64,000 bases of DNA from Candidatus Latescibacterota bacterium (GTDB taxonomy: Bacteria > Latescibacterota > UBA2968): positions 3,552,001 to 3,616,000 of the forward strand of contig OZ244960.1 of NCBI GenBank assembly GCA_965222605.1, written 5' to 3'. Below, piece by piece: positions 1-64,000 of this stretch (its first letter is position 1; every line of letters starts with the position of its first letter). Under the pieces are notes generated by a model. The model saw nothing but the letters and a program-made list of their open reading frames with translations, was not told where the DNA came from and did not search any database. A program made the translations under genes and the position numbers.

Positions 1-90
1 AAATTTTGATTTATCATTACGCACCCGCGGAATAAGTAAATACCTGGTCAACTTTTCTGACGGAATAACAACGTCTGATGGATTTATCAT
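1..90 (-). CDS. DUF6883-like protein, 5' part only (runs off window start)
   Basis: ATG at 90 gives MINPSDVVIPSEKLTRYLLIPRVRNDKSKF, resembling the IPxEKLTxYLL...NDKSKF N-terminus of DUF6883 proteins. Confidence 0.55.
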   Translation of the reverse strand, partial: MINPSDVVIPSEKLTRYLLIPRVRNDKSKF

Positions 91-228
91 ACTTATATCT
101 CAGTCCGCCTTTCATCTTGGTCGGTTTCAATACCCCAGTAGTCGGGTAGTCCTTCCTGATCAGAACTACATGGATGCTGCTGTCTGAGAGGGCGATTCGC
201 TACTCTTAGTTAGATACTCCTGTACCAT

Positions 229-429
229 TCAGGGCAATGCTTCAACGCGTTCCACTTCCTCTGTCAAAATTTGATTCACCACTTCGCCCAAATCTTTGCC
301 TCTTTTTTTCGCGATCTGTTCAAGCCGGTGCTGGAGTTTCGCATTGAGGTAAATTGGCAGCCGGATTGCAGCTCCCTTACGATAAAATTTTCCTCTTTCG
401 GCTCTGGAAAAATCATATTCCGGTTTCAT
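229..429 (-). CDS. BrnA/CopG-like antitoxin (no cognate toxin adjacent)
   Basis: MKPEYDFSRAERGKFY N-terminal motif followed by RHH-like segment. Confidence 0.65.
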   Translation of the reverse strand: MKPEYDFSRAERGKFYRKGAAIRLPIYLNAKLQHRLEQIAKKRGKDLGEVVNQILTEEVERVEALP

Positions 430-706
430 TGACTATCTCCGTTACATCCGTCAACTATAATTCAATCGCGAAAAATGAAATACTTGACACTTTGCAATCA
501 CATCCTATAATAGCAATAAATAGTGTAAGCACAATGCGAAAAATCGAATCGCGGAATGATTTCTCGCACCCGTGCTGTGATTGCTCTTGTATTTATTTTT
601 CACTGCCTCGCTCTCTTTTCCGTTACGGGGAGAGGCTGGGGGAGGAATGCCTTTTATCTGTGTTTATCTGTGTCCATCTGTGGTTGCTTTTCATAATGGA
701 GTTTTC

Positions 707-2179
707 ATGGCATCGACGACCAATTATCTCGCTTATGATTTGGGTGCGTCCAGTGGCCGGGCTGTTTTGGGGCGTTTTGATGGCGCGCGTCTCGATATTG
801 AAGAGATTCACCGTTTTCCCAATCAGGGGATACCCATCGGCAATCATTATTATTGGGATGCGCTGCGGCTGTTTGACGAGATGTGTACGGGGTTGCGTCT
901 CGCGGTTCGGTCTGGGGAACCGCTCAATGGCATGGGTTGTGATACGTGGGGGGTCGATTATGGCTTGCTCGATGCGCAGGACAATTTGCTCGGCAATCCC
1001 TATTGTTACCGCGATGCACGCACACAGGGGATGCTGGACATCGCGTTTGAGCGCGTTTCTCGCGAGGAGATATTTGAGCATACGGGTATTCAGTTTATGG
1101 AACTCAATACGCTCTATCAGTTGCTCGCGCAGCGTCTCGCGCGATCTCCTCAGCTCGATATCGCGCGTACGTTTCTCACGATGCCCGATTTGTTCAATTT
1201 CTGGTTTACGGGTATGAAGGTGTGTGAATATTCCAATGCCACTACCACGCAGTTCTACAATCCGCGCGAAAATGCCTGGGCAAAAGCGATGCTCAATGCG
1301 CTCGATATTCCCACTGATATGCTTCCGGATGTGGTGTCGCCAGGTACGGTGCTCGGTCCTGTTCGCAAGAGCATTGCGGATGAGATGGGTATTGCACCTG
1401 TTGACGTGATTGCACCGGCTTGTCACGATACGGGGTCGGCGGTTGCGGCTGTGCCCCTTTCTTCGCCCGATGCGGTTTATATCAGTTGTGGCACATGGGC
1501 GTTGATGGGTGCAGAACTGCCCGGACCCGCGATTAACAAAAGCGCGCTCGCGCACAATTTTACCAATGAGGGCGGTGTTGATAATACGATTCGGTTTCTG
1601 AAAAATATTTCGGGTCTGTGGATTGTGCAGGAATGCCGCCGCGTGTGGGCATTGGCGGGGAAAGAGTATTCGTGGGAAGAGTTGATGGGATTGGCGATGG
1701 CGTCCGATAGGCTCGTGTCGTTTATCGATCCCGATCACGCCGATTTTGGTACGCCCGGAGATATGCCGTCCCGTATTCGCGATTTTTGCAGGCGCACCGG
1801 TCAACTGCTACCCGATAGCGAAGGGGATATTATTCGCACGGCACTGGAGAGTCTGGCTCTCAAATGTCGCTATGTTCTGGGTCAGCTCGAAGACGCATTG
1901 GGCAAGACGCTCGGCGATATTCACATTGTGGGTGGGGGCATACACAATACGCTTTTGTGCCAATTTATCGCTTCTGCGACAGGGCGCGCGGTGCTGTCAG
2001 GTCCGGCCGAAGCTACGGCAATGGGCAATCTTTTGATGCAGGCGATGGGCAAAGGGCAGATTGGCTCGCTCGATGAACTGCGCGCTATTGTTCGCGCTTC
2101 TACTGCGATTAAAACATACATCCCGACGGATACGGACGCCTGGGACGAGGCGTTTGAAAAATTTCAACAAATAATATGA
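707..2179 (+). CDS. rhaB: Rhamnulokinase (FGGY carbohydrate kinase)
   Basis: YLAYDLGASSGR, CDTWGVDYGL, HDTGSAVAAVP, FTNEGG, IVGGG motifs; GGAG SD before ATG 707. Confidence 0.88.
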   Translation: MASTTNYLAYDLGASSGRAVLGRFDGARLDIEEIHRFPNQGIPIGNHYYWDALRLFDEMCTGLRLAVRSGEPLNGMGCDTWGVDYGLLDAQDNLLGNPYCYRDARTQGMLDIAFERVSREEIFEHTGIQFMELNTLYQLLAQRLARSPQLDIARTFLTMPDLFNFWFTGMKVCEYSNATTTQFYNPRENAWAKAMLNALDIPTDMLPDVVSPGTVLGPVRKSIADEMGIAPVDVIAPACHDTGSAVAAVPLSSPDAVYISCGTWALMGAELPGPAINKSALAHNFTNEGGVDNTIRFLKNISGLWIVQECRRVWALAGKEYSWEELMGLAMASDRLVSFIDPDHADFGTPGDMPSRIRDFCRRTGQLLPDSEGDIIRTALESLALKCRYVLGQLEDALGKTLGDIHIVGGGIHNTLLCQFIASATGRAVLSGPAEATAMGNLLMQAMGKGQIGSLDELRAIVRASTAIKTYIPTDTDAWDEAFEKFQQII

Positions 2180-2727
2180 TTTATTGCCGCTTTGAGTTCT
2201 TTGGGGCTGAATCCATAAGGGCCATGTTTGCCTGCATACGCGATGTGGTTGTCCGTGCCGACCAAGTAGAGGCGTTCGGGCCATGCGACATAGTCGTTCA
2301 TGACGGCGTCATCCATGTCGTCAACATAAGTGCGAATGCCGTATTGCATGGCATCTTCGCACGTTTTTGCAACTTTTCGGCGTTCCGCAAGCGTTTTTGG
2401 GTCGTAGATGCCCGTGTCTTTGAGTTTCCAGCCGTCTTCTGGATGGGCTTCGCGGATGTAGATTACGAGAAAGTGTACCTGTTTGTGATATGTTGCATAG
2501 AGATCGCGGAGGCTAACTGCCTCGCGGACAAAAGGCGGTCAGGTAAAGCTGCCGAAGATGAGTGCAACGGGTTTGTCACTGCAAAGTTGCGAGAGGCGCA
2601 CGGGGTTTTCGCCGTTGATGTCCGATAGTTCAAAGTCGGGTGCGAGATCTCCGGCCTTGGGCGCATGGGGATCATTCTGGTGGAGCCAGGCAGAGGCTTC
2701 GGCGCGATTTTGGAAGGTTTTGGACAT
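2164..2727 (-). CDS. Iodothyronine deiodinase-like selenoprotein (Sec at UGA 2539-2541), 187 aa
   Basis: Reading through TGA joins ORFs 2539..2727 and 2164..2349 in frame: FGSFT-U-PPF...IYIREAHPEDGW...YVAWPERLY...GPYGF, the deiodinase motif set; SECIS follows. Confidence 0.92.
2505..2526 (-). promoter_or_regulatory. Bacterial SECIS hairpin of the deiodinase-like gene
   Basis: CGCGAGGC-AGUUA-GCCUCCGCG; loop starts 20 nt after UGA with G in second loop position. Confidence 0.75.
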
Positions 2728-2819
2728 GGGGTATCCTCCGGGTTTGTTTTTTAATATTATGGATCGACAGGTCGCTTGTCAATATGTACGGTTAAGCTGA
2801 ATATAAAAAGGAGAGCGTT

Positions 2820-3935
2820 ATGGTCAGGTTCGGTGTGGTCGGCTTGAAGGGCATGGGCGGGCAGCATGTGCGGGAGATTTCAGAACTGGATCGGGCAGAA
2901 CTGGTGGCGGTGGCAGATTTGGATCTGGATTATGCGCGGCAGGTTGGAGAAGAACGGGGCGCGCGCGCCTGGGGCGATTACCGGGAGATGGTCGAGGCCG
3001 AGGATCTGGATGCGGTGGTGATTGCCACGCCGCACCATCTCCACGCGCCGATGGGTTTGCATTGTTTGGAGGCGGGGTTGCATACTTTTGTGGAGAAGCC
3101 AATTGCGAATACGGTTTCCGAAGCGGATAGGATGATCGAGGCGGCGCAGGCGCGGGGTCTGAAGTTGGCTGTGGGGCACAATTATCGCACGTTTCCCGGC
3201 AACCGCGCGCTGAAACGGCTGATTGATGACGGGGCACTGGGGCAGATTTACCGCGTGCTGTGGATGTGGATTGAAACGCGGCCAGAGGTGTATTACGACC
3301 GGGATATATGGCGGTGTACCTGGGAGCACGCAGGAGGTGGGGTGCTGATGAATCAGACGAGCCACGATCTGGATTTGCTTTGCTGGATGGTAGGCGATCC
3401 GGTTGCGGTGTCTGCGATGATGTGCAATTGGGGACATCGCGTAGAGGTTGAAGATACGGTTGTTGCCAATATCCGTTTTGCCTGTGGTGCCCATGCGAAT
3501 GTGCAGTTGAGTACGTGTGATAGGCGATTGAATTACAGACAGATTTCAGGTGATTTAGGTACGATTGAGTTTCGAGATGAGAAGAATGCCAATTCAAAGG
3601 TGCCAGATGTGTTTCGGTTGGGGCGGTACGAGGCACCTATGCGGGCGTTTATAAAAGATGATAAGAGGTCTGTCTGGCAGCCAAAGATCAGTTGGGAGGA
3701 TGTACCGTCCGATGAAGGTGGGCCAACACTGGTGGAGAGTTTTGTTTCCGCGATTCTGGATGGCGGGGAGGCGATTACAGATGGGGTGACGGCGCGGCGA
3801 ACACTGGAATTGATTAACGCGATTGTGCTTTCGGCTATGCGAAAAGAGGAGGTCGCGCTGCCGCTTGACCGAGGACGATACGATGAACTGATGGAAGAGC
3901 TGAAGCAAGGACAGACTCAGGTGTACAGGCCGTAG
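2820..3935 (+). CDS. Gfo/Idh/MocA family oxidoreductase
   Basis: GVVGLKGMG, AVVIATPHHLH, FVEKP, GGGVLMNQTSHDLD. Confidence 0.9.
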   Translation: MVRFGVVGLKGMGGQHVREISELDRAELVAVADLDLDYARQVGEERGARAWGDYREMVEAEDLDAVVIATPHHLHAPMGLHCLEAGLHTFVEKPIANTVSEADRMIEAAQARGLKLAVGHNYRTFPGNRALKRLIDDGALGQIYRVLWMWIETRPEVYYDRDIWRCTWEHAGGGVLMNQTSHDLDLLCWMVGDPVAVSAMMCNWGHRVEVEDTVVANIRFACGAHANVQLSTCDRRLNYRQISGDLGTIEFRDEKNANSKVPDVFRLGRYEAPMRAFIKDDKRSVWQPKISWEDVPSDEGGPTLVESFVSAILDGGEAITDGVTARRTLELINAIVLSAMRKEEVALPLDRGRYDELMEELKQGQTQVYRP

Positions 3936-4045
3936 GCTCTATGAAGTCTGATGGTATTGTGGTTATTTTAGGGTGGGCAAAATGGATAGGCATCGCTATA
4001 CTTTGTACAGAGTTGTCGTTTATTACAAAGATTAGAGAGAATACA

Positions 4046-5170
4046 ATGCCATACGATATATCGGAAGCCAAACGGGAGTGGTATCGAGAGATTTCTACTC
4101 GATCCAGGCTCAGGAAAAAGGCCGCAATCAATGGTGAGTTGCAACATGAACTGGGCAGAATCAATAAGCCTGTTCTGAAACCAGAGAAGTTGATGCCAAA
4201 ACAACGACAAAACGGCTTGAGATCCCTCTCGCTCTTTTCAGGTGGTGGCGGTTTGGACCTTAGTTTTGAATATGCAGGTTTTGAGCATGTTGCCAGTTTT
4301 GATATCCTGGATATTTGTGGAACTACACTACAAAGAAACCGTCCACAATGGCGCGTTCTATGTGGCTCAAAGGGTGATGTTACAAAAGCAGACTGGCCAA
4401 CATATAAGGGTAAAGTAGATCTCATTCACGGCGGTCCTCCATGCCAGCCTTTTTCAATTGCCGGAAAGCAGAGTGGGAGCAAAGACGACAGGGATATGTG
4501 GCCAGCATTTATTGACGCTGTGCTGACGCTCATGCCCGAGGTTTTCGTTGCTGAGAACGTTCCAGGCCTGCTCAATCCAAAGTTCGATAAGTATGTAAAC
4601 GAGGTGATTCTCGCGCCACTGACACCGCATTACCACATCGTAAAGTTCGAAGCTGTCGCATCCGACTTCGGTGTACCACAAATCAGGAAGCGAGTTATAT
4701 TTGTTGGCTTTCGGTCTCTCAAAGTAGCCCATCGCTACAAAATTCCTGAACCAACCCATTTCCCCAAAGATAGCTTGTTCTACTCTGGCAGACATACGAT
4801 GGGAACGAGGGCTGCTTTGGGTCTGGAAGATATTGGTTTTGATTGCTTTGCGCCTACTCTTCGCTCTGGTTTCACTGGTCCCAGAAAATCGACCAGTATT
4901 TTGAATAGTAAGGCGAGTCAAAAGGTATGGGAGAAACTCCAGATTTGGCCCAATGGCGTGCAAAAGTCCAGAGAGGAAGCCCTGATGTTTCCCCCGGAGA
5001 ATGGTCATTTCAGGCTTTCTGTTCAGGATTGTGCGCTTCTTCAGGGATTCCCAGAAGATTGGATCTTTCAAGGCGCGGCTTACCAAATACTTGGGCAAAT
5101 TGGCAATTCTGTTTGTCCACCGGTGGGTTATGCAATCGCAAAATCTGTGTCAAGTGCGTTGGGAGTGTAG
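4046..5170 (+). CDS. DNA (cytosine-5)-methyltransferase
   Basis: LFSGGGGLD (I), GGPPCQPFS (IV), ENVPGL (VI), QIRKRV (VIII), QIGNSV (X); start uncertain (3941 or 4046). Confidence 0.92.
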   Translation: MPYDISEAKREWYREISTRSRLRKKAAINGELQHELGRINKPVLKPEKLMPKQRQNGLRSLSLFSGGGGLDLSFEYAGFEHVASFDILDICGTTLQRNRPQWRVLCGSKGDVTKADWPTYKGKVDLIHGGPPCQPFSIAGKQSGSKDDRDMWPAFIDAVLTLMPEVFVAENVPGLLNPKFDKYVNEVILAPLTPHYHIVKFEAVASDFGVPQIRKRVIFVGFRSLKVAHRYKIPEPTHFPKDSLFYSGRHTMGTRAALGLEDIGFDCFAPTLRSGFTGPRKSTSILNSKASQKVWEKLQIWPNGVQKSREEALMFPPENGHFRLSVQDCALLQGFPEDWIFQGAAYQILGQIGNSVCPPVGYAIAKSVSSALGV

Positions 5171-5884
5171 ATGGCTGTCCAAGATGATCAACGAGAAAGG
5201 GAAATGTGTCAGATCATAGGGCTTAGAAAAGGAGAAGGCCGTTCTGATGTGGATGCCTTTCTCGATTTTGAGGCGTATGGACAAACCTTCACCGCGCCCA
5301 TAGAACTCAAATCGACAACACGCGGCTCCGTTTCAACTGCGAGAGATGTAGGCCCTGATCATATCGCAAAATGGCGTGCTCGGATATGGGTATTTGGCTT
5401 TTACGACGCTTCAGGAATAGAGCTACAAGGATTGCTCACGCTTGGACCTGATGATATGGAGGGCTGGATAGGCAAGGTCGAGAGTTATATTGCGCCTGAT
5501 TTTGCCATAGGAAGACGTATCGCGGATAAACTCAATCTTGAAGATTTGTACATTATTTGCGGTGAGAAGAGCAAATACAGTCTGAGTGATGCACAGGCAT
5601 TGCATAAACGACAGTGGAATCGGGATAGGTATGTTTCGGAAATGGATGATGATGAGGGCTATACGCCATCAAAGATGCTTGAGATACTCAAATTACGAGC
5701 ACGATATCTCATCCAACGCGGTTCGACTTTGAACAATCCTCATATACCGCGTTCATTTTTTCCGCAGTTCAGCGACCAGATGATTGACGTAAACAATAGC
5801 AGTGCAGAAGAAATATCAGTCGCTATACAAAGGGATATACGCGACATAACACTGGCTAACACAGCGTTGCAGTGGACGCTGTAA
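5171..5884 (+). CDS. Putative type II restriction endonuclease (PD-(D/E)XK)
   Basis: Abuts the MTase stop; SDVDA...PIELKS fits a PD-(D/E)XK core. Confidence 0.65.
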   Translation: MAVQDDQREREMCQIIGLRKGEGRSDVDAFLDFEAYGQTFTAPIELKSTTRGSVSTARDVGPDHIAKWRARIWVFGFYDASGIELQGLLTLGPDDMEGWIGKVESYIAPDFAIGRRIADKLNLEDLYIICGEKSKYSLSDAQALHKRQWNRDRYVSEMDDDEGYTPSKMLEILKLRARYLIQRGSTLNNPHIPRSFFPQFSDQMIDVNNSSAEEISVAIQRDIRDITLANTALQWTL

Positions 5885-5921
5885 ATTTGCTGCTGAAATT
5901 TTTCAGTGAAAGCGTACGAGA

Positions 5922-6293
5922 ATGGCTAAAAAAGTTTTTCTTTCTTATGCATATCAGGACCGTGGTATTGCAGAACAGGTGTCCAGATTATTGGAGGAGC
6001 ATGGTTACGATACCGACGACATATCGTTTATCGATCCTCAAGTAGAGACCAAGATTGGTGACGATATTCGGGAGTCGATAAAGCAGCAGATGTGTAGCGC
6101 GAGTAACGTGGTAATTATTGTCACGCCGAATAGTGCCAAATCACAATGGGTGAACTATGAGGCTGGAATGGCATCTGCTCTTGACAAACCAATTATACTG
6201 ATTAGAAGCAAGGACGCAAAAGATGTTGATTTTGTGACCTCGCTTGCGGACGCCCAGTTCATCGAGATAGGCAACGGAACGGGTGAACAATAG
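5922..6293 (+). CDS. Stand-alone TIR domain protein
   Basis: KVFLSYAYQD, VIIVTPNSAKSQWVNYE (catalytic Glu), KPIILI. Confidence 0.85.
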   Translation: MAKKVFLSYAYQDRGIAEQVSRLLEEHGYDTDDISFIDPQVETKIGDDIRESIKQQMCSASNVVIIVTPNSAKSQWVNYEAGMASALDKPIILIRSKDAKDVDFVTSLADAQFIEIGNGTGEQ

Positions 6294-6370
6294 GATGCTA
6301 CCCATCTGCGAAAACTCCCTGAATAATTAGCGATACTATACGATCTTTGAAAGCACAGAGGGTAAGCATA

Positions 6371-6406
6371 AACGCCATCGGCAAATAGCTGGTGGCGTCT
6401 TTTTTT
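6371..6406. terminator. Intrinsic terminator between convergent genes
   Basis: acgccatcggc-aaata-gctggtggcgt hairpin followed by a T-tract. Confidence 0.7.
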
Positions 6407-6408
6407 AT

Positions 6409-7554
6409 TTATTCCAGGGTAGGATCAATCAATTCAAGAAGTCTGCGCCGGATCTCTCTGGAAGTTGCGTCGAGATTTACAGTGGCGAATCGTATCTTGT
6501 GGCCCTGTATGTCAACCGATTCGTCAACTGAGCAAGCAACAGCGGGATGCAGGAGCATTCCCGATGCCGTGTCCGCCAAAGGATCATTCAAACCCTCTTG
6601 GGATCTCAAGTAGGCATATATCTGGTATATGTGGCCTGAAGCCAATGTTTGGTCACGGTGAAACCCTGGTTTAAGGATAGATGTAAATTTGGTGTCTATG
6701 ATGATGCGGCGACTGGAAGCGGTATGGTCTAAAACAGTATCGGCACGCATTGAGGGAAGGATGGTACCAATTCCATCAGTCATATTACCAGTGTTCCAGT
6801 GGAGTGTCTTTTGAGAATGAACTCTCCATCCCCGCTGTGCAAGCGTGACGTCGTAGAATCCGGCGATGGCCTTTTCGTTAGTGAGCAGATCCTGGTTCCA
6901 TTGTTTAGAAAAAGCGTTGACAATTTTTTCTTTATGGCCTTGACTCATAATCGCTTCAAATTCATCCGGAAACAGAAGGTACAGAAAAGCGTGTCGAAAT
7001 TGACGGCCTTGGCAGTATTTCTGAGAGTCGAGCCATTCGGCAAAGTCCCAGGGATCGGTAAGTAGCGCTTTCCGATCCTCTGAGGAAAGGGAAAACCAGC
7101 TAATCATCGTGGTGATGAAGAAGCGGCATTCACGCCAACGGGAAGTATTATAAGCCTGGCCTGGATTTACAACCCCTTTTGCCAAGACTTCGCCCAGTGC
7201 CCAATGATTATCCGGAAGTTTCGACCCCGACCATTCCCAGACTTGCCTGATCTGATCGCGTTTTGTCTCTGGTTTAAGCATGCCGTGATAGACGATTAAA
7301 AAAAGTGCCCATGTCATCTCTGCCCACAGACACTTCGCATCGGGGGAGGCGGGGTCCAGTTGTTGCTCCAGTTTCTCGTAGAATTTACCCGATCCCTTAT
7401 CCAGATTCTCGACGAAGTAGATTCGGAGTTGGTCAAAGTTTTCTCGAGTCCAGAGCGATTCTTCTGAGAATAGCGATCCGCCATCCAAAAGGCAGTGCTG
7501 CTTCCACTTTTCGGCGGCGGCGAGAATGGCTTCGGCACTTTTCGATCGGCTCAT
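6409..7554 (-). CDS. McrB N-terminal domain fused in frame to McrC C-terminal nuclease (probable deletion product)
   Basis: N-half resembles McrB N-termini and has no Walker A; C-half PSMRAD...IIDTKF...IYQIYAYL...GMLLHP is McrC-type. Confidence 0.7.
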   Translation of the reverse strand: MSRSKSAEAILAAAEKWKQHCLLDGGSLFSEESLWTRENFDQLRIYFVENLDKGSGKFYEKLEQQLDPASPDAKCLWAEMTWALFLIVYHGMLKPETKRDQIRQVWEWSGSKLPDNHWALGEVLAKGVVNPGQAYNTSRWRECRFFITTMISWFSLSSEDRKALLTDPWDFAEWLDSQKYCQGRQFRHAFLYLLFPDEFEAIMSQGHKEKIVNAFSKQWNQDLLTNEKAIAGFYDVTLAQRGWRVHSQKTLHWNTGNMTDGIGTILPSMRADTVLDHTASSRRIIIDTKFTSILKPGFHRDQTLASGHIYQIYAYLRSQEGLNDPLADTASGMLLHPAVACSVDESVDIQGHKIRFATVNLDATSREIRRRLLELIDPTLE

Positions 7555-7630
7555 AGATATATCCTTTGTTGAATTCCAGGTCCTTTTGTCGAAGATTTTG
7601 AGTGTTTGATTCCCGGAAATATACTATATA

Positions 7631-8678
7631 ACGTGATGTGTGACTTTAAATAGCGAAAAAGAGGTTCCTCGGCTATCTTGAATTGTTCACTAAACAAGAA
7701 GCCATTCAACGAAAGGAACCTCCGATGTATAATTTAGACCTTTTTGTCATTGCAATCTACTGTTTTATTGAAGACGAACTCTATCCGGCTTTCTGTAAGG
7801 TGCATGGCAAGCCCCGTCGGGCAGGCTTTGACCCCGGTTTAAGTGATGCCGAATGCCTCACCATAGAAATCGTGGGTCACTTTTTGGGATATTCAAGCCA
7901 GAAAAAACTTTATGAGCAGATGAAAGAACACTTCATAGATTGGTTTCCCACTTTGAAAGACCGTCCTGCCTTTGTGCGTCAATGTGCCAATTTGTGGGTT
8001 GTCAAGATGTGGATGCAACAGCGGATTGTTGCCAGCTTGGAAGGGCATCAGGCATCCTGCCAGATCATAGATACGCTACCCTTACCGATCTGTAAACTGG
8101 CAAGGCGACATTATCGCAAGATATTTACAAGAGAGCCAGTCTTTGAGTTCCCTCCCCCCTCAAAAGGCTTTTGTGCCGCCAAAAGTGAAGCATATTTTGG
8201 CTTTAAGGGTGGCCTTAGGATCACGGATTATGGTCTTATTGTCCACGCGCCGATCCTGCAAGCGTATGGACACGACAAGAACTGCCGAGACGCACTCCTG
8301 AATGGTACGATGGGAGAGACAACCGTCTTGGCAGATGCGGCATTTATGGACTTGGACTGGCAAAAAAGGTGTTTTGATACCTACCGCATACGCATAAAGA
8401 CACCCTTAAAGTCCAATATGAAAGAAAATCCTGAACGCACCCCTTTCATTTTGCCCAAAGCGAAGAAAGCCACAAGGCGATTAGTCGAAACCGTTTATGC
8501 ACAATTGACAGAACGTTTACATATTGCCCGCATGAAAGTGCGAGATGCATGGCACTTATTGAACCTGTGGCATACCAAAATCTTAACCCATACCATGTGT
8601 GTCTTTCTCAATATTATCAATTACAGAGACCCGCTGGATTTTGACGGTCTCGTAAAATTTTGAAGTCACACATCGCGT
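7631..8678 (+). mobile_element. IS982-family insertion sequence
   Basis: IR acgtgatgtgtgactt / aagtcacacatcgcgt (15/16); 8-bp TSD ACTATATA at 7623-7630 and 8679-8686. Confidence 0.88.
7725..8663 (+). CDS. IS982-family DDE transposase
   Basis: LSDAECLTI, IIDTLPLPIC, YFGFKG, LADAAF, RRLVETVYAQL. Confidence 0.88.
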   Translation: MYNLDLFVIAIYCFIEDELYPAFCKVHGKPRRAGFDPGLSDAECLTIEIVGHFLGYSSQKKLYEQMKEHFIDWFPTLKDRPAFVRQCANLWVVKMWMQQRIVASLEGHQASCQIIDTLPLPICKLARRHYRKIFTREPVFEFPPPSKGFCAAKSEAYFGFKGGLRITDYGLIVHAPILQAYGHDKNCRDALLNGTMGETTVLADAAFMDLDWQKRCFDTYRIRIKTPLKSNMKENPERTPFILPKAKKATRRLVETVYAQLTERLHIARMKVRDAWHLLNLWHTKILTHTMCVFLNIINYRDPLDFDGLVKF

Positions 8679-8693
8679 ACTATATATTGATTT

Positions 8694-10404
8694 GAGTGTG
8701 TATCAAAAGCAAGGCGTATGAAGGGTATAAGAAATAGGGAATTAGAATCGTGTGCAAAACATGATAGGACTCCTATATTGGCAAACATTCCGTTAGCAAA
8801 ACCATGTTTGCTTTCAAAAGGAGCCCTACCATGATGACAATATACGAAAAAGAAGCCTTGTTTGACCAGTTGGATGAAGAGTTTTCTCAAATCAAAAGGT
8901 TCGTTTGCCAAGCCGCAGGTCAAGTCGAAGTGCATGAAGTAGAGGGGAAGGTTTTTCGCCAACTTCAAGATTTGGGTCGCCAACTATTATCCCGTTTTGT
9001 CCAATTATGTGGCACAGGGTATGAGGCAAACGGTTTCAAAGAGCAAGGTAAGGGTCAAAAGATGCGCTACAAAGGTTGCCAATCGGTCTCGTATCTGTCC
9101 ATCTTTGGGTCTATCCCCATCTGTCGTGCGGCCTATGCCCGTGCCGATGGGAGCTATTTCTACCCCTTAGATGAGCACTTGAATCTGCCAGCTCACAAAT
9201 ACTCTTATCTGCTGTTAAAATGGTTGGCACAAGATGCGGCACAGCACGACTTTCGCCAGGCGGTGGCACGCTTCAATCAGATTTTCGATCTGTCTTTATC
9301 CGCCTCATTACCGCAGCGTTTGGGGGATGAGATCGCCGCATATGTCACGCCATTTTATGACGCACAGCCCGCGCCTGACCAGGATTTGGAAGGGAGCCAT
9401 TTGGCTATGAGTGCCGATTGTAAAGGTGTACGCATCCTAAAATCTGAACGGGCAGAGGGCGCGCTGGACACACCTGCTTGTGCCAGACGAAGGCGCGGTG
9501 AAAAACCGAGCCTGAAGAAAGATGCGGTTGTCGTAACCGACTTTTCATTTTATCCGCAAGCACGCACCGCACAAGAGATAGTCAAAGGCCTCCTCAATCA
9601 GTTTACCCAAAAAGAGAAAGACCAAGCCCGGAAGAATCGCCAAAAACGCACCGCATTGGGACTTTGCCACCCCCGCGAACCCATCCACAAGCATGTCTTT
9701 GCCACCATGAACGGGAAAAAAGAGGCTTTCGAGCATCTTATACGACACGTCCATAAACGAGACCCAACCCTTGAAAAACCGATCATCGCCCTAATAGATG
9801 GCGAACCGGCTTTAGAACGCAGACTCAAAGAATGTCTCGAAGCCTACAACATGACGGATCAACTTGATGCCATTATCTTGGATATTATCCACGCGACGGA
9901 ATACCTGTGGGATGTCGCCACCTGTTTGTATGGCGAAAAAAACAAAAAACGCACCGATTGGATGCAAGACAAATTATACGCCTTGACAAGCAGACCCGTC
10001 GGGTATCTCATCGGCGCACTCCGACAGATGATGACCAAGAATAAAATCCGATTTTCTACCTCACAGAAACAGGTGCTAAAAAAGACCATCACCTATTTTG
10101 ATAACCACCGTCATATGATGGACTATGCCACCTATCTGAAAAAAGGATATCCTATCGCTACTGGCGTCGTCGAAGGAACCTGTGGCTCCTTAGTCAAAGA
10201 CCGAATGGAACAATCCGGCATGCGATGGTCTCTCTCTGGTGCACAAGCCATTCTTGCTCAACGCGCTGTTGTCAAAAATGACGATTGGAACGCATTTTGG
10301 AACTTTTATATCGACTCTGAACACCAACGGTTATACCCCAAGGTAGGATACAAAACGCTATACCAACGAGCTGCTTAAGCTTGCCTGTCATTTTGTACAC
10401 ACTC
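8694..10404 (+). mobile_element. ISKra4-like insertion sequence
   Basis: IR gagtgtgtatcaaaa / ttttgtacacactc; 9-bp TSD TATTGATTT at 8685-8693 and 10405-10413. Confidence 0.88.
8804..10378 (+). CDS. ISKra4-family transposase
   Basis: SADCKGV, LIDGE, LDIIHATEYLW, GYPIATGVVEGTC, RMEQSGMRW. Confidence 0.88.
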   Translation: MFAFKRSPTMMTIYEKEALFDQLDEEFSQIKRFVCQAAGQVEVHEVEGKVFRQLQDLGRQLLSRFVQLCGTGYEANGFKEQGKGQKMRYKGCQSVSYLSIFGSIPICRAAYARADGSYFYPLDEHLNLPAHKYSYLLLKWLAQDAAQHDFRQAVARFNQIFDLSLSASLPQRLGDEIAAYVTPFYDAQPAPDQDLEGSHLAMSADCKGVRILKSERAEGALDTPACARRRRGEKPSLKKDAVVVTDFSFYPQARTAQEIVKGLLNQFTQKEKDQARKNRQKRTALGLCHPREPIHKHVFATMNGKKEAFEHLIRHVHKRDPTLEKPIIALIDGEPALERRLKECLEAYNMTDQLDAIILDIIHATEYLWDVATCLYGEKNKKRTDWMQDKLYALTSRPVGYLIGALRQMMTKNKIRFSTSQKQVLKKTITYFDNHRHMMDYATYLKKGYPIATGVVEGTCGSLVKDRMEQSGMRWSLSGAQAILAQRAVVKNDDWNAFWNFYIDSEHQRLYPKVGYKTLYQRAA

Positions 10405-10468
10405 TATTGATTTTATGTCACTCAAACATATTGTTTTGTCAACGAAGAATAACGATAGGAGAATAAGA

Positions 10469-11254
10469 ATGAGACCTTCGTGGATGACTTATGGTGTTTT
10501 GAAGGATCTTTCCCGACGGGATTTGTTGCAGATGTTGAAAGATCACGGGTTTGAAGGGGTGGAATTTCGCACGGATGCCGGGCATGGTCACGGGGTGGAG
10601 GCGTCGATTGACGAAGCAGAGCGAGAGCAGGTGGTGGCAGATTGCGAGGCGATGGGGATCGATATCATGAGTGTTGCGACGGGCAATCGGTATCACGATA
10701 CGGATCCGGACGAACTGCGGGATCATATTGAGCAGACGATGGTTCGGATGGATCTGGCATCGGATCTGGGCGCGCCCCGCGTGCGCGTATTTGGGAATAA
10801 TTTTCCAACAGAAGTGCCCAGGGAACAGACGATTGCCCAGGTGGCAGAGGCACTGAAGACGCTGTGTGAGTACGGCGCTGAGAAGGGGGTGAAACCCTGC
10901 CTGGAGTTGCACGGTGAGTTCGATTGGCAGGCGTGCAGGGCAGTGGCCGAGCAGGTGGATCACGAGAATTTTGGGTTGATCTGGAATTCGGTGTTGCAAG
11001 ATGTGGTGGATGGGTCCCTGAAACAGGCGCTGGATACGGTATGGCCCTGGCTGGATCATGTGCATATGCACGATCTGGCGGGACAGGGCTATCCGTATCG
11101 CGAGTTGTTCCGGCTGCTGCACGAGAAGGGATACCAGGGGTACATGTCGGCGGAGGCAGAGCGTCGTCCCGATAAAGGGGTGGGCGATCTGTGGATGTTT
11201 GTGGCTTATTATTCAGATCTGTTCAGAGCGTATCGCGATCTCGCGCGAGGTTAA
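10469..11254 (+). CDS. Sugar phosphate isomerase/epimerase (xylose isomerase-like TIM barrel)
   Basis: GFEGVEFR, VRVFG, CLELHG, HVHMHD; AGGAG SD. Confidence 0.8.
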   Translation: MRPSWMTYGVLKDLSRRDLLQMLKDHGFEGVEFRTDAGHGHGVEASIDEAEREQVVADCEAMGIDIMSVATGNRYHDTDPDELRDHIEQTMVRMDLASDLGAPRVRVFGNNFPTEVPREQTIAQVAEALKTLCEYGAEKGVKPCLELHGEFDWQACRAVAEQVDHENFGLIWNSVLQDVVDGSLKQALDTVWPWLDHVHMHDLAGQGYPYRELFRLLHEKGYQGYMSAEAERRPDKGVGDLWMFVAYYSDLFRAYRDLARG

Positions 11255-11298
11255 AATAAAATGACGGATGTTACACCAATTTGCGAAAAGAATACATT

Positions 11299-12114
11299 AT
11301 GATCTATCGACTCAAAATTACTCTGGCGGGTTCCAGGCCGCCGATATGGCGGCGAGTTGAGGTTGATGGCAATATCTCACTTGGAGAACTACACCAGGTG
11401 ATTCAGATTGCGATGGGATGGACAGATTCTCATCTTCACCAATTCATCGTCAACGATACCTATTACAGCACCCCTTATCCAGGCATGGAAGACTGGGGAA
11501 TGATGGAGGATATCCGAGATGCAAATGAAATCTCTCTTCAGCAGGTCGCCGTTGAGGTGGGGGCACAATTTGTATATGAATATGACTTAGGCGATAGCTG
11601 GGAACACATTATTCGAGCTGAACAAATCAAGGAGCCAGAAGCCGGGGTGTTTTATCCTGTATGTTTGATGGGAAAACGCGCATGTCCACCAGAGGACGTG
11701 GGTGGAGTTTGGGGGTACGAAGAATGTTTAAGCGCGCTTCAGAACAAAAATCATCCAGAGCATGAGATGTATTCAGAGTGGATTGAAGAGCCATTCGACC
11801 CCGAAAATTTTGATCTTGAAGAAAGCAATCGGATGCTATCTTTTCTCGACTTCTACAAGGTCTTCAAGCGCGAGAAGGCACTCGTATATACCGATAGACA
11901 GGGACAATATCTGACATTTATCTATTATTATACGAAGTTGAACGGTTATCCCCCAGCTCAGGCGGACATACAGAGGTATTTTCGCATCACAGGTCCTTCC
12001 GTCAACAGCATGCTCAAAACCCTGGAAAAACGAGGTCTTATATCGAGAGTTCCCCGCCAACCGCGCTCAATCAAGTTGCTCCTATCCCGCGAGGAACTCC
12101 CCGATCTGGAATAA
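11299..12114 (+). CDS. pRiA4b ORF-3 family protein with C-terminal LexA/MarR-like HTH
   Basis: PPIWRRV, LHQVIQIAMGWTDSHLHQF, YEYDLGDSWEH, ACPPEDVGG; C-term YTDRQGQYL...PSVNSMLKTLEKRGLI. Confidence 0.85.
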   Translation: MIYRLKITLAGSRPPIWRRVEVDGNISLGELHQVIQIAMGWTDSHLHQFIVNDTYYSTPYPGMEDWGMMEDIRDANEISLQQVAVEVGAQFVYEYDLGDSWEHIIRAEQIKEPEAGVFYPVCLMGKRACPPEDVGGVWGYEECLSALQNKNHPEHEMYSEWIEEPFDPENFDLEESNRMLSFLDFYKVFKREKALVYTDRQGQYLTFIYYYTKLNGYPPAQADIQRYFRITGPSVNSMLKTLEKRGLISRVPRQPRSIKLLLSREELPDLE

Positions 12115-12181
12115 GTCGTAGCCATCCCACTCTCAATCCAGTTTCATGCCGTAAAAATATTGCGATACGGGGATAAGCACG

Positions 12182-12215
12182 AACGCCATCAGCTATTTTT
12201 CTGATGGCGTTTTTT
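12182..12215. terminator. Intrinsic terminator between convergent genes
   Basis: aacgccatcag-ctatttt-tctgatggcgtt hairpin plus T-tract; related to the 6371 hairpin. Confidence 0.7.
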
Positions 12216-12238
12216 GTGTTGGGATTCTGGGTCGCAAG

Positions 12239-13372
12239 TTATCTGGTCAATACTTCGCGCAGGCGTGAGGTGACGATTTCCTGGTCGTCTTCGATGAAAT
12301 TGGTGACGGCGACGCGAAAGGTGTTTGCGCTGCCGCGTGTCCATACGGATGGGTTGCCCTGTCGAAGTTCTTCGATTATTTGCGCTGCGGTTTTGCCCAG
12401 TGCGGTTTCATCAACTGTGATGTGTACGCCATCGCTCAGGCTGCGCGCGTCGGCTACACACTGGACCGTGATGTGGGGGATGTTCTCCAGGTCTGATAGC
12501 AGCGCTTCGGATTTGCGTTTGTAGCCGGATAGGCGCGCTTCGTGGTCCATGCTGAACCATTCGCGCAGGGCAACGATGACGGCGATGACTTCTTGTCGAT
12601 CTACTTTCAGGGGTCGGCCTATGGTGTCGTAGGGAGAGGTTTCATAACCGATGAAGGAATGGAGATAGGCGGCGTCAATCAGGTCTTTGCGTCCGCACAA
12701 GATGCCCGTGGAGTGACACGAGCCAATGTATTTGGCGCCGTAGCCGATCAAATCTGCGCCCATGTCGGGATATTTTCGCATTGTTTCGAGGGGATAAACC
12801 TGGCTGGCTGCATCGACGATGACGGGAATATTGTTGGCGTGGGCAATGCGGACCACGTCTTCGGGTGATAAGACGCCTTCCTGGCCTCCGGGGGCAAAAT
12901 AGTGGATGGCTGCGGTCTGGTCTGAAATGGCGGCTTCGAGTTGGGCTTCGGTTGTTCCGTTTTCATCGCCGACTTCTATGAGTTTGGCGCCGAAAATGGT
13001 GAGTACCGGGTCGTAGTGATACCGCTGTTTTTTTTGTATCAAAATGTGATGCTTCAAGCCCGTTGTGTCGGGCAATTGTTCCATTTTTTCGGGATCACTG
13101 CCCGACATGCAGGCGGCTGTGCTAAGAGCTAATGCCGCCGCGCATCCGGGTGTGACCATTGCCGCTTCTGCGCCGAGGGTGTCGGCGATGATTGCACCGG
13201 TTTTTTTGAGTAGTTCTTCCATGTCCGCAAAGTAGCGATTCGCTATGTCCATTGCGGCTTGCACTTCTGTGCCCACACGCGACCCGCCAATAACGGTCTG
13301 ATAACCCGATGCGTTGATCACAGGGACAACGCCCAGGTCTTCGTAGATTTGACGCCCTTTGTCAATGCTCAT
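12239..13372 (-). CDS. SelA-like/DgaE-family PLP-dependent enzyme
   Basis: PVINASGYQTVIGGS, VIVDAAS, GADLIGYGAKY (PLP Lys), IGRPLKV; 377 aa, lacks the SelA N-domain. Confidence 0.75.
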   Translation of the reverse strand: MSIDKGRQIYEDLGVVPVINASGYQTVIGGSRVGTEVQAAMDIANRYFADMEELLKKTGAIIADTLGAEAAMVTPGCAAALALSTAACMSGSDPEKMEQLPDTTGLKHHILIQKKQRYHYDPVLTIFGAKLIEVGDENGTTEAQLEAAISDQTAAIHYFAPGGQEGVLSPEDVVRIAHANNIPVIVDAASQVYPLETMRKYPDMGADLIGYGAKYIGSCHSTGILCGRKDLIDAAYLHSFIGYETSPYDTIGRPLKVDRQEVIAVIVALREWFSMDHEARLSGYKRKSEALLSDLENIPHITVQCVADARSLSDGVHITVDETALGKTAAQIIEELRQGNPSVWTRGSANTFRVAVTNFIEDDQEIVTSRLREVLTR

Positions 13373-13394
13373 GATTTTCCTCCATTTTTATTTT

Positions 13395-14630
13395 TTAGAC
13401 CGCGTAAGCTGAGTTTTTCCATACGTCTTTTGCCACGCGAAGGATATTGCCGCCGATGATTTTTGCGATGTCGTCGTCGCTGTAGCCCCGTTGCACAAGG
13501 CCGACAGTGAAGAGGGGCCAGTTGGTCCAGGTGAGGCTTTGTTCCTGGTGGGGTTGTCTCCATTCAGAGGAATGGAGAGGATCTGCGGGCGGCCAGAGGG
13601 CCTCCCAGCGGTTGCGCTGTTTGGGACGGGCGTTGAGTTTGCGGTTGGCTTCGGCGATGTATTTTGAAGGATAGCCTCGGTCCGTGCCGATGGTGACGGC
13701 GTCGGTGCCAAAGGTTTTGGCGACGTAGTCGATGTGATCGAGGAAGGCGTTGATGTCGCCGTTGCCGCCGAGGAATGCGGGTACATTGGTGATGCCCATG
13801 GTGCCCCCGGTGTCGAGTACCGCGCGGATGATGTTGTCGGGTTTGCTTCGGATGTGTTCGTTGAGTGTGCAGGCGACGGAGTGACTGACGACGACGGGTT
13901 GTGTGGATGCTTTTGCTGTGTCGAGGCAGGTTTGCCAGCCGGTGTGGGCGATGTCTATGATGATGCCGAGGCGGTTCATTTCGGCGACTGTGGCATGCCC
14001 AAAGTCGCTCAAGCCCGCGTCATTGGGTTCACCGCAGCCGTCTCCAATGGGGTTGCGGCGGTTGTACGTGAGGTGCATCATGCGCGCGCCGAGTTGTGCA
14101 AAGATGCGGATGTAGCGCAGTTCTTCTTCCGGGTTGGTCTGGTCGCCGGCGAGCGGAATGCCGTTGCAGGTGAGATAGGTGCAGCGTTTGCCCGCTTTAT
14201 GGGCTGCCGCGATGTCGTCGGGTGTGGTGGCGCGCTGGAGGAAGTTGGGCATGGCGTCGGTGTTGTACGTGTGTCGGGCAAGGCGTTTGATGAGGCGCAG
14301 GGGGTCGTTGCCTTCTTCGCCTGCGTTTTGAAAGGTGCAGGTGACGCCAGAGGTACGCCAGAGTTTCCGGTATTCTCGACGGAGTTCGGGTGTGAGTGCC
14401 CAGCGGGTCATGCCCATGTCTTCGGTGATGTCTTGCAGTTCGCGGTCAGACGCACCTGCTTCGATGGCTGCGTTGACGGGGTCGGGATCGATGGGTGAGC
14501 GCAGGCCCAGGCCGTAGGATTCGATGACGAGGGCGTGTTCGTGGAGTTCCAGGCCGTGTTCCAGGTCGCGTTGGGACGGTTTGAGGATGTTGAGTGCTAC
14601 GTCGCGGGCGTTTTGAATTTGGTCGTTCAT
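13395..14630 (-). CDS. Membrane dipeptidase (peptidase M19) family protein
   Basis: MHLTYNRRN, GLSDFG, IIDIAH, VVSHS, HIDYV, IGTD. Confidence 0.82.
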   Translation of the reverse strand: MNDQIQNARDVALNILKPSQRDLEHGLELHEHALVIESYGLGLRSPIDPDPVNAAIEAGASDRELQDITEDMGMTRWALTPELRREYRKLWRTSGVTCTFQNAGEEGNDPLRLIKRLARHTYNTDAMPNFLQRATTPDDIAAAHKAGKRCTYLTCNGIPLAGDQTNPEEELRYIRIFAQLGARMMHLTYNRRNPIGDGCGEPNDAGLSDFGHATVAEMNRLGIIIDIAHTGWQTCLDTAKASTQPVVVSHSVACTLNEHIRSKPDNIIRAVLDTGGTMGITNVPAFLGGNGDINAFLDHIDYVAKTFGTDAVTIGTDRGYPSKYIAEANRKLNARPKQRNRWEALWPPADPLHSSEWRQPHQEQSLTWTNWPLFTVGLVQRGYSDDDIAKIIGGNILRVAKDVWKNSAYAV

Positions 14631-14689
14631 TGTTGTTCACCTATTTTATATGTCAAGTGGTTAGCGGTCAGCAATTCATGCGCTGTAGC

Positions 14690-14735
14690 GCCGTCATCGC
14701 GGCATGATTTTGAGCCGCGATCCAGAAGGTTTTTT
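14690..14735 (+). repeat. REP-like intergenic palindrome, copy 1
   Basis: gccgtcatcgcggcatgattttgagccgcgatccagaaggtttt; near-identical copy at 18036. Confidence 0.7.
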
Positions 14736-16677
14736 ACAAAAAATCTATCAGGTCGTCGTTTTTTAGACGGTCATTTTGTATGGTGAGGATCGCTTCGGGA
14801 TAAAGTGCATAGGCCGCTTCTGCCCATGAGGTGTCGAAGGCATCGCCCGTGTTGTGTAATAATAAATTATTCGGGGCGATGAGCGCGGCGGCATTGGGCA
14901 AGCCACCCGCTTTGAGAATGCCCGGGATGGGCAGGCGATTGAGGTAGTCGTTTTCGCTTGTGGTGTTGAATGCGCCGATGTCGGATACAATTTGTAGATC
15001 GGTGCGTTCTGAGAATGCACCTGCGATTATGGCCCAGAGTCCGGCATTGCCAAAGCCGACGATGTTTGCCCGACCACCGGGTATGTGGCGCAACGCGAGT
15101 GCGATATCGTATATGCGCTCGGCGGCGTCGGTGCGGTTAAAGGTGTTGAAGAATCTCCCGTTCCCGCGCGGTTCTTCGGGATTTTCTTGGTCGATATTTT
15201 GGCCTGTGTCGAAGGGGTCTATGGCATAGACGGTGTGACCTTTGTCGAGGAGGGCATGGATGATGGGTGAGTACAGGGCGTTTATGCCATGCGGGTGAAT
15301 TAAAAGGGTGGATGTATCGGAGGGGGATTCAGGTGTGAAGGTGCGGATGGGGACGCGCACTTTGCGGCGGTTGCCAATCAGTGTTCCGTCTTCACAGGTG
15401 AGGTGCGAGATCTGGGTTTTAGCGTTGTGTTGATAAGTGACTGTGGTGTGGTCGTAACCAATGGCGATGCACAGGGCTTCGCCCAGGGTGCGTCGATTTT
15501 CAGCGAGTGCGTCGGGTGTGTTTGGGCGATGGGTTTCCAGTGTGGTTTTGGATGCGGCGATGCACTGGCGAATGAGGTCTTCGTGTTGCGTAATTGCGCC
15601 GTCGGGCAGGCCATCGAAAAAGGCGAGCATGTCTTTGTGTTCTTCGAGTTCAAAGGGCGGTTCGCTAAAGTTGTCGTCAAAGGGCAGGTCGAGCCAGCGG
15701 GCAAACCAGCGGTACACGGCTTCGCGCATTTCGAGGTTGTAGCCGTGGGGCGCGTCAATCTGGATTTGAGAGATGCGGTCGTCGGCGTCGTAGAGGTCGT
15801 ATATGCGTTTGATGGCGGGGTATTCGACGTCGGGGGTGTGTTGCGTCCAGTCCTGTGAGGAACTGACGAGGATGAGGGGTTTGGGTGCGAAGGTGGCGCC
15901 GATATCGACGTTGTTGGTGTCAATGCGCAGGAGGGGCGCGTTTTCACAGACACAGCCTCCTTGCATGTAGGCGGAGACCATGCAGACGGGTGCGGCGACG
16001 TGCAGGCGGTCGTCAACGGCATAGAGGTTATAGGTTTGGGTCCCTCCGCCCGATTCGCCTGTGCAACCCAGGCGGTTGGTATCGACTTCGGGGAGTTCGC
16101 AGAGGAAGTCGAGTGCGCGGATGCTGTTCCAGAGTTGAAGCCCCAGGATGCCGATGTTCCAGAGCATTCGGTCGTCTTGTCTGTGGGGCCAGGGTGCGCG
16201 GTGTACAATACCGTAGGTTTCTTCCTGGTATGCGCCTGAGAGATGTCGGGCGCTGTCGTTGTAATCGACCATGTCCCACATGAAGGCTGTGCAGCCCATT
16301 CGGGCAAAGGTGAGGCCCCGGCCCGGATAGGATGTGTCGCCGTGTTGCAGGCGGCCGAGTTGTGCATGCCCGTGTGGGCTTAAGATGCCGGGGTGGTTTT
16401 TGGGTTGTGGGTTGAGGGGACGAAAGAGGCTGCCGCCCACGTAGAAGTTGGGCAAGCTCTGGAAGTAGGCTTTTTCGATGGTGTACTCGTCGCGCTCGAT
16501 GCGGTTGTAGATGTGGATGTCGAGCGGGGTTTTTTCGGGCATTGGGCAGAGGCCAGCGGCAAAGAGGATTTGCTTTTTGAGTCTCGCCTTTTCTCGTTCC
16601 CATGTTTCGCGGTTGGGATATGTTGCGGGCGTAAATTCGGTGTTGGTGTGCGGGAGGTTTTGCCATCGGGGGTCCAT
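14734..16677 (-). CDS. Acetylxylan esterase-like alpha/beta hydrolase
   Basis: ILSPHGH, GCTGESGGGTQT nucleophile elbow, QGGCVCEN, PHGYN. Confidence 0.75.
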   Translation of the reverse strand: MDPRWQNLPHTNTEFTPATYPNRETWEREKARLKKQILFAAGLCPMPEKTPLDIHIYNRIERDEYTIEKAYFQSLPNFYVGGSLFRPLNPQPKNHPGILSPHGHAQLGRLQHGDTSYPGRGLTFARMGCTAFMWDMVDYNDSARHLSGAYQEETYGIVHRAPWPHRQDDRMLWNIGILGLQLWNSIRALDFLCELPEVDTNRLGCTGESGGGTQTYNLYAVDDRLHVAAPVCMVSAYMQGGCVCENAPLLRIDTNNVDIGATFAPKPLILVSSSQDWTQHTPDVEYPAIKRIYDLYDADDRISQIQIDAPHGYNLEMREAVYRWFARWLDLPFDDNFSEPPFELEEHKDMLAFFDGLPDGAITQHEDLIRQCIAASKTTLETHRPNTPDALAENRRTLGEALCIAIGYDHTTVTYQHNAKTQISHLTCEDGTLIGNRRKVRVPIRTFTPESPSDTSTLLIHPHGINALYSPIIHALLDKGHTVYAIDPFDTGQNIDQENPEEPRGNGRFFNTFNRTDAAERIYDIALALRHIPGGRANIVGFGNAGLWAIIAGAFSERTDLQIVSDIGAFNTTSENDYLNRLPIPGILKAGGLPNAAALIAPNNLLLHNTGDAFDTSWAEAAYALYPEAILTIQNDRLKNDDLIDFL

Positions 16678-16695
16678 GGGGTGCTCCTGTGTGAG

Positions 16696-17964
16696 TTATT
16701 TTTTTTCAATCGCCGCTGGGGCGCCGAAGTATTTTTTCAGGCGTTTTGCGTCGTATTTTTCCCGGCGGTCATAGGTGTAGATGCCGTTTTGTTCTTGTTC
16801 GATGTCGGTGAGTTGCGTGTAGCAATACCCGGCGATGTTGGGGTGGTTGAGGAGTATGGCTGTGAGTTTTTCGATGCGGTGATATACTTCTTCGATGTCG
16901 GTGGGGCGTTTGCCATAGCCCCAACTGCTTTTGCGGTCTGCGGCTTGTTCTGTTTCGACGGCATTGGGATCCCACCATGTGCCGCCGTATTCATCGACGA
17001 CGTAGGGTTGTCCCTGATACGGTACACACATTTCGGGGAAGCGGATGGGTGTGTTTTCCCATACAAGGCGCAGGAAGATGGGGGTGTTGTTGAGGTAGAA
17101 TTTGTGGCCTTCGATATGAAATTTTCGCAGTCCGGCATAGCTGTTGACGGCGTCGATGGTGGTGTCGCCGTCGCAGAGTTCAAAGCGGAGGTCGTAGAGA
17201 TGGGGGTTGGCTGGCGACCAGGGTTGCGGGTTTTTGATGCGCAAAGACATGGCAGCGCCGCTTGTGGCGGGCATGGTGGAGACCGCGACTTCTTCTTTGC
17301 CGTTGAGGAGAACAGCGCGGAAGGTGTGTCCGCGATGCGCGTTTTTGAATGTGGGGGTGAGTACAAAGCGGCTGCTGTCGAGGTCGGGTACGATACGCAC
17401 AGAGTCGATGCGCGATTCGGGTACGGCTTCGAGCCAGACGGTTTGCCATATCCCCGTGACGCGCGTGTAGTGGCAGCCGCGGGAATAGAGGTCGGGGCAT
17501 TGTTTGCCCGATGGCTGATCGCCGGAGCGCGTGTCGTCATTGGCGCAGATGACGAGATGGTTTGCGTTAGAAGAGAGCGCGTCTGGGATGTCAAATGTGA
17601 AGGATGAACTGCCGCCGTAATGCTGTCCGATAAGATGACCATTGACCCAGGCTTTGCAGTGGTAATCGACCGCGCCGAAGTGCAGGAGAACGCGCTTGCC
17701 GGTCCATTCGTCGGGGATATCGAGGGTGCGATGATACCAGACCGAGGGCATGAAATCCGTGTATTGTATGCCCGAGAGGCTGGATTCTGGACAGAAGGGG
17801 ACGGTGATGGCGCGGTCTAAATCAGCGGGATTTTGGGGCCAGCCTTTGGCTTCGCCGGATTGTCCAACGTCAATGGCGAATTTCCAGGTGCCGTTGAGGT
17901 TTAACCATGTGTTGCGCTGAAATTGCGGACGAGGGTGTTCGGGTCGCGGTTGTGTATCGGGCAT
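16696..17964 (-). pseudogene. GH2 glycoside hydrolase with in-frame internal deletion of much of the TIM barrel
   Basis: HPRPQF, LHFGAVDY, TGIWQTVWLE, GLRKF present; FLRLV runs straight into QPYVVDEYGG, with no LDQG...NHPS...NE segment. Confidence 0.65.
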
Positions 17965-17987
17965 GAAATGCTCCTTTAAAAAAGCTA

Positions 17988-18013
17988 TCAGCAGTCAGCA
18001 GTCAGCAGTCAGC
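17988..18013 (+). repeat. Heptamer tandem repeat (TCAGCAG)n
   Basis: tcagcagtcagcagtcagcagtcagc in an intergenic region. Confidence 0.7.
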
Positions 18014-18035
18014 GAAGCATGTGCTACTCATTAAA

Positions 18036-18079
18036 GCCGTCATTGCGGCATGGTTTTAGCCGCAATCCAGAAGGTTTTT
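18036..18079 (+). repeat. REP-like intergenic palindrome, copy 2
   Basis: gccgtcattgcggcatggttttagccgcaatccagaaggtttt. Confidence 0.7.
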
Positions 18080-18121
18080 GTTATTCCTGTCGTCTCTTCT
18101 CACCTTTTACGTCTAACGGAA

Positions 18122-19567
18122 TCAAAATCCTGCTTCCCTCCGTGGCAAAGGATCAACGGTCCAGGCCATGCGGTCGGCAAGGCGGGTCATGAGGTCGAGT
18201 CGTACAGAGGTGTAGTCGGGGTTGTTCCACTGGTTGTGCGTTTCAGTGGGATCGGTTTCGAGGTCGTAGAGTTCGCCGCCGCCCGTGCCGTGTGCGGCGA
18301 CGAGTTTGTAGCGGTCGGTGCGTACCATGGTGGCATGGGCTGGCGGGTTTTTATGGCCGGGCATGGCGTTGTAGTATTCGCAGTAGATGTCGTCGCGATG
18401 CTGGTCGAGGGGCGCGTCGCCTTTCAGGAGCGGGAGGAGGGTGCGGCCCTGCATGGCGGGGTGGATGTCGAGGCCGACCCATTCGAGGATGGTGGGTGCG
18501 AGGTCAACGAGTTCGACGAGTGCCGTGGAGCGCGAGCCGTCGTTGCGAAGGCCGGGTCCTGAGATGAGGAGGGGGACGCGCACAGCGGGTTCGTAGAAGA
18601 AGGGTCCTTTGAGATAGATGCCGTGGTCGCCGAGCATTTCGCCGTGGTCAGAGGTGAAGATGATGCAGGTGTTGTCGCGTTGACCGGTTTCTTCAAGGCA
18701 GGTAAGCAGGTGTCCAATTTGGCGGTCAATTACATCGACCATGGCCCAGTACGCTGCGGTGACCCAGCGGTGATCGGTGTCGGTCATTTGATCGTACGCA
18801 TACATACCTCTGCCGCCGTAGGAGCCACCGTGATCGATGCGTTGCCAGATGGGTTTGTCGTCGAGTTCGCCTTCGACGTAGTTGGGCAAGGGTAGGTCGT
18901 CAATTATATCGCGGTAGCGTTTGAGGTCTTCGCGCGGGGGATCAAAGGCGTGATGCGGGTCAAAGGGGTTGAGCGAAAAGGTCCAGGGTATGCCTTCTTC
19001 AGCGCATCGGCGGATGAAGGTGATGGCGCGTTGGATGCAATAGGTGGTCTGGCTGTGTTCTTCAGAGGGGAGTACCTGTACGTATCGAGAATCGGGAAAA
19101 GTCTGGATATCGCGCTTCAGGCCCTTGTCGCGCAACCACTGGTGATAGTCATTGGTGGGCCATCTGGGGGCGGGGTCGTGTGACCAGAAGAACTGGTCGT
19201 AGCCGTCGCCTATGCGGCGTTCTGTGCCGTGACACGCGCTGGGGTTGCATGCTGAGATGTGGAGTTTGCCCGATAGGCCGCATACGTATCCGGCGTCGTG
19301 GAGCATTTTGGTGACGGGGATTTCGTCGCTGGGAATGGATTGGCCGTTTTGTCGGCAGCGCGTGGTGCGCGGGTAGCGTCCGGTGAGAAAGCTGGATCGG
19401 CTGGGTGTGCAGACGGGACTTTGCGAGAAGGCGTATTCAAAGAGGATGCTTTGTTCGGCGAGGCGATCCAGGTTGGGGGTGTAGGTATAGGGATTGCCAT
19501 AACAGCCGAGGGTGTCAAAGCGCTGCTGGTCCGTGCAGATCCAGAGGATGTTTGGTTTGTCAGACAT
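18122..19567 (-). CDS. Sulfatase (formylglycine-dependent, S1)
   Basis: PNILWICTDQQR, CTPSR, GKLH, SDHGEMLGDHG. Confidence 0.9.
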   Translation of the reverse strand: MSDKPNILWICTDQQRFDTLGCYGNPYTYTPNLDRLAEQSILFEYAFSQSPVCTPSRSSFLTGRYPRTTRCRQNGQSIPSDEIPVTKMLHDAGYVCGLSGKLHISACNPSACHGTERRIGDGYDQFFWSHDPAPRWPTNDYHQWLRDKGLKRDIQTFPDSRYVQVLPSEEHSQTTYCIQRAITFIRRCAEEGIPWTFSLNPFDPHHAFDPPREDLKRYRDIIDDLPLPNYVEGELDDKPIWQRIDHGGSYGGRGMYAYDQMTDTDHRWVTAAYWAMVDVIDRQIGHLLTCLEETGQRDNTCIIFTSDHGEMLGDHGIYLKGPFFYEPAVRVPLLISGPGLRNDGSRSTALVELVDLAPTILEWVGLDIHPAMQGRTLLPLLKGDAPLDQHRDDIYCEYYNAMPGHKNPPAHATMVRTDRYKLVAAHGTGGGELYDLETDPTETHNQWNNPDYTSVRLDLMTRLADRMAWTVDPLPRREAGF

Positions 19568-19830
19568 GAAGACCTCAATTTGAAACGGGTGAGTACATCT
19601 CCCGCAGATATGATCCATGATTGTAGGAGAGGGACTATATAAGACCATCTCGCTCGTGATAGTCACTCATGCATGAAGGGTATTGGCTCAATGTGCAAGT
19701 CAAATATGACGTGTTGATTTGCTCTCTTGATGTTCTTTCCGTCTTGCATTGAATTGCATTTCAACATAACTTTGGGTATATTCCAAATCGTTGATGTGTG
19801 CTTTGGACTACATGGTGAGGAACGAATGCT

Positions 19831-20079
19831 ATGACCGATACATATACAGCAACTGGAACACTGGTTGATGGCCGTACAGTAACACTGAATAGGGAAATTC
19901 CGATACCAAAGGGCAAGGTGCGCGTTGTTGTCAAATCTTTGGAGGAAGTCTCAAAACGTCCTGTGCACGATGTGCTTTCAGATATTCATAAAAAACAAAA
20001 TGCCCGTGGTCACATACCTCCAGTGCGCGAGCAAGTAGATACATATTTGCAAGCAGAACGCGATAGTTGGAATGACTGA
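19831..20079 (+). CDS. Putative antitoxin upstream of a PIN toxin relic
   Basis: 82-aa protein ending ERDSWND, immediately before the PIN remnant. Confidence 0.55.
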   Translation: MTDTYTATGTLVDGRTVTLNREIPIPKGKVRVVVKSLEEVSKRPVHDVLSDIHKKQNARGHIPPVREQVDTYLQAERDSWND

Positions 20080-20081
20080 TC

Positions 20082-20216
20082 ATGCGCCTGTATTTGGATA
20101 CAGCCCCGGTCATTTTATCTGGGGCGGCTATTATCTCGAAATGCGATATATTTTTGACGAATGATCGAAGGTTAGAGCGTTTTAAGGATACTCATATCAC
20201 GGTGAAAAGGATTTGA
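20082..20216 (+). pseudogene. VapC/PIN toxin remnant (44 aa, internal deletion)
   Basis: MRLYLDTAPVI joined directly to AAIISKCDIFLTNDRRL, the N- and C-terminal PIN motifs. Confidence 0.7.
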
Positions 20217-20298
20217 AGCCATGCTCAAAGTTGAGCGTGGCTTTTTGTATATTGACGTGGTCAATCAAAAGTTTTTGGTATAATGGAAAGGAGTTTGC

Positions 20299-21696
20299 AT
20301 GATAAGCAAGCCAAATATTATTTACTTGTTGGCCGATGACTGGGGGTACGGGGATGTGAGTTGTTTGAATCCCGATTCGAAGATTCCAACGCCGCATACC
20401 GATCAACTCGCGTCTGAAGGGATGATTTTTACGGATGCACATAGCAATTCTGCGGTGTGTACGCCCACGCGGTATGGGGTGATGACGGGGCGTTATTGCT
20501 GGCGGTCGCGGTTGAAGCGCGGGGTTTTAGGTGGATATTCTGATCCGTTGCTTGAAGATGGGCGGATGACTGTGCCATCGCAGTTGCGCGATGAGGGTTA
20601 TACGACGGCGTGCGTGGGTAAGTGGCATTTGGGGTTGGGTTGGCAGGTTAGAGATGGGGCTGAGAGGGCGAATGGGGAGACGGTGAATTTTTCCGCGCCG
20701 TTGACAAATGGACCCCATACGGTGGGTTTTGATTATTCGTTTATTATTCCGGCGTCGCTGGATATGGATCCGTATTGTTATATTGAAGATGGGGTGGTGG
20801 TGGAGCAACCGATTGAGGAGACTGCGGATTCGCCCAGGCCAGCATTTTGGCGAGGGGGTGCGTGTGCGCCCGGGTTTATGCATGATACGTGTTTGCTGGA
20901 GTTGACGATTCGCGCCGAGGGGTTTATCAATCAGCACGCGAAAGAGAATGAGGATAAGCCGTTCTTTTTGTATTTTCCAGCGCCTTCGCCGCATACGCCG
21001 CATTTTGCGCGGGGGCGATTTGCAGGGCGAAGCCAGGCGGGGGAATACGGCGATTATGTGACGGAGCACGATTGGAGTGTTGGGCGCATTTTGGCGGCGG
21101 TGAAGCGCAATGGGTTGGCGGATGATACGCTGATTATTGTGACGAGTGATAATGGCTGTCACGAAGAGCCGATAGGGCTGAAGGAGAAGTACGATCATTT
21201 GGGGAATTATATTTATCGGGGGCAAAAGTCCGATGCATGGGATGGCGGGCATCGCATTCCGTTTATCGCTTCGTGGCCGGGGGTGATTGCGCCGGGGTCG
21301 CGTTGTGATAAGACGGTGTGTTTGACGGATTTGCTGGCGACTGTGGCCGGGATTTGCGATGTGGATTTGCCGAGGGATGCGGGGGAGGATAGTTATAATA
21401 TTTTGCCGTATATGCGGGGCGATCAGGAGGAGACGATTCGGGAGGCGACGGTGCATCATTCGATTAGCGGGGAGTTTGCAATTCGCAAGGATCAGTGGAA
21501 GCTGGTGGCATGCCGCGGTTCGGGTGGGTGGAGTTTGAAAGAAGCAGATGTGCCAGCGGATGCACCGCCGATGCAGCTTTACGATATGGCTTCTGATCCG
21601 GAGGAGCAGAATAATTTATACGACGAAAAGTCAGAGGTGGCAGAAGAGTTGCTCGGGATTTTGGATCGGTATCGGGAAGGCGATAGGAGTACATAA
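20299..21696 (+). CDS. Arylsulfatase
   Basis: PNIIYLLADDWGYGD, CTPTR, GKWHLG, TSDNG, GGHRIP. Confidence 0.9.
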   Translation: MISKPNIIYLLADDWGYGDVSCLNPDSKIPTPHTDQLASEGMIFTDAHSNSAVCTPTRYGVMTGRYCWRSRLKRGVLGGYSDPLLEDGRMTVPSQLRDEGYTTACVGKWHLGLGWQVRDGAERANGETVNFSAPLTNGPHTVGFDYSFIIPASLDMDPYCYIEDGVVVEQPIEETADSPRPAFWRGGACAPGFMHDTCLLELTIRAEGFINQHAKENEDKPFFLYFPAPSPHTPHFARGRFAGRSQAGEYGDYVTEHDWSVGRILAAVKRNGLADDTLIIVTSDNGCHEEPIGLKEKYDHLGNYIYRGQKSDAWDGGHRIPFIASWPGVIAPGSRCDKTVCLTDLLATVAGICDVDLPRDAGEDSYNILPYMRGDQEETIREATVHHSISGEFAIRKDQWKLVACRGSGGWSLKEADVPADAPPMQLYDMASDPEEQNNLYDEKSEVAEELLGILDRYREGDRST

Positions 21697-21707
21697 GAGG
21701 AGGCGTT

Positions 21708-21830
21708 ATGGAACGGGAAAAGTATGTTTTGCGGTTAAAGGTGATCGAGGTTTTGCGCCGTTATAGCAAGGTGCAACAGCATTTTTACATTATGCGGGAG
21801 TGGAAAAAACGCTGGATTCGTCCGAATTGA
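21708..21830 (+). CDS. Small hypothetical protein (40 aa) whose 3' end is the island-bounding repeat
   Basis: Strong SD gaggagg; MEREKYVLRLKVIEVLRRYSKVQQHFYIMREWKKRWIRPN. Confidence 0.4.
   Translation: MEREKYVLRLKVIEVLRRYSKVQQHFYIMREWKKRWIRPN
21794..21830 (+). repeat. 37-bp direct repeat, left boundary of surface-protein island
   Basis: gcgggagtggaaaaaacgctggattcgtccgaattga; 34/37 identical to 42358-42394. Confidence 0.8.
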
Positions 21831-21850
21831 GAGTAGAGAACCCCTGATGA

Positions 21851-22633
21851 TCAGAACTCCTTGCGCGCACAGAAGTAGCCTTCGCTGAGCGATAATCGCA
21901 GGCCGCTGCGCCAGTTGCCTGCAAAACCGTCGGCGGCTATTTCGTGCACTTCCAGTACCGTGTAAGCGCCGTCGAAGAGCATGTCGTCTCGTCGATTGGC
22001 GTCTGCACCCAGGCGCAACAATATGCGGCGTGCGCCATCGCGGTCGCTTTCGAGTATGAGAACGCCCGGTGCTTGCGGGTCTTCACTATCGGGGTCGCCG
22101 ACCTCATAAGCACCAACTGCGCGGAGATTTATGTCTGTAAATCCGTATAATGGCGTCGCTGAATTGCCCAATGAGTCGAGTTCCGACGGTTGTTGGCGCA
22201 GGGTGAGTGTGCCCTGCGCGGAGCGGGCGTCGCTGCCGTTGACTACTTCTATAAGTGTTAGTCGGTATTGCCCAGCTCTGTCCGATAGGGTCACGTTGGG
22301 GTGCAGACTATTGGAAGTTGGCATGCAGGTGGGCGGCAGGCGTTTTACCTCTTTGCCGAAGTTATCGACAAAGATCAGAAAATCGGAGATCCCAATCTCG
22401 CCATTGCCGTCCAGGTCGTATGTTGACTCATACTCCTCTTGATCTTCCTTTGAGCCGAATGCCTCGACAAATAACAAAAAATCGGGAATCCCCACGACCC
22501 CATTTCCGTCAAAGTCCGGGGATGGGGGGCTGTTATTCTGGGAAAAAAGAGACCACGGGAAGAACAAGAGTATCAGGCTCAGCAGACTGGCAGTGCCGAG
22601 CGCGAGTGGGAATATTTTAATAATGCGCAACAT
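21851..22633 (-). CDS. Secreted dockerin-like domain protein with uncharacterised C-terminal domain
   Basis: Signal peptide paralogous to the giant adhesins; dockerin-like pair DFDGNGVVGIPDF / DLDGNGEIGISDF (22352-22516); TAATG overlap with upstream stop. Confidence 0.75.
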   Translation of the reverse strand: MLRIIKIFPLALGTASLLSLILLFFPWSLFSQNNSPPSPDFDGNGVVGIPDFLLFVEAFGSKEDQEEYESTYDLDGNGEIGISDFLIFVDNFGKEVKRLPPTCMPTSNSLHPNVTLSDRAGQYRLTLIEVVNGSDARSAQGTLTLRQQPSELDSLGNSATPLYGFTDINLRAVGAYEVGDPDSEDPQAPGVLILESDRDGARRILLRLGADANRRDDMLFDGAYTVLEVHEIAADGFAGNWRSGLRLSLSEGYFCARKEF

Positions 22634-25600
22634 TAGTTACCCGCTGGCTTTAGATTCAAGGTAATAGGCTCGGGCTTATCTGGCCCTGCGTCGGGGTGTA
22701 TTGTGATGGTACAGTTGATCGGGAGACCCTCAGCCGCTCTTACACCGGTAGTAGAGGAAGAGGAAGGTAGGGTGTACGCGTCGGCCTGCGTGACATCGAC
22801 GCGATAGCCTAAATCGGCGAGCGATTGGATCGTGATCGCGCTCATTGGGTATGGACCTGTCGAGGCTAATCTGGGCGTCATGAGTTCGTTGTCGAGCACA
22901 GATTCCCGCCAGTGACTGTCCCGGTTACCCGCTCCTCCGTACGAGTTCTCCACCGGCACCTTTGCGCCCATATAGCTCGACCCACCTGCGGCATTGAAAG
23001 CCGCAATCGCATTTGCACCCGAGAAATGCGTGTCGGGCGCGGGAACAATGCGGTTGTTATACACGTCGATGGATGGGTTCTTCAGCAGGTTGTGATCATC
23101 CCAGGGTTCAACGCCAAATCCCAGGGTGTGACCTATCTCGTGCAGGATAAGGGCTGCCAATAGTTGGTTAGACATAGTACCCAGGTCGTCCTCGTCAAGT
23201 TCGATGCCAGCTGCGATTGGCAGGGAGGACGGAATGCGCCACAGATCTGGTCCCGCTTGTCCGAGTGTGCCTCCTTCTCCGTCAATTTCCTCAATTTCCA
23301 CATAGATCCTCAGATCATCGACAACTTCGGGAGCGGTGGTCCCTGGATAAATTCTGTTCAAGAAGCTGCGGCTGCTACTGGACAAATGATGGTTGGGAAT
23401 GTCGCCCGCGATGATTTGCTCCCAACGCTGGGTAGCGGTTTCAACTGCTGTCCGGTATTTTGAGGAGATGCTGCCGACAAAGACAAGGTCGATATCGAAG
23501 GAAGGGGTTCCATCTGTGGTCGCTTCGGCAGTCGCGGAGCGAACGCCTATTACGCTGTCGCCACAATCCGTGCCGAGGTATCCGTAATCGGCCTCATAAG
23601 TGGTGCCTGGCTCAAAGAAATCGGAGATCAGGTCTTCCAGCGTTATCGGAAAGGTAGTGGGGATATTGTTATCGTTCGCGATGATAACGCACCCTGCAGC
23701 CCCCCCCGCGATAGGCGTCTTTTGCCGAACTCTGATCCGATAAGCCCGGATTTCGTTGGCTGCAAAATTATCGGTGAATCCAATTGTGAAGAGGTTCCCG
23801 CTGATGCTCAGGGTGGGGGCTGATAAGGTCGGTGTCTGGATATTCGCATCGAAGGTTGTTGAGGTGCTTGCACCCCAGGGATCGGTTGCCGTTACGGTAA
23901 TGGTCGCAGTGCCTGTGGCCACTGGGGTGATCAGGACCACGTTATTGCTCATCTGCACGGTCGCGGCGGCACTGTTGCTCGACGATGCCGTATATCGCAG
24001 GCGAGAATCGTCGGGATCGTCGAAGACGTCATCCACATCTACCCTCTCGACAGCACCCCCTGCGGGAAGCGTTACATCGTCGATGCTGCTGGCTATCGGC
24101 GAGGTATTGGGGATCGTCATCTCGGCCGAAGGAGACCACTCGCTCTCCCCTTCGTCATTGATCGCCCGCACCTGCACTTCATAAGTCTGGTTTCGATTCA
24201 ATTCCTCGATCCGCACCGGCCAGTCCCGGTCCGGGCCCAGGGTGAGGCTTGTGCTTTTGAAGTCGCCGGTGTTCACGACGCGATACTGAATGTCATAGGC
24301 GGTGATGTCAGGACCCGTATTCGTCGGCTGTGTCCGGCCCTGGCTCACCTCGATAATGGGAACTCTAACGCCGGAAAGAACCAGTATTGGTGCTGGTGGC
24401 TGTCCCGGCGGTTCATCTACATCATCTACGACGACGGTTATGGTCTGAGTCGCTGTTCTTTCTCTGGTGCCCGTGCCACTGGTCGCCGTGACCACGATGA
24501 CGTATCTGTTATTGCTCGCTGTGGTAGATGGTCGTTCGTAGTCGGGGGCGGTCACAAAGGTCAATACACCCCCGCTCGTGATCGAGAATAGCGCCTGGGC
24601 AGCACCGCCGGTAATCTCATAGCCCGTGATGTAGTCTCTCGCATCGGCATCTGTGGCGACTACCGTGCCGACCTCGGTTTCGTTTTCGTCTATATCAAAG
24701 ATATTGGCACTGGTGAAGACCGGCGAGTTGTTGGTGCTGACATCTACCTCTGCAATTGTCACGGTTACGTTTTCCGCGGTCACGCTTTGATAGTTTCCAC
24801 CGCTTACTGCGTGGGTCAGCGTGACCGTGTCATCCGTGTTATCTGTGTCGGTCTGTGTGGTGACAGTCACGGCTTGCGAAGTGTTCCAATTGTCCTGTGT
24901 GAATGTTAGTGGCGATGGGGACGCTGAGGCATCAGAACCTGTCGGTACGGTCACGGTGACGGTCACGTCGGCGGTCGGTTGCGAGGTCAGAACCGCTGTG
25001 TACGTGTCGCTGTTGCCCTCCGGTATGGTCAATGCGGTAGGATAGATGTTCACACCGGGTTCTGCATCTATCACTGTCAGTGGCAAGTCGGTGGATTTGA
25101 CGAGCGCGTATCCGCTGTCATCCGGAGGCAAGTCTGGCAATGTTCCGATGTCAGCGGTGACGGCAGCGGTGGTGCCTGTTGTGCGGGAAATTGTGAGGGT
25201 ATTGCTTTGTATGTTGCCCTGAGAGATTTCAATGCTGCTTGCGCCGCCGTCAATGGTGCCATTGACCACATAGAGTGGCAGGAGCATTGCAAAGGGCGCG
25301 CCGGTGTGTGCTTTAGCCCTGAATATACCGGAGGTAACTGATTCCAGGGAAATGGTAATGGGCAGGGGATCAACTGTGTTGCTCTCCAGTTTGAGCGTTG
25401 TCAGTTCGGTCAGTTTAAAAAATACGCTATCGGGCAGGCTGCTGAGGTTGTTATAAGACAGCTTGAGGGTTGTCAGCTCAGTTAGTTTGGAAAATACGCT
25501 ATTGGGCAGGCTGCTGAGGTTGTTGTTATCCAACCAGAGTGTTTTCAGCGCGGTTAGACCAGAAAATGTGTTCGCGTTCAGGCTGCTGAGTTCGTGGCTG

Positions 25601-28600
25601 GTTTGTTGGCCGTTGAGATAGAGTTCTTGAAGCGATGACAGTCCGGAAAAGAGATTTGCCAGCAAGCTGCTGAGTTGGTTTTCGTCCAGACGGAGCGTTT
25701 CAAGTGTTGTCAAGCTGGAAAATACACCCGTTGGCAGGGAGGTTGATTGTAGATCGTTCTCGTGCAGCCAGAGTGTTTCCAGCGCGGTTAGACCCGAAAA
25801 CGCGTTTGCATTCAGGCTGCTGAGGTCGTTTTCCTCCAGGTAGAGTTCTTCCAGTACCGACAGGTTGGAAAAGATATTCGCTGGCAGTGTGGTGAGTGTG
25901 TTTCTATCCAGGTCGAGCCTTTGTAGTGCCGACAGGTTGGAAAAGATATTCGCATCCAGACTGCTGAGGTCGTTGTTATCCAGGCCGAGCCTTTTCAGTA
26001 CCGACAGGTTGGAGAAGATATTCGCTGGTAGGCTGGTGAGTTCGTTGCTGGACAGGTAGAGTTCTTCCAGTGCCGACAGGTTGGAGAAGATATTCGCATC
26101 CAGACTGCTGAGTTTGTTACCGGGTGGAGAAAGTACTTTCAGTGCCGACAGATTGGAGAAGATATTCGCTGGTAGGCTGGTGAGGTCGTTGCTGGACATA
26201 TAGAGTTCTTCCAGTGCCGACAGATTGGAGAAGATATTCGCATTTAGGCTGCTGAGGTCGTTCCTGGATAGAGAAAGTTCTTTCAGTGCCGACAGGTTAG
26301 AGAAGATATTCGCATCCAGAGTGCTGAGGTCGTTGTCATGCAGGTAGAGTATTTCCAGTGCCGACAGATTGGAGAAGATATTCGCATTTAGGCTGCTGAG
26401 GTCGTTGTTGGACAGATAGAGTTTTTTTAGTGCTGTCAGTTCGGAAAATGCGTCCGCGTCCAAAGTACTGAGATCGTTGAAATTCAGGGAGAGTTCTTCC
26501 AGCGCAGTTAGCCCGGAAAAGACGTTATCGGGTAACGTGGTGAGGGAGTTAAAGGTCAGGATGAGGTCTTGCAACGCGATCATCCCGGAAAAGTCGTTGG
26601 CTTTTAGCGTCGAGATGTTTTCGTTAAACAGGGAGAGGCTGGTGATCGCAGACAGATGGTCCGCCGTGACAGCGCCGCAAGTGCTAACAGGCGATGCAGC
26701 TATAATTGCGTCGCGGACCTGTGCGGTGCGGCTGCAGACACTGACGATCTGGACCTGAGTCTCGTTCGCCACCGTCAGTGTCGTGAAGGCGACGGCCGGG
26801 TTATGCGCCCTGTCGCGGATCGGGTTGGTTCCCGGCGTGTAGGCCAGTATTACCGTCTGACCCGATGTTACGGCAGAGGCGAGGGTGAGTTCCACCTCGC
26901 TGCTACGCATCGTAACCGTAGAGACGCTCCTCGCCGTGCCATCTACGGTAACCGCAAAGTCGCTGGTCGCTGGTTTTGAATTGCTGTCGAGCACTTCGCC
27001 GTAGGTCAGTGCCAACTCGTCGTCCTTTACTTCTGCGTCGGTAAGCCCCGGCGCGATGCCATCGACCTTGTGGCTGGACTGATTGGTGCGCGCCGCGTGT
27101 ACCAGGTCCGCGGTTATGGCAGTATTGTGTCTGCGGATGCGCCCGCCGTTGAGCTTGAGGCCATTGGCGTTGATGGTTGCCCCGTCGGTGTCTTCGTCGG
27201 TGTTCTGCACGGTGTATTGGAATACGAGCTGGGTCGTGCCCGAGCCGCTTTTATAGTCGGCCTGGTGTACTGTTTTATCTATCGTGAGGTCAATCTGAGG
27301 TGTGCCTGTGACTGTTACCGCCTCGTTGAAGGTTACGGTGATATCCATTATGTCATTCAGCTTGTAGGTGTTGTTCTGCCCAGAGGCCGGGGCGGAGGTG
27401 AACGCGACGCTCGATACTGTCGGCGCGGTGAGCGTGGTTCCGCTGCCTATATTGGACCACGCGCCCTTCCCTTCGGCGTTCTCTGCCTGCACCTGTATCT
27501 GGTAGGTCGTGCCCGAGCGCAAGCCGGTGATGGTGCGGGTTCGGGAGGGACCAGTGTCTGACCAGTCGGTGAACGCACCACTTATGCGGTATTGCACATG
27601 GTAGTTCGTGATGTCGGGACCGGTGTTTGTCGGCTCGTCCCAACTCACGGTCAGGCTATTCTCCGTCTCGTTGCTCGCCGTGGGTGGATCGGGCTTGCCC
27701 GGCGGTTCGTCCTCATCTTCTACAGTGACAGTTATCTCTTGCGTTACTGTTCGCGCCCGGGTGTCCGCGCCGCCAGTCGCTGTGACCTCTATGATGTATT
27801 CGTTGTTGTTCCCAGAGTCCGCCGGACGCTCGAAGTCCGGATCATCCTGGAAGTGCAATTGATTCGTGTTGGTGATCTCAAACTCGTTCTGGTCGGATCC
27901 GCCGGTGACTTCGTAGCCTGTGATGCGATCGGCTCTGTCGATATCATCGGCAGCCATTCTGCCGACAAATTTGTTATTTTCTTTGACTGTGAAGGCATCG
28001 TCGCTGGTGAAATGGGGCAGTTCGTTCTCGTCGGTGACGGTGATGGTGATGGTCTGCGCTGCGGTCAGTGCGCGGCCACCCGTGCCGCCGGTTACTGTGA
28101 CCTCGACGATGTATGTGTTGTTCCTTCCGCTATCCGTGGGATTCTCAAAGTTGGGGGCGTCCTTGAAGGTCAAAGTGCCTCCGCTATTGATCTCGAGCAG
28201 GTCCCGGTCACTGCCTCCGGTGATGGTGTACCCGGTGATGCCATCGCCGCTATCGACATCCTCGGCATCCACCAGGCCAGCGAACTGGTTATTTTCTTCC
28301 GCCTCGAAGGTCGCATCGCTGATAAATGTGGGCGGTTCGTTGACATCGTTCAGGTCAATGAACACGGGGATGGCACTATCGCCGCTGTGCCCGTCGGTTG
28401 CTTTCACATCCACAAGATAGCTGGGTTGTGTCTCGTAGTCGTAGGTCTGACCCGATTTGGTGCGAATCTGACCGTTGCGTGTGTCAATGGTGAAGGCATC
28501 CTTGTCCTGTCCTTCGAGGCTATAGGCCAACGTGGTGTTCTCGGGGTCAGTTGCACTGATTGGATCACCGATGTTGTGGACGCCTGTGGTGTTTTCGTCA

Positions 28601-31600
28601 AAGCTGCGCGTGGCACTCGATCTATCGGTGAATACTGGCAACTCATTGGCACTGGTGCTTCCCGTGCCCGAGGTGGACCAGTCGCTCCAGCCTTCGGCGT
28701 TGTGCGCTCGCACCTGTGCCTCATAACTCGTGCCCGGGGTCCGACCAGTGATGGTCGCGGTGCGTTCCGTACTGTTGTGAGAATAGGAGGTGAAGCCGCC
28801 GCTGTCGCCTTCGCGGTATTGCACGTTGTAGCGATTGATGTCCGGACCGGTGTTTGTCGGCTCGTCCCAGGTCACAGTCAGGCTGGTCGATGAGGCCGCT
28901 GAGACGCTGGGAGGGTTTGGCGTCTCGGGTGGTTCCTGTTCGTCTATCAGGTTGATTGTCACTTCGATGGTGTTGCTGCCGCCCTGACCGTCTTCTACGC
29001 GCACTGTCACTTCATATCTGTTCTTCTCCTCAAAGTTGTAGATGACGCCCGATAGGGTCTGAAGCTGGTTGCCATCGAGAGAGAAGGAGGCCTGGTCCGT
29101 GCCTTCGAGGCGGTAGGTCAGTGTGCCTCCGTCGCGGTCAGTGGCGGTTATGGGGTTGCCGATGTTGTGGGTGCCAGTCGTGTTCTCTGCTATCCTGCGG
29201 GTAGTACTCGAACCCTCATTAAACGTGGGTGCCTGATTGGCGACAGTGCTCACAGTAACGGATTCGGACCACTGGCTCTGTCCTTCGGGGCTGCGTGCGA
29301 GGACTTGCACTTCGTATTGCGTGTTGGCCGTCAGGCTGGTGATGGTCGTACTTGTACTGCGACTGGTGTGTGGCCAGTCGGTGAATGTGCCACTGCTCTC
29401 CTTATACTGCACATCGTAGTCGTTGATGTTGGGACCGGGATTGGACGGGGCTGTCCAACGTATGGATAGGCTATTCAGTGTTGAGGCCGTCACCGAGGGA
29501 CGGTCAGGTCTGTCCGGTTGTTCGTTGTCGTCATCGGTTATGTCAATTGTCACTGTGATGGTCGTACGTCCGCCCTGATCGTCCGCTGCTTCTACCGTTA
29601 CCGAATAGCGATTTCGCGCCTCAAAGTTGTAATCAACGCCGGTTTGGGTCTGAAGTTGGCCGTTGCTTGAGAGGATGGCGAATTGATCTGTATCGCCGCC
29701 TGTAAGACGGTAGCTCACTGTGCGGCCTTCGGGGTCGGTCGCGCTTATCGGGGTACCGATGTCCTGGCTACCAGGGGTGTTCTCGGCGAGGCTGCGCGTT
29801 GGTGAGGTTTCGTCGAATACTGGCCGCTGGTTGGCACTGGTGGTGCCAAAGCCTGAGGAGGACCACAGGCTCGGTCCTTCGTCATTGTGCGCCTTCACCT
29901 GCACTTCGTAGCGCGTGTTCACGTCAAGGTCTGTGATGGTTGTGGTTATACTGGTGTTATTGTGCGGATGGGGGATGAAGCTGCCGCTGCCTGTTCGATA
30001 TTGTACGTCGTAGTCGTAGATGTCGGGACCGGTGTTTGTCGGCTCGGTCCATGTCACGGTCAGGCTGGTCGATGAGGCTGGCGCTACTTGTGGTCTGGCC
30101 GGTCTCTCGGGCGGTTCGTTTACATCGCCCACATAGATGGTCACGTCAATGGTGGCTGTGCCACCGCGATTGTCGTCTGCGGTTATTGTCACGTCATAGC
30201 TATTCTTTAGCGCTTCGTGGTCATAAGTGATGCCTGACCGGGTGCGAAGCTGACCATTGCTTGCGTTGATGGTGAAGGAATCGGCATCGTCCCCGCTGAG
30301 GCGGTAGGTCAGGCGGTCACGGTCATCATCAGTGGCGCTGACCGGGTGCTGGATGTTTTGATTGGGTGCCGTGTTCTCAGCCACACTGCGGGAGGTGTTC
30401 GCACCGTCGTTGAAGGTGGGAGCCTGATTAGGGCCCGGTGGAGGAGGGGGTGGCTGTGGTTGTGGTGGCTGTGGTTGTGGTGGCTGTGGTCGTGGTGGTT
30501 GTGGTCGTGGTGGCGGGGACGTCCCTCCTCCGCCCCCTCCCCCTCCTCCTCCGCCACTCAGCGCAGAGGTCGTCCACTCTCCAGACTCAGACCACGCACT
30601 CGTGCCTTCCTCGTTGTGCGCGCGCACCTGTATCGCATAGCGCGTGCTTGAAAATAGTCCCCTCAGGCGCACCGTCCGTCCTGTGCCGTCATAATTTGCA
30701 TCGATGAACTCATCACTGTCGGCTTGGCGGTATTGCACATCGTAGTCGGTGATCTCAGGACCGGTGTTTGAAGGTTCTGTCCAGATTACCGTCAGGGTTG
30801 TGGGCGCAATCGCCGAGACACGCGGTGGGGCAGGTTGCATAGGGGGTTCATCGATGTCGTTGATGGCAATACCGACAGCAAGGCTGGCCTCACCACCTTC
30901 GCCATCACTGACATAGACGATGAGGGAATAGTTGTCCTTCTGCTCAAAGTTATACGTCCCTTTTGTCTGAATGTGTCCTGTGCTCTCGTCTATGGCAAAG
31001 CTGTCTGCATCGTCCCCGCTGAGGCGATAGGTGAGGGTATCGCCATCGCCATCGGTTGCTAAGATGGGGTCGCCTATGGGCTGTCCGGAGGGGGTGTTCT
31101 CATCTACGGAGCGCGTCACGGGAGGTTCTGACGTGAAGACAGGTGCGCGGTTGACGACTTTGCCAAAGCTATCGACGAAGATCAGAAAATCGGGAATCCC
31201 AATCTCGCCATTGACATCCAGATCATATTTTGCCTTATACGCCTCTTGACCTTTTTGAGAACCAAACGCATCGACAAAGAGCAAAAAGTCCGGGATGCCC
31301 ACCGTTCCACTCCTGTCAAAGTCCGGAGAAGGCGGTTTGGCAATCCTCAAGGTAATGCTCAGGTCCATTGGTACGGTCTCAGTCTGTCCCTCTCGCACAA
31401 GTCTTGCACGCACCAATCGTATGTCTGTGCCTGAAAACGCATCGCTCGTGCGAAAGCGAATGGTGCCTATAAGACCGCTGATTGCATTGCCAGCCGATAA
31501 GGTTATCCCGATATTTGCAAAATCCTTTCCCGTAAGCGCAGAGGTGCCAGATACGATATTCGACCGCTTAAATCCTTCGTAAGCAACCTGCGTGGGATCG

Positions 31601-31851
31601 AATTCAACGCGCAGGGAGATATCGCTTGCAGACGCAATATCTGTGCCGAAGATTTGGATGGGAACCGTGCGATTGGGAAAGACATCGAGAGAGGAGACAG
31701 CTTGATCGCCTTCAGAATCGTCCAAATCCAGAGAAATGGAAAAGCTGCTGGTCTGGGTGGATAGGGACCATGGGAATAGCAGGAGCAGAAGGCTCAGCAA
31801 ACTGACGGTGACGAGCGCGAGTGGAAAAAATTTAACGCGGGAGGGAATCAT
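22633..31851 (-). CDS. Giant secreted protein (~3072 aa): cohesin-like, dockerin-like, cadherin/FN3 repeats, LRR array, C-terminal M8/leishmanolysin-like metalloprotease
   Basis: SP MIPSRVKFFPLAL; DFDRSGTVGIPDF pair; cadherin DxNE(P)P/YDYE motifs; FN3 SLTVTW..Y.VQY; LxxLxLxxNxL repeats; HEIGHTLG...SHW...NELM. Confidence 0.88.
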   Translation of the reverse strand: MIPSRVKFFPLALVTVSLLSLLLLLFPWSLSTQTSSFSISLDLDDSEGDQAVSSLDVFPNRTVPIQIFGTDIASASDISLRVEFDPTQVAYEGFKRSNIVSGTSALTGKDFANIGITLSAGNAISGLIGTIRFRTSDAFSGTDIRLVRARLVREGQTETVPMDLSITLRIAKPPSPDFDRSGTVGIPDFLLFVDAFGSQKGQEAYKAKYDLDVNGEIGIPDFLIFVDSFGKVVNRAPVFTSEPPVTRSVDENTPSGQPIGDPILATDGDGDTLTYRLSGDDADSFAIDESTGHIQTKGTYNFEQKDNYSLIVYVSDGEGGEASLAVGIAINDIDEPPMQPAPPRVSAIAPTTLTVIWTEPSNTGPEITDYDVQYRQADSDEFIDANYDGTGRTVRLRGLFSSTRYAIQVRAHNEEGTSAWSESGEWTTSALSGGGGGGGGGGGTSPPPRPQPPRPQPPQPQPPQPQPPPPPPGPNQAPTFNDGANTSRSVAENTAPNQNIQHPVSATDDDRDRLTYRLSGDDADSFTINASNGQLRTRSGITYDHEALKNSYDVTITADDNRGGTATIDVTIYVGDVNEPPERPARPQVAPASSTSLTVTWTEPTNTGPDIYDYDVQYRTGSGSFIPHPHNNTSITTTITDLDVNTRYEVQVKAHNDEGPSLWSSSGFGTTSANQRPVFDETSPTRSLAENTPGSQDIGTPISATDPEGRTVSYRLTGGDTDQFAILSSNGQLQTQTGVDYNFEARNRYSVTVEAADDQGGRTTITVTIDITDDDNEQPDRPDRPSVTASTLNSLSIRWTAPSNPGPNINDYDVQYKESSGTFTDWPHTSRSTSTTITSLTANTQYEVQVLARSPEGQSQWSESVTVSTVANQAPTFNEGSSTTRRIAENTTGTHNIGNPITATDRDGGTLTYRLEGTDQASFSLDGNQLQTLSGVIYNFEEKNRYEVTVRVEDGQGGSNTIEVTINLIDEQEPPETPNPPSVSAASSTSLTVTWDEPTNTGPDINRYNVQYREGDSGGFTSYSHNSTERTATITGRTPGTSYEAQVRAHNAEGWSDWSTSGTGSTSANELPVFTDRSSATRSFDENTTGVHNIGDPISATDPENTTLAYSLEGQDKDAFTIDTRNGQIRTKSGQTYDYETQPSYLVDVKATDGHSGDSAIPVFIDLNDVNEPPTFISDATFEAEENNQFAGLVDAEDVDSGDGITGYTITGGSDRDLLEINSGGTLTFKDAPNFENPTDSGRNNTYIVEVTVTGGTGGRALTAAQTITITVTDENELPHFTSDDAFTVKENNKFVGRMAADDIDRADRITGYEVTGGSDQNEFEITNTNQLHFQDDPDFERPADSGNNNEYIIEVTATGGADTRARTVTQEITVTVEDEDEPPGKPDPPTASNETENSLTVSWDEPTNTGPDITNYHVQYRISGAFTDWSDTGPSRTRTITGLRSGTTYQIQVQAENAEGKGAWSNIGSGTTLTAPTVSSVAFTSAPASGQNNTYKLNDIMDITVTFNEAVTVTGTPQIDLTIDKTVHQADYKSGSGTTQLVFQYTVQNTDEDTDGATINANGLKLNGGRIRRHNTAITADLVHAARTNQSSHKVDGIAPGLTDAEVKDDELALTYGEVLDSNSKPATSDFAVTVDGTARSVSTVTMRSSEVELTLASAVTSGQTVILAYTPGTNPIRDRAHNPAVAFTTLTVANETQVQIVSVCSRTAQVRDAIIAASPVSTCGAVTADHLSAITSLSLFNENISTLKANDFSGMIALQDLILTFNSLTTLPDNVFSGLTALEELSLNFNDLSTLDADAFSELTALKKLYLSNNDLSSLNANIFSNLSALEILYLHDNDLSTLDANIFSNLSALKELSLSRNDLSSLNANIFSNLSALEELYMSSNDLTSLPANIFSNLSALKVLSPPGNKLSSLDANIFSNLSALEELYLSSNELTSLPANIFSNLSVLKRLGLDNNDLSSLDANIFSNLSALQRLDLDRNTLTTLPANIFSNLSVLEELYLEENDLSSLNANAFSGLTALETLWLHENDLQSTSLPTGVFSSLTTLETLRLDENQLSSLLANLFSGLSSLQELYLNGQQTSHELSSLNANTFSGLTALKTLWLDNNNLSSLPNSVFSKLTELTTLKLSYNNLSSLPDSVFFKLTELTTLKLESNTVDPLPITISLESVTSGIFRAKAHTGAPFAMLLPLYVVNGTIDGGASSIEISQGNIQSNTLTISRTTGTTAAVTADIGTLPDLPPDDSGYALVKSTDLPLTVIDAEPGVNIYPTALTIPEGNSDTYTAVLTSQPTADVTVTVTVPTGSDASASPSPLTFTQDNWNTSQAVTVTTQTDTDNTDDTVTLTHAVSGGNYQSVTAENVTVTIAEVDVSTNNSPVFTSANIFDIDENETEVGTVVATDADARDYITGYEITGGAAQALFSITSGGVLTFVTAPDYERPSTTASNNRYVIVVTATSGTGTRERTATQTITVVVDDVDEPPGQPPAPILVLSGVRVPIIEVSQGRTQPTNTGPDITAYDIQYRVVNTGDFKSTSLTLGPDRDWPVRIEELNRNQTYEVQVRAINDEGESEWSPSAEMTIPNTSPIASSIDDVTLPAGGAVERVDVDDVFDDPDDSRLRYTASSSNSAAATVQMSNNVVLITPVATGTATITVTATDPWGASTSTTFDANIQTPTLSAPTLSISGNLFTIGFTDNFAANEIRAYRIRVRQKTPIAGGAAGCVIIANDNNIPTTFPITLEDLISDFFEPGTTYEADYGYLGTDCGDSVIGVRSATAEATTDGTPSFDIDLVFVGSISSKYRTAVETATQRWEQIIAGDIPNHHLSSSSRSFLNRIYPGTTAPEVVDDLRIYVEIEEIDGEGGTLGQAGPDLWRIPSSLPIAAGIELDEDDLGTMSNQLLAALILHEIGHTLGFGVEPWDDHNLLKNPSIDVYNNRIVPAPDTHFSGANAIAAFNAAGGSSYMGAKVPVENSYGGAGNRDSHWRESVLDNELMTPRLASTGPYPMSAITIQSLADLGYRVDVTQADAYTLPSSSSTTGVRAAEGLPINCTITIHPDAGPDKPEPITLNLKPAGN
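25380..26650 (-). repeat. 72-bp tandem repeats encoding 24-aa leucine-rich repeats (approximate bounds)
   Basis: Repeated ANIFSNLSALEELYLSSNDLSSL units. Confidence 0.85.
30435..30556 (-). repeat. Low-complexity Gly/Pro-Gln linker
   Basis: GGGGGGGGGGGGTSPPPRPQPPRPQPPQPQPPQPQPPPPPP. Confidence 0.75.
30575..31851 (-). repeat. ~1.28 kb near-identical duplicate of 36035-37310 (SP-cohesin-dockerin-cadherin-FN3 head)
   Basis: Long identical DNA stretches and almost identical N-terminal ~425 aa in the two giant genes. Confidence 0.85.
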
Positions 31852-31881
31852 AATTTTATGGTGCCGACGGGTTATCTTAAA

Positions 31882-32384
31882 AACTGATGTTACGCAGTCG
31901 TGCATTTATAGTGTTATATTCAAAGCAATGACTTAATCTGTTGGCACTATGATCATATTCAAAATCGCATGGTCAAGGGACTGAACCTCCTCAATTGTGT
32001 CTATCACTCAGACCCAAATATATATGCCAATTTGAGTTCGTGCAAATACTGATTTGCGTATAAGGTGTTATTTTTAATAAAGATACAAAACAAAAATCCA
32101 GACGAAATTTCGTGCTATTGGATGATATATCACCCAATAGCACGAGTAGTCTGGCTAATATTCTGATTATTAACAGGTTGTTATAAATTAAATAAGCGAT
32201 ATAATCCATCTTAAGACGATATATCGCCCATAGTAAAGATATTTTTCATCCTTACATGCTTTCTGTCCAATCCAAAATGCATGTCCCACTGTGCGATACA
32301 AGCAGATATTTCAGAACACCTTTCTCTTCTTCGGGGAGGGTGCTTGAATGACGAGGTAGATACAGTCGCTGCGTAACATCAGTT
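31882..32384. other. 503-bp AT-rich segment bounded by perfect 16-bp inverted repeats (invertible promoter or MITE)
   Basis: aactgatgttacgcag (31882-31897) and ctgcgtaacatcagtt (32369-32384); central near-perfect 36-bp palindrome 32110-32145. Confidence 0.65.
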
Positions 32385-32387
32385 ATG

Positions 32388-32540
32388 TTATTTGCTATCC
32401 CCTTCAGAACTGTCTAAGTCCAGAGATAGGGAAAAGCTGCTGGTCTGTGTGGATAGCGACCACGGGAATAGCAGGAGCAGAAGGCTCAGCAAACTGACGG
32501 TGCCGAGCGCGAGTGGGAAAAATTTAACGCGGTGTTGCAT
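32388..32540 (-). pseudogene. Truncated third copy of the giant-adhesin 5' end (50 aa)
   Basis: MQHRVKFFPLALGTVSLLSLLLLLFPWSLSTQTSSFSLSLDLDSSEGDSK*, paralogous to both giant genes, ending beside the IR. Confidence 0.8.
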
Positions 32541-32561
32541 ATTATGACTTTCTATCATGGC

Positions 32562-35500
32562 TTAATCCGTCAGATCCGGCACGGTCACCGAGACCAGTGT
32601 ACTGTGCGTCGCTTCCCCACCCGCGACCACGGCCGCCACCTGGTAGGTATAGGTCGCGCCTGCGGTCACATCGGTATCGGTGTATTGCAAGTCACTGGTT
32701 TCCTCCGCGAGGGTCTCGTCGGTGGTGCCGTCGTAGCGTGTCAGAGTATAGGTGATGTCCGGTGCCGAGGTCCAGAAGCTCGCATCCACCGCGGTCCAAC
32801 TCAGGGCAACCTGGGCTGTCGTGGCTGTCGCGGTCAGCGTTGGTCCTTCCCGAAGCTGGTAGCCGAACTCCTGCCATGTCGCCTGCCCATCGCCGTTGAA
32901 GTCCACCGCCAGAACCGGATACTGCGTAGCCGTCCCAAAGGCCCAGGGATCGTCAGTCATGCCATCGCTGTCCAGGTCCCGGTTCCAGGTCTGATAAATC
33001 CCGCTGTAGTTCGTGGGTTCCTGCAACGCCGTTGTGGTCTGGCCTTCGCCAGGGGCCCTACCAGGCCCGGAGGTGTTCAGGTCATAGTAGCTGGCGACGA
33101 CGGTGCCCAGGTCGATGTTGACCAGTCCGCCGACATAGATATCTCCCGAGATGCGGCCCGTGGCGTAGCTGGCGGCGACGGTGCTATTGTTGCCGTCGAT
33201 CCCGACCATTATGCCAACATTATTACCTCCCGAGACGCGGCCCGTGGTGTAGCAGGCAGTGATGGTGCCTCTGTGTCTTCCGACGAGTCCGCCGACCACG
33301 GTACGTCCTGACACGTGGCCCGTGGCGTAGCTGGCGGCGATGGGACCGTAGTTGTTTCCCACCAGTCCGCCGACATAGCCATCCCCCGAGACGGAGCGAG
33401 TGGTATAACTGTTGGTAATGGCATCGTAATTTCTTCCGACGAGTCCGCCGACCATATCATTCCCCGAGACGGAGACGGAGACATAACTGTCAGTGATGGG
33501 ACCGTAGTTGTCCCCGACGAGTCCGCCGGTCATACCATCCCCCGAGACGGAGCCGGTGACGTAACAGTTGGTGATGATGCCGCGGTTATCCCCGACCAAC
33601 CCGCCGAGATAGATTTTTCCCGAAAGATGGACGTTAGTCAGCCCGACGTTTCGGATGACACTGACCGCGCCAGTGTAGCCGAAAAATCCGAAGACATTTT
33701 TGCGTGTATCAAAAAAAAGGTTGGCGATGGTGTGTCCATTGCCCTCGAAGGTCGCAAGGAACGGGTTGCGCCTGATATCCGGGCCACTCCCGGCACCGCC
33801 GATGGGCACCCAGCCTGCGCCATCGTTCCAATACGTGTCGCCAGCGTCGGCATCGCCGCTTCCGTTGGTGTCGAAGTCCAGGTCCGCGCTCAGTTCATAT
33901 CCCGTGCATCCGAGACCGCCGCAAGCTACCTGATCGGTAAACGCCTGGTCATACGCGGCCCTCCCGCTATCTGTGGGTATTCCGTCCCCATTCAGGTCGT
34001 GACGGACTGCATTCAATTGCGCGAGCGTCGTGATCTCGATGAGGCCGTCATCGTCGGTGTCATAGTCGATCGCGGTTATCGGCAGTACTGTTACAGCGAA
34101 CGGCTGCGCCGCGCTCGTGTTCGATCCGTCTTTGTCAATCGCCGTCACTGTGACGGTTGCCTGTCCCTCGGCTACTGGCGTGATCGTCACCCGTGTTCCC
34201 GACAGGCTGACCGTCGCCACGGCTGGTGCCGATGAGGTCGCGCCGTAGGTCAGCGCATTGCCCTCCGGGTCATGGAACGCCCCCGCCACTTCCACGCTTC
34301 CTGAGACGTCACCCACGCGCAGCGTGCGGTCCGCCAGCTTCCCCACCGGGACCGCTGGCTGATTTTCGCTGATCAGTGTGGTCGTGCCCTGGCCTGAATT
34401 GGACCATTTGCTCGTCCCTTCGGCGTTCTTTGCCCACACCCGCACCTGATACATCGTATTTGGATTCAAGCCTGTTAGCGTCGTGGTCGTGCCGGTGCCG
34501 TTGTAATTGACATCGGTGAATGCGCCACTGGTGCCTTGCCGGTATTGCACGTCGTAGTCGGTAATGTCAGGCCCGGTGTTAGTCGGCTCGGTCCAGGTCA
34601 CGGTCAGGCTATTTTCCCTCTCATTGCTCACCACAGGCCGATCGGGTTTGCCCGGCGGTTCGTTTTTGTCGGTGACTGTGATGGTGATGGTCTGCGCTGC
34701 GGTCAGTGCGCGGCCTCCCGTGCCACCGGTCGCTGTGACCACGACGATGTATTCATTGTTGCGCCCGGCGTCCGTGGGATTCTCGAAGTTGGAGACATCC
34801 TTGAAGATCAATATACTCTCGTTGGTGAATTCGATCTCGTTCCGGTCGGCACCGCCGGTAATGGTGTAGCCGGTGATGTCGTCGCCGTTATCGACATCCT
34901 CGGCATTCACCCGATTGATGTACTGGTAATTTTCCGGTATCTTGAAGGTCTCAATGCTGGTAAATGTGGGGGCTTCGTTCACATCGGTCAGGTTAATCGT
35001 CACTTCGATGGTGTTGCTGCCGCCCTGACCATCTTCTACGCGCACCGTTACCTCATATCTGTCCTTCTTCTCGTAGTCGTAGGTGACGCCCGCCCTGGTC
35101 TGAAGCTGGTTGCCATCGATTGCGAAGGAGGTCCGGTCCGTCCCCTCAAGGCTGTAGGTCAGCGTCCCCCCGTCGCTGTCTGTGGCAGTGACCGGGTTGC
35201 CGATGTTATGTGTCCCGGTCGTGTTCTCTGCTATACGGTGGGTAATACTCGAACCCTCATTAAACGTGGGAGCTTGATTGACGACAGTGCTCACAGTAAC
35301 GGATTCGGACCACTGGCTCTGTCCTTCGGGACTACGTGCCAGTACCTGCACCTCATAGGACGTGTTGGCATTCAAGCTGGTGATGGTCGTGCTCGTACCG
35401 GGTCCATTGTGTTGCCACTCGGCGAACGTGCCGCCGCTCTCCCTATATTGCACGTCGTAGTCTTTGATGTTGGGGCCGGTGTTGGCAGGTGCGGTCCAGC

Positions 35501-37310
35501 GTATGGAGAGATTATTCAGCGTTGAGGCTGTTACCGAGGGACGGTCGGGTCTTTCTGGCCGTTCGTTGTCGTCGTCGGTTATGTTTATTGTCACTGTGAT
35601 GGTCGCACGCCCGCCCTGATCGTCCGCTGCTTCTACCGTCACCGAATAGCGATTTTTCTCTTCATAGTTGTAATCTACGCCGGTCTGTGTGCGAAGTTGG
35701 CCGTTGTTGGTGTCGATGGTGAATTGATCCGTGTCGCCACCTGCAAGGCGGTAGGTCACGGTGGTGCCTTCGGGATCGGTGGCGGTTATTGAGTTGCCGA
35801 TGTCCTGGATGCCTGTCGTGTTTTCGGCGAGGCTGCGGGTGGTGCTTGAGCCGTCGTCGAAGGTCGGGGGCTTATTACTCGGCGGAGGAGGGGGAGAAGG
35901 GGGAGGCTGTGACGTACTACCACCACTACCACCGCCACCACTGCTACCACTACTACCACCACTACCACCGCCACCACTGCTACCACCACTACCACCGCCA
36001 CCACCCGGTACTATCAATAGCTCAGAGGTCTTCCACTCACCCGACTCAGACCATTCACTCGTGCCTTCTTCGTTAGTCGCGCGCACCTGTATCGCATAGC
36101 GCGTGCTTGAAAATAGTCCCCTCAGGCGCACCGTCCGTCCTGTGCCATCATAATTTGCATCGATGAACTCATCACTGTCGGCTTGGCGGTATTGCACATC
36201 GTAGTCGGTGATCTCAGGACCTGTGTTGGAAGGTTCTGTCCAGATTACCGTCAGGGTTGTGGACGCGATCGCCGAGACACGCGGTGGGGCAGGCTGTCCT
36301 GGGGGTTCATCGATGTCGTTGATGGCAATACCTACAACAAGGCTGGCTTCACCACCTTCGCCATCACTCACATGGACTGTGACGGAATACTTATCCTGCT
36401 GCTCAAAGTTGTATGTCCCTTTTGTCTGAATGTGTCCTGCGTTCTCCTCAATGGCAAAGCTATCGGCGTCGGCACCGCTGAGGCGATAGGTGAGGGTATC
36501 GCCATCGCCATCGGTTGCTAAGATGGGGTCGCCTATGGGCTGTCCGGAGGGGGTGTTCTCATCTACGGAGCGCGTCACGGGAGGTTCTGACGTGAAGACA
36601 GGTGCGCGGTTGACGACTTTGCCAAAGCTATCGACGAAGATCAGAAAATCGGGGATCCCAATCTCGCCATTGACATCCAGATCATATTTTGCCTCATACG
36701 CCTCTTGACCTTTTCGGGAACCAAAGGCATCGACAAAGAGCAAAAAGTCCGGGATGCCCACCGTTCCACTCCTGTCAAAGTCCGGAGAAGGGGGTTTGGC
36801 AATCCTCAAGGTAATGCTCAGGTCCATTGGTACGGTCTCAGTCTGTCCCTCTCGCACAAGTCTTGCACGCACCAATCGTATGTCTGTGCCTGAAAACGCA
36901 TCGCTCGTGCGAAAGCGAATGGTGCCTATAAGACCACTGATTGCAGTTCCGTCGGATAAGGTTATCCCGATATTTGCAAAGTCCTTTCCCGTAAGCGCAG
37001 AGGTGCCAGATACGATATTCGACCGCTTAAATCCTTCGTAAGCAACCTGCGTGGGATCGAATTCAAAGCGCAGGGAGAGATCGCTTGCAGCCGCAATATC
37101 TGTGCCGAAGATTTGAATGGGAATCGTGCGATTGGGAAAGACATCGAGAGAGGAGACTGTCTGGTCGCCTTCAGAATTATCTAAGTCCAGAGATAGGGAA
37201 AAGCCGCTGGTCTGGGTGGATAGGGACCATGGGAATAGCAAGAGCAGAAGGCTCAGTAAACTGACGGTGACGAGCGCGAGTGGGAAGATTGTAACGCGGG
37301 AGGGAATCAT
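32562..37310 (-). CDS. Giant secreted protein (1582 aa): cohesin-like, dockerin-like, cadherin/FN3, Ig-like, GLUG repeats, FN3
   Basis: Same head as the 3072-aa protein; Gly/Ser linker; VGGLVGxN GLUG repeats. Confidence 0.88.
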   Translation of the reverse strand: MIPSRVTIFPLALVTVSLLSLLLLLFPWSLSTQTSGFSLSLDLDNSEGDQTVSSLDVFPNRTIPIQIFGTDIAAASDLSLRFEFDPTQVAYEGFKRSNIVSGTSALTGKDFANIGITLSDGTAISGLIGTIRFRTSDAFSGTDIRLVRARLVREGQTETVPMDLSITLRIAKPPSPDFDRSGTVGIPDFLLFVDAFGSRKGQEAYEAKYDLDVNGEIGIPDFLIFVDSFGKVVNRAPVFTSEPPVTRSVDENTPSGQPIGDPILATDGDGDTLTYRLSGADADSFAIEENAGHIQTKGTYNFEQQDKYSVTVHVSDGEGGEASLVVGIAINDIDEPPGQPAPPRVSAIASTTLTVIWTEPSNTGPEITDYDVQYRQADSDEFIDANYDGTGRTVRLRGLFSSTRYAIQVRATNEEGTSEWSESGEWKTSELLIVPGGGGGSGGSSGGGGSGGSSGSSGGGGSGGSTSQPPPSPPPPPSNKPPTFDDGSSTTRSLAENTTGIQDIGNSITATDPEGTTVTYRLAGGDTDQFTIDTNNGQLRTQTGVDYNYEEKNRYSVTVEAADDQGGRATITVTINITDDDNERPERPDRPSVTASTLNNLSIRWTAPANTGPNIKDYDVQYRESGGTFAEWQHNGPGTSTTITSLNANTSYEVQVLARSPEGQSQWSESVTVSTVVNQAPTFNEGSSITHRIAENTTGTHNIGNPVTATDSDGGTLTYSLEGTDRTSFAIDGNQLQTRAGVTYDYEKKDRYEVTVRVEDGQGGSNTIEVTINLTDVNEAPTFTSIETFKIPENYQYINRVNAEDVDNGDDITGYTITGGADRNEIEFTNESILIFKDVSNFENPTDAGRNNEYIVVVTATGGTGGRALTAAQTITITVTDKNEPPGKPDRPVVSNERENSLTVTWTEPTNTGPDITDYDVQYRQGTSGAFTDVNYNGTGTTTTLTGLNPNTMYQVRVWAKNAEGTSKWSNSGQGTTTLISENQPAVPVGKLADRTLRVGDVSGSVEVAGAFHDPEGNALTYGATSSAPAVATVSLSGTRVTITPVAEGQATVTVTAIDKDGSNTSAAQPFAVTVLPITAIDYDTDDDGLIEITTLAQLNAVRHDLNGDGIPTDSGRAAYDQAFTDQVACGGLGCTGYELSADLDFDTNGSGDADAGDTYWNDGAGWVPIGGAGSGPDIRRNPFLATFEGNGHTIANLFFDTRKNVFGFFGYTGAVSVIRNVGLTNVHLSGKIYLGGLVGDNRGIITNCYVTGSVSGDGMTGGLVGDNYGPITDSYVSVSVSGNDMVGGLVGRNYDAITNSYTTRSVSGDGYVGGLVGNNYGPIAASYATGHVSGRTVVGGLVGRHRGTITACYTTGRVSGGNNVGIMVGIDGNNSTVAASYATGRISGDIYVGGLVNIDLGTVVASYYDLNTSGPGRAPGEGQTTTALQEPTNYSGIYQTWNRDLDSDGMTDDPWAFGTATQYPVLAVDFNGDGQATWQEFGYQLREGPTLTATATTAQVALSWTAVDASFWTSAPDITYTLTRYDGTTDETLAEETSDLQYTDTDVTAGATYTYQVAAVVAGGEATHSTLVSVTVPDLTD

Positions 37311-37386
37311 ATTTTTTGGGATCTGGTGTGTGGCGGTCTCGCCATAGGGGTCGCTCGCCGTTACTGTAATCGTCGCCTTGCCAAAG

Positions 37387-39808
37387 CTATTGATGATTCA
37401 TCGTTTTGCCGAAGCTCTCCACAAAGAGCAGAAAATCGCCAAACCCAATCTCGCCATTGACATTCAGATCGTATTTTATCTCATACTTCTCTTTATCATA
37501 CTGGGACCCAAACACATCGACAAAGAGCAAGAAGTCCGGAAAATCCACAACCCCATTGCCATTAAAATCAACAGAAAGGGGAATCGTTTGCTCGACAATG
37601 GCCGCGTCCGACATCTCGCTCCCGCCAGTGTCATCCGCCTCGCTGAAGAAAGAAACTGAATTATGGTTATGCTCTCCCTTCTGTGTAAAACCGTTGGCGC
37701 CGATTTTGCGAACCAGGACCGGGAGGGATATGCCCCTCGGTAACCCACCTCCCTCACTATAGTCATGAAGCATGTCAGTATAGCTATGATTGTGGGTGAA
37801 CCTGTGATAATGTTCGGTGTCTGTTAGTACACCACCTATTTCAACAGAATAACCATTAGTATGCGTATGATACAGTAGATGATTATGCCCATCCCTATGC
37901 TCCACCACATGACTGGAACCTTCTTCCCCGTTAACCCAAAAATGCACATGTCTTTCTCCTATGACATGATTGCCGTGCTCTCTAAACTGCTGTGCGTGGT
38001 TCGCGTGCTCATGCTCGCAGACAACCAGACCGGGACATTCCTCATTTGGGTTAGGTGAGACATGTCCATGCACGTAATGATGCGTATGCATATAGCCTTG
38101 CCCATCATCATGTTCAAAGCTATGATTATGGAGTATCCTGATCTGTGGATCAGCAGGATCATTGGCAAATAGGTCGTCAACTTCGTCAGAGGAGACAGCG
38201 GCCAGACGCCCTACGCCGTCGTGATTGTACATAACTGACCCGCCGTTGGGTTGGTTTTCTTCATGCCACATCCCCAAATGCCTCTGGCGAGCCTGCTCCA
38301 TCGTTTCGCCAGTATTGAGTGTAACCATGTGGCTATGATCCATTCTGTGCGTATGATCCACATAGTCATCATGACTATGAATCATTGTGTGCTCATGATG
38401 CGAAACCTCTTGCACCTGCACCGAAGAAGTCACGTCCGAAGAGGCAGCGCGCGTGATGGTCACAATGCAAGTCTGCGTGGTCACATCATCCTGCGCTGTC
38501 ACTTTTACCTTAATTATGTTGGTACCCACTACCAGATTCACCTGAAAACCTTCAGTGCTCTCATCCGCATCCGTCAGCGTGTTGTCGTTCTCGTCCAAAT
38601 ACACTAACGTAGCCGACCCATGATTTTTCGTCACCGTCACTGTAATCTGGGACACCTCATTCCCAACCGTCGCCGTATAGTTCGTCGTGCTCACCGAGAA
38701 AACCGGATTAAGTGTCCCCTCACTCAGGCTCAGACTACTCAGCATCACATCTGCGGAGCCGTTGCGCGTGACGGTGATAGTATAAGTTTGCGTGGTCACA
38801 CCATCCTGCGCCGTCACTTTCACTTTAATCGGGTTGGGACCCACTACCAGATTCACCTGAAGACCGGTAGTATTCCCATCCTCATCTGTCAGCGTGTTGT
38901 CGTTTACGTCCAGATACTCAATCGCAGCCGCCTCATTGTTGGTCTCCGCCGTCACTGTAATCTGAGATACCGCATTCCCCACCGTCGCCGTGTAGATCGT
39001 CGTGCCCGCTGAGAAAACTGGCGCGAGTGTCCCAGCACTCAGGCTCAGACCACTCAGCGTCGCGTCCGTGGAAACAGCGCGCGTGACGGTGATAGTATAA
39101 GTCTTTGCTTTATCCTCATTCTGCGACGTCACTTTCACCTTAATCTTGTTGGTGCCCGTCACCAGATTCACCTGAAAACCTTCAGTGTCCGCATCCGCAT
39201 CCGTCAGCGTGTTATTGCTCCCGTCGCGATACGCAATCGTGGCCGCCTCATGATTTTTCGTCGCCGTCACTGTAATCTGGGACACCGCATTCTCAACTGA
39301 CGCCGTATAGTCCGTCTCACTCGAATCGAAAACCGGATCAAGTTGTCCCCGCACTAATACTCAGACTACTCAGCGTCGCATCTGAGGAGCCGCGCGTGAT
39401 AATAATGTAGTAAGTCTGCGTCGTTGTCTCGTCCTGCGCCGTCACCTTCACAATGAGCGTGTTGCGGCCCGCCACCAGATTCATCTGAAAATCGTCAGTA
39501 TTCACATCCGCATCCGTCAGTTCGTTGCTGTTCCTGTCGAGATACGCAATCGTGGCCGACCCATTGTTGGTCGTCGCCGTCACTGTAATCTGGGACACCG
39601 CATACTCAACTGACGCTGAGTAGAATGTCGTGCTCGGAGCGAAGTCCCGATCAAATGTCCCCGGACTCAGGCTCAAACTACTCAGCGTCGCATCTGAGGA
39701 GAGGAGAGCCGCCGCTTCCGCGGTTTTGTGGCTCCCGAACAACGCGGCGAGCGCCAGCAGGCACACCACCGCGCGGCGGGTGTGAGCAAATAAAGGTCTG
39801 TTGTTCAT
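37387..39808 (-). pseudogene. Secreted protein with 4 cadherin-like beta-sandwich repeats, His-rich region and C-terminal dockerin-like domain; 1-bp frameshift near 39343
   Basis: SP MNNRPLF...LLALAALFG with AAGGAG SD; DATLSxLSLSxG repeats; gggacaacttgatccg versus paralogous repeat gggacacttaatccg shows one extra A. Confidence 0.75.
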
Positions 39809-40193
39809 GGTATAAAACTCCTTCGGGACAGGCTCTGTGCTGTCCCGAATATCCACCGCTGTCTAACCTTATCCCTCAAGAGCTATTGACGATCAATTCA
39901 CCGTTTTGCCGAAGCTCTCCACAAAGAGCAGAAAATCGGGGATCCCTATCTCGCCATTGACATCCAGATCGTATTTCTTCTCATACTTCTCTTCACCATC
40001 CCGAGACCCAAACACATCGACAAAGAGCAAAAAGTCGGGGATATCCACAACCCCATTGCCATTAAAATCAGCAGCAAGGGGAATCGCTTGCTCGACAATG
40101 CCCGCATCCACCTGCTCGGGATCCTCCGGGGAGGTCTCCGCATCGTTGTCGTTGTCGAGCGCGCCGGGGTCCGGCCCTGTGCGCGTCTCACCC

Positions 40194-40433
40194 TCATCGG
40201 CTGAATTCTCCACGACTGAGACGCGGGCAGTGCTCTCATCGGCTGAATTCTCCACGACTGAGACGCGGGCAGTGCCTTCATCGGCTGAATTCTCCACGAC
40301 TGAGACGCGGGCAGTGCCTTCATCGGCTGAATTCTCCACGACTGAGACGCGGGCAGTGCCTTCATCGGCTGGATTTTCCACGACTGAGACGCGGGCAGTG
40401 CCCTCATTGGCTGAATTCTCAGTATCTGAGACG
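40194..40433 (-). repeat. 42-bp tandem repeat, ~5.7 copies (ENSADEGTARVSVV)
   Basis: Units start at 40194, 40236, 40278, 40320, 40362, 40404; no spacers. Confidence 0.9.
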
Positions 40434-40487
40434 CCAACGGCCTGCAGCGAGCCCAGATTCCCACTGCCGCTTCCCGCCTCACTACTA

Positions 40488-41388
40488 ACCTTTGGTGCTA
40501 GTAGATAAGAAGTTGTAAGTCGCCAGAAGTTTACCTATGCTGAATGAGTTAGCACCTCATTCATTCACAGCAGGGAGGTAAACTTCATGACGACTGAAAT
40601 GCTGATCATTGACCTGTTCTGTCGGGTAGATGATCAAACGCAAGACCTTGAGAAACATCCTCAAGCCAAGCTCTATCCCAGCGAAGTCATCACGTTGGCC
40701 TTGCTTTTTGCGATTAAAGGGGTGGGCAATCGCGCCTATTATGATTGGCTGATAAACGATTGGCAGCACCTGTTTCCTAACTTACCTCATCGCACGCGCT
40801 TGTTTCGCCTCTTTTTAAGGCATCAACACGCCACAAGCCGATTTTTAGCCGAAAAGAGCGTGTTGGGCATCATTGATAGCTATGGCATTGAGTTGATTCA
40901 TCCGATCCGAGAAGGCAGAAGTCCTGCTCAGATCGGGAAGAAAGGCAAATCGAATTATCGCTGGATTGTCGGTGGCAAGCTCTGTCTGTTGATCAATCAA
41001 TGGGGTCTCATCGTGGATTGGGACTGTCAGACAGCTAATGTTCACGATACCACCTTCCACCATCTCATCAAGCAGGTGCAATCAGACATGGTCGTCTTTG
41101 CCGATGTCGGCTTTCAAAAAGCGCAAGACAACCCAGAAAACTTAAAAATCTGTCCGCGTGGCACTTGGAATGAGCGCATGGTGGTTGAAACCATCTTATC
41201 TATGATGACGCTCGTGTGGCATTTTAAGAAAGTCATGCATCGGGTCTGGAGCTATTTTGCAATGCGATTGGCTTTTACCATGGCCGCCTTCAATATCTTG
41301 GTACAATGGCAGGGCTTTAAACCCGATGAAGATGGGTTCATTAACCTTGCCATCGCACACTTCAGAATATAACACTAGCACCAAAGGT
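40488..41388 (+). mobile_element. IS982-like insertion sequence
   Basis: Perfect 15-bp IR acctttggtgctagt / actagcaccaaaggt; 5-bp TSD TACTA at 40483-40487 and 41389-41393. Confidence 0.88.
40587..41372 (+). CDS. DDE transposase (IS982-like)
   Basis: LYPSEVITL, IIDSYGIE, FADVGF, ERMVVET. Confidence 0.85.
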   Translation: MTTEMLIIDLFCRVDDQTQDLEKHPQAKLYPSEVITLALLFAIKGVGNRAYYDWLINDWQHLFPNLPHRTRLFRLFLRHQHATSRFLAEKSVLGIIDSYGIELIHPIREGRSPAQIGKKGKSNYRWIVGGKLCLLINQWGLIVDWDCQTANVHDTTFHHLIKQVQSDMVVFADVGFQKAQDNPENLKICPRGTWNERMVVETILSMMTLVWHFKKVMHRVWSYFAMRLAFTMAAFNILVQWQGFKPDEDGFINLAIAHFRI

Positions 41389-42357
41389 TACTATGGACAC
41401 GGCCACCACCGTCATCATACGGATCCCCATTACTATACTCAAAAGCCATATAAGGCGACAGGGACAGTGAAACCTCAAAAGGCTTACTTGAATGTCCCTC
41501 CCAACCATGGTCATGCGGTTCATTGCCATACAGATGCTTGTGATAGACGGTATGCGTATGGAAATCACGATTGGGACTATGAGCATGCTTATGCCACCTA
41601 CTATGAGAATGACGAGCAAGAGGCCGATCCTCAGGATCGCGAGCAGCAGGAGATCGCAGTGCAACACCCTGATGTGCATTTTGATCCTCATTGGAAGGAA
41701 AGGAGGATAAAGGAAGAGGTTGATCAGCACCTTTCATATGCTGATAATGGACAAGATTATGCTGATGACTCACATAATCATCATGAAAGTGTACAAGAGC
41801 ATGCATATGGAACCATGGATGAGTATGCGAAACGTTTGGTGGTCGAGGCTGCTCAACAACCGTGTGTGGCTCACTATCGTCTATAACATGACCGCCATGT
41901 GCAAAAACATCCAAAATCATAAAAAACAACGCTGCCATCGTTATAAAGTATCTCATTTTTCCCTCCAGGTGGTTTGTAGTAATCGCCAGCAGAGTCATCC
42001 CGATCAGCGTCACCAAAATCAAAAAAATTTTCAGCGTTTCATTGTTTTGCCCTCCTGTTTTCTGGAACGGTTAAGAAATACATTTGTAACCACGTTTGGT
42101 GCGAGACATACTGAAGCGGTCAGCGGTCAACAAAACCTGTTCAGATACACATACGTTTGTAATTGCAAATCCAAAAATGTAATGTGTCACTTCAAAACGG
42201 CCTATCAGTAAATTTGAAGGTCATACCTTATGCAGTTATACATACGCTTGTATTCATACAAAAATAAAAAATAAAAGTCAACAGGAGAATTAGCAAAAAT
42301 TAAGAGATTGTTTCATTGCCCTAATTTTAATGAAAAGTTTTGACTTCCAAATAGATC

Positions 42358-42394
42358 GCGGCAGTGGAAAAAACGCTGGATTTGTCCGAATGGA
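42358..42394 (+). repeat. 37-bp direct repeat, right boundary of surface-protein island
   Basis: gcggcagtggaaaaaacgctggatttgtccgaatgga. Confidence 0.8.
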
Positions 42395-42404
42395 CTTGTG
42401 TTTT

Positions 42405-43268
42405 TTATATTATCGGAACACCAGCGCGGGTGGCGATGGCGCGGGTGTTTGCAGCAGCTTCGGGTATGAGGTCGGGTTTGAGGTGTTCGATGAGGCCGTA
42501 GTTATTGGGGTGGTAGTTCTGGAAATGCCGGAAGCAGTGGGCGAGGTCGAGTTCGCCATTGCCGGGTACGGTTTCGTCGAGGTGGATGACAAGTCCTTTG
42601 CCGATTGAGATATCTTTGATGTGCATGACCGGGGAATAAGCACCCATTTCAGAAAAGATGTGATTTAGGCGGTCAGTGCTATCATAGACCTGGCTCAGGG
42701 TTTCAAAGTGGTTGACGTAGTCCATTACGAGGCGCAGGTTGGGCGATCCGACGCTTTCGACCATTTGGCGGCAGGTTTCCGGGTTTTTGAGGATGGAGAC
42801 AAGGTGGGTTTCCATGACGACTGTGACGCCGTATTGTTCGAGGGTGGGGGTGATTTTTCGCAGGGTTTCGATGAGGCGGTCCCATGCTTCTGGCGTGTGG
42901 TTGCGGCGATGGGGCGTCCAGCTTCCGGCGGGATTGCGGCTGCCCGGGCGCAGGAGGTAGGCTTGTGCAGATAGGCCCGCGGCGATTTCTGCGCCTTTTT
43001 TTATTTTTCGGATGATTGCGTTTCGGATTTCTGGGTCGGGGTCAAAGAGGCACTCGGGGTATGTGATGGAGAATTGTGCGAGGTCCAGGTTATGTTCGGC
43101 AAAAAGTGTGCGGCACCGGTCCGTGTCGGCGGTTGTGATTTCTTCGCATAGTTCTGCGGGGAAGTGAAAGGCTCCGCCGGTGAATCCGAGGTTTTGGATG
43201 GTCTGAAGATGTGGCGATTCTATGGTGCGAAAATCCCTGGGCAAAAGGCCTACAACACCTGAGCGCAT
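42405..43268 (-). CDS. Sugar phosphate isomerase/epimerase
   Basis: VMETH, LVMDYVN, MHIKD, PGNGELD, LIEH. Confidence 0.8.
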   Translation of the reverse strand: MRSGVVGLLPRDFRTIESPHLQTIQNLGFTGGAFHFPAELCEEITTADTDRCRTLFAEHNLDLAQFSITYPECLFDPDPEIRNAIIRKIKKGAEIAAGLSAQAYLLRPGSRNPAGSWTPHRRNHTPEAWDRLIETLRKITPTLEQYGVTVVMETHLVSILKNPETCRQMVESVGSPNLRLVMDYVNHFETLSQVYDSTDRLNHIFSEMGAYSPVMHIKDISIGKGLVIHLDETVPGNGELDLAHCFRHFQNYHPNNYGLIEHLKPDLIPEAAANTRAIATRAGVPII

Positions 43269-43279
43269 GGTCTGGTCTC

Positions 43280-44014
43280 CTATCGCGTGAAGATGCTGCC
43301 GCGAAGATAATCGGCTTCGTCAGATACAAGGAAGGACAGTATTTTGCCCACGCCTTCGGGGTCGCCGAGTCCGGCTGCCATTTTTGAGACATCGCGTCCT
43401 GCGGCGTCGGCTTGTTTTTGTACAACGCGCATTTTGAGCGGTGTTTCAATTCCGCCTGGGCATACGCCGTGGACGCGGATGTTGCGATTGCCCAGTTGGG
43501 CTGCCAGGACGAGAGAGAGGCCGTGGACGCCGCCTTTGCTGGAGCCGTAAGCGACGGATGAGCTTCCACCTTTGACGCCCGCGCCAGAGGCGATGAGTAC
43601 GATGACGCCTTTGTCGGCTTTTTCCATTAATGGTACGGTGTATTTTGAGGCGAGAAAACTGCCTTTCAAATTGATGTCTATGACTCTGTCCCAGGTGAAT
43701 TCATCAAATTCATCGACGGGAACGAGTGCGCCTTCGAGGATGCCGGCGGCGTTGATTAATCCATCGATGTGCCCGAAGGTGTTGCCGATGTTTTCAAAGA
43801 GCGCGCGTACCTGATTCTCTTCTTTTATGTCTGCGTGAAATCCCGTTGCATTCCCACCCGCGTTTTCGATTTCTCGAACTGTGCGTTCCACTCCCGCTCC
43901 GTCCAGATCCACTACGGCTACACGCGCGCCTTCTCGGGCACAGCATCGCGCTGCCGCCTGTCCTATGCCCGATGCACCGCCTGTTACGACGATGTTTTTG
44001 TTTTGTAATCTCAT
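43280..44014 (-). CDS. SDR family oxidoreductase
   Basis: VTGGASGIG, NAAG, YGSSKGG, VCPGGIET. Confidence 0.9.
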   Translation of the reverse strand: MRLQNKNIVVTGGASGIGQAAARCCAREGARVAVVDLDGAGVERTVREIENAGGNATGFHADIKEENQVRALFENIGNTFGHIDGLINAAGILEGALVPVDEFDEFTWDRVIDINLKGSFLASKYTVPLMEKADKGVIVLIASGAGVKGGSSSVAYGSSKGGVHGLSLVLAAQLGNRNIRVHGVCPGGIETPLKMRVVQKQADAAGRDVSKMAAGLGDPEGVGKILSFLVSDEADYLRGSIFTR

Positions 44015-44037
44015 GGGTTCTCCTTTTTCAAAGACCA

Positions 44038-44541
44038 TTAAGGCTCATGGTCACCAGTCTCCACGCGATAGACTTCCATGCCTCGTGATTCGTAATTTTG
44101 CAGTGCATATGGATGGTCAAGGGTGCAGGTATGCACCCATACTCTTTTTGTTTTTCCCCATTCCCAGGCCGATTTTATCGCATGAGACAAGAAGTAACCC
44201 CCAAAGCCCTGTCCGATGAATTTGGGAGCCAAACCGAAATTGACGATTTCGACATTGCCACCATCTTGCTGTTGAAGTTCGCAGTATCCTGCAGGCGAGC
44301 CTTTGTAATGCGCAAACCATGTTCTCAGATTGTCGTTTTCTACGTGTGCTCTCCATTGTTCATCTGGCCATGAGAGCTTATTTGTCCACTCCCAGGGTCC
44401 GCCTACAAGTTGATAGAAGAATCTGTTAACTTGAAATTGTTTGATTTCACATTCATGTACATTCAGTCCGTTCGATTCCGTTTTTTCTTTTAGCGAAGAA
44501 GGCGATTTCATTTCGAGATAATATGTGGTGACTGTGTTCAT
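44038..44541 (-). CDS. GNAT family N-acetyltransferase
   Basis: FGLAPKFIGQGFGG, VWVHTCTLDHPYALQNY. Confidence 0.85.
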   Translation of the reverse strand: MNTVTTYYLEMKSPSSLKEKTESNGLNVHECEIKQFQVNRFFYQLVGGPWEWTNKLSWPDEQWRAHVENDNLRTWFAHYKGSPAGYCELQQQDGGNVEIVNFGLAPKFIGQGFGGYFLSHAIKSAWEWGKTKRVWVHTCTLDHPYALQNYESRGMEVYRVETGDHEP

Positions 44542-44606
44542 TGGCTTTTCCGTCCAAATGGGATAGAGATAAATGAGGGGTGTGCAGTGTCATCGCAGTA
44601 TGGCGT

Positions 44607-44634
44607 TGTAGGGGACGGTCCCCGTGCCGTCCCG
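44607..44634 (+). repeat. GTAG-type REP element
   Basis: gtaggggacggtccccgtgccgtccc. Confidence 0.55.
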
Positions 44635-44739
44635 TTCGTCATCTATCCATGTTGTAGATTGCAAAAATACATGCGATATTGAGGATAAACAACCTCTTTC
44701 GGATGCCGCTATTTTGGCGGTGTCATTCAGGAGGCTACT

Positions 44740-45501
44740 ATGGGCAGTATTCTGAAATTTCTGCGTGTGCTCATTGGGATGGGGTTGCTCGTTGGTTGCG
44801 GGGATGATTATCCCGTTCAGCCAGAATCAGCGGGCGAGTTGATTGAGGAGATGGTGCAAGTTCCGGCGGGCGAATTTGTGATGGGTACCAATGTGTTTGG
44901 GCGGGATGAAGGTCCCGCGCATGTGGTGTTTTTAGATGCTTTCTGGATTGATCGTTTTGAGGTGGTCAATGTAGATTACAGGTTATTTGTTGCGACGACA
45001 GGGCACGATCCTTCGGCCTGTGCCGATTCCGTGGGGTTTAATGCTGCACGGCAACCGGTCGTTGGTGTGACCTGGTTTGATGCACAGGATTTTTGCGTGT
45101 GGGCAGGCAAGCGGTTGTGTTCCGAGGCGGAGTGGGAAAAGGCCGCGGGTGGCGATGGGCGTATCTATCCCTGGGGCAATGAGGATCCCGATCCGACGCG
45201 GTTGAATTTTAATGGGCATGTGGGCAAGCCCGCGACTGTGGGTAGTTTTCCCGAGGGTATGAGTCCTTTTGAGGTGTCGGATTTGTCGGGCAATGTGTGG
45301 GAGTGGGTGGCGGATTGGTATCGCGTGGAGTATTATCGCAATAGTCCGCGGGAAAATCCCCAGGGACCAGAGAGTGGGGGTTTGCGCGTGATGCGCGGTG
45401 GCAGTTGGGTAAATGGCGCACCAGCCGTGCGGGTGCAAGAGCGCGGCCGGCTCAATCCCATATGGCAGGGCAAGGAAATTGGGTTCCGCTGTTGTCGGTG
45501 A
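44740..45501 (+). CDS. Formylglycine-generating enzyme (SUMF1) family lipoprotein
   Basis: Lipobox LVGC; PAGEFVMG, SEAEWEKAA, GNVWEW, RGGSW, GFRC. Confidence 0.85.
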   Translation: MGSILKFLRVLIGMGLLVGCGDDYPVQPESAGELIEEMVQVPAGEFVMGTNVFGRDEGPAHVVFLDAFWIDRFEVVNVDYRLFVATTGHDPSACADSVGFNAARQPVVGVTWFDAQDFCVWAGKRLCSEAEWEKAAGGDGRIYPWGNEDPDPTRLNFNGHVGKPATVGSFPEGMSPFEVSDLSGNVWEWVADWYRVEYYRNSPRENPQGPESGGLRVMRGGSWVNGAPAVRVQERGRLNPIWQGKEIGFRCCR

Positions 45502-45606
45502 TGCAATAGGGTTGCTTCGTATCTCTCGTTGAAAGAGGCGAGTTTTTAGCCTATTGCCAAGATTTTTGGTATTATGTATTATTCGGTTACGAATAGGAGC
45601 TTTATC

Positions 45607-45843
45607 ATGAGTACGCTGAGTATTCGATTGCCGGACTCACTACATAAACGGATCAAGCAAATGGCGGAAGCGGAGGGGATTTCTATGAATCAGTTTATCA
45701 CCCTGGCAGTTGCGGAGAAGATGTCGGCTCTGGCGACGGTTGAGTATCTGAAAGAGCGTGCTAAGCGAGGTAGCCGCCAGAAGTTTGAAGCTGTTTTGGC
45801 AAATGTGCCAGATGTAGAGCCGGAAGAATATGACAAATTATAG
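45607..45843 (+). CDS. RHH/HicB-like antitoxin (orphan)
   Basis: MSTLSIRLPDSLH...EGISMNQFITLAVAEK. Confidence 0.75.
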   Translation: MSTLSIRLPDSLHKRIKQMAEAEGISMNQFITLAVAEKMSALATVEYLKERAKRGSRQKFEAVLANVPDVEPEEYDKL

Positions 45844-45881
45844 CCCAGTAGCACAATGAGGCTGTGTGTGAGGTATATGTA

Positions 45882-46088
45882 ATGAAAAAAGAATACGACT
45901 TTTCAAAATCAGTCAAGAATCCCTATGCAAAACATCTTGCGAGGCAGGTTACGCTTCGTTTGGGGACGGATGTGATTGCATATTTTAAGGATTTGGCGGA
46001 TGAAACGGGTATTCCATACCAGAGTTTGATCAATCTGTATCTCCGGGATTGCGTCCAGACTAAAAAAAAGCTCAAGTGGGCGTCATGA
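45882..46088 (+). CDS. BrnA-family antitoxin (orphan)
   Basis: MKKEYDFSKSVKNPY...GIPYQSLINLYLRDC. Confidence 0.8.
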   Translation: MKKEYDFSKSVKNPYAKHLARQVTLRLGTDVIAYFKDLADETGIPYQSLINLYLRDCVQTKKKLKWAS

Positions 46089-46116
46089 TCTAAGAGACAG
46101 TCTTACTTCAATACAC

Positions 46117-46150
46117 AAGGGCTTGCGAGATCGAATCGCAAGCCCTTTTT
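46117..46150 (+). terminator. Intrinsic terminator
   Basis: aagggcttgcga-gatcgaa-tcgcaagccctt plus T-tract. Confidence 0.75.
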
Positions 46151-46302
46151 CTTACACGCTGTATAAGAAATCTGATCTGTCTCTGAGAAGGTGATATAAA
46201 ATCGACGAAATAATTGCACGGATCAAAACATCTACGTTATCTCCGATTGTGTTGAGATAGGATCTGATTCCCAGTATTTGATGTCGTAGTTCAAAAAAAA
46301 TA

Positions 46303-46623
46303 TCAAATCAAAGCCACGTCAATAGTTTCCTCTGTTTTGTGGCCTAATTTCGAACGCACTCGGATTTCGATATGGTGATCCAGTTTTCCCAACAGAGAGA
46401 ACAGACAATCGATGGTAAAACCCTTTAATCGGCCGTTTCTCAGTTCCGTCATTTTGGATCGACTTATTCCCAAAAAATCCGCAGCTTTCTTTTGACTTAT
46501 TCCCTGATCGGTGATCAAGCGGTTGATCTTATATGCCAGTTTCGCTTTTGCCAATCTTTCATCGGAGGAAGGAAGCCCCAAATCCTTAAAAACGTTTCCC
46601 GAACTACAGGTATAGTCTGCCAT
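46303..46623 (-). CDS. XRE-family HTH antitoxin/regulator (HigA-like)
   Basis: SSGNVFKDLG, SQKKAADFLGIS, GRLKGFTID. Confidence 0.8.
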   Translation of the reverse strand: MADYTCSSGNVFKDLGLPSSDERLAKAKLAYKINRLITDQGISQKKAADFLGISRSKMTELRNGRLKGFTIDCLFSLLGKLDHHIEIRVRSKLGHKTEETIDVALI

Positions 46624-46696
46624 GATTTATTTTCCTTGCGCCAACTCTTGCGCGCGCTCATCCCGACCCCTGTGCTTAAACCCCTTTTATCTAAAT

Positions 46697-46963
46697 TCAA
46701 GTTGTGGCTTGGCAAAGGTCCGTGAAGTGTTCTACGGGAATCTGAACCTCCTTGCTCGCTTTTTGACCCTGGACATAGAGTTCATTGAATCGCTTTTCAA
46801 TATCCCGCAATACATGACCTTCAAGATATTGCTCGCCGCAATACGCACACTTGAGACATGGCACATCATCCACAATAAGAAATTTGCCATCGTACCGATA
46901 AATGTATTGCGTTTGGCGAGGCTGGAGTTCTTTATGACCACAGAAAGCACATCCTGTTTTCAT
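46697..46963 (-). CDS. YgiT-type zinc finger (MqsA-like antitoxin domain)
   Basis: CAFCG...DVPCLKCAYCGEQY. Confidence 0.8.
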   Translation of the reverse strand: MKTGCAFCGHKELQPRQTQYIYRYDGKFLIVDDVPCLKCAYCGEQYLEGHVLRDIEKRFNELYVQGQKASKEVQIPVEHFTDLCQATT

Positions 46964-47018
46964 TCTGAACCTCGTTCATAAGGGGTTGTGAATTTTGGTA
47001 TTGAGTGCCCGCGCAAAC

Positions 47019-47795
47019 CTAATCTAAACTCCGGTTATTCGGTCCGAAAAGGGAAGCCCCCGAGTTAGGGGATTCCACTACTTTGAGTGTGTAGGCAATG
47101 CGGGCGTAGTAGAAAGTGCTCAGCCCCTCAAAGCCAGAGTCGGTACCGACGATCAGCCAGAGCCCGCCCTTGCTGTCAGTCGTGACAGTCACTGGATTAT
47201 CGGCGTTGTCAAGAGACTTGAGCCGGAACTCTTCGCCGCTAACCTCGGGATAAGCGACGTTTCCCAGAACGACCATTGACGCGCCGCCGTTGGACTGGTT
47301 TCCCTTGTCGATGTTCATTCTGAGGTTTTCCCCCTCTGCTACGGGTTCAACGGTAGATGCTCCCGCTTTTACGTACACGCTCTCGCCGGGAGAGCCACCG
47401 ATGCCAAAGGTGTTGGACGGAACGTTGGTCGCCAGGTCAAGGGACGCGAATACCGCGTAGGTCGCATCTGCCCTGAGCCCGTCAATCCGCCTCTTAAAAA
47501 ACATGAAAAGGTCGTCGCTGCGATTATGTCCCTGTATGTAGAGACCATTGCCGTCGAGGCCTGGTGGAAGAGGGCGATAACCAGAGTCGAGTTCGTAGAT
47601 CGATGGCTCGAAGTTGGCGGGAAGGTCGGCAAATCCGGCCGTCCAGCCTTCGGCATCGCTTTGAAAAGTAAAGCTGAACTCAGCCTCGGTTGCACCCTGC
47701 GTGGAGGTACAGGATGTAATCGTCAGGTAGGCTATAAGAACAATGACCCCCACATGCCCCTGTGCTGGCGTAAACGCCGCATGTTGTGCATTCAT
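47019..47795 (-). CDS. Exported/lipoprotein hypothetical protein
   Basis: Hydrophobic N-terminus ending ITSC; beta-rich body. Confidence 0.55.
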   Translation of the reverse strand: MNAQHAAFTPAQGHVGVIVLIAYLTITSCTSTQGATEAEFSFTFQSDAEGWTAGFADLPANFEPSIYELDSGYRPLPPGLDGNGLYIQGHNRSDDLFMFFKRRIDGLRADATYAVFASLDLATNVPSNTFGIGGSPGESVYVKAGASTVEPVAEGENLRMNIDKGNQSNGGASMVVLGNVAYPEVSGEEFRLKSLDNADNPVTVTTDSKGGLWLIVGTDSGFEGLSTFYYARIAYTLKVVESPNSGASLFGPNNRSLD

Positions 47796-47873
47796 CAGAC
47801 CTTACCCACTTCAAGAGACGCCTCGTACCCCTCATTATTGAGGTAGATAGCAAATTGTCGTGTCATATTTTCT

Positions 47874-49826
47874 TTATTCAGGCCGTTCCCGCACCATTTC
47901 ATGCCCTTCGAGAATATCGTAGGCAATCGCGCCCTGGCTCTGGTCGGGGGGGGCGATGTCGAAGATGTGGCAAAGGGTGGGGACGACGTCGGCGGCGTGG
48001 ATGTAGCCGAGTTTGTCGGTGGGGCGTTCGTAGCCTTTTTTGATACCGGGACCCGATAGGAAAAAAGAACCAAAGCTGGATGAGATGTCGCTGCGCGTGG
48101 GGATGAAGCCGCCGTGGTGTGCGCCGAAGACTTCGGGTGCGCCTACGCAGCCGCCCCCCACAATGCCTTGCCACTGGCCGTAGTACCCGCTGACGAACCC
48201 GTGATCCCAGGCGAAAATGACATCGCCGCACTGGTCGCCCCATTGCCCGAGTATGTACGCGTCGCGTCTGGGCAGGGCGATGGCAACGACATTGCGATCG
48301 ATTTCTTCATCGACCCAGGTGCGAAGGGCGAGGAGGACATCGCGTTCGATTTTGTCGAATTTGGGACCGGGTTCGGCGTTGATCCAGATGTCGAATCCCT
48401 TGTCATCTTTAAGGTAGGCGCGGGTTTTTTCAAAGTCGATTTCGCGTTCCAGGACTTCATCGCGCTCGACACCGTCGCTGGCGTCTTCTTTCAGGACGGT
48501 AAATCCACTGTCGTGCAGGAATTTTCGGATATTGGCGATGCGCACATCTGGTGAGGCACCGTGATCGGAAAGCACGCCGACATAAGTGGTATCATCGGCG
48601 GCATCCCACATCCGTTTTAAAATTTTGTCGCCAACGATGTAGGCTTTGCGGAAAAGGTGCATGACATCGTCGGCTTTGTCGGGGTCGTAAGCCGGGCAAA
48701 CCGGATCGACGCCGTCGAGGTGGATGTGGTTGATGTAGTCGTAGAGATGCCAGTGACAGATAAAGAAACTGGCATCTTTTTTGTGGAGCATATAATTGGC
48801 TACGTCGGCAAACCAGAGGCCCTGATATTCGCATTCTTCAAGGGCGGTGTCATAGTCGGTCATGCCAGAGGTGTAGGGTGTCATGGAGGCGTGTTCTTGA
48901 TAGGGGCCAAAGCGCTGGATGAGTTCGTCGGCGAGGTCATCTGGATATGTGAAACCATCGCCATAAGTGATCTGAGAGCGGTAGAGCTTGAGATGGGAGC
49001 CATCGGGTTCGAGTTCGAGGAGTTTGAAGCGCACAGAGGCGCGTTGTTCGCGGCTTTCGATGCGGAAGGGTTCGATGGCCCAGTTGCTCCACGCGCCCGT
49101 GCTGGCTTCGGCGATGTGGTCGTCGCCATTTTGGGATCGGCAGACGCGCAGTGTGTCGTATCCGCTGTTGGATTTGGCAAAGACGAGCAGGTGAAAGCGG
49201 TTGATGTCGCCACCGAGGCGCGCGTGGATTTCAATGGTGGAAGCGAGGGGCGGGGCAGCGCTTTGCGGAAGATTTGTCCAGTCCTTTGCAGGCGATAGTG
49301 CTGGGATGGGTTCTATGCTTCGCTGTCTTCGGCGAACGGCTGTGCCGTCGTGGTCCATTTGTACGATTTCTTCGACGTGTTCGGCGGTGGTATAAGCCTG
49401 TGCTGCGGCGATTTCATAGTCGGTGCTGGCGTGCCCGGGGTGACCAAATCCGTCGATTACATATCCTTTTTCCACGCCTGATGGATGCGCTGCCGGATAG
49501 TGCAGGGCAACGCCTTTGCGCCCTTCGCGCTCGAGGGCGTTCCACAAGCGTTGGGCATTGTTGGCGCGACCGTCAAAAGAGTTGACGCGTTCGCCGGGAC
49601 CTACTTCAACGCGCCAGCGCGAGACACTGTGTGTGCCGGTGTGTGCGCCGGTGGAGAGGGTTGCCCAGTTGGTGGGTGTCCAGACGGGGAAGGAGGGAAA
49701 GGTTTCGTTGACTGCGCCTTCGTCGAGCATGCGTTTAAAAGTTGGGAGAACGCCTTCGTCGGCAAAGTATTTCATCATGGGGGTGATGAAGCCGTCCATG
49801 CCGTAGGCGATGATTTTTTTTGACAT
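47874..49826 (-). CDS. Alkaline phosphatase superfamily / type I phosphodiesterase
   Basis: YGMDG, FPVWTPTNWATLSTG, LSDHG, GAHH. Confidence 0.8.
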   Translation of the reverse strand: MSKKIIAYGMDGFITPMMKYFADEGVLPTFKRMLDEGAVNETFPSFPVWTPTNWATLSTGAHTGTHSVSRWRVEVGPGERVNSFDGRANNAQRLWNALEREGRKGVALHYPAAHPSGVEKGYVIDGFGHPGHASTDYEIAAAQAYTTAEHVEEIVQMDHDGTAVRRRQRSIEPIPALSPAKDWTNLPQSAAPPLASTIEIHARLGGDINRFHLLVFAKSNSGYDTLRVCRSQNGDDHIAEASTGAWSNWAIEPFRIESREQRASVRFKLLELEPDGSHLKLYRSQITYGDGFTYPDDLADELIQRFGPYQEHASMTPYTSGMTDYDTALEECEYQGLWFADVANYMLHKKDASFFICHWHLYDYINHIHLDGVDPVCPAYDPDKADDVMHLFRKAYIVGDKILKRMWDAADDTTYVGVLSDHGASPDVRIANIRKFLHDSGFTVLKEDASDGVERDEVLEREIDFEKTRAYLKDDKGFDIWINAEPGPKFDKIERDVLLALRTWVDEEIDRNVVAIALPRRDAYILGQWGDQCGDVIFAWDHGFVSGYYGQWQGIVGGGCVGAPEVFGAHHGGFIPTRSDISSSFGSFFLSGPGIKKGYERPTDKLGYIHAADVVPTLCHIFDIAPPDQSQGAIAYDILEGHEMVRERPE

Positions 49827-49843
49827 GAGAATTCCTTTGTTAG

Positions 49844-51550
49844 CCCGAAAAATTCATAAAAAAGGTAGTTTCCCTATTCAAGTTATTGTATTATATTAGG
49901 TTATACGCATAACCATTGAACAATGAACTTGGGAGAAACTACCGTGAGCACACAAGATAATCATTGCAAGGTTCCTTTGGCAAGCATTTTCGGCAAACGT
50001 CTCAACCTCGCCTTTGATGGGGGTATTCTCACCAGCGATAGCGGAGCCTTATTGCTTCGAGAAGTGGAGGCCAAAACGGGTATTTTATCACGTTTGAGTC
50101 GCGCGATTAAAGACCATCGGCATCAAAGTTATGTGGCGCATAGCACGGCAGAGTTGATCAAACAGCGCGTGTTTCAAATTGCCTGTGGGTATGAAGATGC
50201 CAATGATTGCAATGCCTTACGCAGCGATCCCGGCTTCAAGGTTGCCTGTGATCGCTTGCCCATAAGTGGTGAGAACTTGGCCAGTCAACCCACGATGAGT
50301 CGGTTTGAGAATCAGATGAGCAGAAGCGATTTGTATCGCGTTGCTCGTGCCTTTGTCGATTGTTTTATTGCTTCGTATAAAAAGCCGCCTTCGTCGATCA
50401 TCTTAGATATTGATGATACGCAGGATAGGGTTTATGGGACGCAGCAGTTGTCCTTATTCAATGGGTATTTGGGTGCCTACTCCTACCAGCCTTTGCATAT
50501 TTATGAAGGGCAATCGGGCAAGCTAATCACGACGATTTTACGTCCGGGTGTGCGTCCTGATGGCAAACAGATTGTCACCATTCTCAAGCGGTTAGTCGCT
50601 TATATTCGTCAGGCTTGGCCAAAGGTGGCACTCTTTTTGCGAGGCGATGCCCACTTCTCAAGTCCAGAAGTCCAGGACTTTTGTGCGACAAAGGACCTCT
50701 TTTTTATCCTCGGACAAAGTGCCAATACCCGACTCTTAGCCCTTTCAAAGCCCCTGATGGATCAGACCAAAAGCCTTTATGCACAAACCGGCAAGCCCGT
50801 GCGACTTTTTACCTCATTTTATTACCAAGCCCAGACTTGGGCCTGTGCCAGACGCATCTTATGCAAAGCTGAAATCACCACCCGAGGCCAAAACACACGC
50901 TTTGTCGTGACCAACCTTGAAAGTTCAAGGGCCTCCTTTATCTACCAAAATATCTATTGTGCGCGCGGACAGATGGAAAACTTCATTAAAAATCACAAAA
51001 CCTTTCTCCACTCAGACCGCACGTCCTGTCACGCTTTTGGAGCCAATCAGTTCCGCCTCTTCCTCCATTCGGCTGCCTATGTCTTGTTGCACACCTTAGC
51101 GCACATCGGATTACAAGGCACAACGTGGATAAACGCACAGGTCAATACCCTCCAAAATCGTTTCCTTAAAGTCGCCGGACGCGTCTGTGAGTTGAAAACA
51201 AAGATCACCTTCCATCTGCCTATGTCATTTCCATTGCCACACCTTTTTGATAAAATCCTGTGCAATCTGGCAAAGGCGGTGCCATAACCCATCAACGGGG
51301 AAGGAATAGGGGTCTGTCCCATCACTTGCTGACTTTACAAATACACGGACTTATCCACAGACAGGACTGGCAAGGGACCGGTCTGTACTTTTGACACTGG
51401 CAGAGCCTGTCAGGGGACGATTTGGGCTGCTTGAACTCTATGAAGACGCCTATGACGGCAGACAAGATAGAAAGCACCCTCATTTTGATGCTTGGAACCG
51501 ATGCCGCCTGACAAACAACCCCAACCATTACAGTTCATGAATTAGTCGGG
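49844..51550 (+). mobile_element. IS1380-family insertion sequence
   Basis: IR cccgaaaaattcataaa / ttcatgaattagtcggg (14/17); 4-bp TSD TTAG at 49840-49843 and 51551-51554. Confidence 0.85.
49923..51287 (+). CDS. IS1380-family transposase
   Basis: FDGGILTSDSG, GYEDAND, LASQPTMSR, LDIDDT, RGDAHF, YCARGQMENFIK. Confidence 0.92.
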   Translation: MNLGETTVSTQDNHCKVPLASIFGKRLNLAFDGGILTSDSGALLLREVEAKTGILSRLSRAIKDHRHQSYVAHSTAELIKQRVFQIACGYEDANDCNALRSDPGFKVACDRLPISGENLASQPTMSRFENQMSRSDLYRVARAFVDCFIASYKKPPSSIILDIDDTQDRVYGTQQLSLFNGYLGAYSYQPLHIYEGQSGKLITTILRPGVRPDGKQIVTILKRLVAYIRQAWPKVALFLRGDAHFSSPEVQDFCATKDLFFILGQSANTRLLALSKPLMDQTKSLYAQTGKPVRLFTSFYYQAQTWACARRILCKAEITTRGQNTRFVVTNLESSRASFIYQNIYCARGQMENFIKNHKTFLHSDRTSCHAFGANQFRLFLHSAAYVLLHTLAHIGLQGTTWINAQVNTLQNRFLKVAGRVCELKTKITFHLPMSFPLPHLFDKILCNLAKAVP

Positions 51551-51620
51551 TTAGAGGTTAAGTTGGTTTCTTTTTTTATTTTCTTCGAGGCGGACTGTTA
51601 AAATATAGTCCAGAACCTGA

Positions 51621-51651
51621 AAAAAACACTCCGGCAAATATTGTCGGAGTG
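51621..51651 (-). terminator. Intrinsic terminator (minus strand)
   Basis: cactccggca-aatat-tgtcggagtg hairpin preceded by an A-tract on the plus strand. Confidence 0.6.
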
Positions 51652-51782
51652 CTTCTTCATTTTTCTTTTCACACTATTCAGCTTTCCAGCACCTTGTCGC
51701 CTCAGGGGATTTTCTTTAGGTCTAATGCCGTTTAGCATCCGGCGTTGCTTCAAGCCGACAAACGACAAGAATATCCCTGTGT

Positions 51783-52320
51783 TCATATAACAATGCTTTT
51801 GGAAGTCGTTGTATATGACTCCCATATCACCCGATTTTTCTTAATACCTGATTGCGACCAGTGCTGGCCTATGGATTGGATAAAGTCTGGTCGCACCAAT
51901 TTGGCTCTTTGCATCAGCCAATTGTCCTGATCAAGTCTAAGATAAAGACCCTCTGCCAACCCATCGCCCAGTTTTGAAAACGATAGTAGTTCTTCTATAG
52001 ATGAAAATGTGAAGTAGCCATGTTCAAGGAATGGGACTTTACTTATTCCCATCTCCCGAAAAAATGCATCGCGTTTATCTCTTGGCAGGAAGTGACCAAC
52101 TTGTTTGTCATAGATGTCAAAACCAAGAAACCAATCTGGTAATCGGTCATAAAAGACCGAATGCTGAGCATAGCACCATTCACCAAATAGGATATAGTGG
52201 TCTGTCAAATGGTCAAAAAGAATGTCCTCTTTTGGGGATAGCCATTCTAATAATTTTTTCCATTGTCCCAAACCTGGAAGGGATAAGTACGCCCCCCGAT
52301 TTTGAGCGCGGATATTTCCA
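51783..52320 (-). pseudogene. RNA ligase family protein lacking its N-terminus
   Basis: GNIRAQNRG, LFGEWCYAQHS, GFDIYD, AEGLYLR, RAKLVRPDF present; motif I (EKxDG) absent. Confidence 0.7.
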
Positions 52321-52569
52321 TAGATGTGTCAAGAGCCACTTGAGAAAGGCGTCGCCTACCCCGGGTTGGCCGGACGAGTTTAATTGCCCCTCATACTCTC
52401 TCATAATGGCCCACTGATTATCCACCACTACGCAGCATCTATCCCTAATGCCTTCAATTACCTGGATACAGGTATCTATACAATCTTCGTCTGCATGAAT
52501 TGCCTTGCGGTTCGCCACAAGGGCGACATTAGTATCTATAACAACATTCTTCTTAGGTAAGTTATTCAT
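52213..52569 (-). pseudogene. PIN-like protein truncated by a deletion joining it to the RNA ligase gene
   Basis: VVIDTNVALVAN...GQPGVGDAFLKWLL then out-of-frame RNA ligase sequence. Confidence 0.6.
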
Positions 52570-54070
52570 TTGTCTCCCCATAGCCCTGAGTGTTTTGTTG
52601 CCTCCGCTTTTTTGTCGCCGCCTTGGCTTGCTCGAGAATGTCTCCCATCTCATCGCCAAAAAAGTTCTCCGGCCAGTTCTGTATATTGCCAAACTCGTCT
52701 ATTTTTAAATGCTCCAGCTTAGCTGGGGGAGCATTGATATTGGCGAAGTAGGCTGATACATTATCTTCAGACAAGCGGCCCTCGGCTATTCGTCTTTGCA
52801 ATCGCCGGAGGAAATGTTCAGAGTGGGTTTCAATGATCAACTGAATATTTCTTTTTTTGTAATCTGTTCTGAGAGATCTTTTAACTTGGGTACCGAACCT
52901 CTCTTCGTACGTTTTTTCAAAAATCAATCTGGAATTGATGACATCAATCATCACATCGGCTAAAGCCGCTTGTGCATAGGGATGAAGGTGAATTTCCGGT
53001 TGGTCTATCAGGATGATAGATCCTTCAGGTGCATAGAAACACTGCACGAGCACCGGTAGCACTTGCGAGATACCGAACCCAACATCTGGAAGTTCCACCC
53101 AGGTCTTTGATCCCTTAGTACGTATCTGGACGCCATAAACTTGCTTGGTAATTTGTTGTACCCTGAATTGCTCAATTAGGCCCATCTTTTGGAGTTCATA
53201 AGCAATGACCTCCTCAAATGACCTTTTCTGAATTTTTTCTATGGGAGGGAGCACAATTTCACGGTCTCGAGCCGCCACAATTGCCGCGATAGTATCTTCG
53301 CCTTGGTATCCCACACTTTCTGGATCGGTATAGTAATACGACGAACGCTCCGATTTGGCACGAAGTGGGCCAAGATAAAAAAGATCTCTAAACAGTTCTT
53401 CATGCTGATAATGGACCCCTGTGACAAAATCATAGATGTTTGCATAGGCGGTAAAAACCTCAGGAGGGAAACCGTAAAAATGGACAGGAGTACCCAAATT
53501 CACATCCTCTTGCTTCTGCTTTTCTAACTTGAAGTTAGAAGATTCAATCTCATACTTTGAGGATGTATGGGGCTTTCGCTTCATCCCAAGGGAACACTGG
53601 ATTTCCCCATCCTTGAACAAAGTGTATTTAAAACCCCGGGTGACTGGAAGATAAGAAGTCTCAGGTGTAGACTTCAGATCAGTAGTGTATTGAGTCTCTT
53701 CATGGGGAACAATTTCTGCTTGAAAGGCCAAATCATTATAGGAAGACATTTTATGGAGACGATCATAAGATGTAGCACGCGAACTATTTCGTGACCACTG
53801 ATACTTAAAATTAATGTTAATTCCTTTTGGTTTTCGCCCAAAGACCATTTCTTCGTACGAGCCCAGTTGAACTGCCGAATTTCTCTCACCTGAATAAAAT
53901 ACCGCTGTTTGGGCAGGTGATTCAATCGTCTGTTTGAGCATCATCAGGAACTGGCCTATACTGGACTTACCGGAACTGTTGGCACCAAAGAAAAGAGTAA
54001 TAGGGGCAAGGTCAATTTCGCCAGTATCCTCCCAAACCTTGAAGTTTTGGATTCGCAATTTCTTTAGCAT
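52562..54070 (-). CDS. AAA_21/ABC-like ATPase with DUF3696-type C-terminus
   Basis: IQNFK, FGANSSGKS, VGFGISQVLP, DQPEIHLHP, ETHSEH, WPENFF. Confidence 0.85.
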   Translation of the reverse strand: MLKKLRIQNFKVWEDTGEIDLAPITLFFGANSSGKSSIGQFLMMLKQTIESPAQTAVFYSGERNSAVQLGSYEEMVFGRKPKGININFKYQWSRNSSRATSYDRLHKMSSYNDLAFQAEIVPHEETQYTTDLKSTPETSYLPVTRGFKYTLFKDGEIQCSLGMKRKPHTSSKYEIESSNFKLEKQKQEDVNLGTPVHFYGFPPEVFTAYANIYDFVTGVHYQHEELFRDLFYLGPLRAKSERSSYYYTDPESVGYQGEDTIAAIVAARDREIVLPPIEKIQKRSFEEVIAYELQKMGLIEQFRVQQITKQVYGVQIRTKGSKTWVELPDVGFGISQVLPVLVQCFYAPEGSIILIDQPEIHLHPYAQAALADVMIDVINSRLIFEKTYEERFGTQVKRSLRTDYKKRNIQLIIETHSEHFLRRLQRRIAEGRLSEDNVSAYFANINAPPAKLEHLKIDEFGNIQNWPENFFGDEMGDILEQAKAATKKRRQQNTQGYGETNE

Positions 54071-54239
54071 ATTTTTTCCTTCATTCTGTTTATCGCTTGT
54101 AAGTCATTTATCTTCAACCCTTTTTGTCTAAAGATACATAATATCCAAATACAAATAGGATTTGGAAAAAAGTAGCATCCAACCCCTTAAAAAGCAAGCA
54201 GAATTAGAAATAGAATCCAACTAAGGGGTGAGACAGTTT

Positions 54240-54977
54240 CTAAATAGGTCGTCGCGTGAGGCTAAAGGTTTGAGCGGTGGGTCCCCCGTCGGGTTGAGTG
54301 GCTAAAAAGAGCGCGAGTGGGACGACATCTTCGGGTGCTTTGACGACTTCGCTGGGCGCGAAGGGCGGTGGACCGCCTACTCTCATGCGATCGCCGGTAA
54401 GACGTGTGGCTACCGGGCCGGGGATGAGCTCGTTGACTGTGATGTTATGTTCCCAGACTTCTTCTGATAGGCACTGGGTGAACATCCACATGCCGGCTTT
54501 GCCAACGTGATACGCAGAACTGCTCGCTGTGGGACGGTGGCCCATACCCGATCCCACGTTGATGACTCTGCCACCGCCAGATTCAATCATGAGGGGTAGC
54601 AGGGCGCGCGAGACGAGGTAGGCGCTGATGCAGTTTACCGTGACGTCTTCGATCCAGACATCGGGGTCGCTGTCGAGGATGCTGTTGCGCTCTATGCCGC
54701 CACCCGCGTTGTTGACGAGGATGTCCAGGCGGCCAAATTCTCCGCGGACTTTTTCTTTTAGTGCATCTACGCTCTGGCGATTGGTGACATCGGTGGATAC
54801 GGATAGGACATTGCGACCGAGGGCGCGAATTTCTTCGGCAACGGCATTGAGTTGTTCGCTGGTGCGAGAGGCGAGTATGAGGTCGGCTCCTTCTGTGGCA
54901 AAGGCAATGGCAATGGCGCGGCCAATACCCCGCCCACTGCCGGTGACGAGCGCGATTTTTCCGGTGAGTTGTGGCAT
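54240..54977 (-). CDS. SDR family oxidoreductase
   Basis: TGSGRGIG, NNAG, YHVGK. Confidence 0.9.
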   Translation of the reverse strand: MPQLTGKIALVTGSGRGIGRAIAIAFATEGADLILASRTSEQLNAVAEEIRALGRNVLSVSTDVTNRQSVDALKEKVRGEFGRLDILVNNAGGGIERNSILDSDPDVWIEDVTVNCISAYLVSRALLPLMIESGGGRVINVGSGMGHRPTASSSAYHVGKAGMWMFTQCLSEEVWEHNITVNELIPGPVATRLTGDRMRVGGPPPFAPSEVVKAPEDVVPLALFLATQPDGGPTAQTFSLTRRPI

Positions 54978-54998
54978 GCGGTCTCCTTAGAAGCTGTT

Positions 54999-56123
54999 TT
55001 ACCAATCAACGACTGATCCGTCATCGGGGTGAAGAGATCTTTGATTGTTCCAGTCGTGGCCAATTTTGTCTTCCATTTTGTCGTCGTCGAGTTCAATGCC
55101 AAGGCCGGGACCTTTGGGCAATTCGACGTAGCCGTCTTTGAATTGGAACGGTTCTTTGAGATAGTCTTCGCCAAACATGGTGTGTTCTTGCGCGAGGAAG
55201 TTGGGTATGCTGGCGTCGAGTTGGATGCAGGCGGCTAATGAAATGGGGCCGAGCGGACAGTGCGGCGCAACGGCTGCGTAATAGGATTCGGCCATGCCTG
55301 CGATTAGACGGGTTTCGAAGATGCCGCCAGCGTGTGACAGGTCGGGTTGTATGATGGAACAGGCGCGTTTTTCGAGGAGGTCGCGGAAGCCCCATTTGGT
55401 GAAGATGCGTTCTCCTGTTGCGATGGGCAAGTGGGTTTTGCGCGCGAGTTCTGCCATGCCTTCCACGTCTTGACACTGGATGGGTTCTTCGACAAACATC
55501 GGCTGGTAGGGTTCGAGTGCTTTGATGAGTATGGCAGCGGTTTGTGGTGATATGGCACCGTGAAAGTCGATGGCGATGTCAAAGTCCGGCCCGCCCGCTT
55601 CGCGCATGGCGGCAAATGTTTCGACGGCGTGATCGATAAAGGCCGGGTTTTCGACGATGCGCGCCGGACGAATTTTGGCCGGGCCGGTCTTTATGGCGAT
55701 AAATCCCTGTTCTTTGCGCTCTTTTACCGCGGCAGCAGCCTGTTCGGGTGTGCCGCCTCCCCCCGTGCCTTTGTACATTTTGATGCGGTCGCGCAAGGGA
55801 CCGCCGAGCATTTCATAGACGGGCATGTTTGCGGCTTTCCCTGCGAGATCCCAAAGTGCTTGTTCGACACCGGATAGGGCGCTGGTGAGAATGGGGCCGC
55901 CGCGATAGAATGCATGGCGATACATGGCCTGCCAGTGATGTACCACGCGACGGGGATCTTTGCCGATGAGATAGGGCGCGAGTTCGGCTACGGCTTGAGC
56001 GCAGGTGAGGGCGCGTCCTTCCAGGATGGGTTCGCCAAGGCCAACGAGGCCCTCGTCTGTGTGCATTTTGAGAAAGAGCCAGCGCGGTTTGACGAGAAAG
56101 GTTTCGAGTTTGGTGATTTTCAT
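54999..56123 (-). CDS. dgoD: Galactonate dehydratase (enolase superfamily)
   Basis: PRWLFLK, FYRGGPIL, IDFHG, FVEEP, ATGER, IQPDLSHAGG, APHCPLGP, GSVVDW. Confidence 0.85.
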   Translation of the reverse strand: MKITKLETFLVKPRWLFLKMHTDEGLVGLGEPILEGRALTCAQAVAELAPYLIGKDPRRVVHHWQAMYRHAFYRGGPILTSALSGVEQALWDLAGKAANMPVYEMLGGPLRDRIKMYKGTGGGGTPEQAAAAVKERKEQGFIAIKTGPAKIRPARIVENPAFIDHAVETFAAMREAGGPDFDIAIDFHGAISPQTAAILIKALEPYQPMFVEEPIQCQDVEGMAELARKTHLPIATGERIFTKWGFRDLLEKRACSIIQPDLSHAGGIFETRLIAGMAESYYAAVAPHCPLGPISLAACIQLDASIPNFLAQEHTMFGEDYLKEPFQFKDGYVELPKGPGLGIELDDDKMEDKIGHDWNNQRSLHPDDGSVVDW

Positions 56124-56142
56124 GTTAACTCCTTCAGGGTAA

Positions 56143-56967
56143 TCAATCACACAAATATGCGATGAGAGTTTCTTGTTCTCGGTATTCTGGGATGATGATA
56201 TCTGCACCGACTTCGATGAGGCGGTTCCGCTTCCAGGCATTGATGCCTTCGCGTTTGACTTCGTCTGATGCGACACCAATAGCGGTACCTCCCACGGCTT
56301 TTACGTTTTCGATTTCAACGTATCCATCTCCAAAACCCAGCAGTTCGGAACCGTCTATGGCATGGGTTTCGAGCATGTTCTGAATGACCATGGCTTTGGA
56401 AAAATTTTCGTGCTGATCCAGCGCACCAAAGACGCGGTCTTCAAAGTAGGCTGTAAGGCCCAGTAATTCGACTTCGCGGCGGACAAAGACGAGATCGGTG
56501 CCGCTGGCTAAATAAAGCATCAGGCCGCGTTCGGTCAGGTTGTCGAGCAGGGCGCGGGTATGGGGTAGCATGAGATCGTTGGGAGCAATATCGCCCGTTT
56601 CGAGGCCGCGAATGCGATGGGCTATGTGGGCGTTGAGCAGGTCGTGAAAGCGCTGTTTGTAGGTGAGCGGATCGTCTGGTGTGCCACCGCGTTTTTGGAT
56701 TTCTCGGCATAGTTGAATCATCTGGTAGATGGTTTGCTTGCCGGTGAGGCGGTCGATAAATTCGGTGACCAGAGCGCGATGTTCCGCTTCGGTTTCACCG
56801 GTGTTGAGTTCGGAGAGCACTTCGACCATCAAGGGAATCATGATTTCGCGCCAGCCCTGGCGAATGAGCGATAATGTGCCGTCAAAATCAAAAAGCACTG
56901 AGCGATAATGCCCCCGGGGGATATATGTTGCAATGATTTCAATGTTGCCGATGTGTGCGTGACCCAT
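56143..56967 (-). CDS. HAD-superfamily hydrolase
   Basis: FDFDGT, LASGT, GFGDGYVE. Confidence 0.85.
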   Translation of the reverse strand: MGHAHIGNIEIIATYIPRGHYRSVLFDFDGTLSLIRQGWREIMIPLMVEVLSELNTGETEAEHRALVTEFIDRLTGKQTIYQMIQLCREIQKRGGTPDDPLTYKQRFHDLLNAHIAHRIRGLETGDIAPNDLMLPHTRALLDNLTERGLMLYLASGTDLVFVRREVELLGLTAYFEDRVFGALDQHENFSKAMVIQNMLETHAIDGSELLGFGDGYVEIENVKAVGGTAIGVASDEVKREGINAWKRNRLIEVGADIIIPEYREQETLIAYLCD

Positions 56968-57132
56968 AAATTTATTTTCCTGTTGGATGGTGGTCAATAA
57001 AGGGATTCGCGCTTCAAAAATCAAGTGCGTAATGAGTGGTGATTACTGACCAAATGTGTTTGAAAATTTTGGAATCTCCGTTATATTGTAACACTGGCCC
57101 AAACTGGATTTTTAACAAAAAAGGCGCGATGA

Positions 57133-57798
57133 ATGCATAGCGATAGCACGCGAAGTCATGTGGCATCGGTCAAGACGCAAAATGGAAATTTTCGGCTTGA
57201 CGCGGTGACGGTTGACGAGCAGGTGCATCATGTGCTTTCTATAAATGGGCGGGCGATTGCGAGTAGCAGTTCCGATTTGGAGATCGCACTTGCCGATCTC
57301 GCGCTGGCTGGCATTTCTCCAAATCAGAGATATGCCGATGTGTTGATCGGTGGGCTCGGACTGGGTGTGACGCTGAGGCAGGTGCTGAAGCACAGGGCTG
57401 TACAGTCCGTTTGTGTGGTGGAAATTGAGCCGCAAATTGTGGAATGGAATCGCACCCATTTGACTAATGCCGATTTGCTGAATGACGCACGGGTCGAGAT
57501 TATTGTGGGCGATTTTTGTTCTTATGTGCAGGGTACACCGCGCAATTATCACGGTATTGCAATGCATATTGATGTTGGGCCAGATCAGGTGGCGCGAGTG
57601 GAGAATCGCCAGGCTTACAGTTTGTCGATGTTGCGCGTGTTGCAAATGCGACTTCGGGCGGGCGGGGCACTTGCGATTTGTGCGGGTGGGGCATCTTATG
57701 AACGGGCACTGCAGCGCGTTTTTGATGCGGTTTTTATGCAGTCCGATCCTGCAGATCAATGCAGATCGCGTACAATTTATCAGGTAATAGCGCAGTAG
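57133..57798 (+). CDS. Spermidine synthase-like SAM-binding protein
   Basis: VLIGGLGLGVTL, VVEIEP, DVGPD. Confidence 0.7.
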   Translation: MHSDSTRSHVASVKTQNGNFRLDAVTVDEQVHHVLSINGRAIASSSSDLEIALADLALAGISPNQRYADVLIGGLGLGVTLRQVLKHRAVQSVCVVEIEPQIVEWNRTHLTNADLLNDARVEIIVGDFCSYVQGTPRNYHGIAMHIDVGPDQVARVENRQAYSLSMLRVLQMRLRAGGALAICAGGASYERALQRVFDAVFMQSDPADQCRSRTIYQVIAQ

Positions 57799-57846
57799 TA
57801 GAACTATTCTCCTCCAAATGGGTGGATTATGAGAAAGGGGCTTGTG

Positions 57847-59154
57847 ATGAGCAAGAATTCACTTACAGTTATTGATAATCGAAATGGAAATACGTATGAT
57901 TTACCTATTACTTATGGCACGTATTCTGAGGACGGCGCTCATGTGCGCTCAGAAGATTTGAGGCAGATTAAGAGTTCGGATAATGATTTTGGTCTGTTGG
58001 GATACGACCCGGCGTATATCAATACGGCATCTTGTAGCAGTTCGGTTACGTATATCGATGGTGCGAAGGGGATCTTGCGCTATCGCGGATATCCCATTGA
58101 GCAGTTGGTGGCGGAGTCTTCTTATCTCGAAGTGGCCTATTTGCTGGTTTATGGCGAGTTGCCCAGCGGCGATCAGTTGGCCGGGTTTTCCGAGCAAGTA
58201 AATTCTCAAACGGTTATTTCAGACGATATTTTGTCTTTTATCGATGGTTTTCCCAAAGGGTCTCATACGATGGGGATGCTGGTGAGCGCGCTGGGCGGGA
58301 TGTCGGTATTTTACGACGATGAGCGAGATTTTGGAACCGAAGAGGCACAACTTCGTCATATTTGTCGTCTGATCGGCAATGTTGCGGCAATAGGTGCTGC
58401 GGTGCATCGCCGCAGTGCGGGCCTGCCTTATGTGCCGGCAAATCCCGAGTTGGGGTTTTATGGCAATTTTTTGAATATGTTGTTTGGTGCCAGGGGTGAG
58501 ACCTATCAGGCTGATCCGGTGCTCGAGCGCGCGCTGGAAGTGTTGCTCATTTTGCACGCCGACCACGGTCAGAATTTATCTACCAGCATTATGCGGGGCG
58601 TTGCCAGTGGGGGTGCAGATCCGTATTCGTCTATGGCCGGTGCAGCAGCGGCGCTTTACGGTCCGGCACACGGGGGCGCGAATGAAGCCGTGCTCAATAT
58701 GCTCAATGAGATCGGCTCGGTGGATAAGGTGCCGGCTTATATCGAGCGGGTAGAAAACAAAGAAGTGGTGTTGCAGGGGTTTGGGCATCGGGTTTACAAG
58801 AATTACGATCCCAGGGCGGCGATTGTCAAAGAGACCGCATATAGTGTGTTTGAAGTGACGGGTAAAAATCCCCTGATTGATATTGCGCTGGAATTGGAAC
58901 GAATTGCCCTTCAGGATGAATATTTTATTTCGCGGCAATTGTATCCCAATGTGGATTTTTATTCGGGTATTATCTATCGGGCTATTGGATTGCCCACGCG
59001 GATGATGACGGTGTTATTTGCGGTGGGACGGTCGTGTGGCTGGCTGGCGCAGTGGAAAGAGATGTTGTGGGATAGCGAACAGAAAATCGCCCGTCCGCGT
59101 CAGATTTATACCGGCGCAGATAAACGCGATTACGTGACGATGGGTCAGCGGTAA
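57847..59154 (+). CDS. gltA: Citrate synthase
   Basis: GILRYRGYPI, LHADH, GPAHGGANE, GFGHRVYKNYDPR, YPNVDFYSG. Confidence 0.93.
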   Translation: MSKNSLTVIDNRNGNTYDLPITYGTYSEDGAHVRSEDLRQIKSSDNDFGLLGYDPAYINTASCSSSVTYIDGAKGILRYRGYPIEQLVAESSYLEVAYLLVYGELPSGDQLAGFSEQVNSQTVISDDILSFIDGFPKGSHTMGMLVSALGGMSVFYDDERDFGTEEAQLRHICRLIGNVAAIGAAVHRRSAGLPYVPANPELGFYGNFLNMLFGARGETYQADPVLERALEVLLILHADHGQNLSTSIMRGVASGGADPYSSMAGAAAALYGPAHGGANEAVLNMLNEIGSVDKVPAYIERVENKEVVLQGFGHRVYKNYDPRAAIVKETAYSVFEVTGKNPLIDIALELERIALQDEYFISRQLYPNVDFYSGIIYRAIGLPTRMMTVLFAVGRSCGWLAQWKEMLWDSEQKIARPRQIYTGADKRDYVTMGQR

Positions 59155-59186
59155 TTTCTCGTTGTAACAAGAATTGGAGGCAGGCG

Positions 59187-60146
59187 ATGGCTTTTATTCA
59201 TATTCCCAAAGGCTGGCAGTTGCCCGAAGGCGAGGTTACGCCCGAACACATTTACCTGAATCGTCGGCGCTTTATGCAGGCTATGGGTATTGCGGGCGCG
59301 AGCGCGGTGATTGGCGCAGGCTGCGCGACAGCAGAAGATGAATTTGAGGTGGAAGTTCCCCTATCGCTGCCGGGTTTGTATCCGGCAAAGCGCAATGAAA
59401 ATTATACGGTGGAGCGGGAATTGACGCGGGAGAAGGTTGCCGCGCGGTACAATAATTTTTATGAATTTACCACGAATAAGGGCAAGGTCCACGAATTGAC
59501 GGATAAGTTTGAGGTGCGTCCCTGGGAGGTCGAGATTACTGGCTCTGTGGAGAAACCCGGGGTTTATGACGTGGATGATTTGCTCAAGCGGTTCGCGCTG
59601 GAAGAGCGCGTGTATCGGTTTCGGTGCGTGGAAGCATGGGCGATGACGGTGCCGTGGACGGGGTTTCCGATGAAGGCGTTGATTGACTATGTGCAGCCCA
59701 AGTCGTCGGCAAAATACGTGCGGATGGTGACGTTCAATCGTCCGGATCAGGCGCCGGGGATCAAGACGCAATCCTGGTATCCGTGGCCTTATTTTGAGGG
59801 CTTGACAATGGAAGAAGCGACGAATGAACTGACGATGCTCGCGACGGGTATTTACGGTCACGCATTGCCCAAACAGCACGGTGCGCCCATTCGGTTGATT
59901 ACGCCGTGGAAATACGGGTTTAAGAGTATTAAGTCCATTGTGAAGATCGAGTTTACCAAACAGCAACCCAAGACGTTCTGGAACGAACTGGCACCTGCTG
60001 AGTACGATTTTTGGGCAAATGTAAATCCCAATGTGCCACACCCGCGCTGGTCTCAGGCAACGGAGGGGTTGATCGGGACGATGGGTCGCGTGCCCACCCG
60101 AATGTACAATGGGTATGGCGATTACGTGGCGAATATGTACGGTTAG
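59187..60146 (+). CDS. msrP: Protein-methionine-sulfoxide reductase catalytic subunit MsrP
   Basis: Tat motif NRRRF, YNNFYEF, RFRCVEAW, HGAPIRL, PWKYGFKSIKSI, HPRWSQA. Confidence 0.93.
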   Translation: MAFIHIPKGWQLPEGEVTPEHIYLNRRRFMQAMGIAGASAVIGAGCATAEDEFEVEVPLSLPGLYPAKRNENYTVERELTREKVAARYNNFYEFTTNKGKVHELTDKFEVRPWEVEITGSVEKPGVYDVDDLLKRFALEERVYRFRCVEAWAMTVPWTGFPMKALIDYVQPKSSAKYVRMVTFNRPDQAPGIKTQSWYPWPYFEGLTMEEATNELTMLATGIYGHALPKQHGAPIRLITPWKYGFKSIKSIVKIEFTKQQPKTFWNELAPAEYDFWANVNPNVPHPRWSQATEGLIGTMGRVPTRMYNGYGDYVANMYG

Positions 60147-60168
60147 TGAAATGCAAGGTAAATTCTTT

Positions 60169-60999
60169 ATGAAGAAAACTGTGCTTGTATTGATCCTGTT
60201 GGTCAGTGTACTCATCCCAGCCCGTATTTTGTCAGGGGAATCTGTGAAGGCTTTGGAGCCGGAACTGAATGATATTGGTCTGGGTATTGGGCACGCGCCG
60301 CCTTCGTTTACACTGCCGGATTTATACACTGGAGAACTGATTTCTCTGAGTGATTTTCGCGGCAAAAAAACAGTGTTTTTCATGTGGGCGTCCTGGTGAG
60401 GGTGCCGCGCTCAGTTGCCTGGATGGCAACAGTTTTACAAAGAGTACGGTGAGCAGGTTGAGGTGGTCGTAATTGCTCAGGATGCACAGGGTGCCGAGGT
60501 TGCCAGTCCCTGGGTTAAAAAGGCTGGTGGCACGTATCGCGCATTGCTGGATCAGCACAACGAGATTGGCAAAGCGTATAACGTCAAATACGTGCCGGTT
60601 GGGATATTTGTGGATGAAGAAGGACGACTTGCCCGTGCTGTTGGTAGCGTTAATATTGGCAATGGGACTCTGCGCGAAGAACTGGTCGAATGGGTCACAA
60701 CGGGGGCTGTTCCCAGTGCCTGGCGCGATGCCGATAAAGGATCAAAACCCCGCGCACTGACTGCGGATGAGCGGGAGGCAGATGCAAAATTCCAGCGCGC
60801 TATCGCACTGCTAAAACAGGGCAAGCGCGAAGATGCGATTGCAGAATTAAAGCGCGCTTATGCTCTGGATCCCAAAAATTGGTTGATCCGAAAGCAGTTG
60901 TGGGCGATAGAGAACCCCGGGATGTTTTACGATGGCAAGGTTGATTATCGCTGGCAAAAGGAACAGATGGCGAGAGAAAATGAGGAATTAAAAAAATGA
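60169..60999 (+). CDS. Secreted TlpA/AhpC-like thioredoxin-fold selenoprotein (WASW-U-GC) with C-terminal TPR, 276 aa
   Basis: ORFs 60109..60399 and 60415..60999 are in frame across TGA 60397-60399; signal peptide, APPSFTLPD, SLSDFRGK, WASWUGCR; SECIS present. Confidence 0.88.
60414..60430 (+). promoter_or_regulatory. SECIS hairpin of the thioredoxin-fold selenoprotein
   Basis: GUUGCC-UGGAU-GGCAAC; loop starts 20 nt after UGA. Confidence 0.75.
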
Positions 61000-62045
61000 A
61001 GTGGCGAGAGAGCGCAAAAAAATTGACGCAGCTCGTCAGTTGCGGTGGTTGAGCATCGAAACTCGATCCAGCGGTGCTGGATGTAATTTTGAAAAAGTTG
61101 CCACAGGTCGCGCATCCCAATTTGATGGTGGGGATGAATACGGCTGATGATGCTGGCGTGTTTCGGATTTCTGAGGATACGGCGCTTATTCAGACGGTGG
61201 ATTTTTTTACGCCTATTGTCGATGATCCGCATGCGTATGGGCAGATTGCCGCAGCGAATTCGCTGAGCGATGTGTATGCGATGGGGGGGCGTCCGATTAC
61301 TGCGCTGAATATTTGCGGGTTTCCGAGTGATGATGTCGAGCCAGAGGTGATTGCCGAGGTTTTAATAGGTGCCCAGGAAAAAGTGGCGGAGTCCGGCGCG
61401 GTTTTGGTCGGTGGGCATTCTGTGGAGGATGTGGAACCCAAGTACGGTTTGTCTGTTACGGGGATTGTGCATCCAGACGATGTGAAGACCAATGCGGGGG
61501 CGCGGGTGGGCGATCGTCTCATTTTGACCAAGCCATTGGGTACGGGTTTGATGTCGGATGCCTATCAAAATGGCGAGATCGATGAAGGTGCTTTGCAAAT
61601 TGCGGTGGATTCTATGGTGCAATTGAATCGCATCGCAGCCGAGGAGATGGTTGCATACAAAGCGGGTGGATGTACGGATATAACTGGATTTGGGTTGCTC
61701 GGCCACGGGTTGGAGATGGCGCAGGCGAGTGGGGTGGGGTTTCGCATTCGAGCTTCTGATGTGCCGCGTTTTGATCTGGCTTTGCAAATTGCAGAGGGGC
61801 GCGAAGGTGGTGGTTTGCGGCGCAATCGGGCGGCGCGAGGGCATGCGGTGGGGTTTGCCGAGGATGTCGGCGAGTCTTTGAGGCGATTGTTTTTTGATCC
61901 GCAGACTTCCGGTGGCTTGTTGGTTGCACTTGCACCCGATGCGGCTGATGGTTTTCTTGAGGCGCTGGCTGAGCGCGGTGTGATGGCTCGAGATATTGGC
62001 GAGGTGGTTGCAGAACATCCCGGTGAGATTGAGGTGATAGGGTGA
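60996..62045 (+). CDS. selD: Selenide, water dikinase SelD (Sec form, UGA 61050-61052)
   Basis: LTQLVSCGG-U-ASKL, DDAGV, QTVDFFTP, ANSLSDVYAMGG, TDITGFGL, DPQTSGGLL; ATGA overlap with upstream gene. Confidence 0.95.
61066..61082 (+). promoter_or_regulatory. SECIS hairpin of selD
   Basis: AUCCAGC-GGU-GCUGGAU; loop starts 20 nt after UGA. Confidence 0.75.
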
Positions 62046-62048
62046 TTT

Positions 62049-62146
62049 GGGAGTGGATGGGGAACTGGTGTCCCCCGCGGGCTTCAAACCCGTTGTTGCG
62101 TGCTAACCCCACGCTAGGTGGGTTCGATTCCCACACATTCCCGCCA
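62049..62146 (+). tRNA. selC: tRNA-Sec (UCA)
   Basis: Anticodon arm GCGGG-CUUCAAA-CCCGU, long variable arm, GUGGG-UUCGAUU-CCCAC T arm, long acceptor stem, GCCA end; directly after selD. Confidence 0.95.
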
Positions 62147-62151
62147 TTTTT

Positions 62152-62189
62152 GATAGCGGAGAAACTTTCTGAGTTTCTCCGCTGTCTTT
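62152..62189 (+). terminator. Intrinsic terminator after tRNA-Sec
   Basis: gatagcggagaaact-ttctg-agtttctccgctgtc plus ttt. Confidence 0.7.
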
Positions 62190-62223
62190 ATGTGAGACGG
62201 TTGACACTACTTCAGGAGGTGTG

Positions 62224-63117
62224 ATGATAAAACGATTGGTTATTTCTGTTTTGCTTTTGGCAGGGTTGTGTTCTCCTGTTCAGGGCTGGTTGTTGGAGGG
62301 GCATCATATTTTGACTTTGTCTGCTGTGGCGGCGTTGCCCGATGAGGTTCCCGTGTTTTTCAGGCAGGGGGCAAAGACGGTGGCGCATTTGAGTATTGAT
62401 CCCGATATGGGCAAGAACCGGGGGACACCGCATGTGCGAGGGGCGGAGTATCCCGAGCATTTTTTAGATCGCGAGATGCTCGATGTGGAGACGCTGCCCG
62501 AGAGTCGATACGCGTTTGTCAAGTTGTGTTATGAGCATGGGGTGTCGCCCGAGAAGATGGGTTTTGTGCCTTATGCGGTGCATGAGTGGACAGAGCGGCT
62601 GGCGGTGGCTTTTGCAGAGTATCGCAAGTGGCCCGATAATCCGCATATTCAGAGTAAGTGCCTGATTTATGCTGGTTTTCTCGCGCACTATGCCGAAGAT
62701 ATGTGCCAGCCTTTGCATTTGACGATTCACTATGATGGGCGCGTGCAAGAGGCGGGCGAGAAGTTGCAAAAGGGTATTCACTTGAAGGTCGATGGTCTGG
62801 TGCAATTTTTGAAGATGGAGCCTGAGGTTTTGTCGCGCGATCAGGATGTGACGCCTTTTGAAAACGAGATGGCTGAAATTATGCGGGAGTTTGAGAAAGG
62901 GTTTGCACTGGTTGACCGGGTTTATGAAATGGGACCGAATATTCCCAGATATGATGAGGAGAATTGGAAGCCGAATGCCGAGGTGATTGCTTTTGCAGAG
63001 GATCGCGCCCGCGCGGCAACGCGGTTTACTGCGCGGCTTTATTTGACCGCCTGGCGATTGTCTGAGCGTTTGGAGATTGCAGATTTTGTGAAACGAGAGA
63101 TGTGGGACGGGCAGTAG
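62224..63117 (+). CDS. Secreted S1/P1 nuclease / Zn-dependent phospholipase C-like protein
   Basis: Signal peptide then WLLEGH; AHYAEDMCQPLH; GIHLKVD. Confidence 0.75.
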   Translation: MIKRLVISVLLLAGLCSPVQGWLLEGHHILTLSAVAALPDEVPVFFRQGAKTVAHLSIDPDMGKNRGTPHVRGAEYPEHFLDREMLDVETLPESRYAFVKLCYEHGVSPEKMGFVPYAVHEWTERLAVAFAEYRKWPDNPHIQSKCLIYAGFLAHYAEDMCQPLHLTIHYDGRVQEAGEKLQKGIHLKVDGLVQFLKMEPEVLSRDQDVTPFENEMAEIMREFEKGFALVDRVYEMGPNIPRYDEENWKPNAEVIAFAEDRARAATRFTARLYLTAWRLSERLEIADFVKREMWDGQ

Positions 63118-63137
63118 TTTATATAAGGAGATTATCG

Positions 63138-64000
63138 ATGCGTCAACTGGGCATGGTCTTATTTGTACTGTTTGTATTTGGGTCTTCGGCATGGGGTTGG
63201 TGGCCGCGGGGGCATGGTATTTTGACGCGGGCGGCTGTTCAGGCTCTTCCGGCAGATGCGCCTGCTTTTTTCAGGGCTGGTGCAGGTATGGTGGCTCATG
63301 CAGCAGTTGATCCGGATGTTGCGAAGAATCGCGGTACGCTTCATCTGGAGAAGGCCATACATCCCGTTCATTATTTTAATATGGAGCTGTTTGAGGCAGG
63401 GGATTTGCCCGCGTCGCGGTACGCGTTTGGAAGGCTTTGTGCAGAGTTGGGAAAGAGGCCAGAGCAGGTCGGTTTGTTGCCGTATATAACAGCGGAGTAC
63501 ACAGAGCAACTCGCTCTGGCATTTGCAGAGTATCGCAAGTGGCCCGAGAGTCCGTTTATTCAAAATAAGTGTCTGATATACGCCGGGTATGTCGCGCATT
63601 TTGCTCAGGAAATTTGTCAGCCTCTGAATCTGACCATTCACTGGAATGGTCGCGTTGTCGATGGCAAGTCGTCAGGGACGCGTATTCACGAAAAAATTGA
63701 TGGGTTGCTTCAAAATTTAGATTTGGAGCCTGAAGCGATTGCCGAGGGATTGACAGCTACGCCTGTGGATAGTTTGATGGCGGGTATTGTGGCACAGATG
63801 CACAGGAGTTTTGGAGAGGTTGAGTCTGCGCTGTCTATGGAGCAGTATCTCGTTCCAAAAGATGTGGATTGGAAGAATGAGCCTGCGGTGCGCGCGTTTG
63901 CGGAGAAGCGGGCAAGAGAAGCCGCGCGTTTTACGGTTTCGCTTTATTTGACGGCGTGGAAGATGTCGGAGAAGATTAGATTGCCCGGTTGGGTTGATCG
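63138..64000 (+). CDS. Second S1/P1 nuclease-like paralog (runs off window end; absent from ORF track)
   Basis: AAGGAG SD; MRQLGMVLFVLFVFGSSAWG-WWPRGH; AHFAQEICQPLN; RIHEKID. Confidence 0.72.
   Translation, partial: MRQLGMVLFVLFVFGSSAWGWWPRGHGILTRAAVQALPADAPAFFRAGAGMVAHAAVDPDVAKNRGTLHLEKAIHPVHYFNMELFEAGDLPASRYAFGRLCAELGKRPEQVGLLPYITAEYTEQLALAFAEYRKWPESPFIQNKCLIYAGYVAHFAQEICQPLNLTIHWNGRVVDGKSSGTRIHEKIDGLLQNLDLEPEAIAEGLTATPVDSLMAGIVAQMHRSFGEVESALSMEQYLVPKDVDWKNEPAVRAFAEKRAREAARFTVSLYLTAWKMSEKIRLPGWVD

Follow-up and report, generated by a model that had tools for sequence, protein, structure and literature searches.

The island described here occupies positions 21851 to 41956 of the window, which is the whole stretch of 64,000 nucleotides analysed. 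It contains genes A to D, two remnants (E and F) of a histidine-rich gene and an insertion sequence (IS) (Table 1). A GH2-like open reading frame (ORF) and two sulfatase genes, all without dockerins, lie just outside it at 16696-21696. The start of gene A overlaps the stop of gene B by 1 nt. Gene B probably starts at 31851, the 19th codon of its ORF, as judged by comparison with C. The two giants, B and C, open with the same head, consisting of a signal peptide, a cohesin-like domain and a dockerin. Pfam matches in B include LRR_8 (1.3e-85), fn3 (2e-80), Cadherin (1.1e-50) and Peptidase_M8 (2.5e-9). The M8-like domain is the only enzyme that Pfam recognizes in the island, and no glycoside hydrolase family is found among the Pfam matches of the island proteins, as an earlier note on this DNA had stated.

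The beta-barrel of A, which was modelled by AF2 with a pLDDT of 89.4, has generic matches only. Gene A has two paralogues of 88-91% identity, each of which lies immediately downstream of a further giant with the head. The stand-alone homologues of the barrel, of about 190-220 residues, have lipobox-like N-termini in the place where A has its signal peptide and dockerin, and this replacement suggests that the dockerin serves as an anchor.

Gene D is broken by a frameshift of 1 nt within the overlap of its two ORFs (39338-39354). The frameshifted sequence is identical in 340-nt contigs of sequencing runs from two studies. The IS has a length of 906 bp together with its target duplication (3 x 302), and the frame of F continues in E; the listed ORF of F (41375-42022) stops after 15 nt inside the element. 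E and F are thus read from the sequence as a single histidine-rich gene interrupted by the IS. The genome contains 11 copies of this element, of which ten show 100% identity and the eleventh 95%. F and D have short collinear histidine motifs in common (E 2e-4). The metal capture proposed in the earlier note has one basis, the 13-15% histidine content, and may be a function of these proteins. The same note regarded the histidine-rich proteins and the 260-residue protein A as dockerin-only cargo. The dockerins are indeed present, but two of the three genes are broken, D by the frameshift and E/F by the IS. Since two dockerin-only genes are inactivated, this locus may be decaying.

Table 1. Genes, domains and other features of the island (positions in the window)
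Feature	Position	Strand	Description
Gene A	21851-22633	-	260 aa; signal peptide, N-terminal dockerin, 166-aa eight-stranded beta-barrel
Dockerin of A	22352-22516	-	aa 40-94 of 260, N-terminal
Gene B	22633-31905	-	3090 aa; signal peptide, cohesin, dockerin, cadherin/fn3 repeats, LRR block, C-terminal M8-like domain
Leishmanolysin-like (M8) metallopeptidase region of B	22774-23229	-	aa 2893-3044; Pfam; HEIGH motif in translation
Dockerin of B	31159-31323	-	aa 195-249 of 3090, N-terminal
Cohesin-like domain of B	31324-31755	-	AF2 model, Foldseek, VIA, phmmer relatives
Gene C	32562-37310	-	1582 aa; signal peptide, cohesin, dockerin, cadherin/fn3/PKD repeats, GLUG-motif region, fn3-like C-terminal end
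Dockerin of C	36618-36782	-	aa 177-231 of 1582, N-terminal
Cohesin-like domain of C	36783-37214	-	93% identical to the B domain
Gene D	37387-39856	-	two frames, broken by 1-nt frameshift
D, 3' ORF	37387-39354	-	three further PF12733 repeats, His-rich region, C-terminal dockerin
Dockerin of D	37405-37569	-	aa 596-650 of 655, C-terminal
D, His-rich region	37570-38469	-	13.3% His
D, 5' ORF	39338-39856	-	signal peptide, first Cadherin-like (PF12733) repeat
E, 3' remnant of His-rich gene	39893-40486	-	about six 14-aa (42-nt) tandem repeats, C-terminal dockerin
Dockerin of E	39905-40069	-	aa 105-159 of 162, C-terminal
Insertion sequence	40487-41389	+	903 bp; terminal inverted repeats, 3-bp target duplication; splits His-rich gene
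DDE transposase ORF	40587-41372	+	
F, 5' remnant of His-rich gene	41390-41956	-	signal peptide, His-rich region, 15.3% His

The five copies of the 165-bp module, which the earlier note had located correctly, are each translated from the minus strand into 55 residues. Every copy has two loops of the form D-x-D/N-x-x-G-x-(V/I)-x-x-x-D, and after each loop comes a helix-forming segment, DFLxF. Compared in pairs, the copies are 67-96% identical at the protein level and 76-97% at the DNA level, far above chance. The arrangement noted before, with the module N-terminal in three proteins (A, B and C) and C-terminal in two (D and E), was also found. The proteins had been called co-oriented and secreted; all the modules share the strand, but the signal peptide of D is on a separate ORF and E has none of its own.

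By its sequence the module is a dockerin, and both of its Ca-loop/helix repeats are intact. Against PF00404, the gathering cut-off of which is 22.9 bits, all copies in the window score below the cut-off by hmmscan (E 22.3, D 20.8, A 20.7, B 16.6 and C 15.3 bits). In a six-frame scan of the genome, E (24.0 bits) and A (23.5 bits) exceed it, D reaches 19.9 bits, and the modules of the giants are not among the PF00404 matches listed. A profile built from the alignment of the heads has as its best PDB matches 2y3n_B (2.3e-9), 4u3s_B (2e-8), 4wi0_B (2.8e-8) and 5k39_B (1.9e-6); these four dockerin-containing chains outrank the EF-hand proteins, which follow at 3e-6 and weaker. In the AF2 model of the head the dockerin helices lie at 154-164 and 187-197.

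The beta domain of about 145 residues directly preceding the dockerin in B and C has no match to any Pfam family, even at E<=10, and a profile of the cohesin region alone matched a single PDB chain, a cohesin, at E 0.12. The assignment comes from structure and from relatives. The head was modelled by AF2 with a mean pLDDT of 83.3 and with blocks of 65-96 across the cohesin domain. With this model, 37 of the 38 matches listed by Foldseek are cohesin entries. Chains containing cohesin, X module and dockerin head the list (best 4fl4_I, E 4e-9), and the single-cohesin chain 4uyp_A is matched at E 2e-8 with a target-normalized TM of 0.67. Comparison by VIA gives 2vo8 as the best match (Z 14.9, 128 residues, 2.4 A). 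The best 33 rows, at Z 14.9-11.7 and covering model residues 1-141, are all cohesin entries, and the first non-cohesin is the pilin BcpA. A phmmer search found 290 relatives at E<=1e-3. Fifteen of them were scanned with PF00963 (Cohesin; gathering cut-off 24.1 bits), and nine passed with 27.1-75.8 bits, the top score being that of P0001. The phmmer E-values of the relatives with PF00963 scores range from 5.5e-200 to 3.2e-13. Within the same genome, 6 of 15 paralogues overlap PF00963 matches, the paralogues of 49-55% identity scoring 12.8-23.8 bits. Because most of the phmmer relatives scanned exceed the Pfam cut-off, membership follows by transitive homology, and the modelled domain of B and C is best described as a divergent cohesin. 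The cohesin-like character suspected in the earlier note, for which it had proposed modelling by AlphaFold, is borne out by the fold.

It might still be argued that no pairing takes place between the two modules, and that the EF-hand pair is a Ca-dependent stabilizer or an anchor to glycan or cell wall and the cohesin-like sandwich a spacer. After the dockerins, the module is matched best by EF-hand proteins, and the model gives a Z of up to 11.7 with pilin-type sandwiches, a value 3.2 lower than that of the best cohesin. Such a reading is highly improbable, as the modules are established to be homologous in sequence to genuine cohesins and dockerins, the two module types expand together in the lineage, and they are fused or neighbouring far above chance.

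The module census proposed in the earlier note was carried out on the 6.34-Mb genome with a home-made HMM and stop-to-stop ORFs rather than curated gene calls. It yielded 109 dockerin ORFs, the dockerin copies of which fit a single 56-position profile. PF00404 itself has 92 matches in the genome at E<=0.1, 64 of them over the cut-off, 59 by their own score. Fifteen of the 109 ORFs open with the head, in which a linker of about five residues joins the cohesin to the dockerin, and the other 94 are without a cohesin. The head-type cohesin occurs in 16 ORFs, as a single copy in each, and all 15 full-length ones have a dockerin in cis. With about 19 cohesin-bearing ORFs in total, plugs far exceed sockets. 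The dockerin ORFs form 18 clusters, of which the island is one, and it is therefore not the self-contained system that had been envisaged. In 11 of the 15 cases the head gene shares its cluster with dockerin-only genes; the pairing of a giant with a barrel protein occurs three times, as does that of an LRR head protein with a redoxin-dockerin neighbour.

In the wider family the cohesin-then-dockerin cassette is the rule. Among the best 150 family representatives the cohesin is directly followed by a dockerin in 112 and the reverse order is not found; the cassette is N-terminal in some proteins and internal or C-terminal in others. Homologues with 2-7 tandem cohesins have at most one dockerin, and a genome of the same genus has at least five cohesins within one frame of 1835 residues. 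Because a dockerin lies about five residues from every head-type cohesin of the genome analysed here, the cis dockerin could cap its own cohesin, perhaps to be released by competition, or the cohesin could merely buttress the dockerin in the manner of an X module. The cohesins of the giants would then not be sockets for other proteins. The short linker, the constant order and the cis dockerin of all the full-length head cohesins are in favour of this arrangement. It is nevertheless unlikely: most dockerins of the genome stand without an adjacent beta domain, and up to seven tandem cohesins share just one dockerin. Both modules thus exist independently, as expected for a receptor and its ligand rather than for a fixed dyad.

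The Pfam tally of the cargo, made by eye from the tables, covers 108 of the 109 dockerin ORFs. The families found are mostly LRR (19), He_PIG (15), WD40 (11) and cadherin/fn3, with a minority of peptidases, redoxins, lyases of the glycosaminoglycan type and a sulfatase. As cargo that is carbohydrate-active or related to such proteins, one GH113, one chondroitinase-B-like protein, one PL8, the sulfatase, one BNR_4 and four DUF4955 proteins have a dockerin. These enzymes could suggest a cellulosome-like degradative complex directed against sulfated glycans and proteins of a host or of algae, in which the repeat proteins would be substrate-binding modules. Besides the chondroitinase-B-like protein, the PL8 lyase, the GH113 and the sulfatase, dockerins are borne by an FGE-type protein, by peptidases of families M8, M10 and S8, and by DUF4955 or pectate-lyase-like proteins; the island is flanked by sulfatases and a GH2-like gene. 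A passage in PMC7081726, citing Farag 2017, also attributes to Latescibacteria "extracellular, cellulosome-affiliated enzymes". Enzymes are, however, a minority of the cargo, and the island itself contributes only the M8-like domain of B. Moreover, the genome has no multi-cohesin scaffoldin, all head-type cohesin ORFs being single-copy, so that a degradative complex of this kind is quite improbable. The mark of a cellulosome, a scaffoldin of several cohesins, in most cases with a CBM, that brings together dockerin-bearing glycoside hydrolases acting on plant cell walls, was not found in this genome. The system is not a cellulosome, in agreement with the non-cellulosomal character suggested by the earlier note.

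The favoured explanation, which is held with moderate confidence, places the cluster within a non-cellulosomal docking system of cohesins and dockerins that is specific to the lineage and spread over the genome of an uncultured member of the Latescibacterota, with the giants as adaptors. The dockerins would be Ca-dependent plugs holding secreted proteins on cohesin sockets. B and C would act as monovalent adaptor scaffoldins, each fixed by its own dockerin to another cohesin, while its own cohesin would take one dockerin-only partner, for example the barrel protein A, presumed to be co-transcribed, or one of the histidine-rich proteins before their breakage. The likeliest partners for the dockerins of the giants would be two dockerin-cohesin proteins on the outer membrane. 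The genome has six proteins with a type IX secretion (T9SS) tail (Por_Secre_tail, PF18962), and two of the six have in addition a dockerin and a cohesin recognized by Pfam (35.5 and 37.1 bits). Their sorting tails make these two proteins candidate cell-surface anchors. A homologue of the SprA translocon is present (630 bits summed), GldK has a match below the cut-off only, and GldM has no match in the genome, in a search that matched no control genome either. No T9SS tail was found by Pfam among the island proteins, which counts against this explanation for the giants. Such a system would present repeat proteins of adhesin-like and eukaryote-like character, with a few enzymes among them, on the cell surface, and would not be a machine degrading cellulose.

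A different use of the same parts was put forward in the earlier note, namely that each head receives in its cohesin the dockerin of another head, so that the giants polymerize head-to-tail into surface filaments capped or decorated by the dockerin-only proteins. Each head indeed has one socket and one plug. The dockerins of the giants, A and E are of one subtype, with GIPDFL in both repeats, and one cohesin specificity could therefore accept all of them. The repeats within each dockerin are also nearly symmetric, which is typical of dockerins with a dual binding mode. In characterized scaffoldins, however, the cis dockerin differs in specificity from the cis cohesins, by which self-binding is avoided, and the multi-cohesin relatives with a single dockerin resemble scaffoldins and not subunits of a polymer. 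Chain formation is accordingly given a low probability. By analogy with adaptor scaffoldins, the hierarchical arrangement proposed above would be at least as likely.

Several known systems can be compared with the present one. The cellulosomal pairs, such as CipA of Clostridium thermocellum and its enzymes, have the same two module folds, a dockerin with a duplicated Ca-loop/helix and a similar excess of plugs over sockets. In contrast to them, this genome is a MAG-type genome of Latescibacterota and not that of a Firmicute, it is without a CBM-bearing scaffoldin of several cohesins, its cargo is mostly LRR, WD40, cadherin/fn3 and Ig-like instead of plant-cell-wall enzymes, and its candidate anchors have T9SS tails. 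The closest structures are the cohesins of Clostridium perfringens glycoside hydrolases, 2vo8, 2jh2 and 2w1n (Z 14.9, 14.4 and 14.3), to which the B model fits with an rmsd of 2.3-2.6 A over 124-128 residues at 8-13% identity. These non-cellulosomal cohesins link enzymes that a Gram-positive pathogen secretes. They likewise represent, according to the entry titles, a use of the module outside cellulose degradation, whereas the cohesins described here are N-terminal on giant adhesin-like proteins and fused to a dockerin. The type II dyad of X module and dockerin (2b59, 4fl4, 3kcp) also has a beta-sandwich N-terminal of the dockerin with a very short linker; the sandwich of the giants, however, is a cohesin homologue and occurs in dockerin-free tandem arrays as well.

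Peer et al. are said to have catalogued, in 2009, non-cellulosomal cohesin and dockerin modules across the three domains of life. The cohesin of Archaeoglobus fulgidus (2xdh), which belongs with these modules, matches the B model at Z 12.1. An excerpt from PMC6461901 presents the "planctosome" of freshwater Planctomycetes as a hypothesized non-cellulosomal cohesin/dockerin complex. This too belongs to a Gram-negative lineage and has an "adaptor" with a dockerin and a cohesin, as well as dockerin-bearing peptidases. In that model the adaptor has the order dockerin, HYR domain, cohesin and the components are few, whereas here the cohesin comes first and is joined straight to the dockerin, and about 109 proteins, mainly with eukaryote-like repeats, are involved. 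A passage in PMC10066038 describes a giant ORF of Omnitrophota with nine dockerins, proposed to be an adhesin. In the literature searched, no report was found of a fixed cohesin-dockerin cassette, of comparably many dockerins or of eukaryote-like proteins tagged with a dockerin in Latescibacterota, and the main text of a paper on sponge Latescibacterota (PMC12993501) mentions neither dockerin, cohesin nor cellulosome. Systems of this kind have been described before (Peer 2009; the "planctosome"), and the new aspects are its scale, its cargo and the fixed cohesin-dockerin cassette.

The 165-bp module that the earlier note had seen five times in the island is real. On translation, each interval gives 55 residues with two EF-hand-like loops and a DFLxF helix after each loop, and identity among the five copies is 67-96% at the protein and 76-97% at the DNA level. 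The small barrel protein A and the giants B and C carry the module at the N-terminal end, the His-rich D and E at the C-terminal end. Its identity as a dockerin was established by profile comparison. A profile of the head alignment (28 sequences; the head is the N-terminal part of the giants) matches dockerin-containing chains first in the PDB (2y3n_B at 2.3e-9), with EF-hand proteins at 3e-6 and weaker, and Dockerin_1 is the best or second-best Pfam family for all copies. The window copies score 15.3-22.3 bits against the Dockerin_1 cut-off of 22.9, and in a six-frame scan of the genome both E (24.0 bits) and A (23.5 bits) are over this cut-off. The window modules also match the NCBIfam GC-type dockerin model, below the cut-off of that model.

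The beta domain of about 145 residues directly before the module in B and C has no direct match in Pfam. It has the cohesin fold that had been surmised for it, as judged by fold lookup with a head model predicted by AF2 (pTM 0.67, mean pLDDT 83.3). The refuting outcome named in the earlier note, a beta domain of some other fold, has thus not come about. Cohesin entries make up 37 of the 38 Foldseek matches listed. VIA-align ranks 2vo8, a cohesin of Clostridium perfringens, first, with Z 14.9 and 2.4 A over 128 residues; the first 33 rows are all cohesins and the first non-cohesin is a pilin at Z 11.7. A phmmer search of 1.84 billion representatives returned 290 relatives at E<=1e-3. The Pfam Cohesin cut-off is passed by 9 of the 15 relatives scanned (P0001, for example, with 75.8 bits), and 6 of 15 full-length paralogues from the same genome overlap PF00963 matches. 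A cohesin-only profile has one PDB match, a cohesin, whose E of 0.12 is too weak by itself. Judged by its relatives and predicted fold, the beta domain of B and C is a divergent cohesin.

The modules are spread over the whole genome. Iterated HMMs built from the window modules were run on the stop-to-stop ORFs of the single-contig, 6.34-Mb genome (G000) and found a dockerin in 109 ORFs, a head-type cohesin in 16 and the two together in 15. The island, presented earlier as an assembly system, is therefore one locus among many and is not self-contained. The dockerin is C-terminal in 44 of the 109 ORFs, N-terminal in 31, internal in 5, part of a cohesin-dockerin (Coh-Doc) head in 15 and carried on a short ORF in 14; 18 clusters take in 63 of the ORFs. 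The Pfam dockerin model has 92 matches in the genome at E<=0.1, 64 of them over its cut-off. All 15 double ORFs begin in the same order, with a signal peptide, the cohesin, a linker of about five residues and the dockerin.

The nearest named relatives are Latescibacteria/Latescibacterota MAGs, with head regions 52-84% identical. The cassette is a trait of the wider protein family: in 112 of its best 150 representatives the cohesin is followed by the dockerin within 20 residues, and the opposite order is never seen. The first cohesin begins by residue 80 in 114 of these 150, the cassette lies at N-termini, internally or at C-termini, and 15 combine a tandem run of two to seven cohesins with one dockerin at most. 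One genome of the same genus has at least five head-type cohesin copies within a single 1835-residue frame. The head-type cohesin is present in 59 of the 151 Latescibacterota genomes searched (G000 included): in 28 of 29 genomes of its own family, 18 of 19 of the sister family, 10 of 64 of a third and both genomes of a fourth, and in none of the 36 genomes of all other families of the phylum.

The cargo of the dockerins was read manually from a Pfam scan (E<=1e-5 or 1e-8) of 108 of the 109 ORFs, one 50-residue fragment being omitted. It consists mostly of LRR (19 proteins), He_PIG Ig-like (15) and WD40 (11) domains, and several giants carry cadherin, fn3 and CARDB repeats. Enzymes are few, which bears out the proposal that the system is non-cellulosomal. 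Enzymes and related cargo comprise a leishmanolysin-like (M8) domain in four proteins, always at the C-terminus of giants, B among them; one M10 and one S8 peptidase; three redoxins; two glucose/sorbosone dehydrogenase-like proteins; one arylsulfotransferase; four DUF4955 proteins, two of them also pectate-lyase-like; and one each of GH113, chondroitinase-B-like, PL8 lyase, sulfatase, FGE-type and BNR_4 proteins. These enzymes point to proteins and sulfated glycans as likely targets. About 27 dockerin ORFs outside the window have no Pfam family beyond the dockerin. Two gene arrays encode He_PIG Ig-like proteins, mostly small, several of the ORFs being short or truncated; the arrays have a dockerin subtype of their own, with His replacing Phe in the first helix (SDHLLF).

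Location of the features described (G000, the genome of the window; other positions refer to the window)
Feature	Position	Strand	Size	Remarks
Gene A	21851-22633	minus	260 aa ORF	
Gene B	22633-31905	minus	3090 aa ORF	
Gene C	32562-37310	minus	1582 aa ORF	
Gene D	37387-39354; upstream fragment 39338-39856	minus	655 aa ORF (37387-39354)	
E	39893-40381	minus		ORF
F	41375-42022	minus		ORF
Insertion sequence (IS)	40487-41389		903 bp	DDE transposase (PF13612/PF01609); terminal inverted repeats, 3-bp target duplication
Barrel domain copies	21854-22351; G000 997275-998090; G000 1339933-1340733			each with dockerin, each after giant Coh-Doc gene
LRR Coh-Doc head gene adjoining redoxin/AhpC-TSA-dockerin gene	G000 698850-702028; 2781135-2784025; 3390738-3395552			three occurrences
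Adjacent T9SS-tail genes	G000 2627287-2641102			three genes
He_PIG Ig-like arrays	G000 778470-792574; 3455919-3474723			six and nine genes
Island flanks	16696-21696; 44740-45501			GH2-like ORF, two sulfatase genes, FGE-type sulfatase-maturation gene
Second transposase gene	49923-51287			DDE_Tnp_1_4
ATPase ORF	52562-54070			AAA_15/AAA_21 and DUF3696 domains
PRiA4_ORF3-like ORF	11281-12114			with LexA/MarR-type DNA-binding domain

The five island proteins are co-oriented, as described earlier, but they are not all intact: D is frameshifted and E has been cut from F by an insertion sequence. The lesion in D is a single-base frameshift within a Cadherin-like repeat, at the overlap of two ORFs (39338-39354). 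The frameshifted sequence is present without any difference in 340-nt contigs of public sequencing runs from two studies (X1 record 2 and X3 record 19). Since contigs of two studies agree, the frameshift is not peculiar to this assembly, with the caveat that the source sample could be X1 itself. An assembly error is unlikely; D is more probably a genuine pseudogene, or its shift is programmed or tolerated. The insertion sequence was active recently, because 10 of its 11 copies in the genome are 100% identical. F and E were once a single gene, because the IS and its target duplication amount to 906 bp (3 x 302) and the two parts are in the same frame. In the acidic linker ahead of its dockerin, E has about six tandem 42-nt repeats (about 40190-40440) with the 14-residue unit VVENSADEGTARVS; the undivided gene encoded a signal peptide, a His-rich region, about six 14-residue repeats and the dockerin. 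The contigs of X1 and X3 reach only 26-29 nt beyond the IS ends, less than the 31-letter rule, and none was counted as bridging it. In X3, one contig passes from 40482 straight to 41389, with 906 nt absent (side 25, depth 3), which hints weakly at an allele that lacks the interruption. A 6-nt deletion at 40143 was seen in one X3 contig.

His makes up 13.3% of the His-rich region of D and 15.3% of mature F, and short collinear motifs are common to both; this composition is all that speaks for the metal capture that had been proposed. No RNA run is listed as containing the stretch compared. The runs labelled as sponge, coral or marine metagenomes contain only 0.07-0.15 of the words of that stretch. 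One of them, X10, matches only dockerin-coding bits and a relative of the IS, at a likeness below 99%, which permits no conclusion on habitat. The sulfatase, maturation and GH2-like genes flanking the island are all without a dockerin. A second, unrelated transposase gene and an ORF with an LexA/MarR-type domain lie elsewhere in the window, as does the ATPase ORF, within a low-GC stretch (GC 0.435, 52001-54000). Architectures of the AAA_15/AAA_21 and DUF3696 type are common among anti-phage defence genes.

Gene A overlaps the stop of B by one base. Two paralogues of its C-terminal domain (88-91% identity) are encoded in this genome, and in both cases the gene immediately upstream is another giant head gene. 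The model of this domain (pLDDT 89.4) is an eight-stranded barrel, and the domain has two conserved Cys residues. Foldseek returned nothing at E<=0.001 for the barrel. In a wide VIA search de novo designed barrels reached Z 9.0-9.7 and natural barrels at most 7.7 (Cap15, avidins, lipocalins and OmpA-like barrels among them). The predicted structure is a generic eight-stranded barrel, whose neighbours imply no function. The domain has 133 homologues, mostly stand-alone proteins of 190-220 residues; no precomputed Pfam family covers it among the 120 of them listed. A lipobox-like Cys is found in the alignment consensus and in most of the nine N-termini inspected, so that in A the signal peptide and dockerin occupy the place of a lipid anchor, consistent with the dockerin being a retention device. 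A second recurrent pair, seen three times, is an LRR Coh-Doc head gene adjoining a redoxin/AhpC-TSA-dockerin gene, the redoxin-dockerin proteins having a short-linker dockerin subtype. Such linkage suggests partnerships, of giant with barrel and of LRR head with redoxin-dockerin.

Candidate surface anchors are encoded elsewhere in the genome. Por_Secre_tail, the C-terminal sorting domain of the T9SS, is absent from the giants B and C and occurs only six times genome-wide, three of these in adjacent genes. Two adjacent proteins of this kind (1336 and 1564 residues) have a dockerin and then a cohesin that scores over the Pfam cut-off (35.5 and 37.1 bits), and end in FlgD_ig/Por_Secre_tail after at least 1000 residues without a named domain. 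The best GldK-like match of the genome (FGE-sulfatase family), which scores below its cut-off, lies about 2 kb from the three genes, and a homologue of the SprA translocon is present. A GldM search found a match in no genome, the control genomes included, and is hence uninformative.

The observation made in the earlier note is thus confirmed and its interpretation supported in part. The analysis establishes which modules these are and where they occur, that the cassette is fixed, what the cargo comprises and how the genes are linked; the interaction of cohesin with dockerin, as Ca-dependent docking in trans, is what we infer. Docking in trans as a receptor-ligand pair is favoured because 94 dockerin ORFs have no cohesin and relatives have cohesin arrays with one dockerin. 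The same observations do not fit an obligate intramolecular pair, although a self-capped or X-Doc-like dyad within the Coh-Doc head is possible. Head-to-tail polymerization of the giants, the daisy-chain proposed earlier, is also possible, and it stays alive since the giants share a single visible dockerin subtype with A and E. A complex prediction of the B cohesin with the A dockerin and two Ca ions, run without controls, scored 0.00 against a mark of 0.32 and speaks neither for nor against binding. By analogy to adaptor scaffoldins, the favoured arrangement would be a hierarchy with T9SS-anchored cohesin proteins at its base, B, C and other Coh-Doc adaptors in the middle and dockerin-only partners such as A at the top. 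In one Latescibacterota order the dockerin might then be a general surface-retention tag replacing lipid anchors, as in A, on about 110 exported proteins per genome including most eukaryote-like LRR, WD40, cadherin and fn3 proteins, which would be displayed via the T9SS-anchored proteins and the adaptors. This reading of the dockerin as a general tag is tentative and, taken whole, somewhat unlikely. If true, it would describe a cohesin-dockerin 'adhesome' directed towards a eukaryotic host or particles and not an enzyme complex.

Few known protein-protein interactions are as strong as that of cohesin with dockerin, which is a common tool of synthetic biology. Non-cellulosomal cohesins and dockerins were reportedly described already by Peer et al. 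in 2009; to our knowledge, their natural roles outside cellulosomes are almost unstudied, and we know of no settled account of how eukaryote-like repeat proteins are displayed at the surface. The system is a large, well-defined and testable natural set of divergent pairs with unusual cargo: one genome provides 109 dockerins, in visible subtypes, together with about 19 proteins that bear a cohesin, and the adaptor, polymer or self-cap logic of the fixed cassette is open to simple binding assays. It suggests a concrete way in which uncultured, possibly host-associated bacteria could mount 'eukaryote-like' repeat proteins on their surface, and, if the dockerin specificities are orthogonal, it would add parts for designer protein assemblies.

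Cellulosome, dockerin, cohesin and scaffoldin are mentioned 0 times in Youssef 2015 (PMC4454575). LRR, WD40, NHL and FN3 proteins have been reported from sponge-associated Latescibacterota (PMC12993501); the words dockerin, cohesin and cellulosome are absent from the main text of that paper. In the literature searched, dockerins of sponge symbionts or Latescibacterota figure only in a second-hand remark: PMC7081726 credits Latescibacteria with 'cellulosome-affiliated enzymes', citing Farag 2017. Non-cellulosomal cohesin-dockerin systems are known; the fused cassette and dockerin-tagged eukaryote-like proteins are unreported as far as searched, which supplements could alter. Among described systems, an Omnitrophota giant ORF with nine dockerins has been proposed as an adhesin (PMC10066038), and an adaptor carrying both a dockerin and a cohesin, as B and C do, is part of the 'planctosome' hypothesis (PMC6461901).
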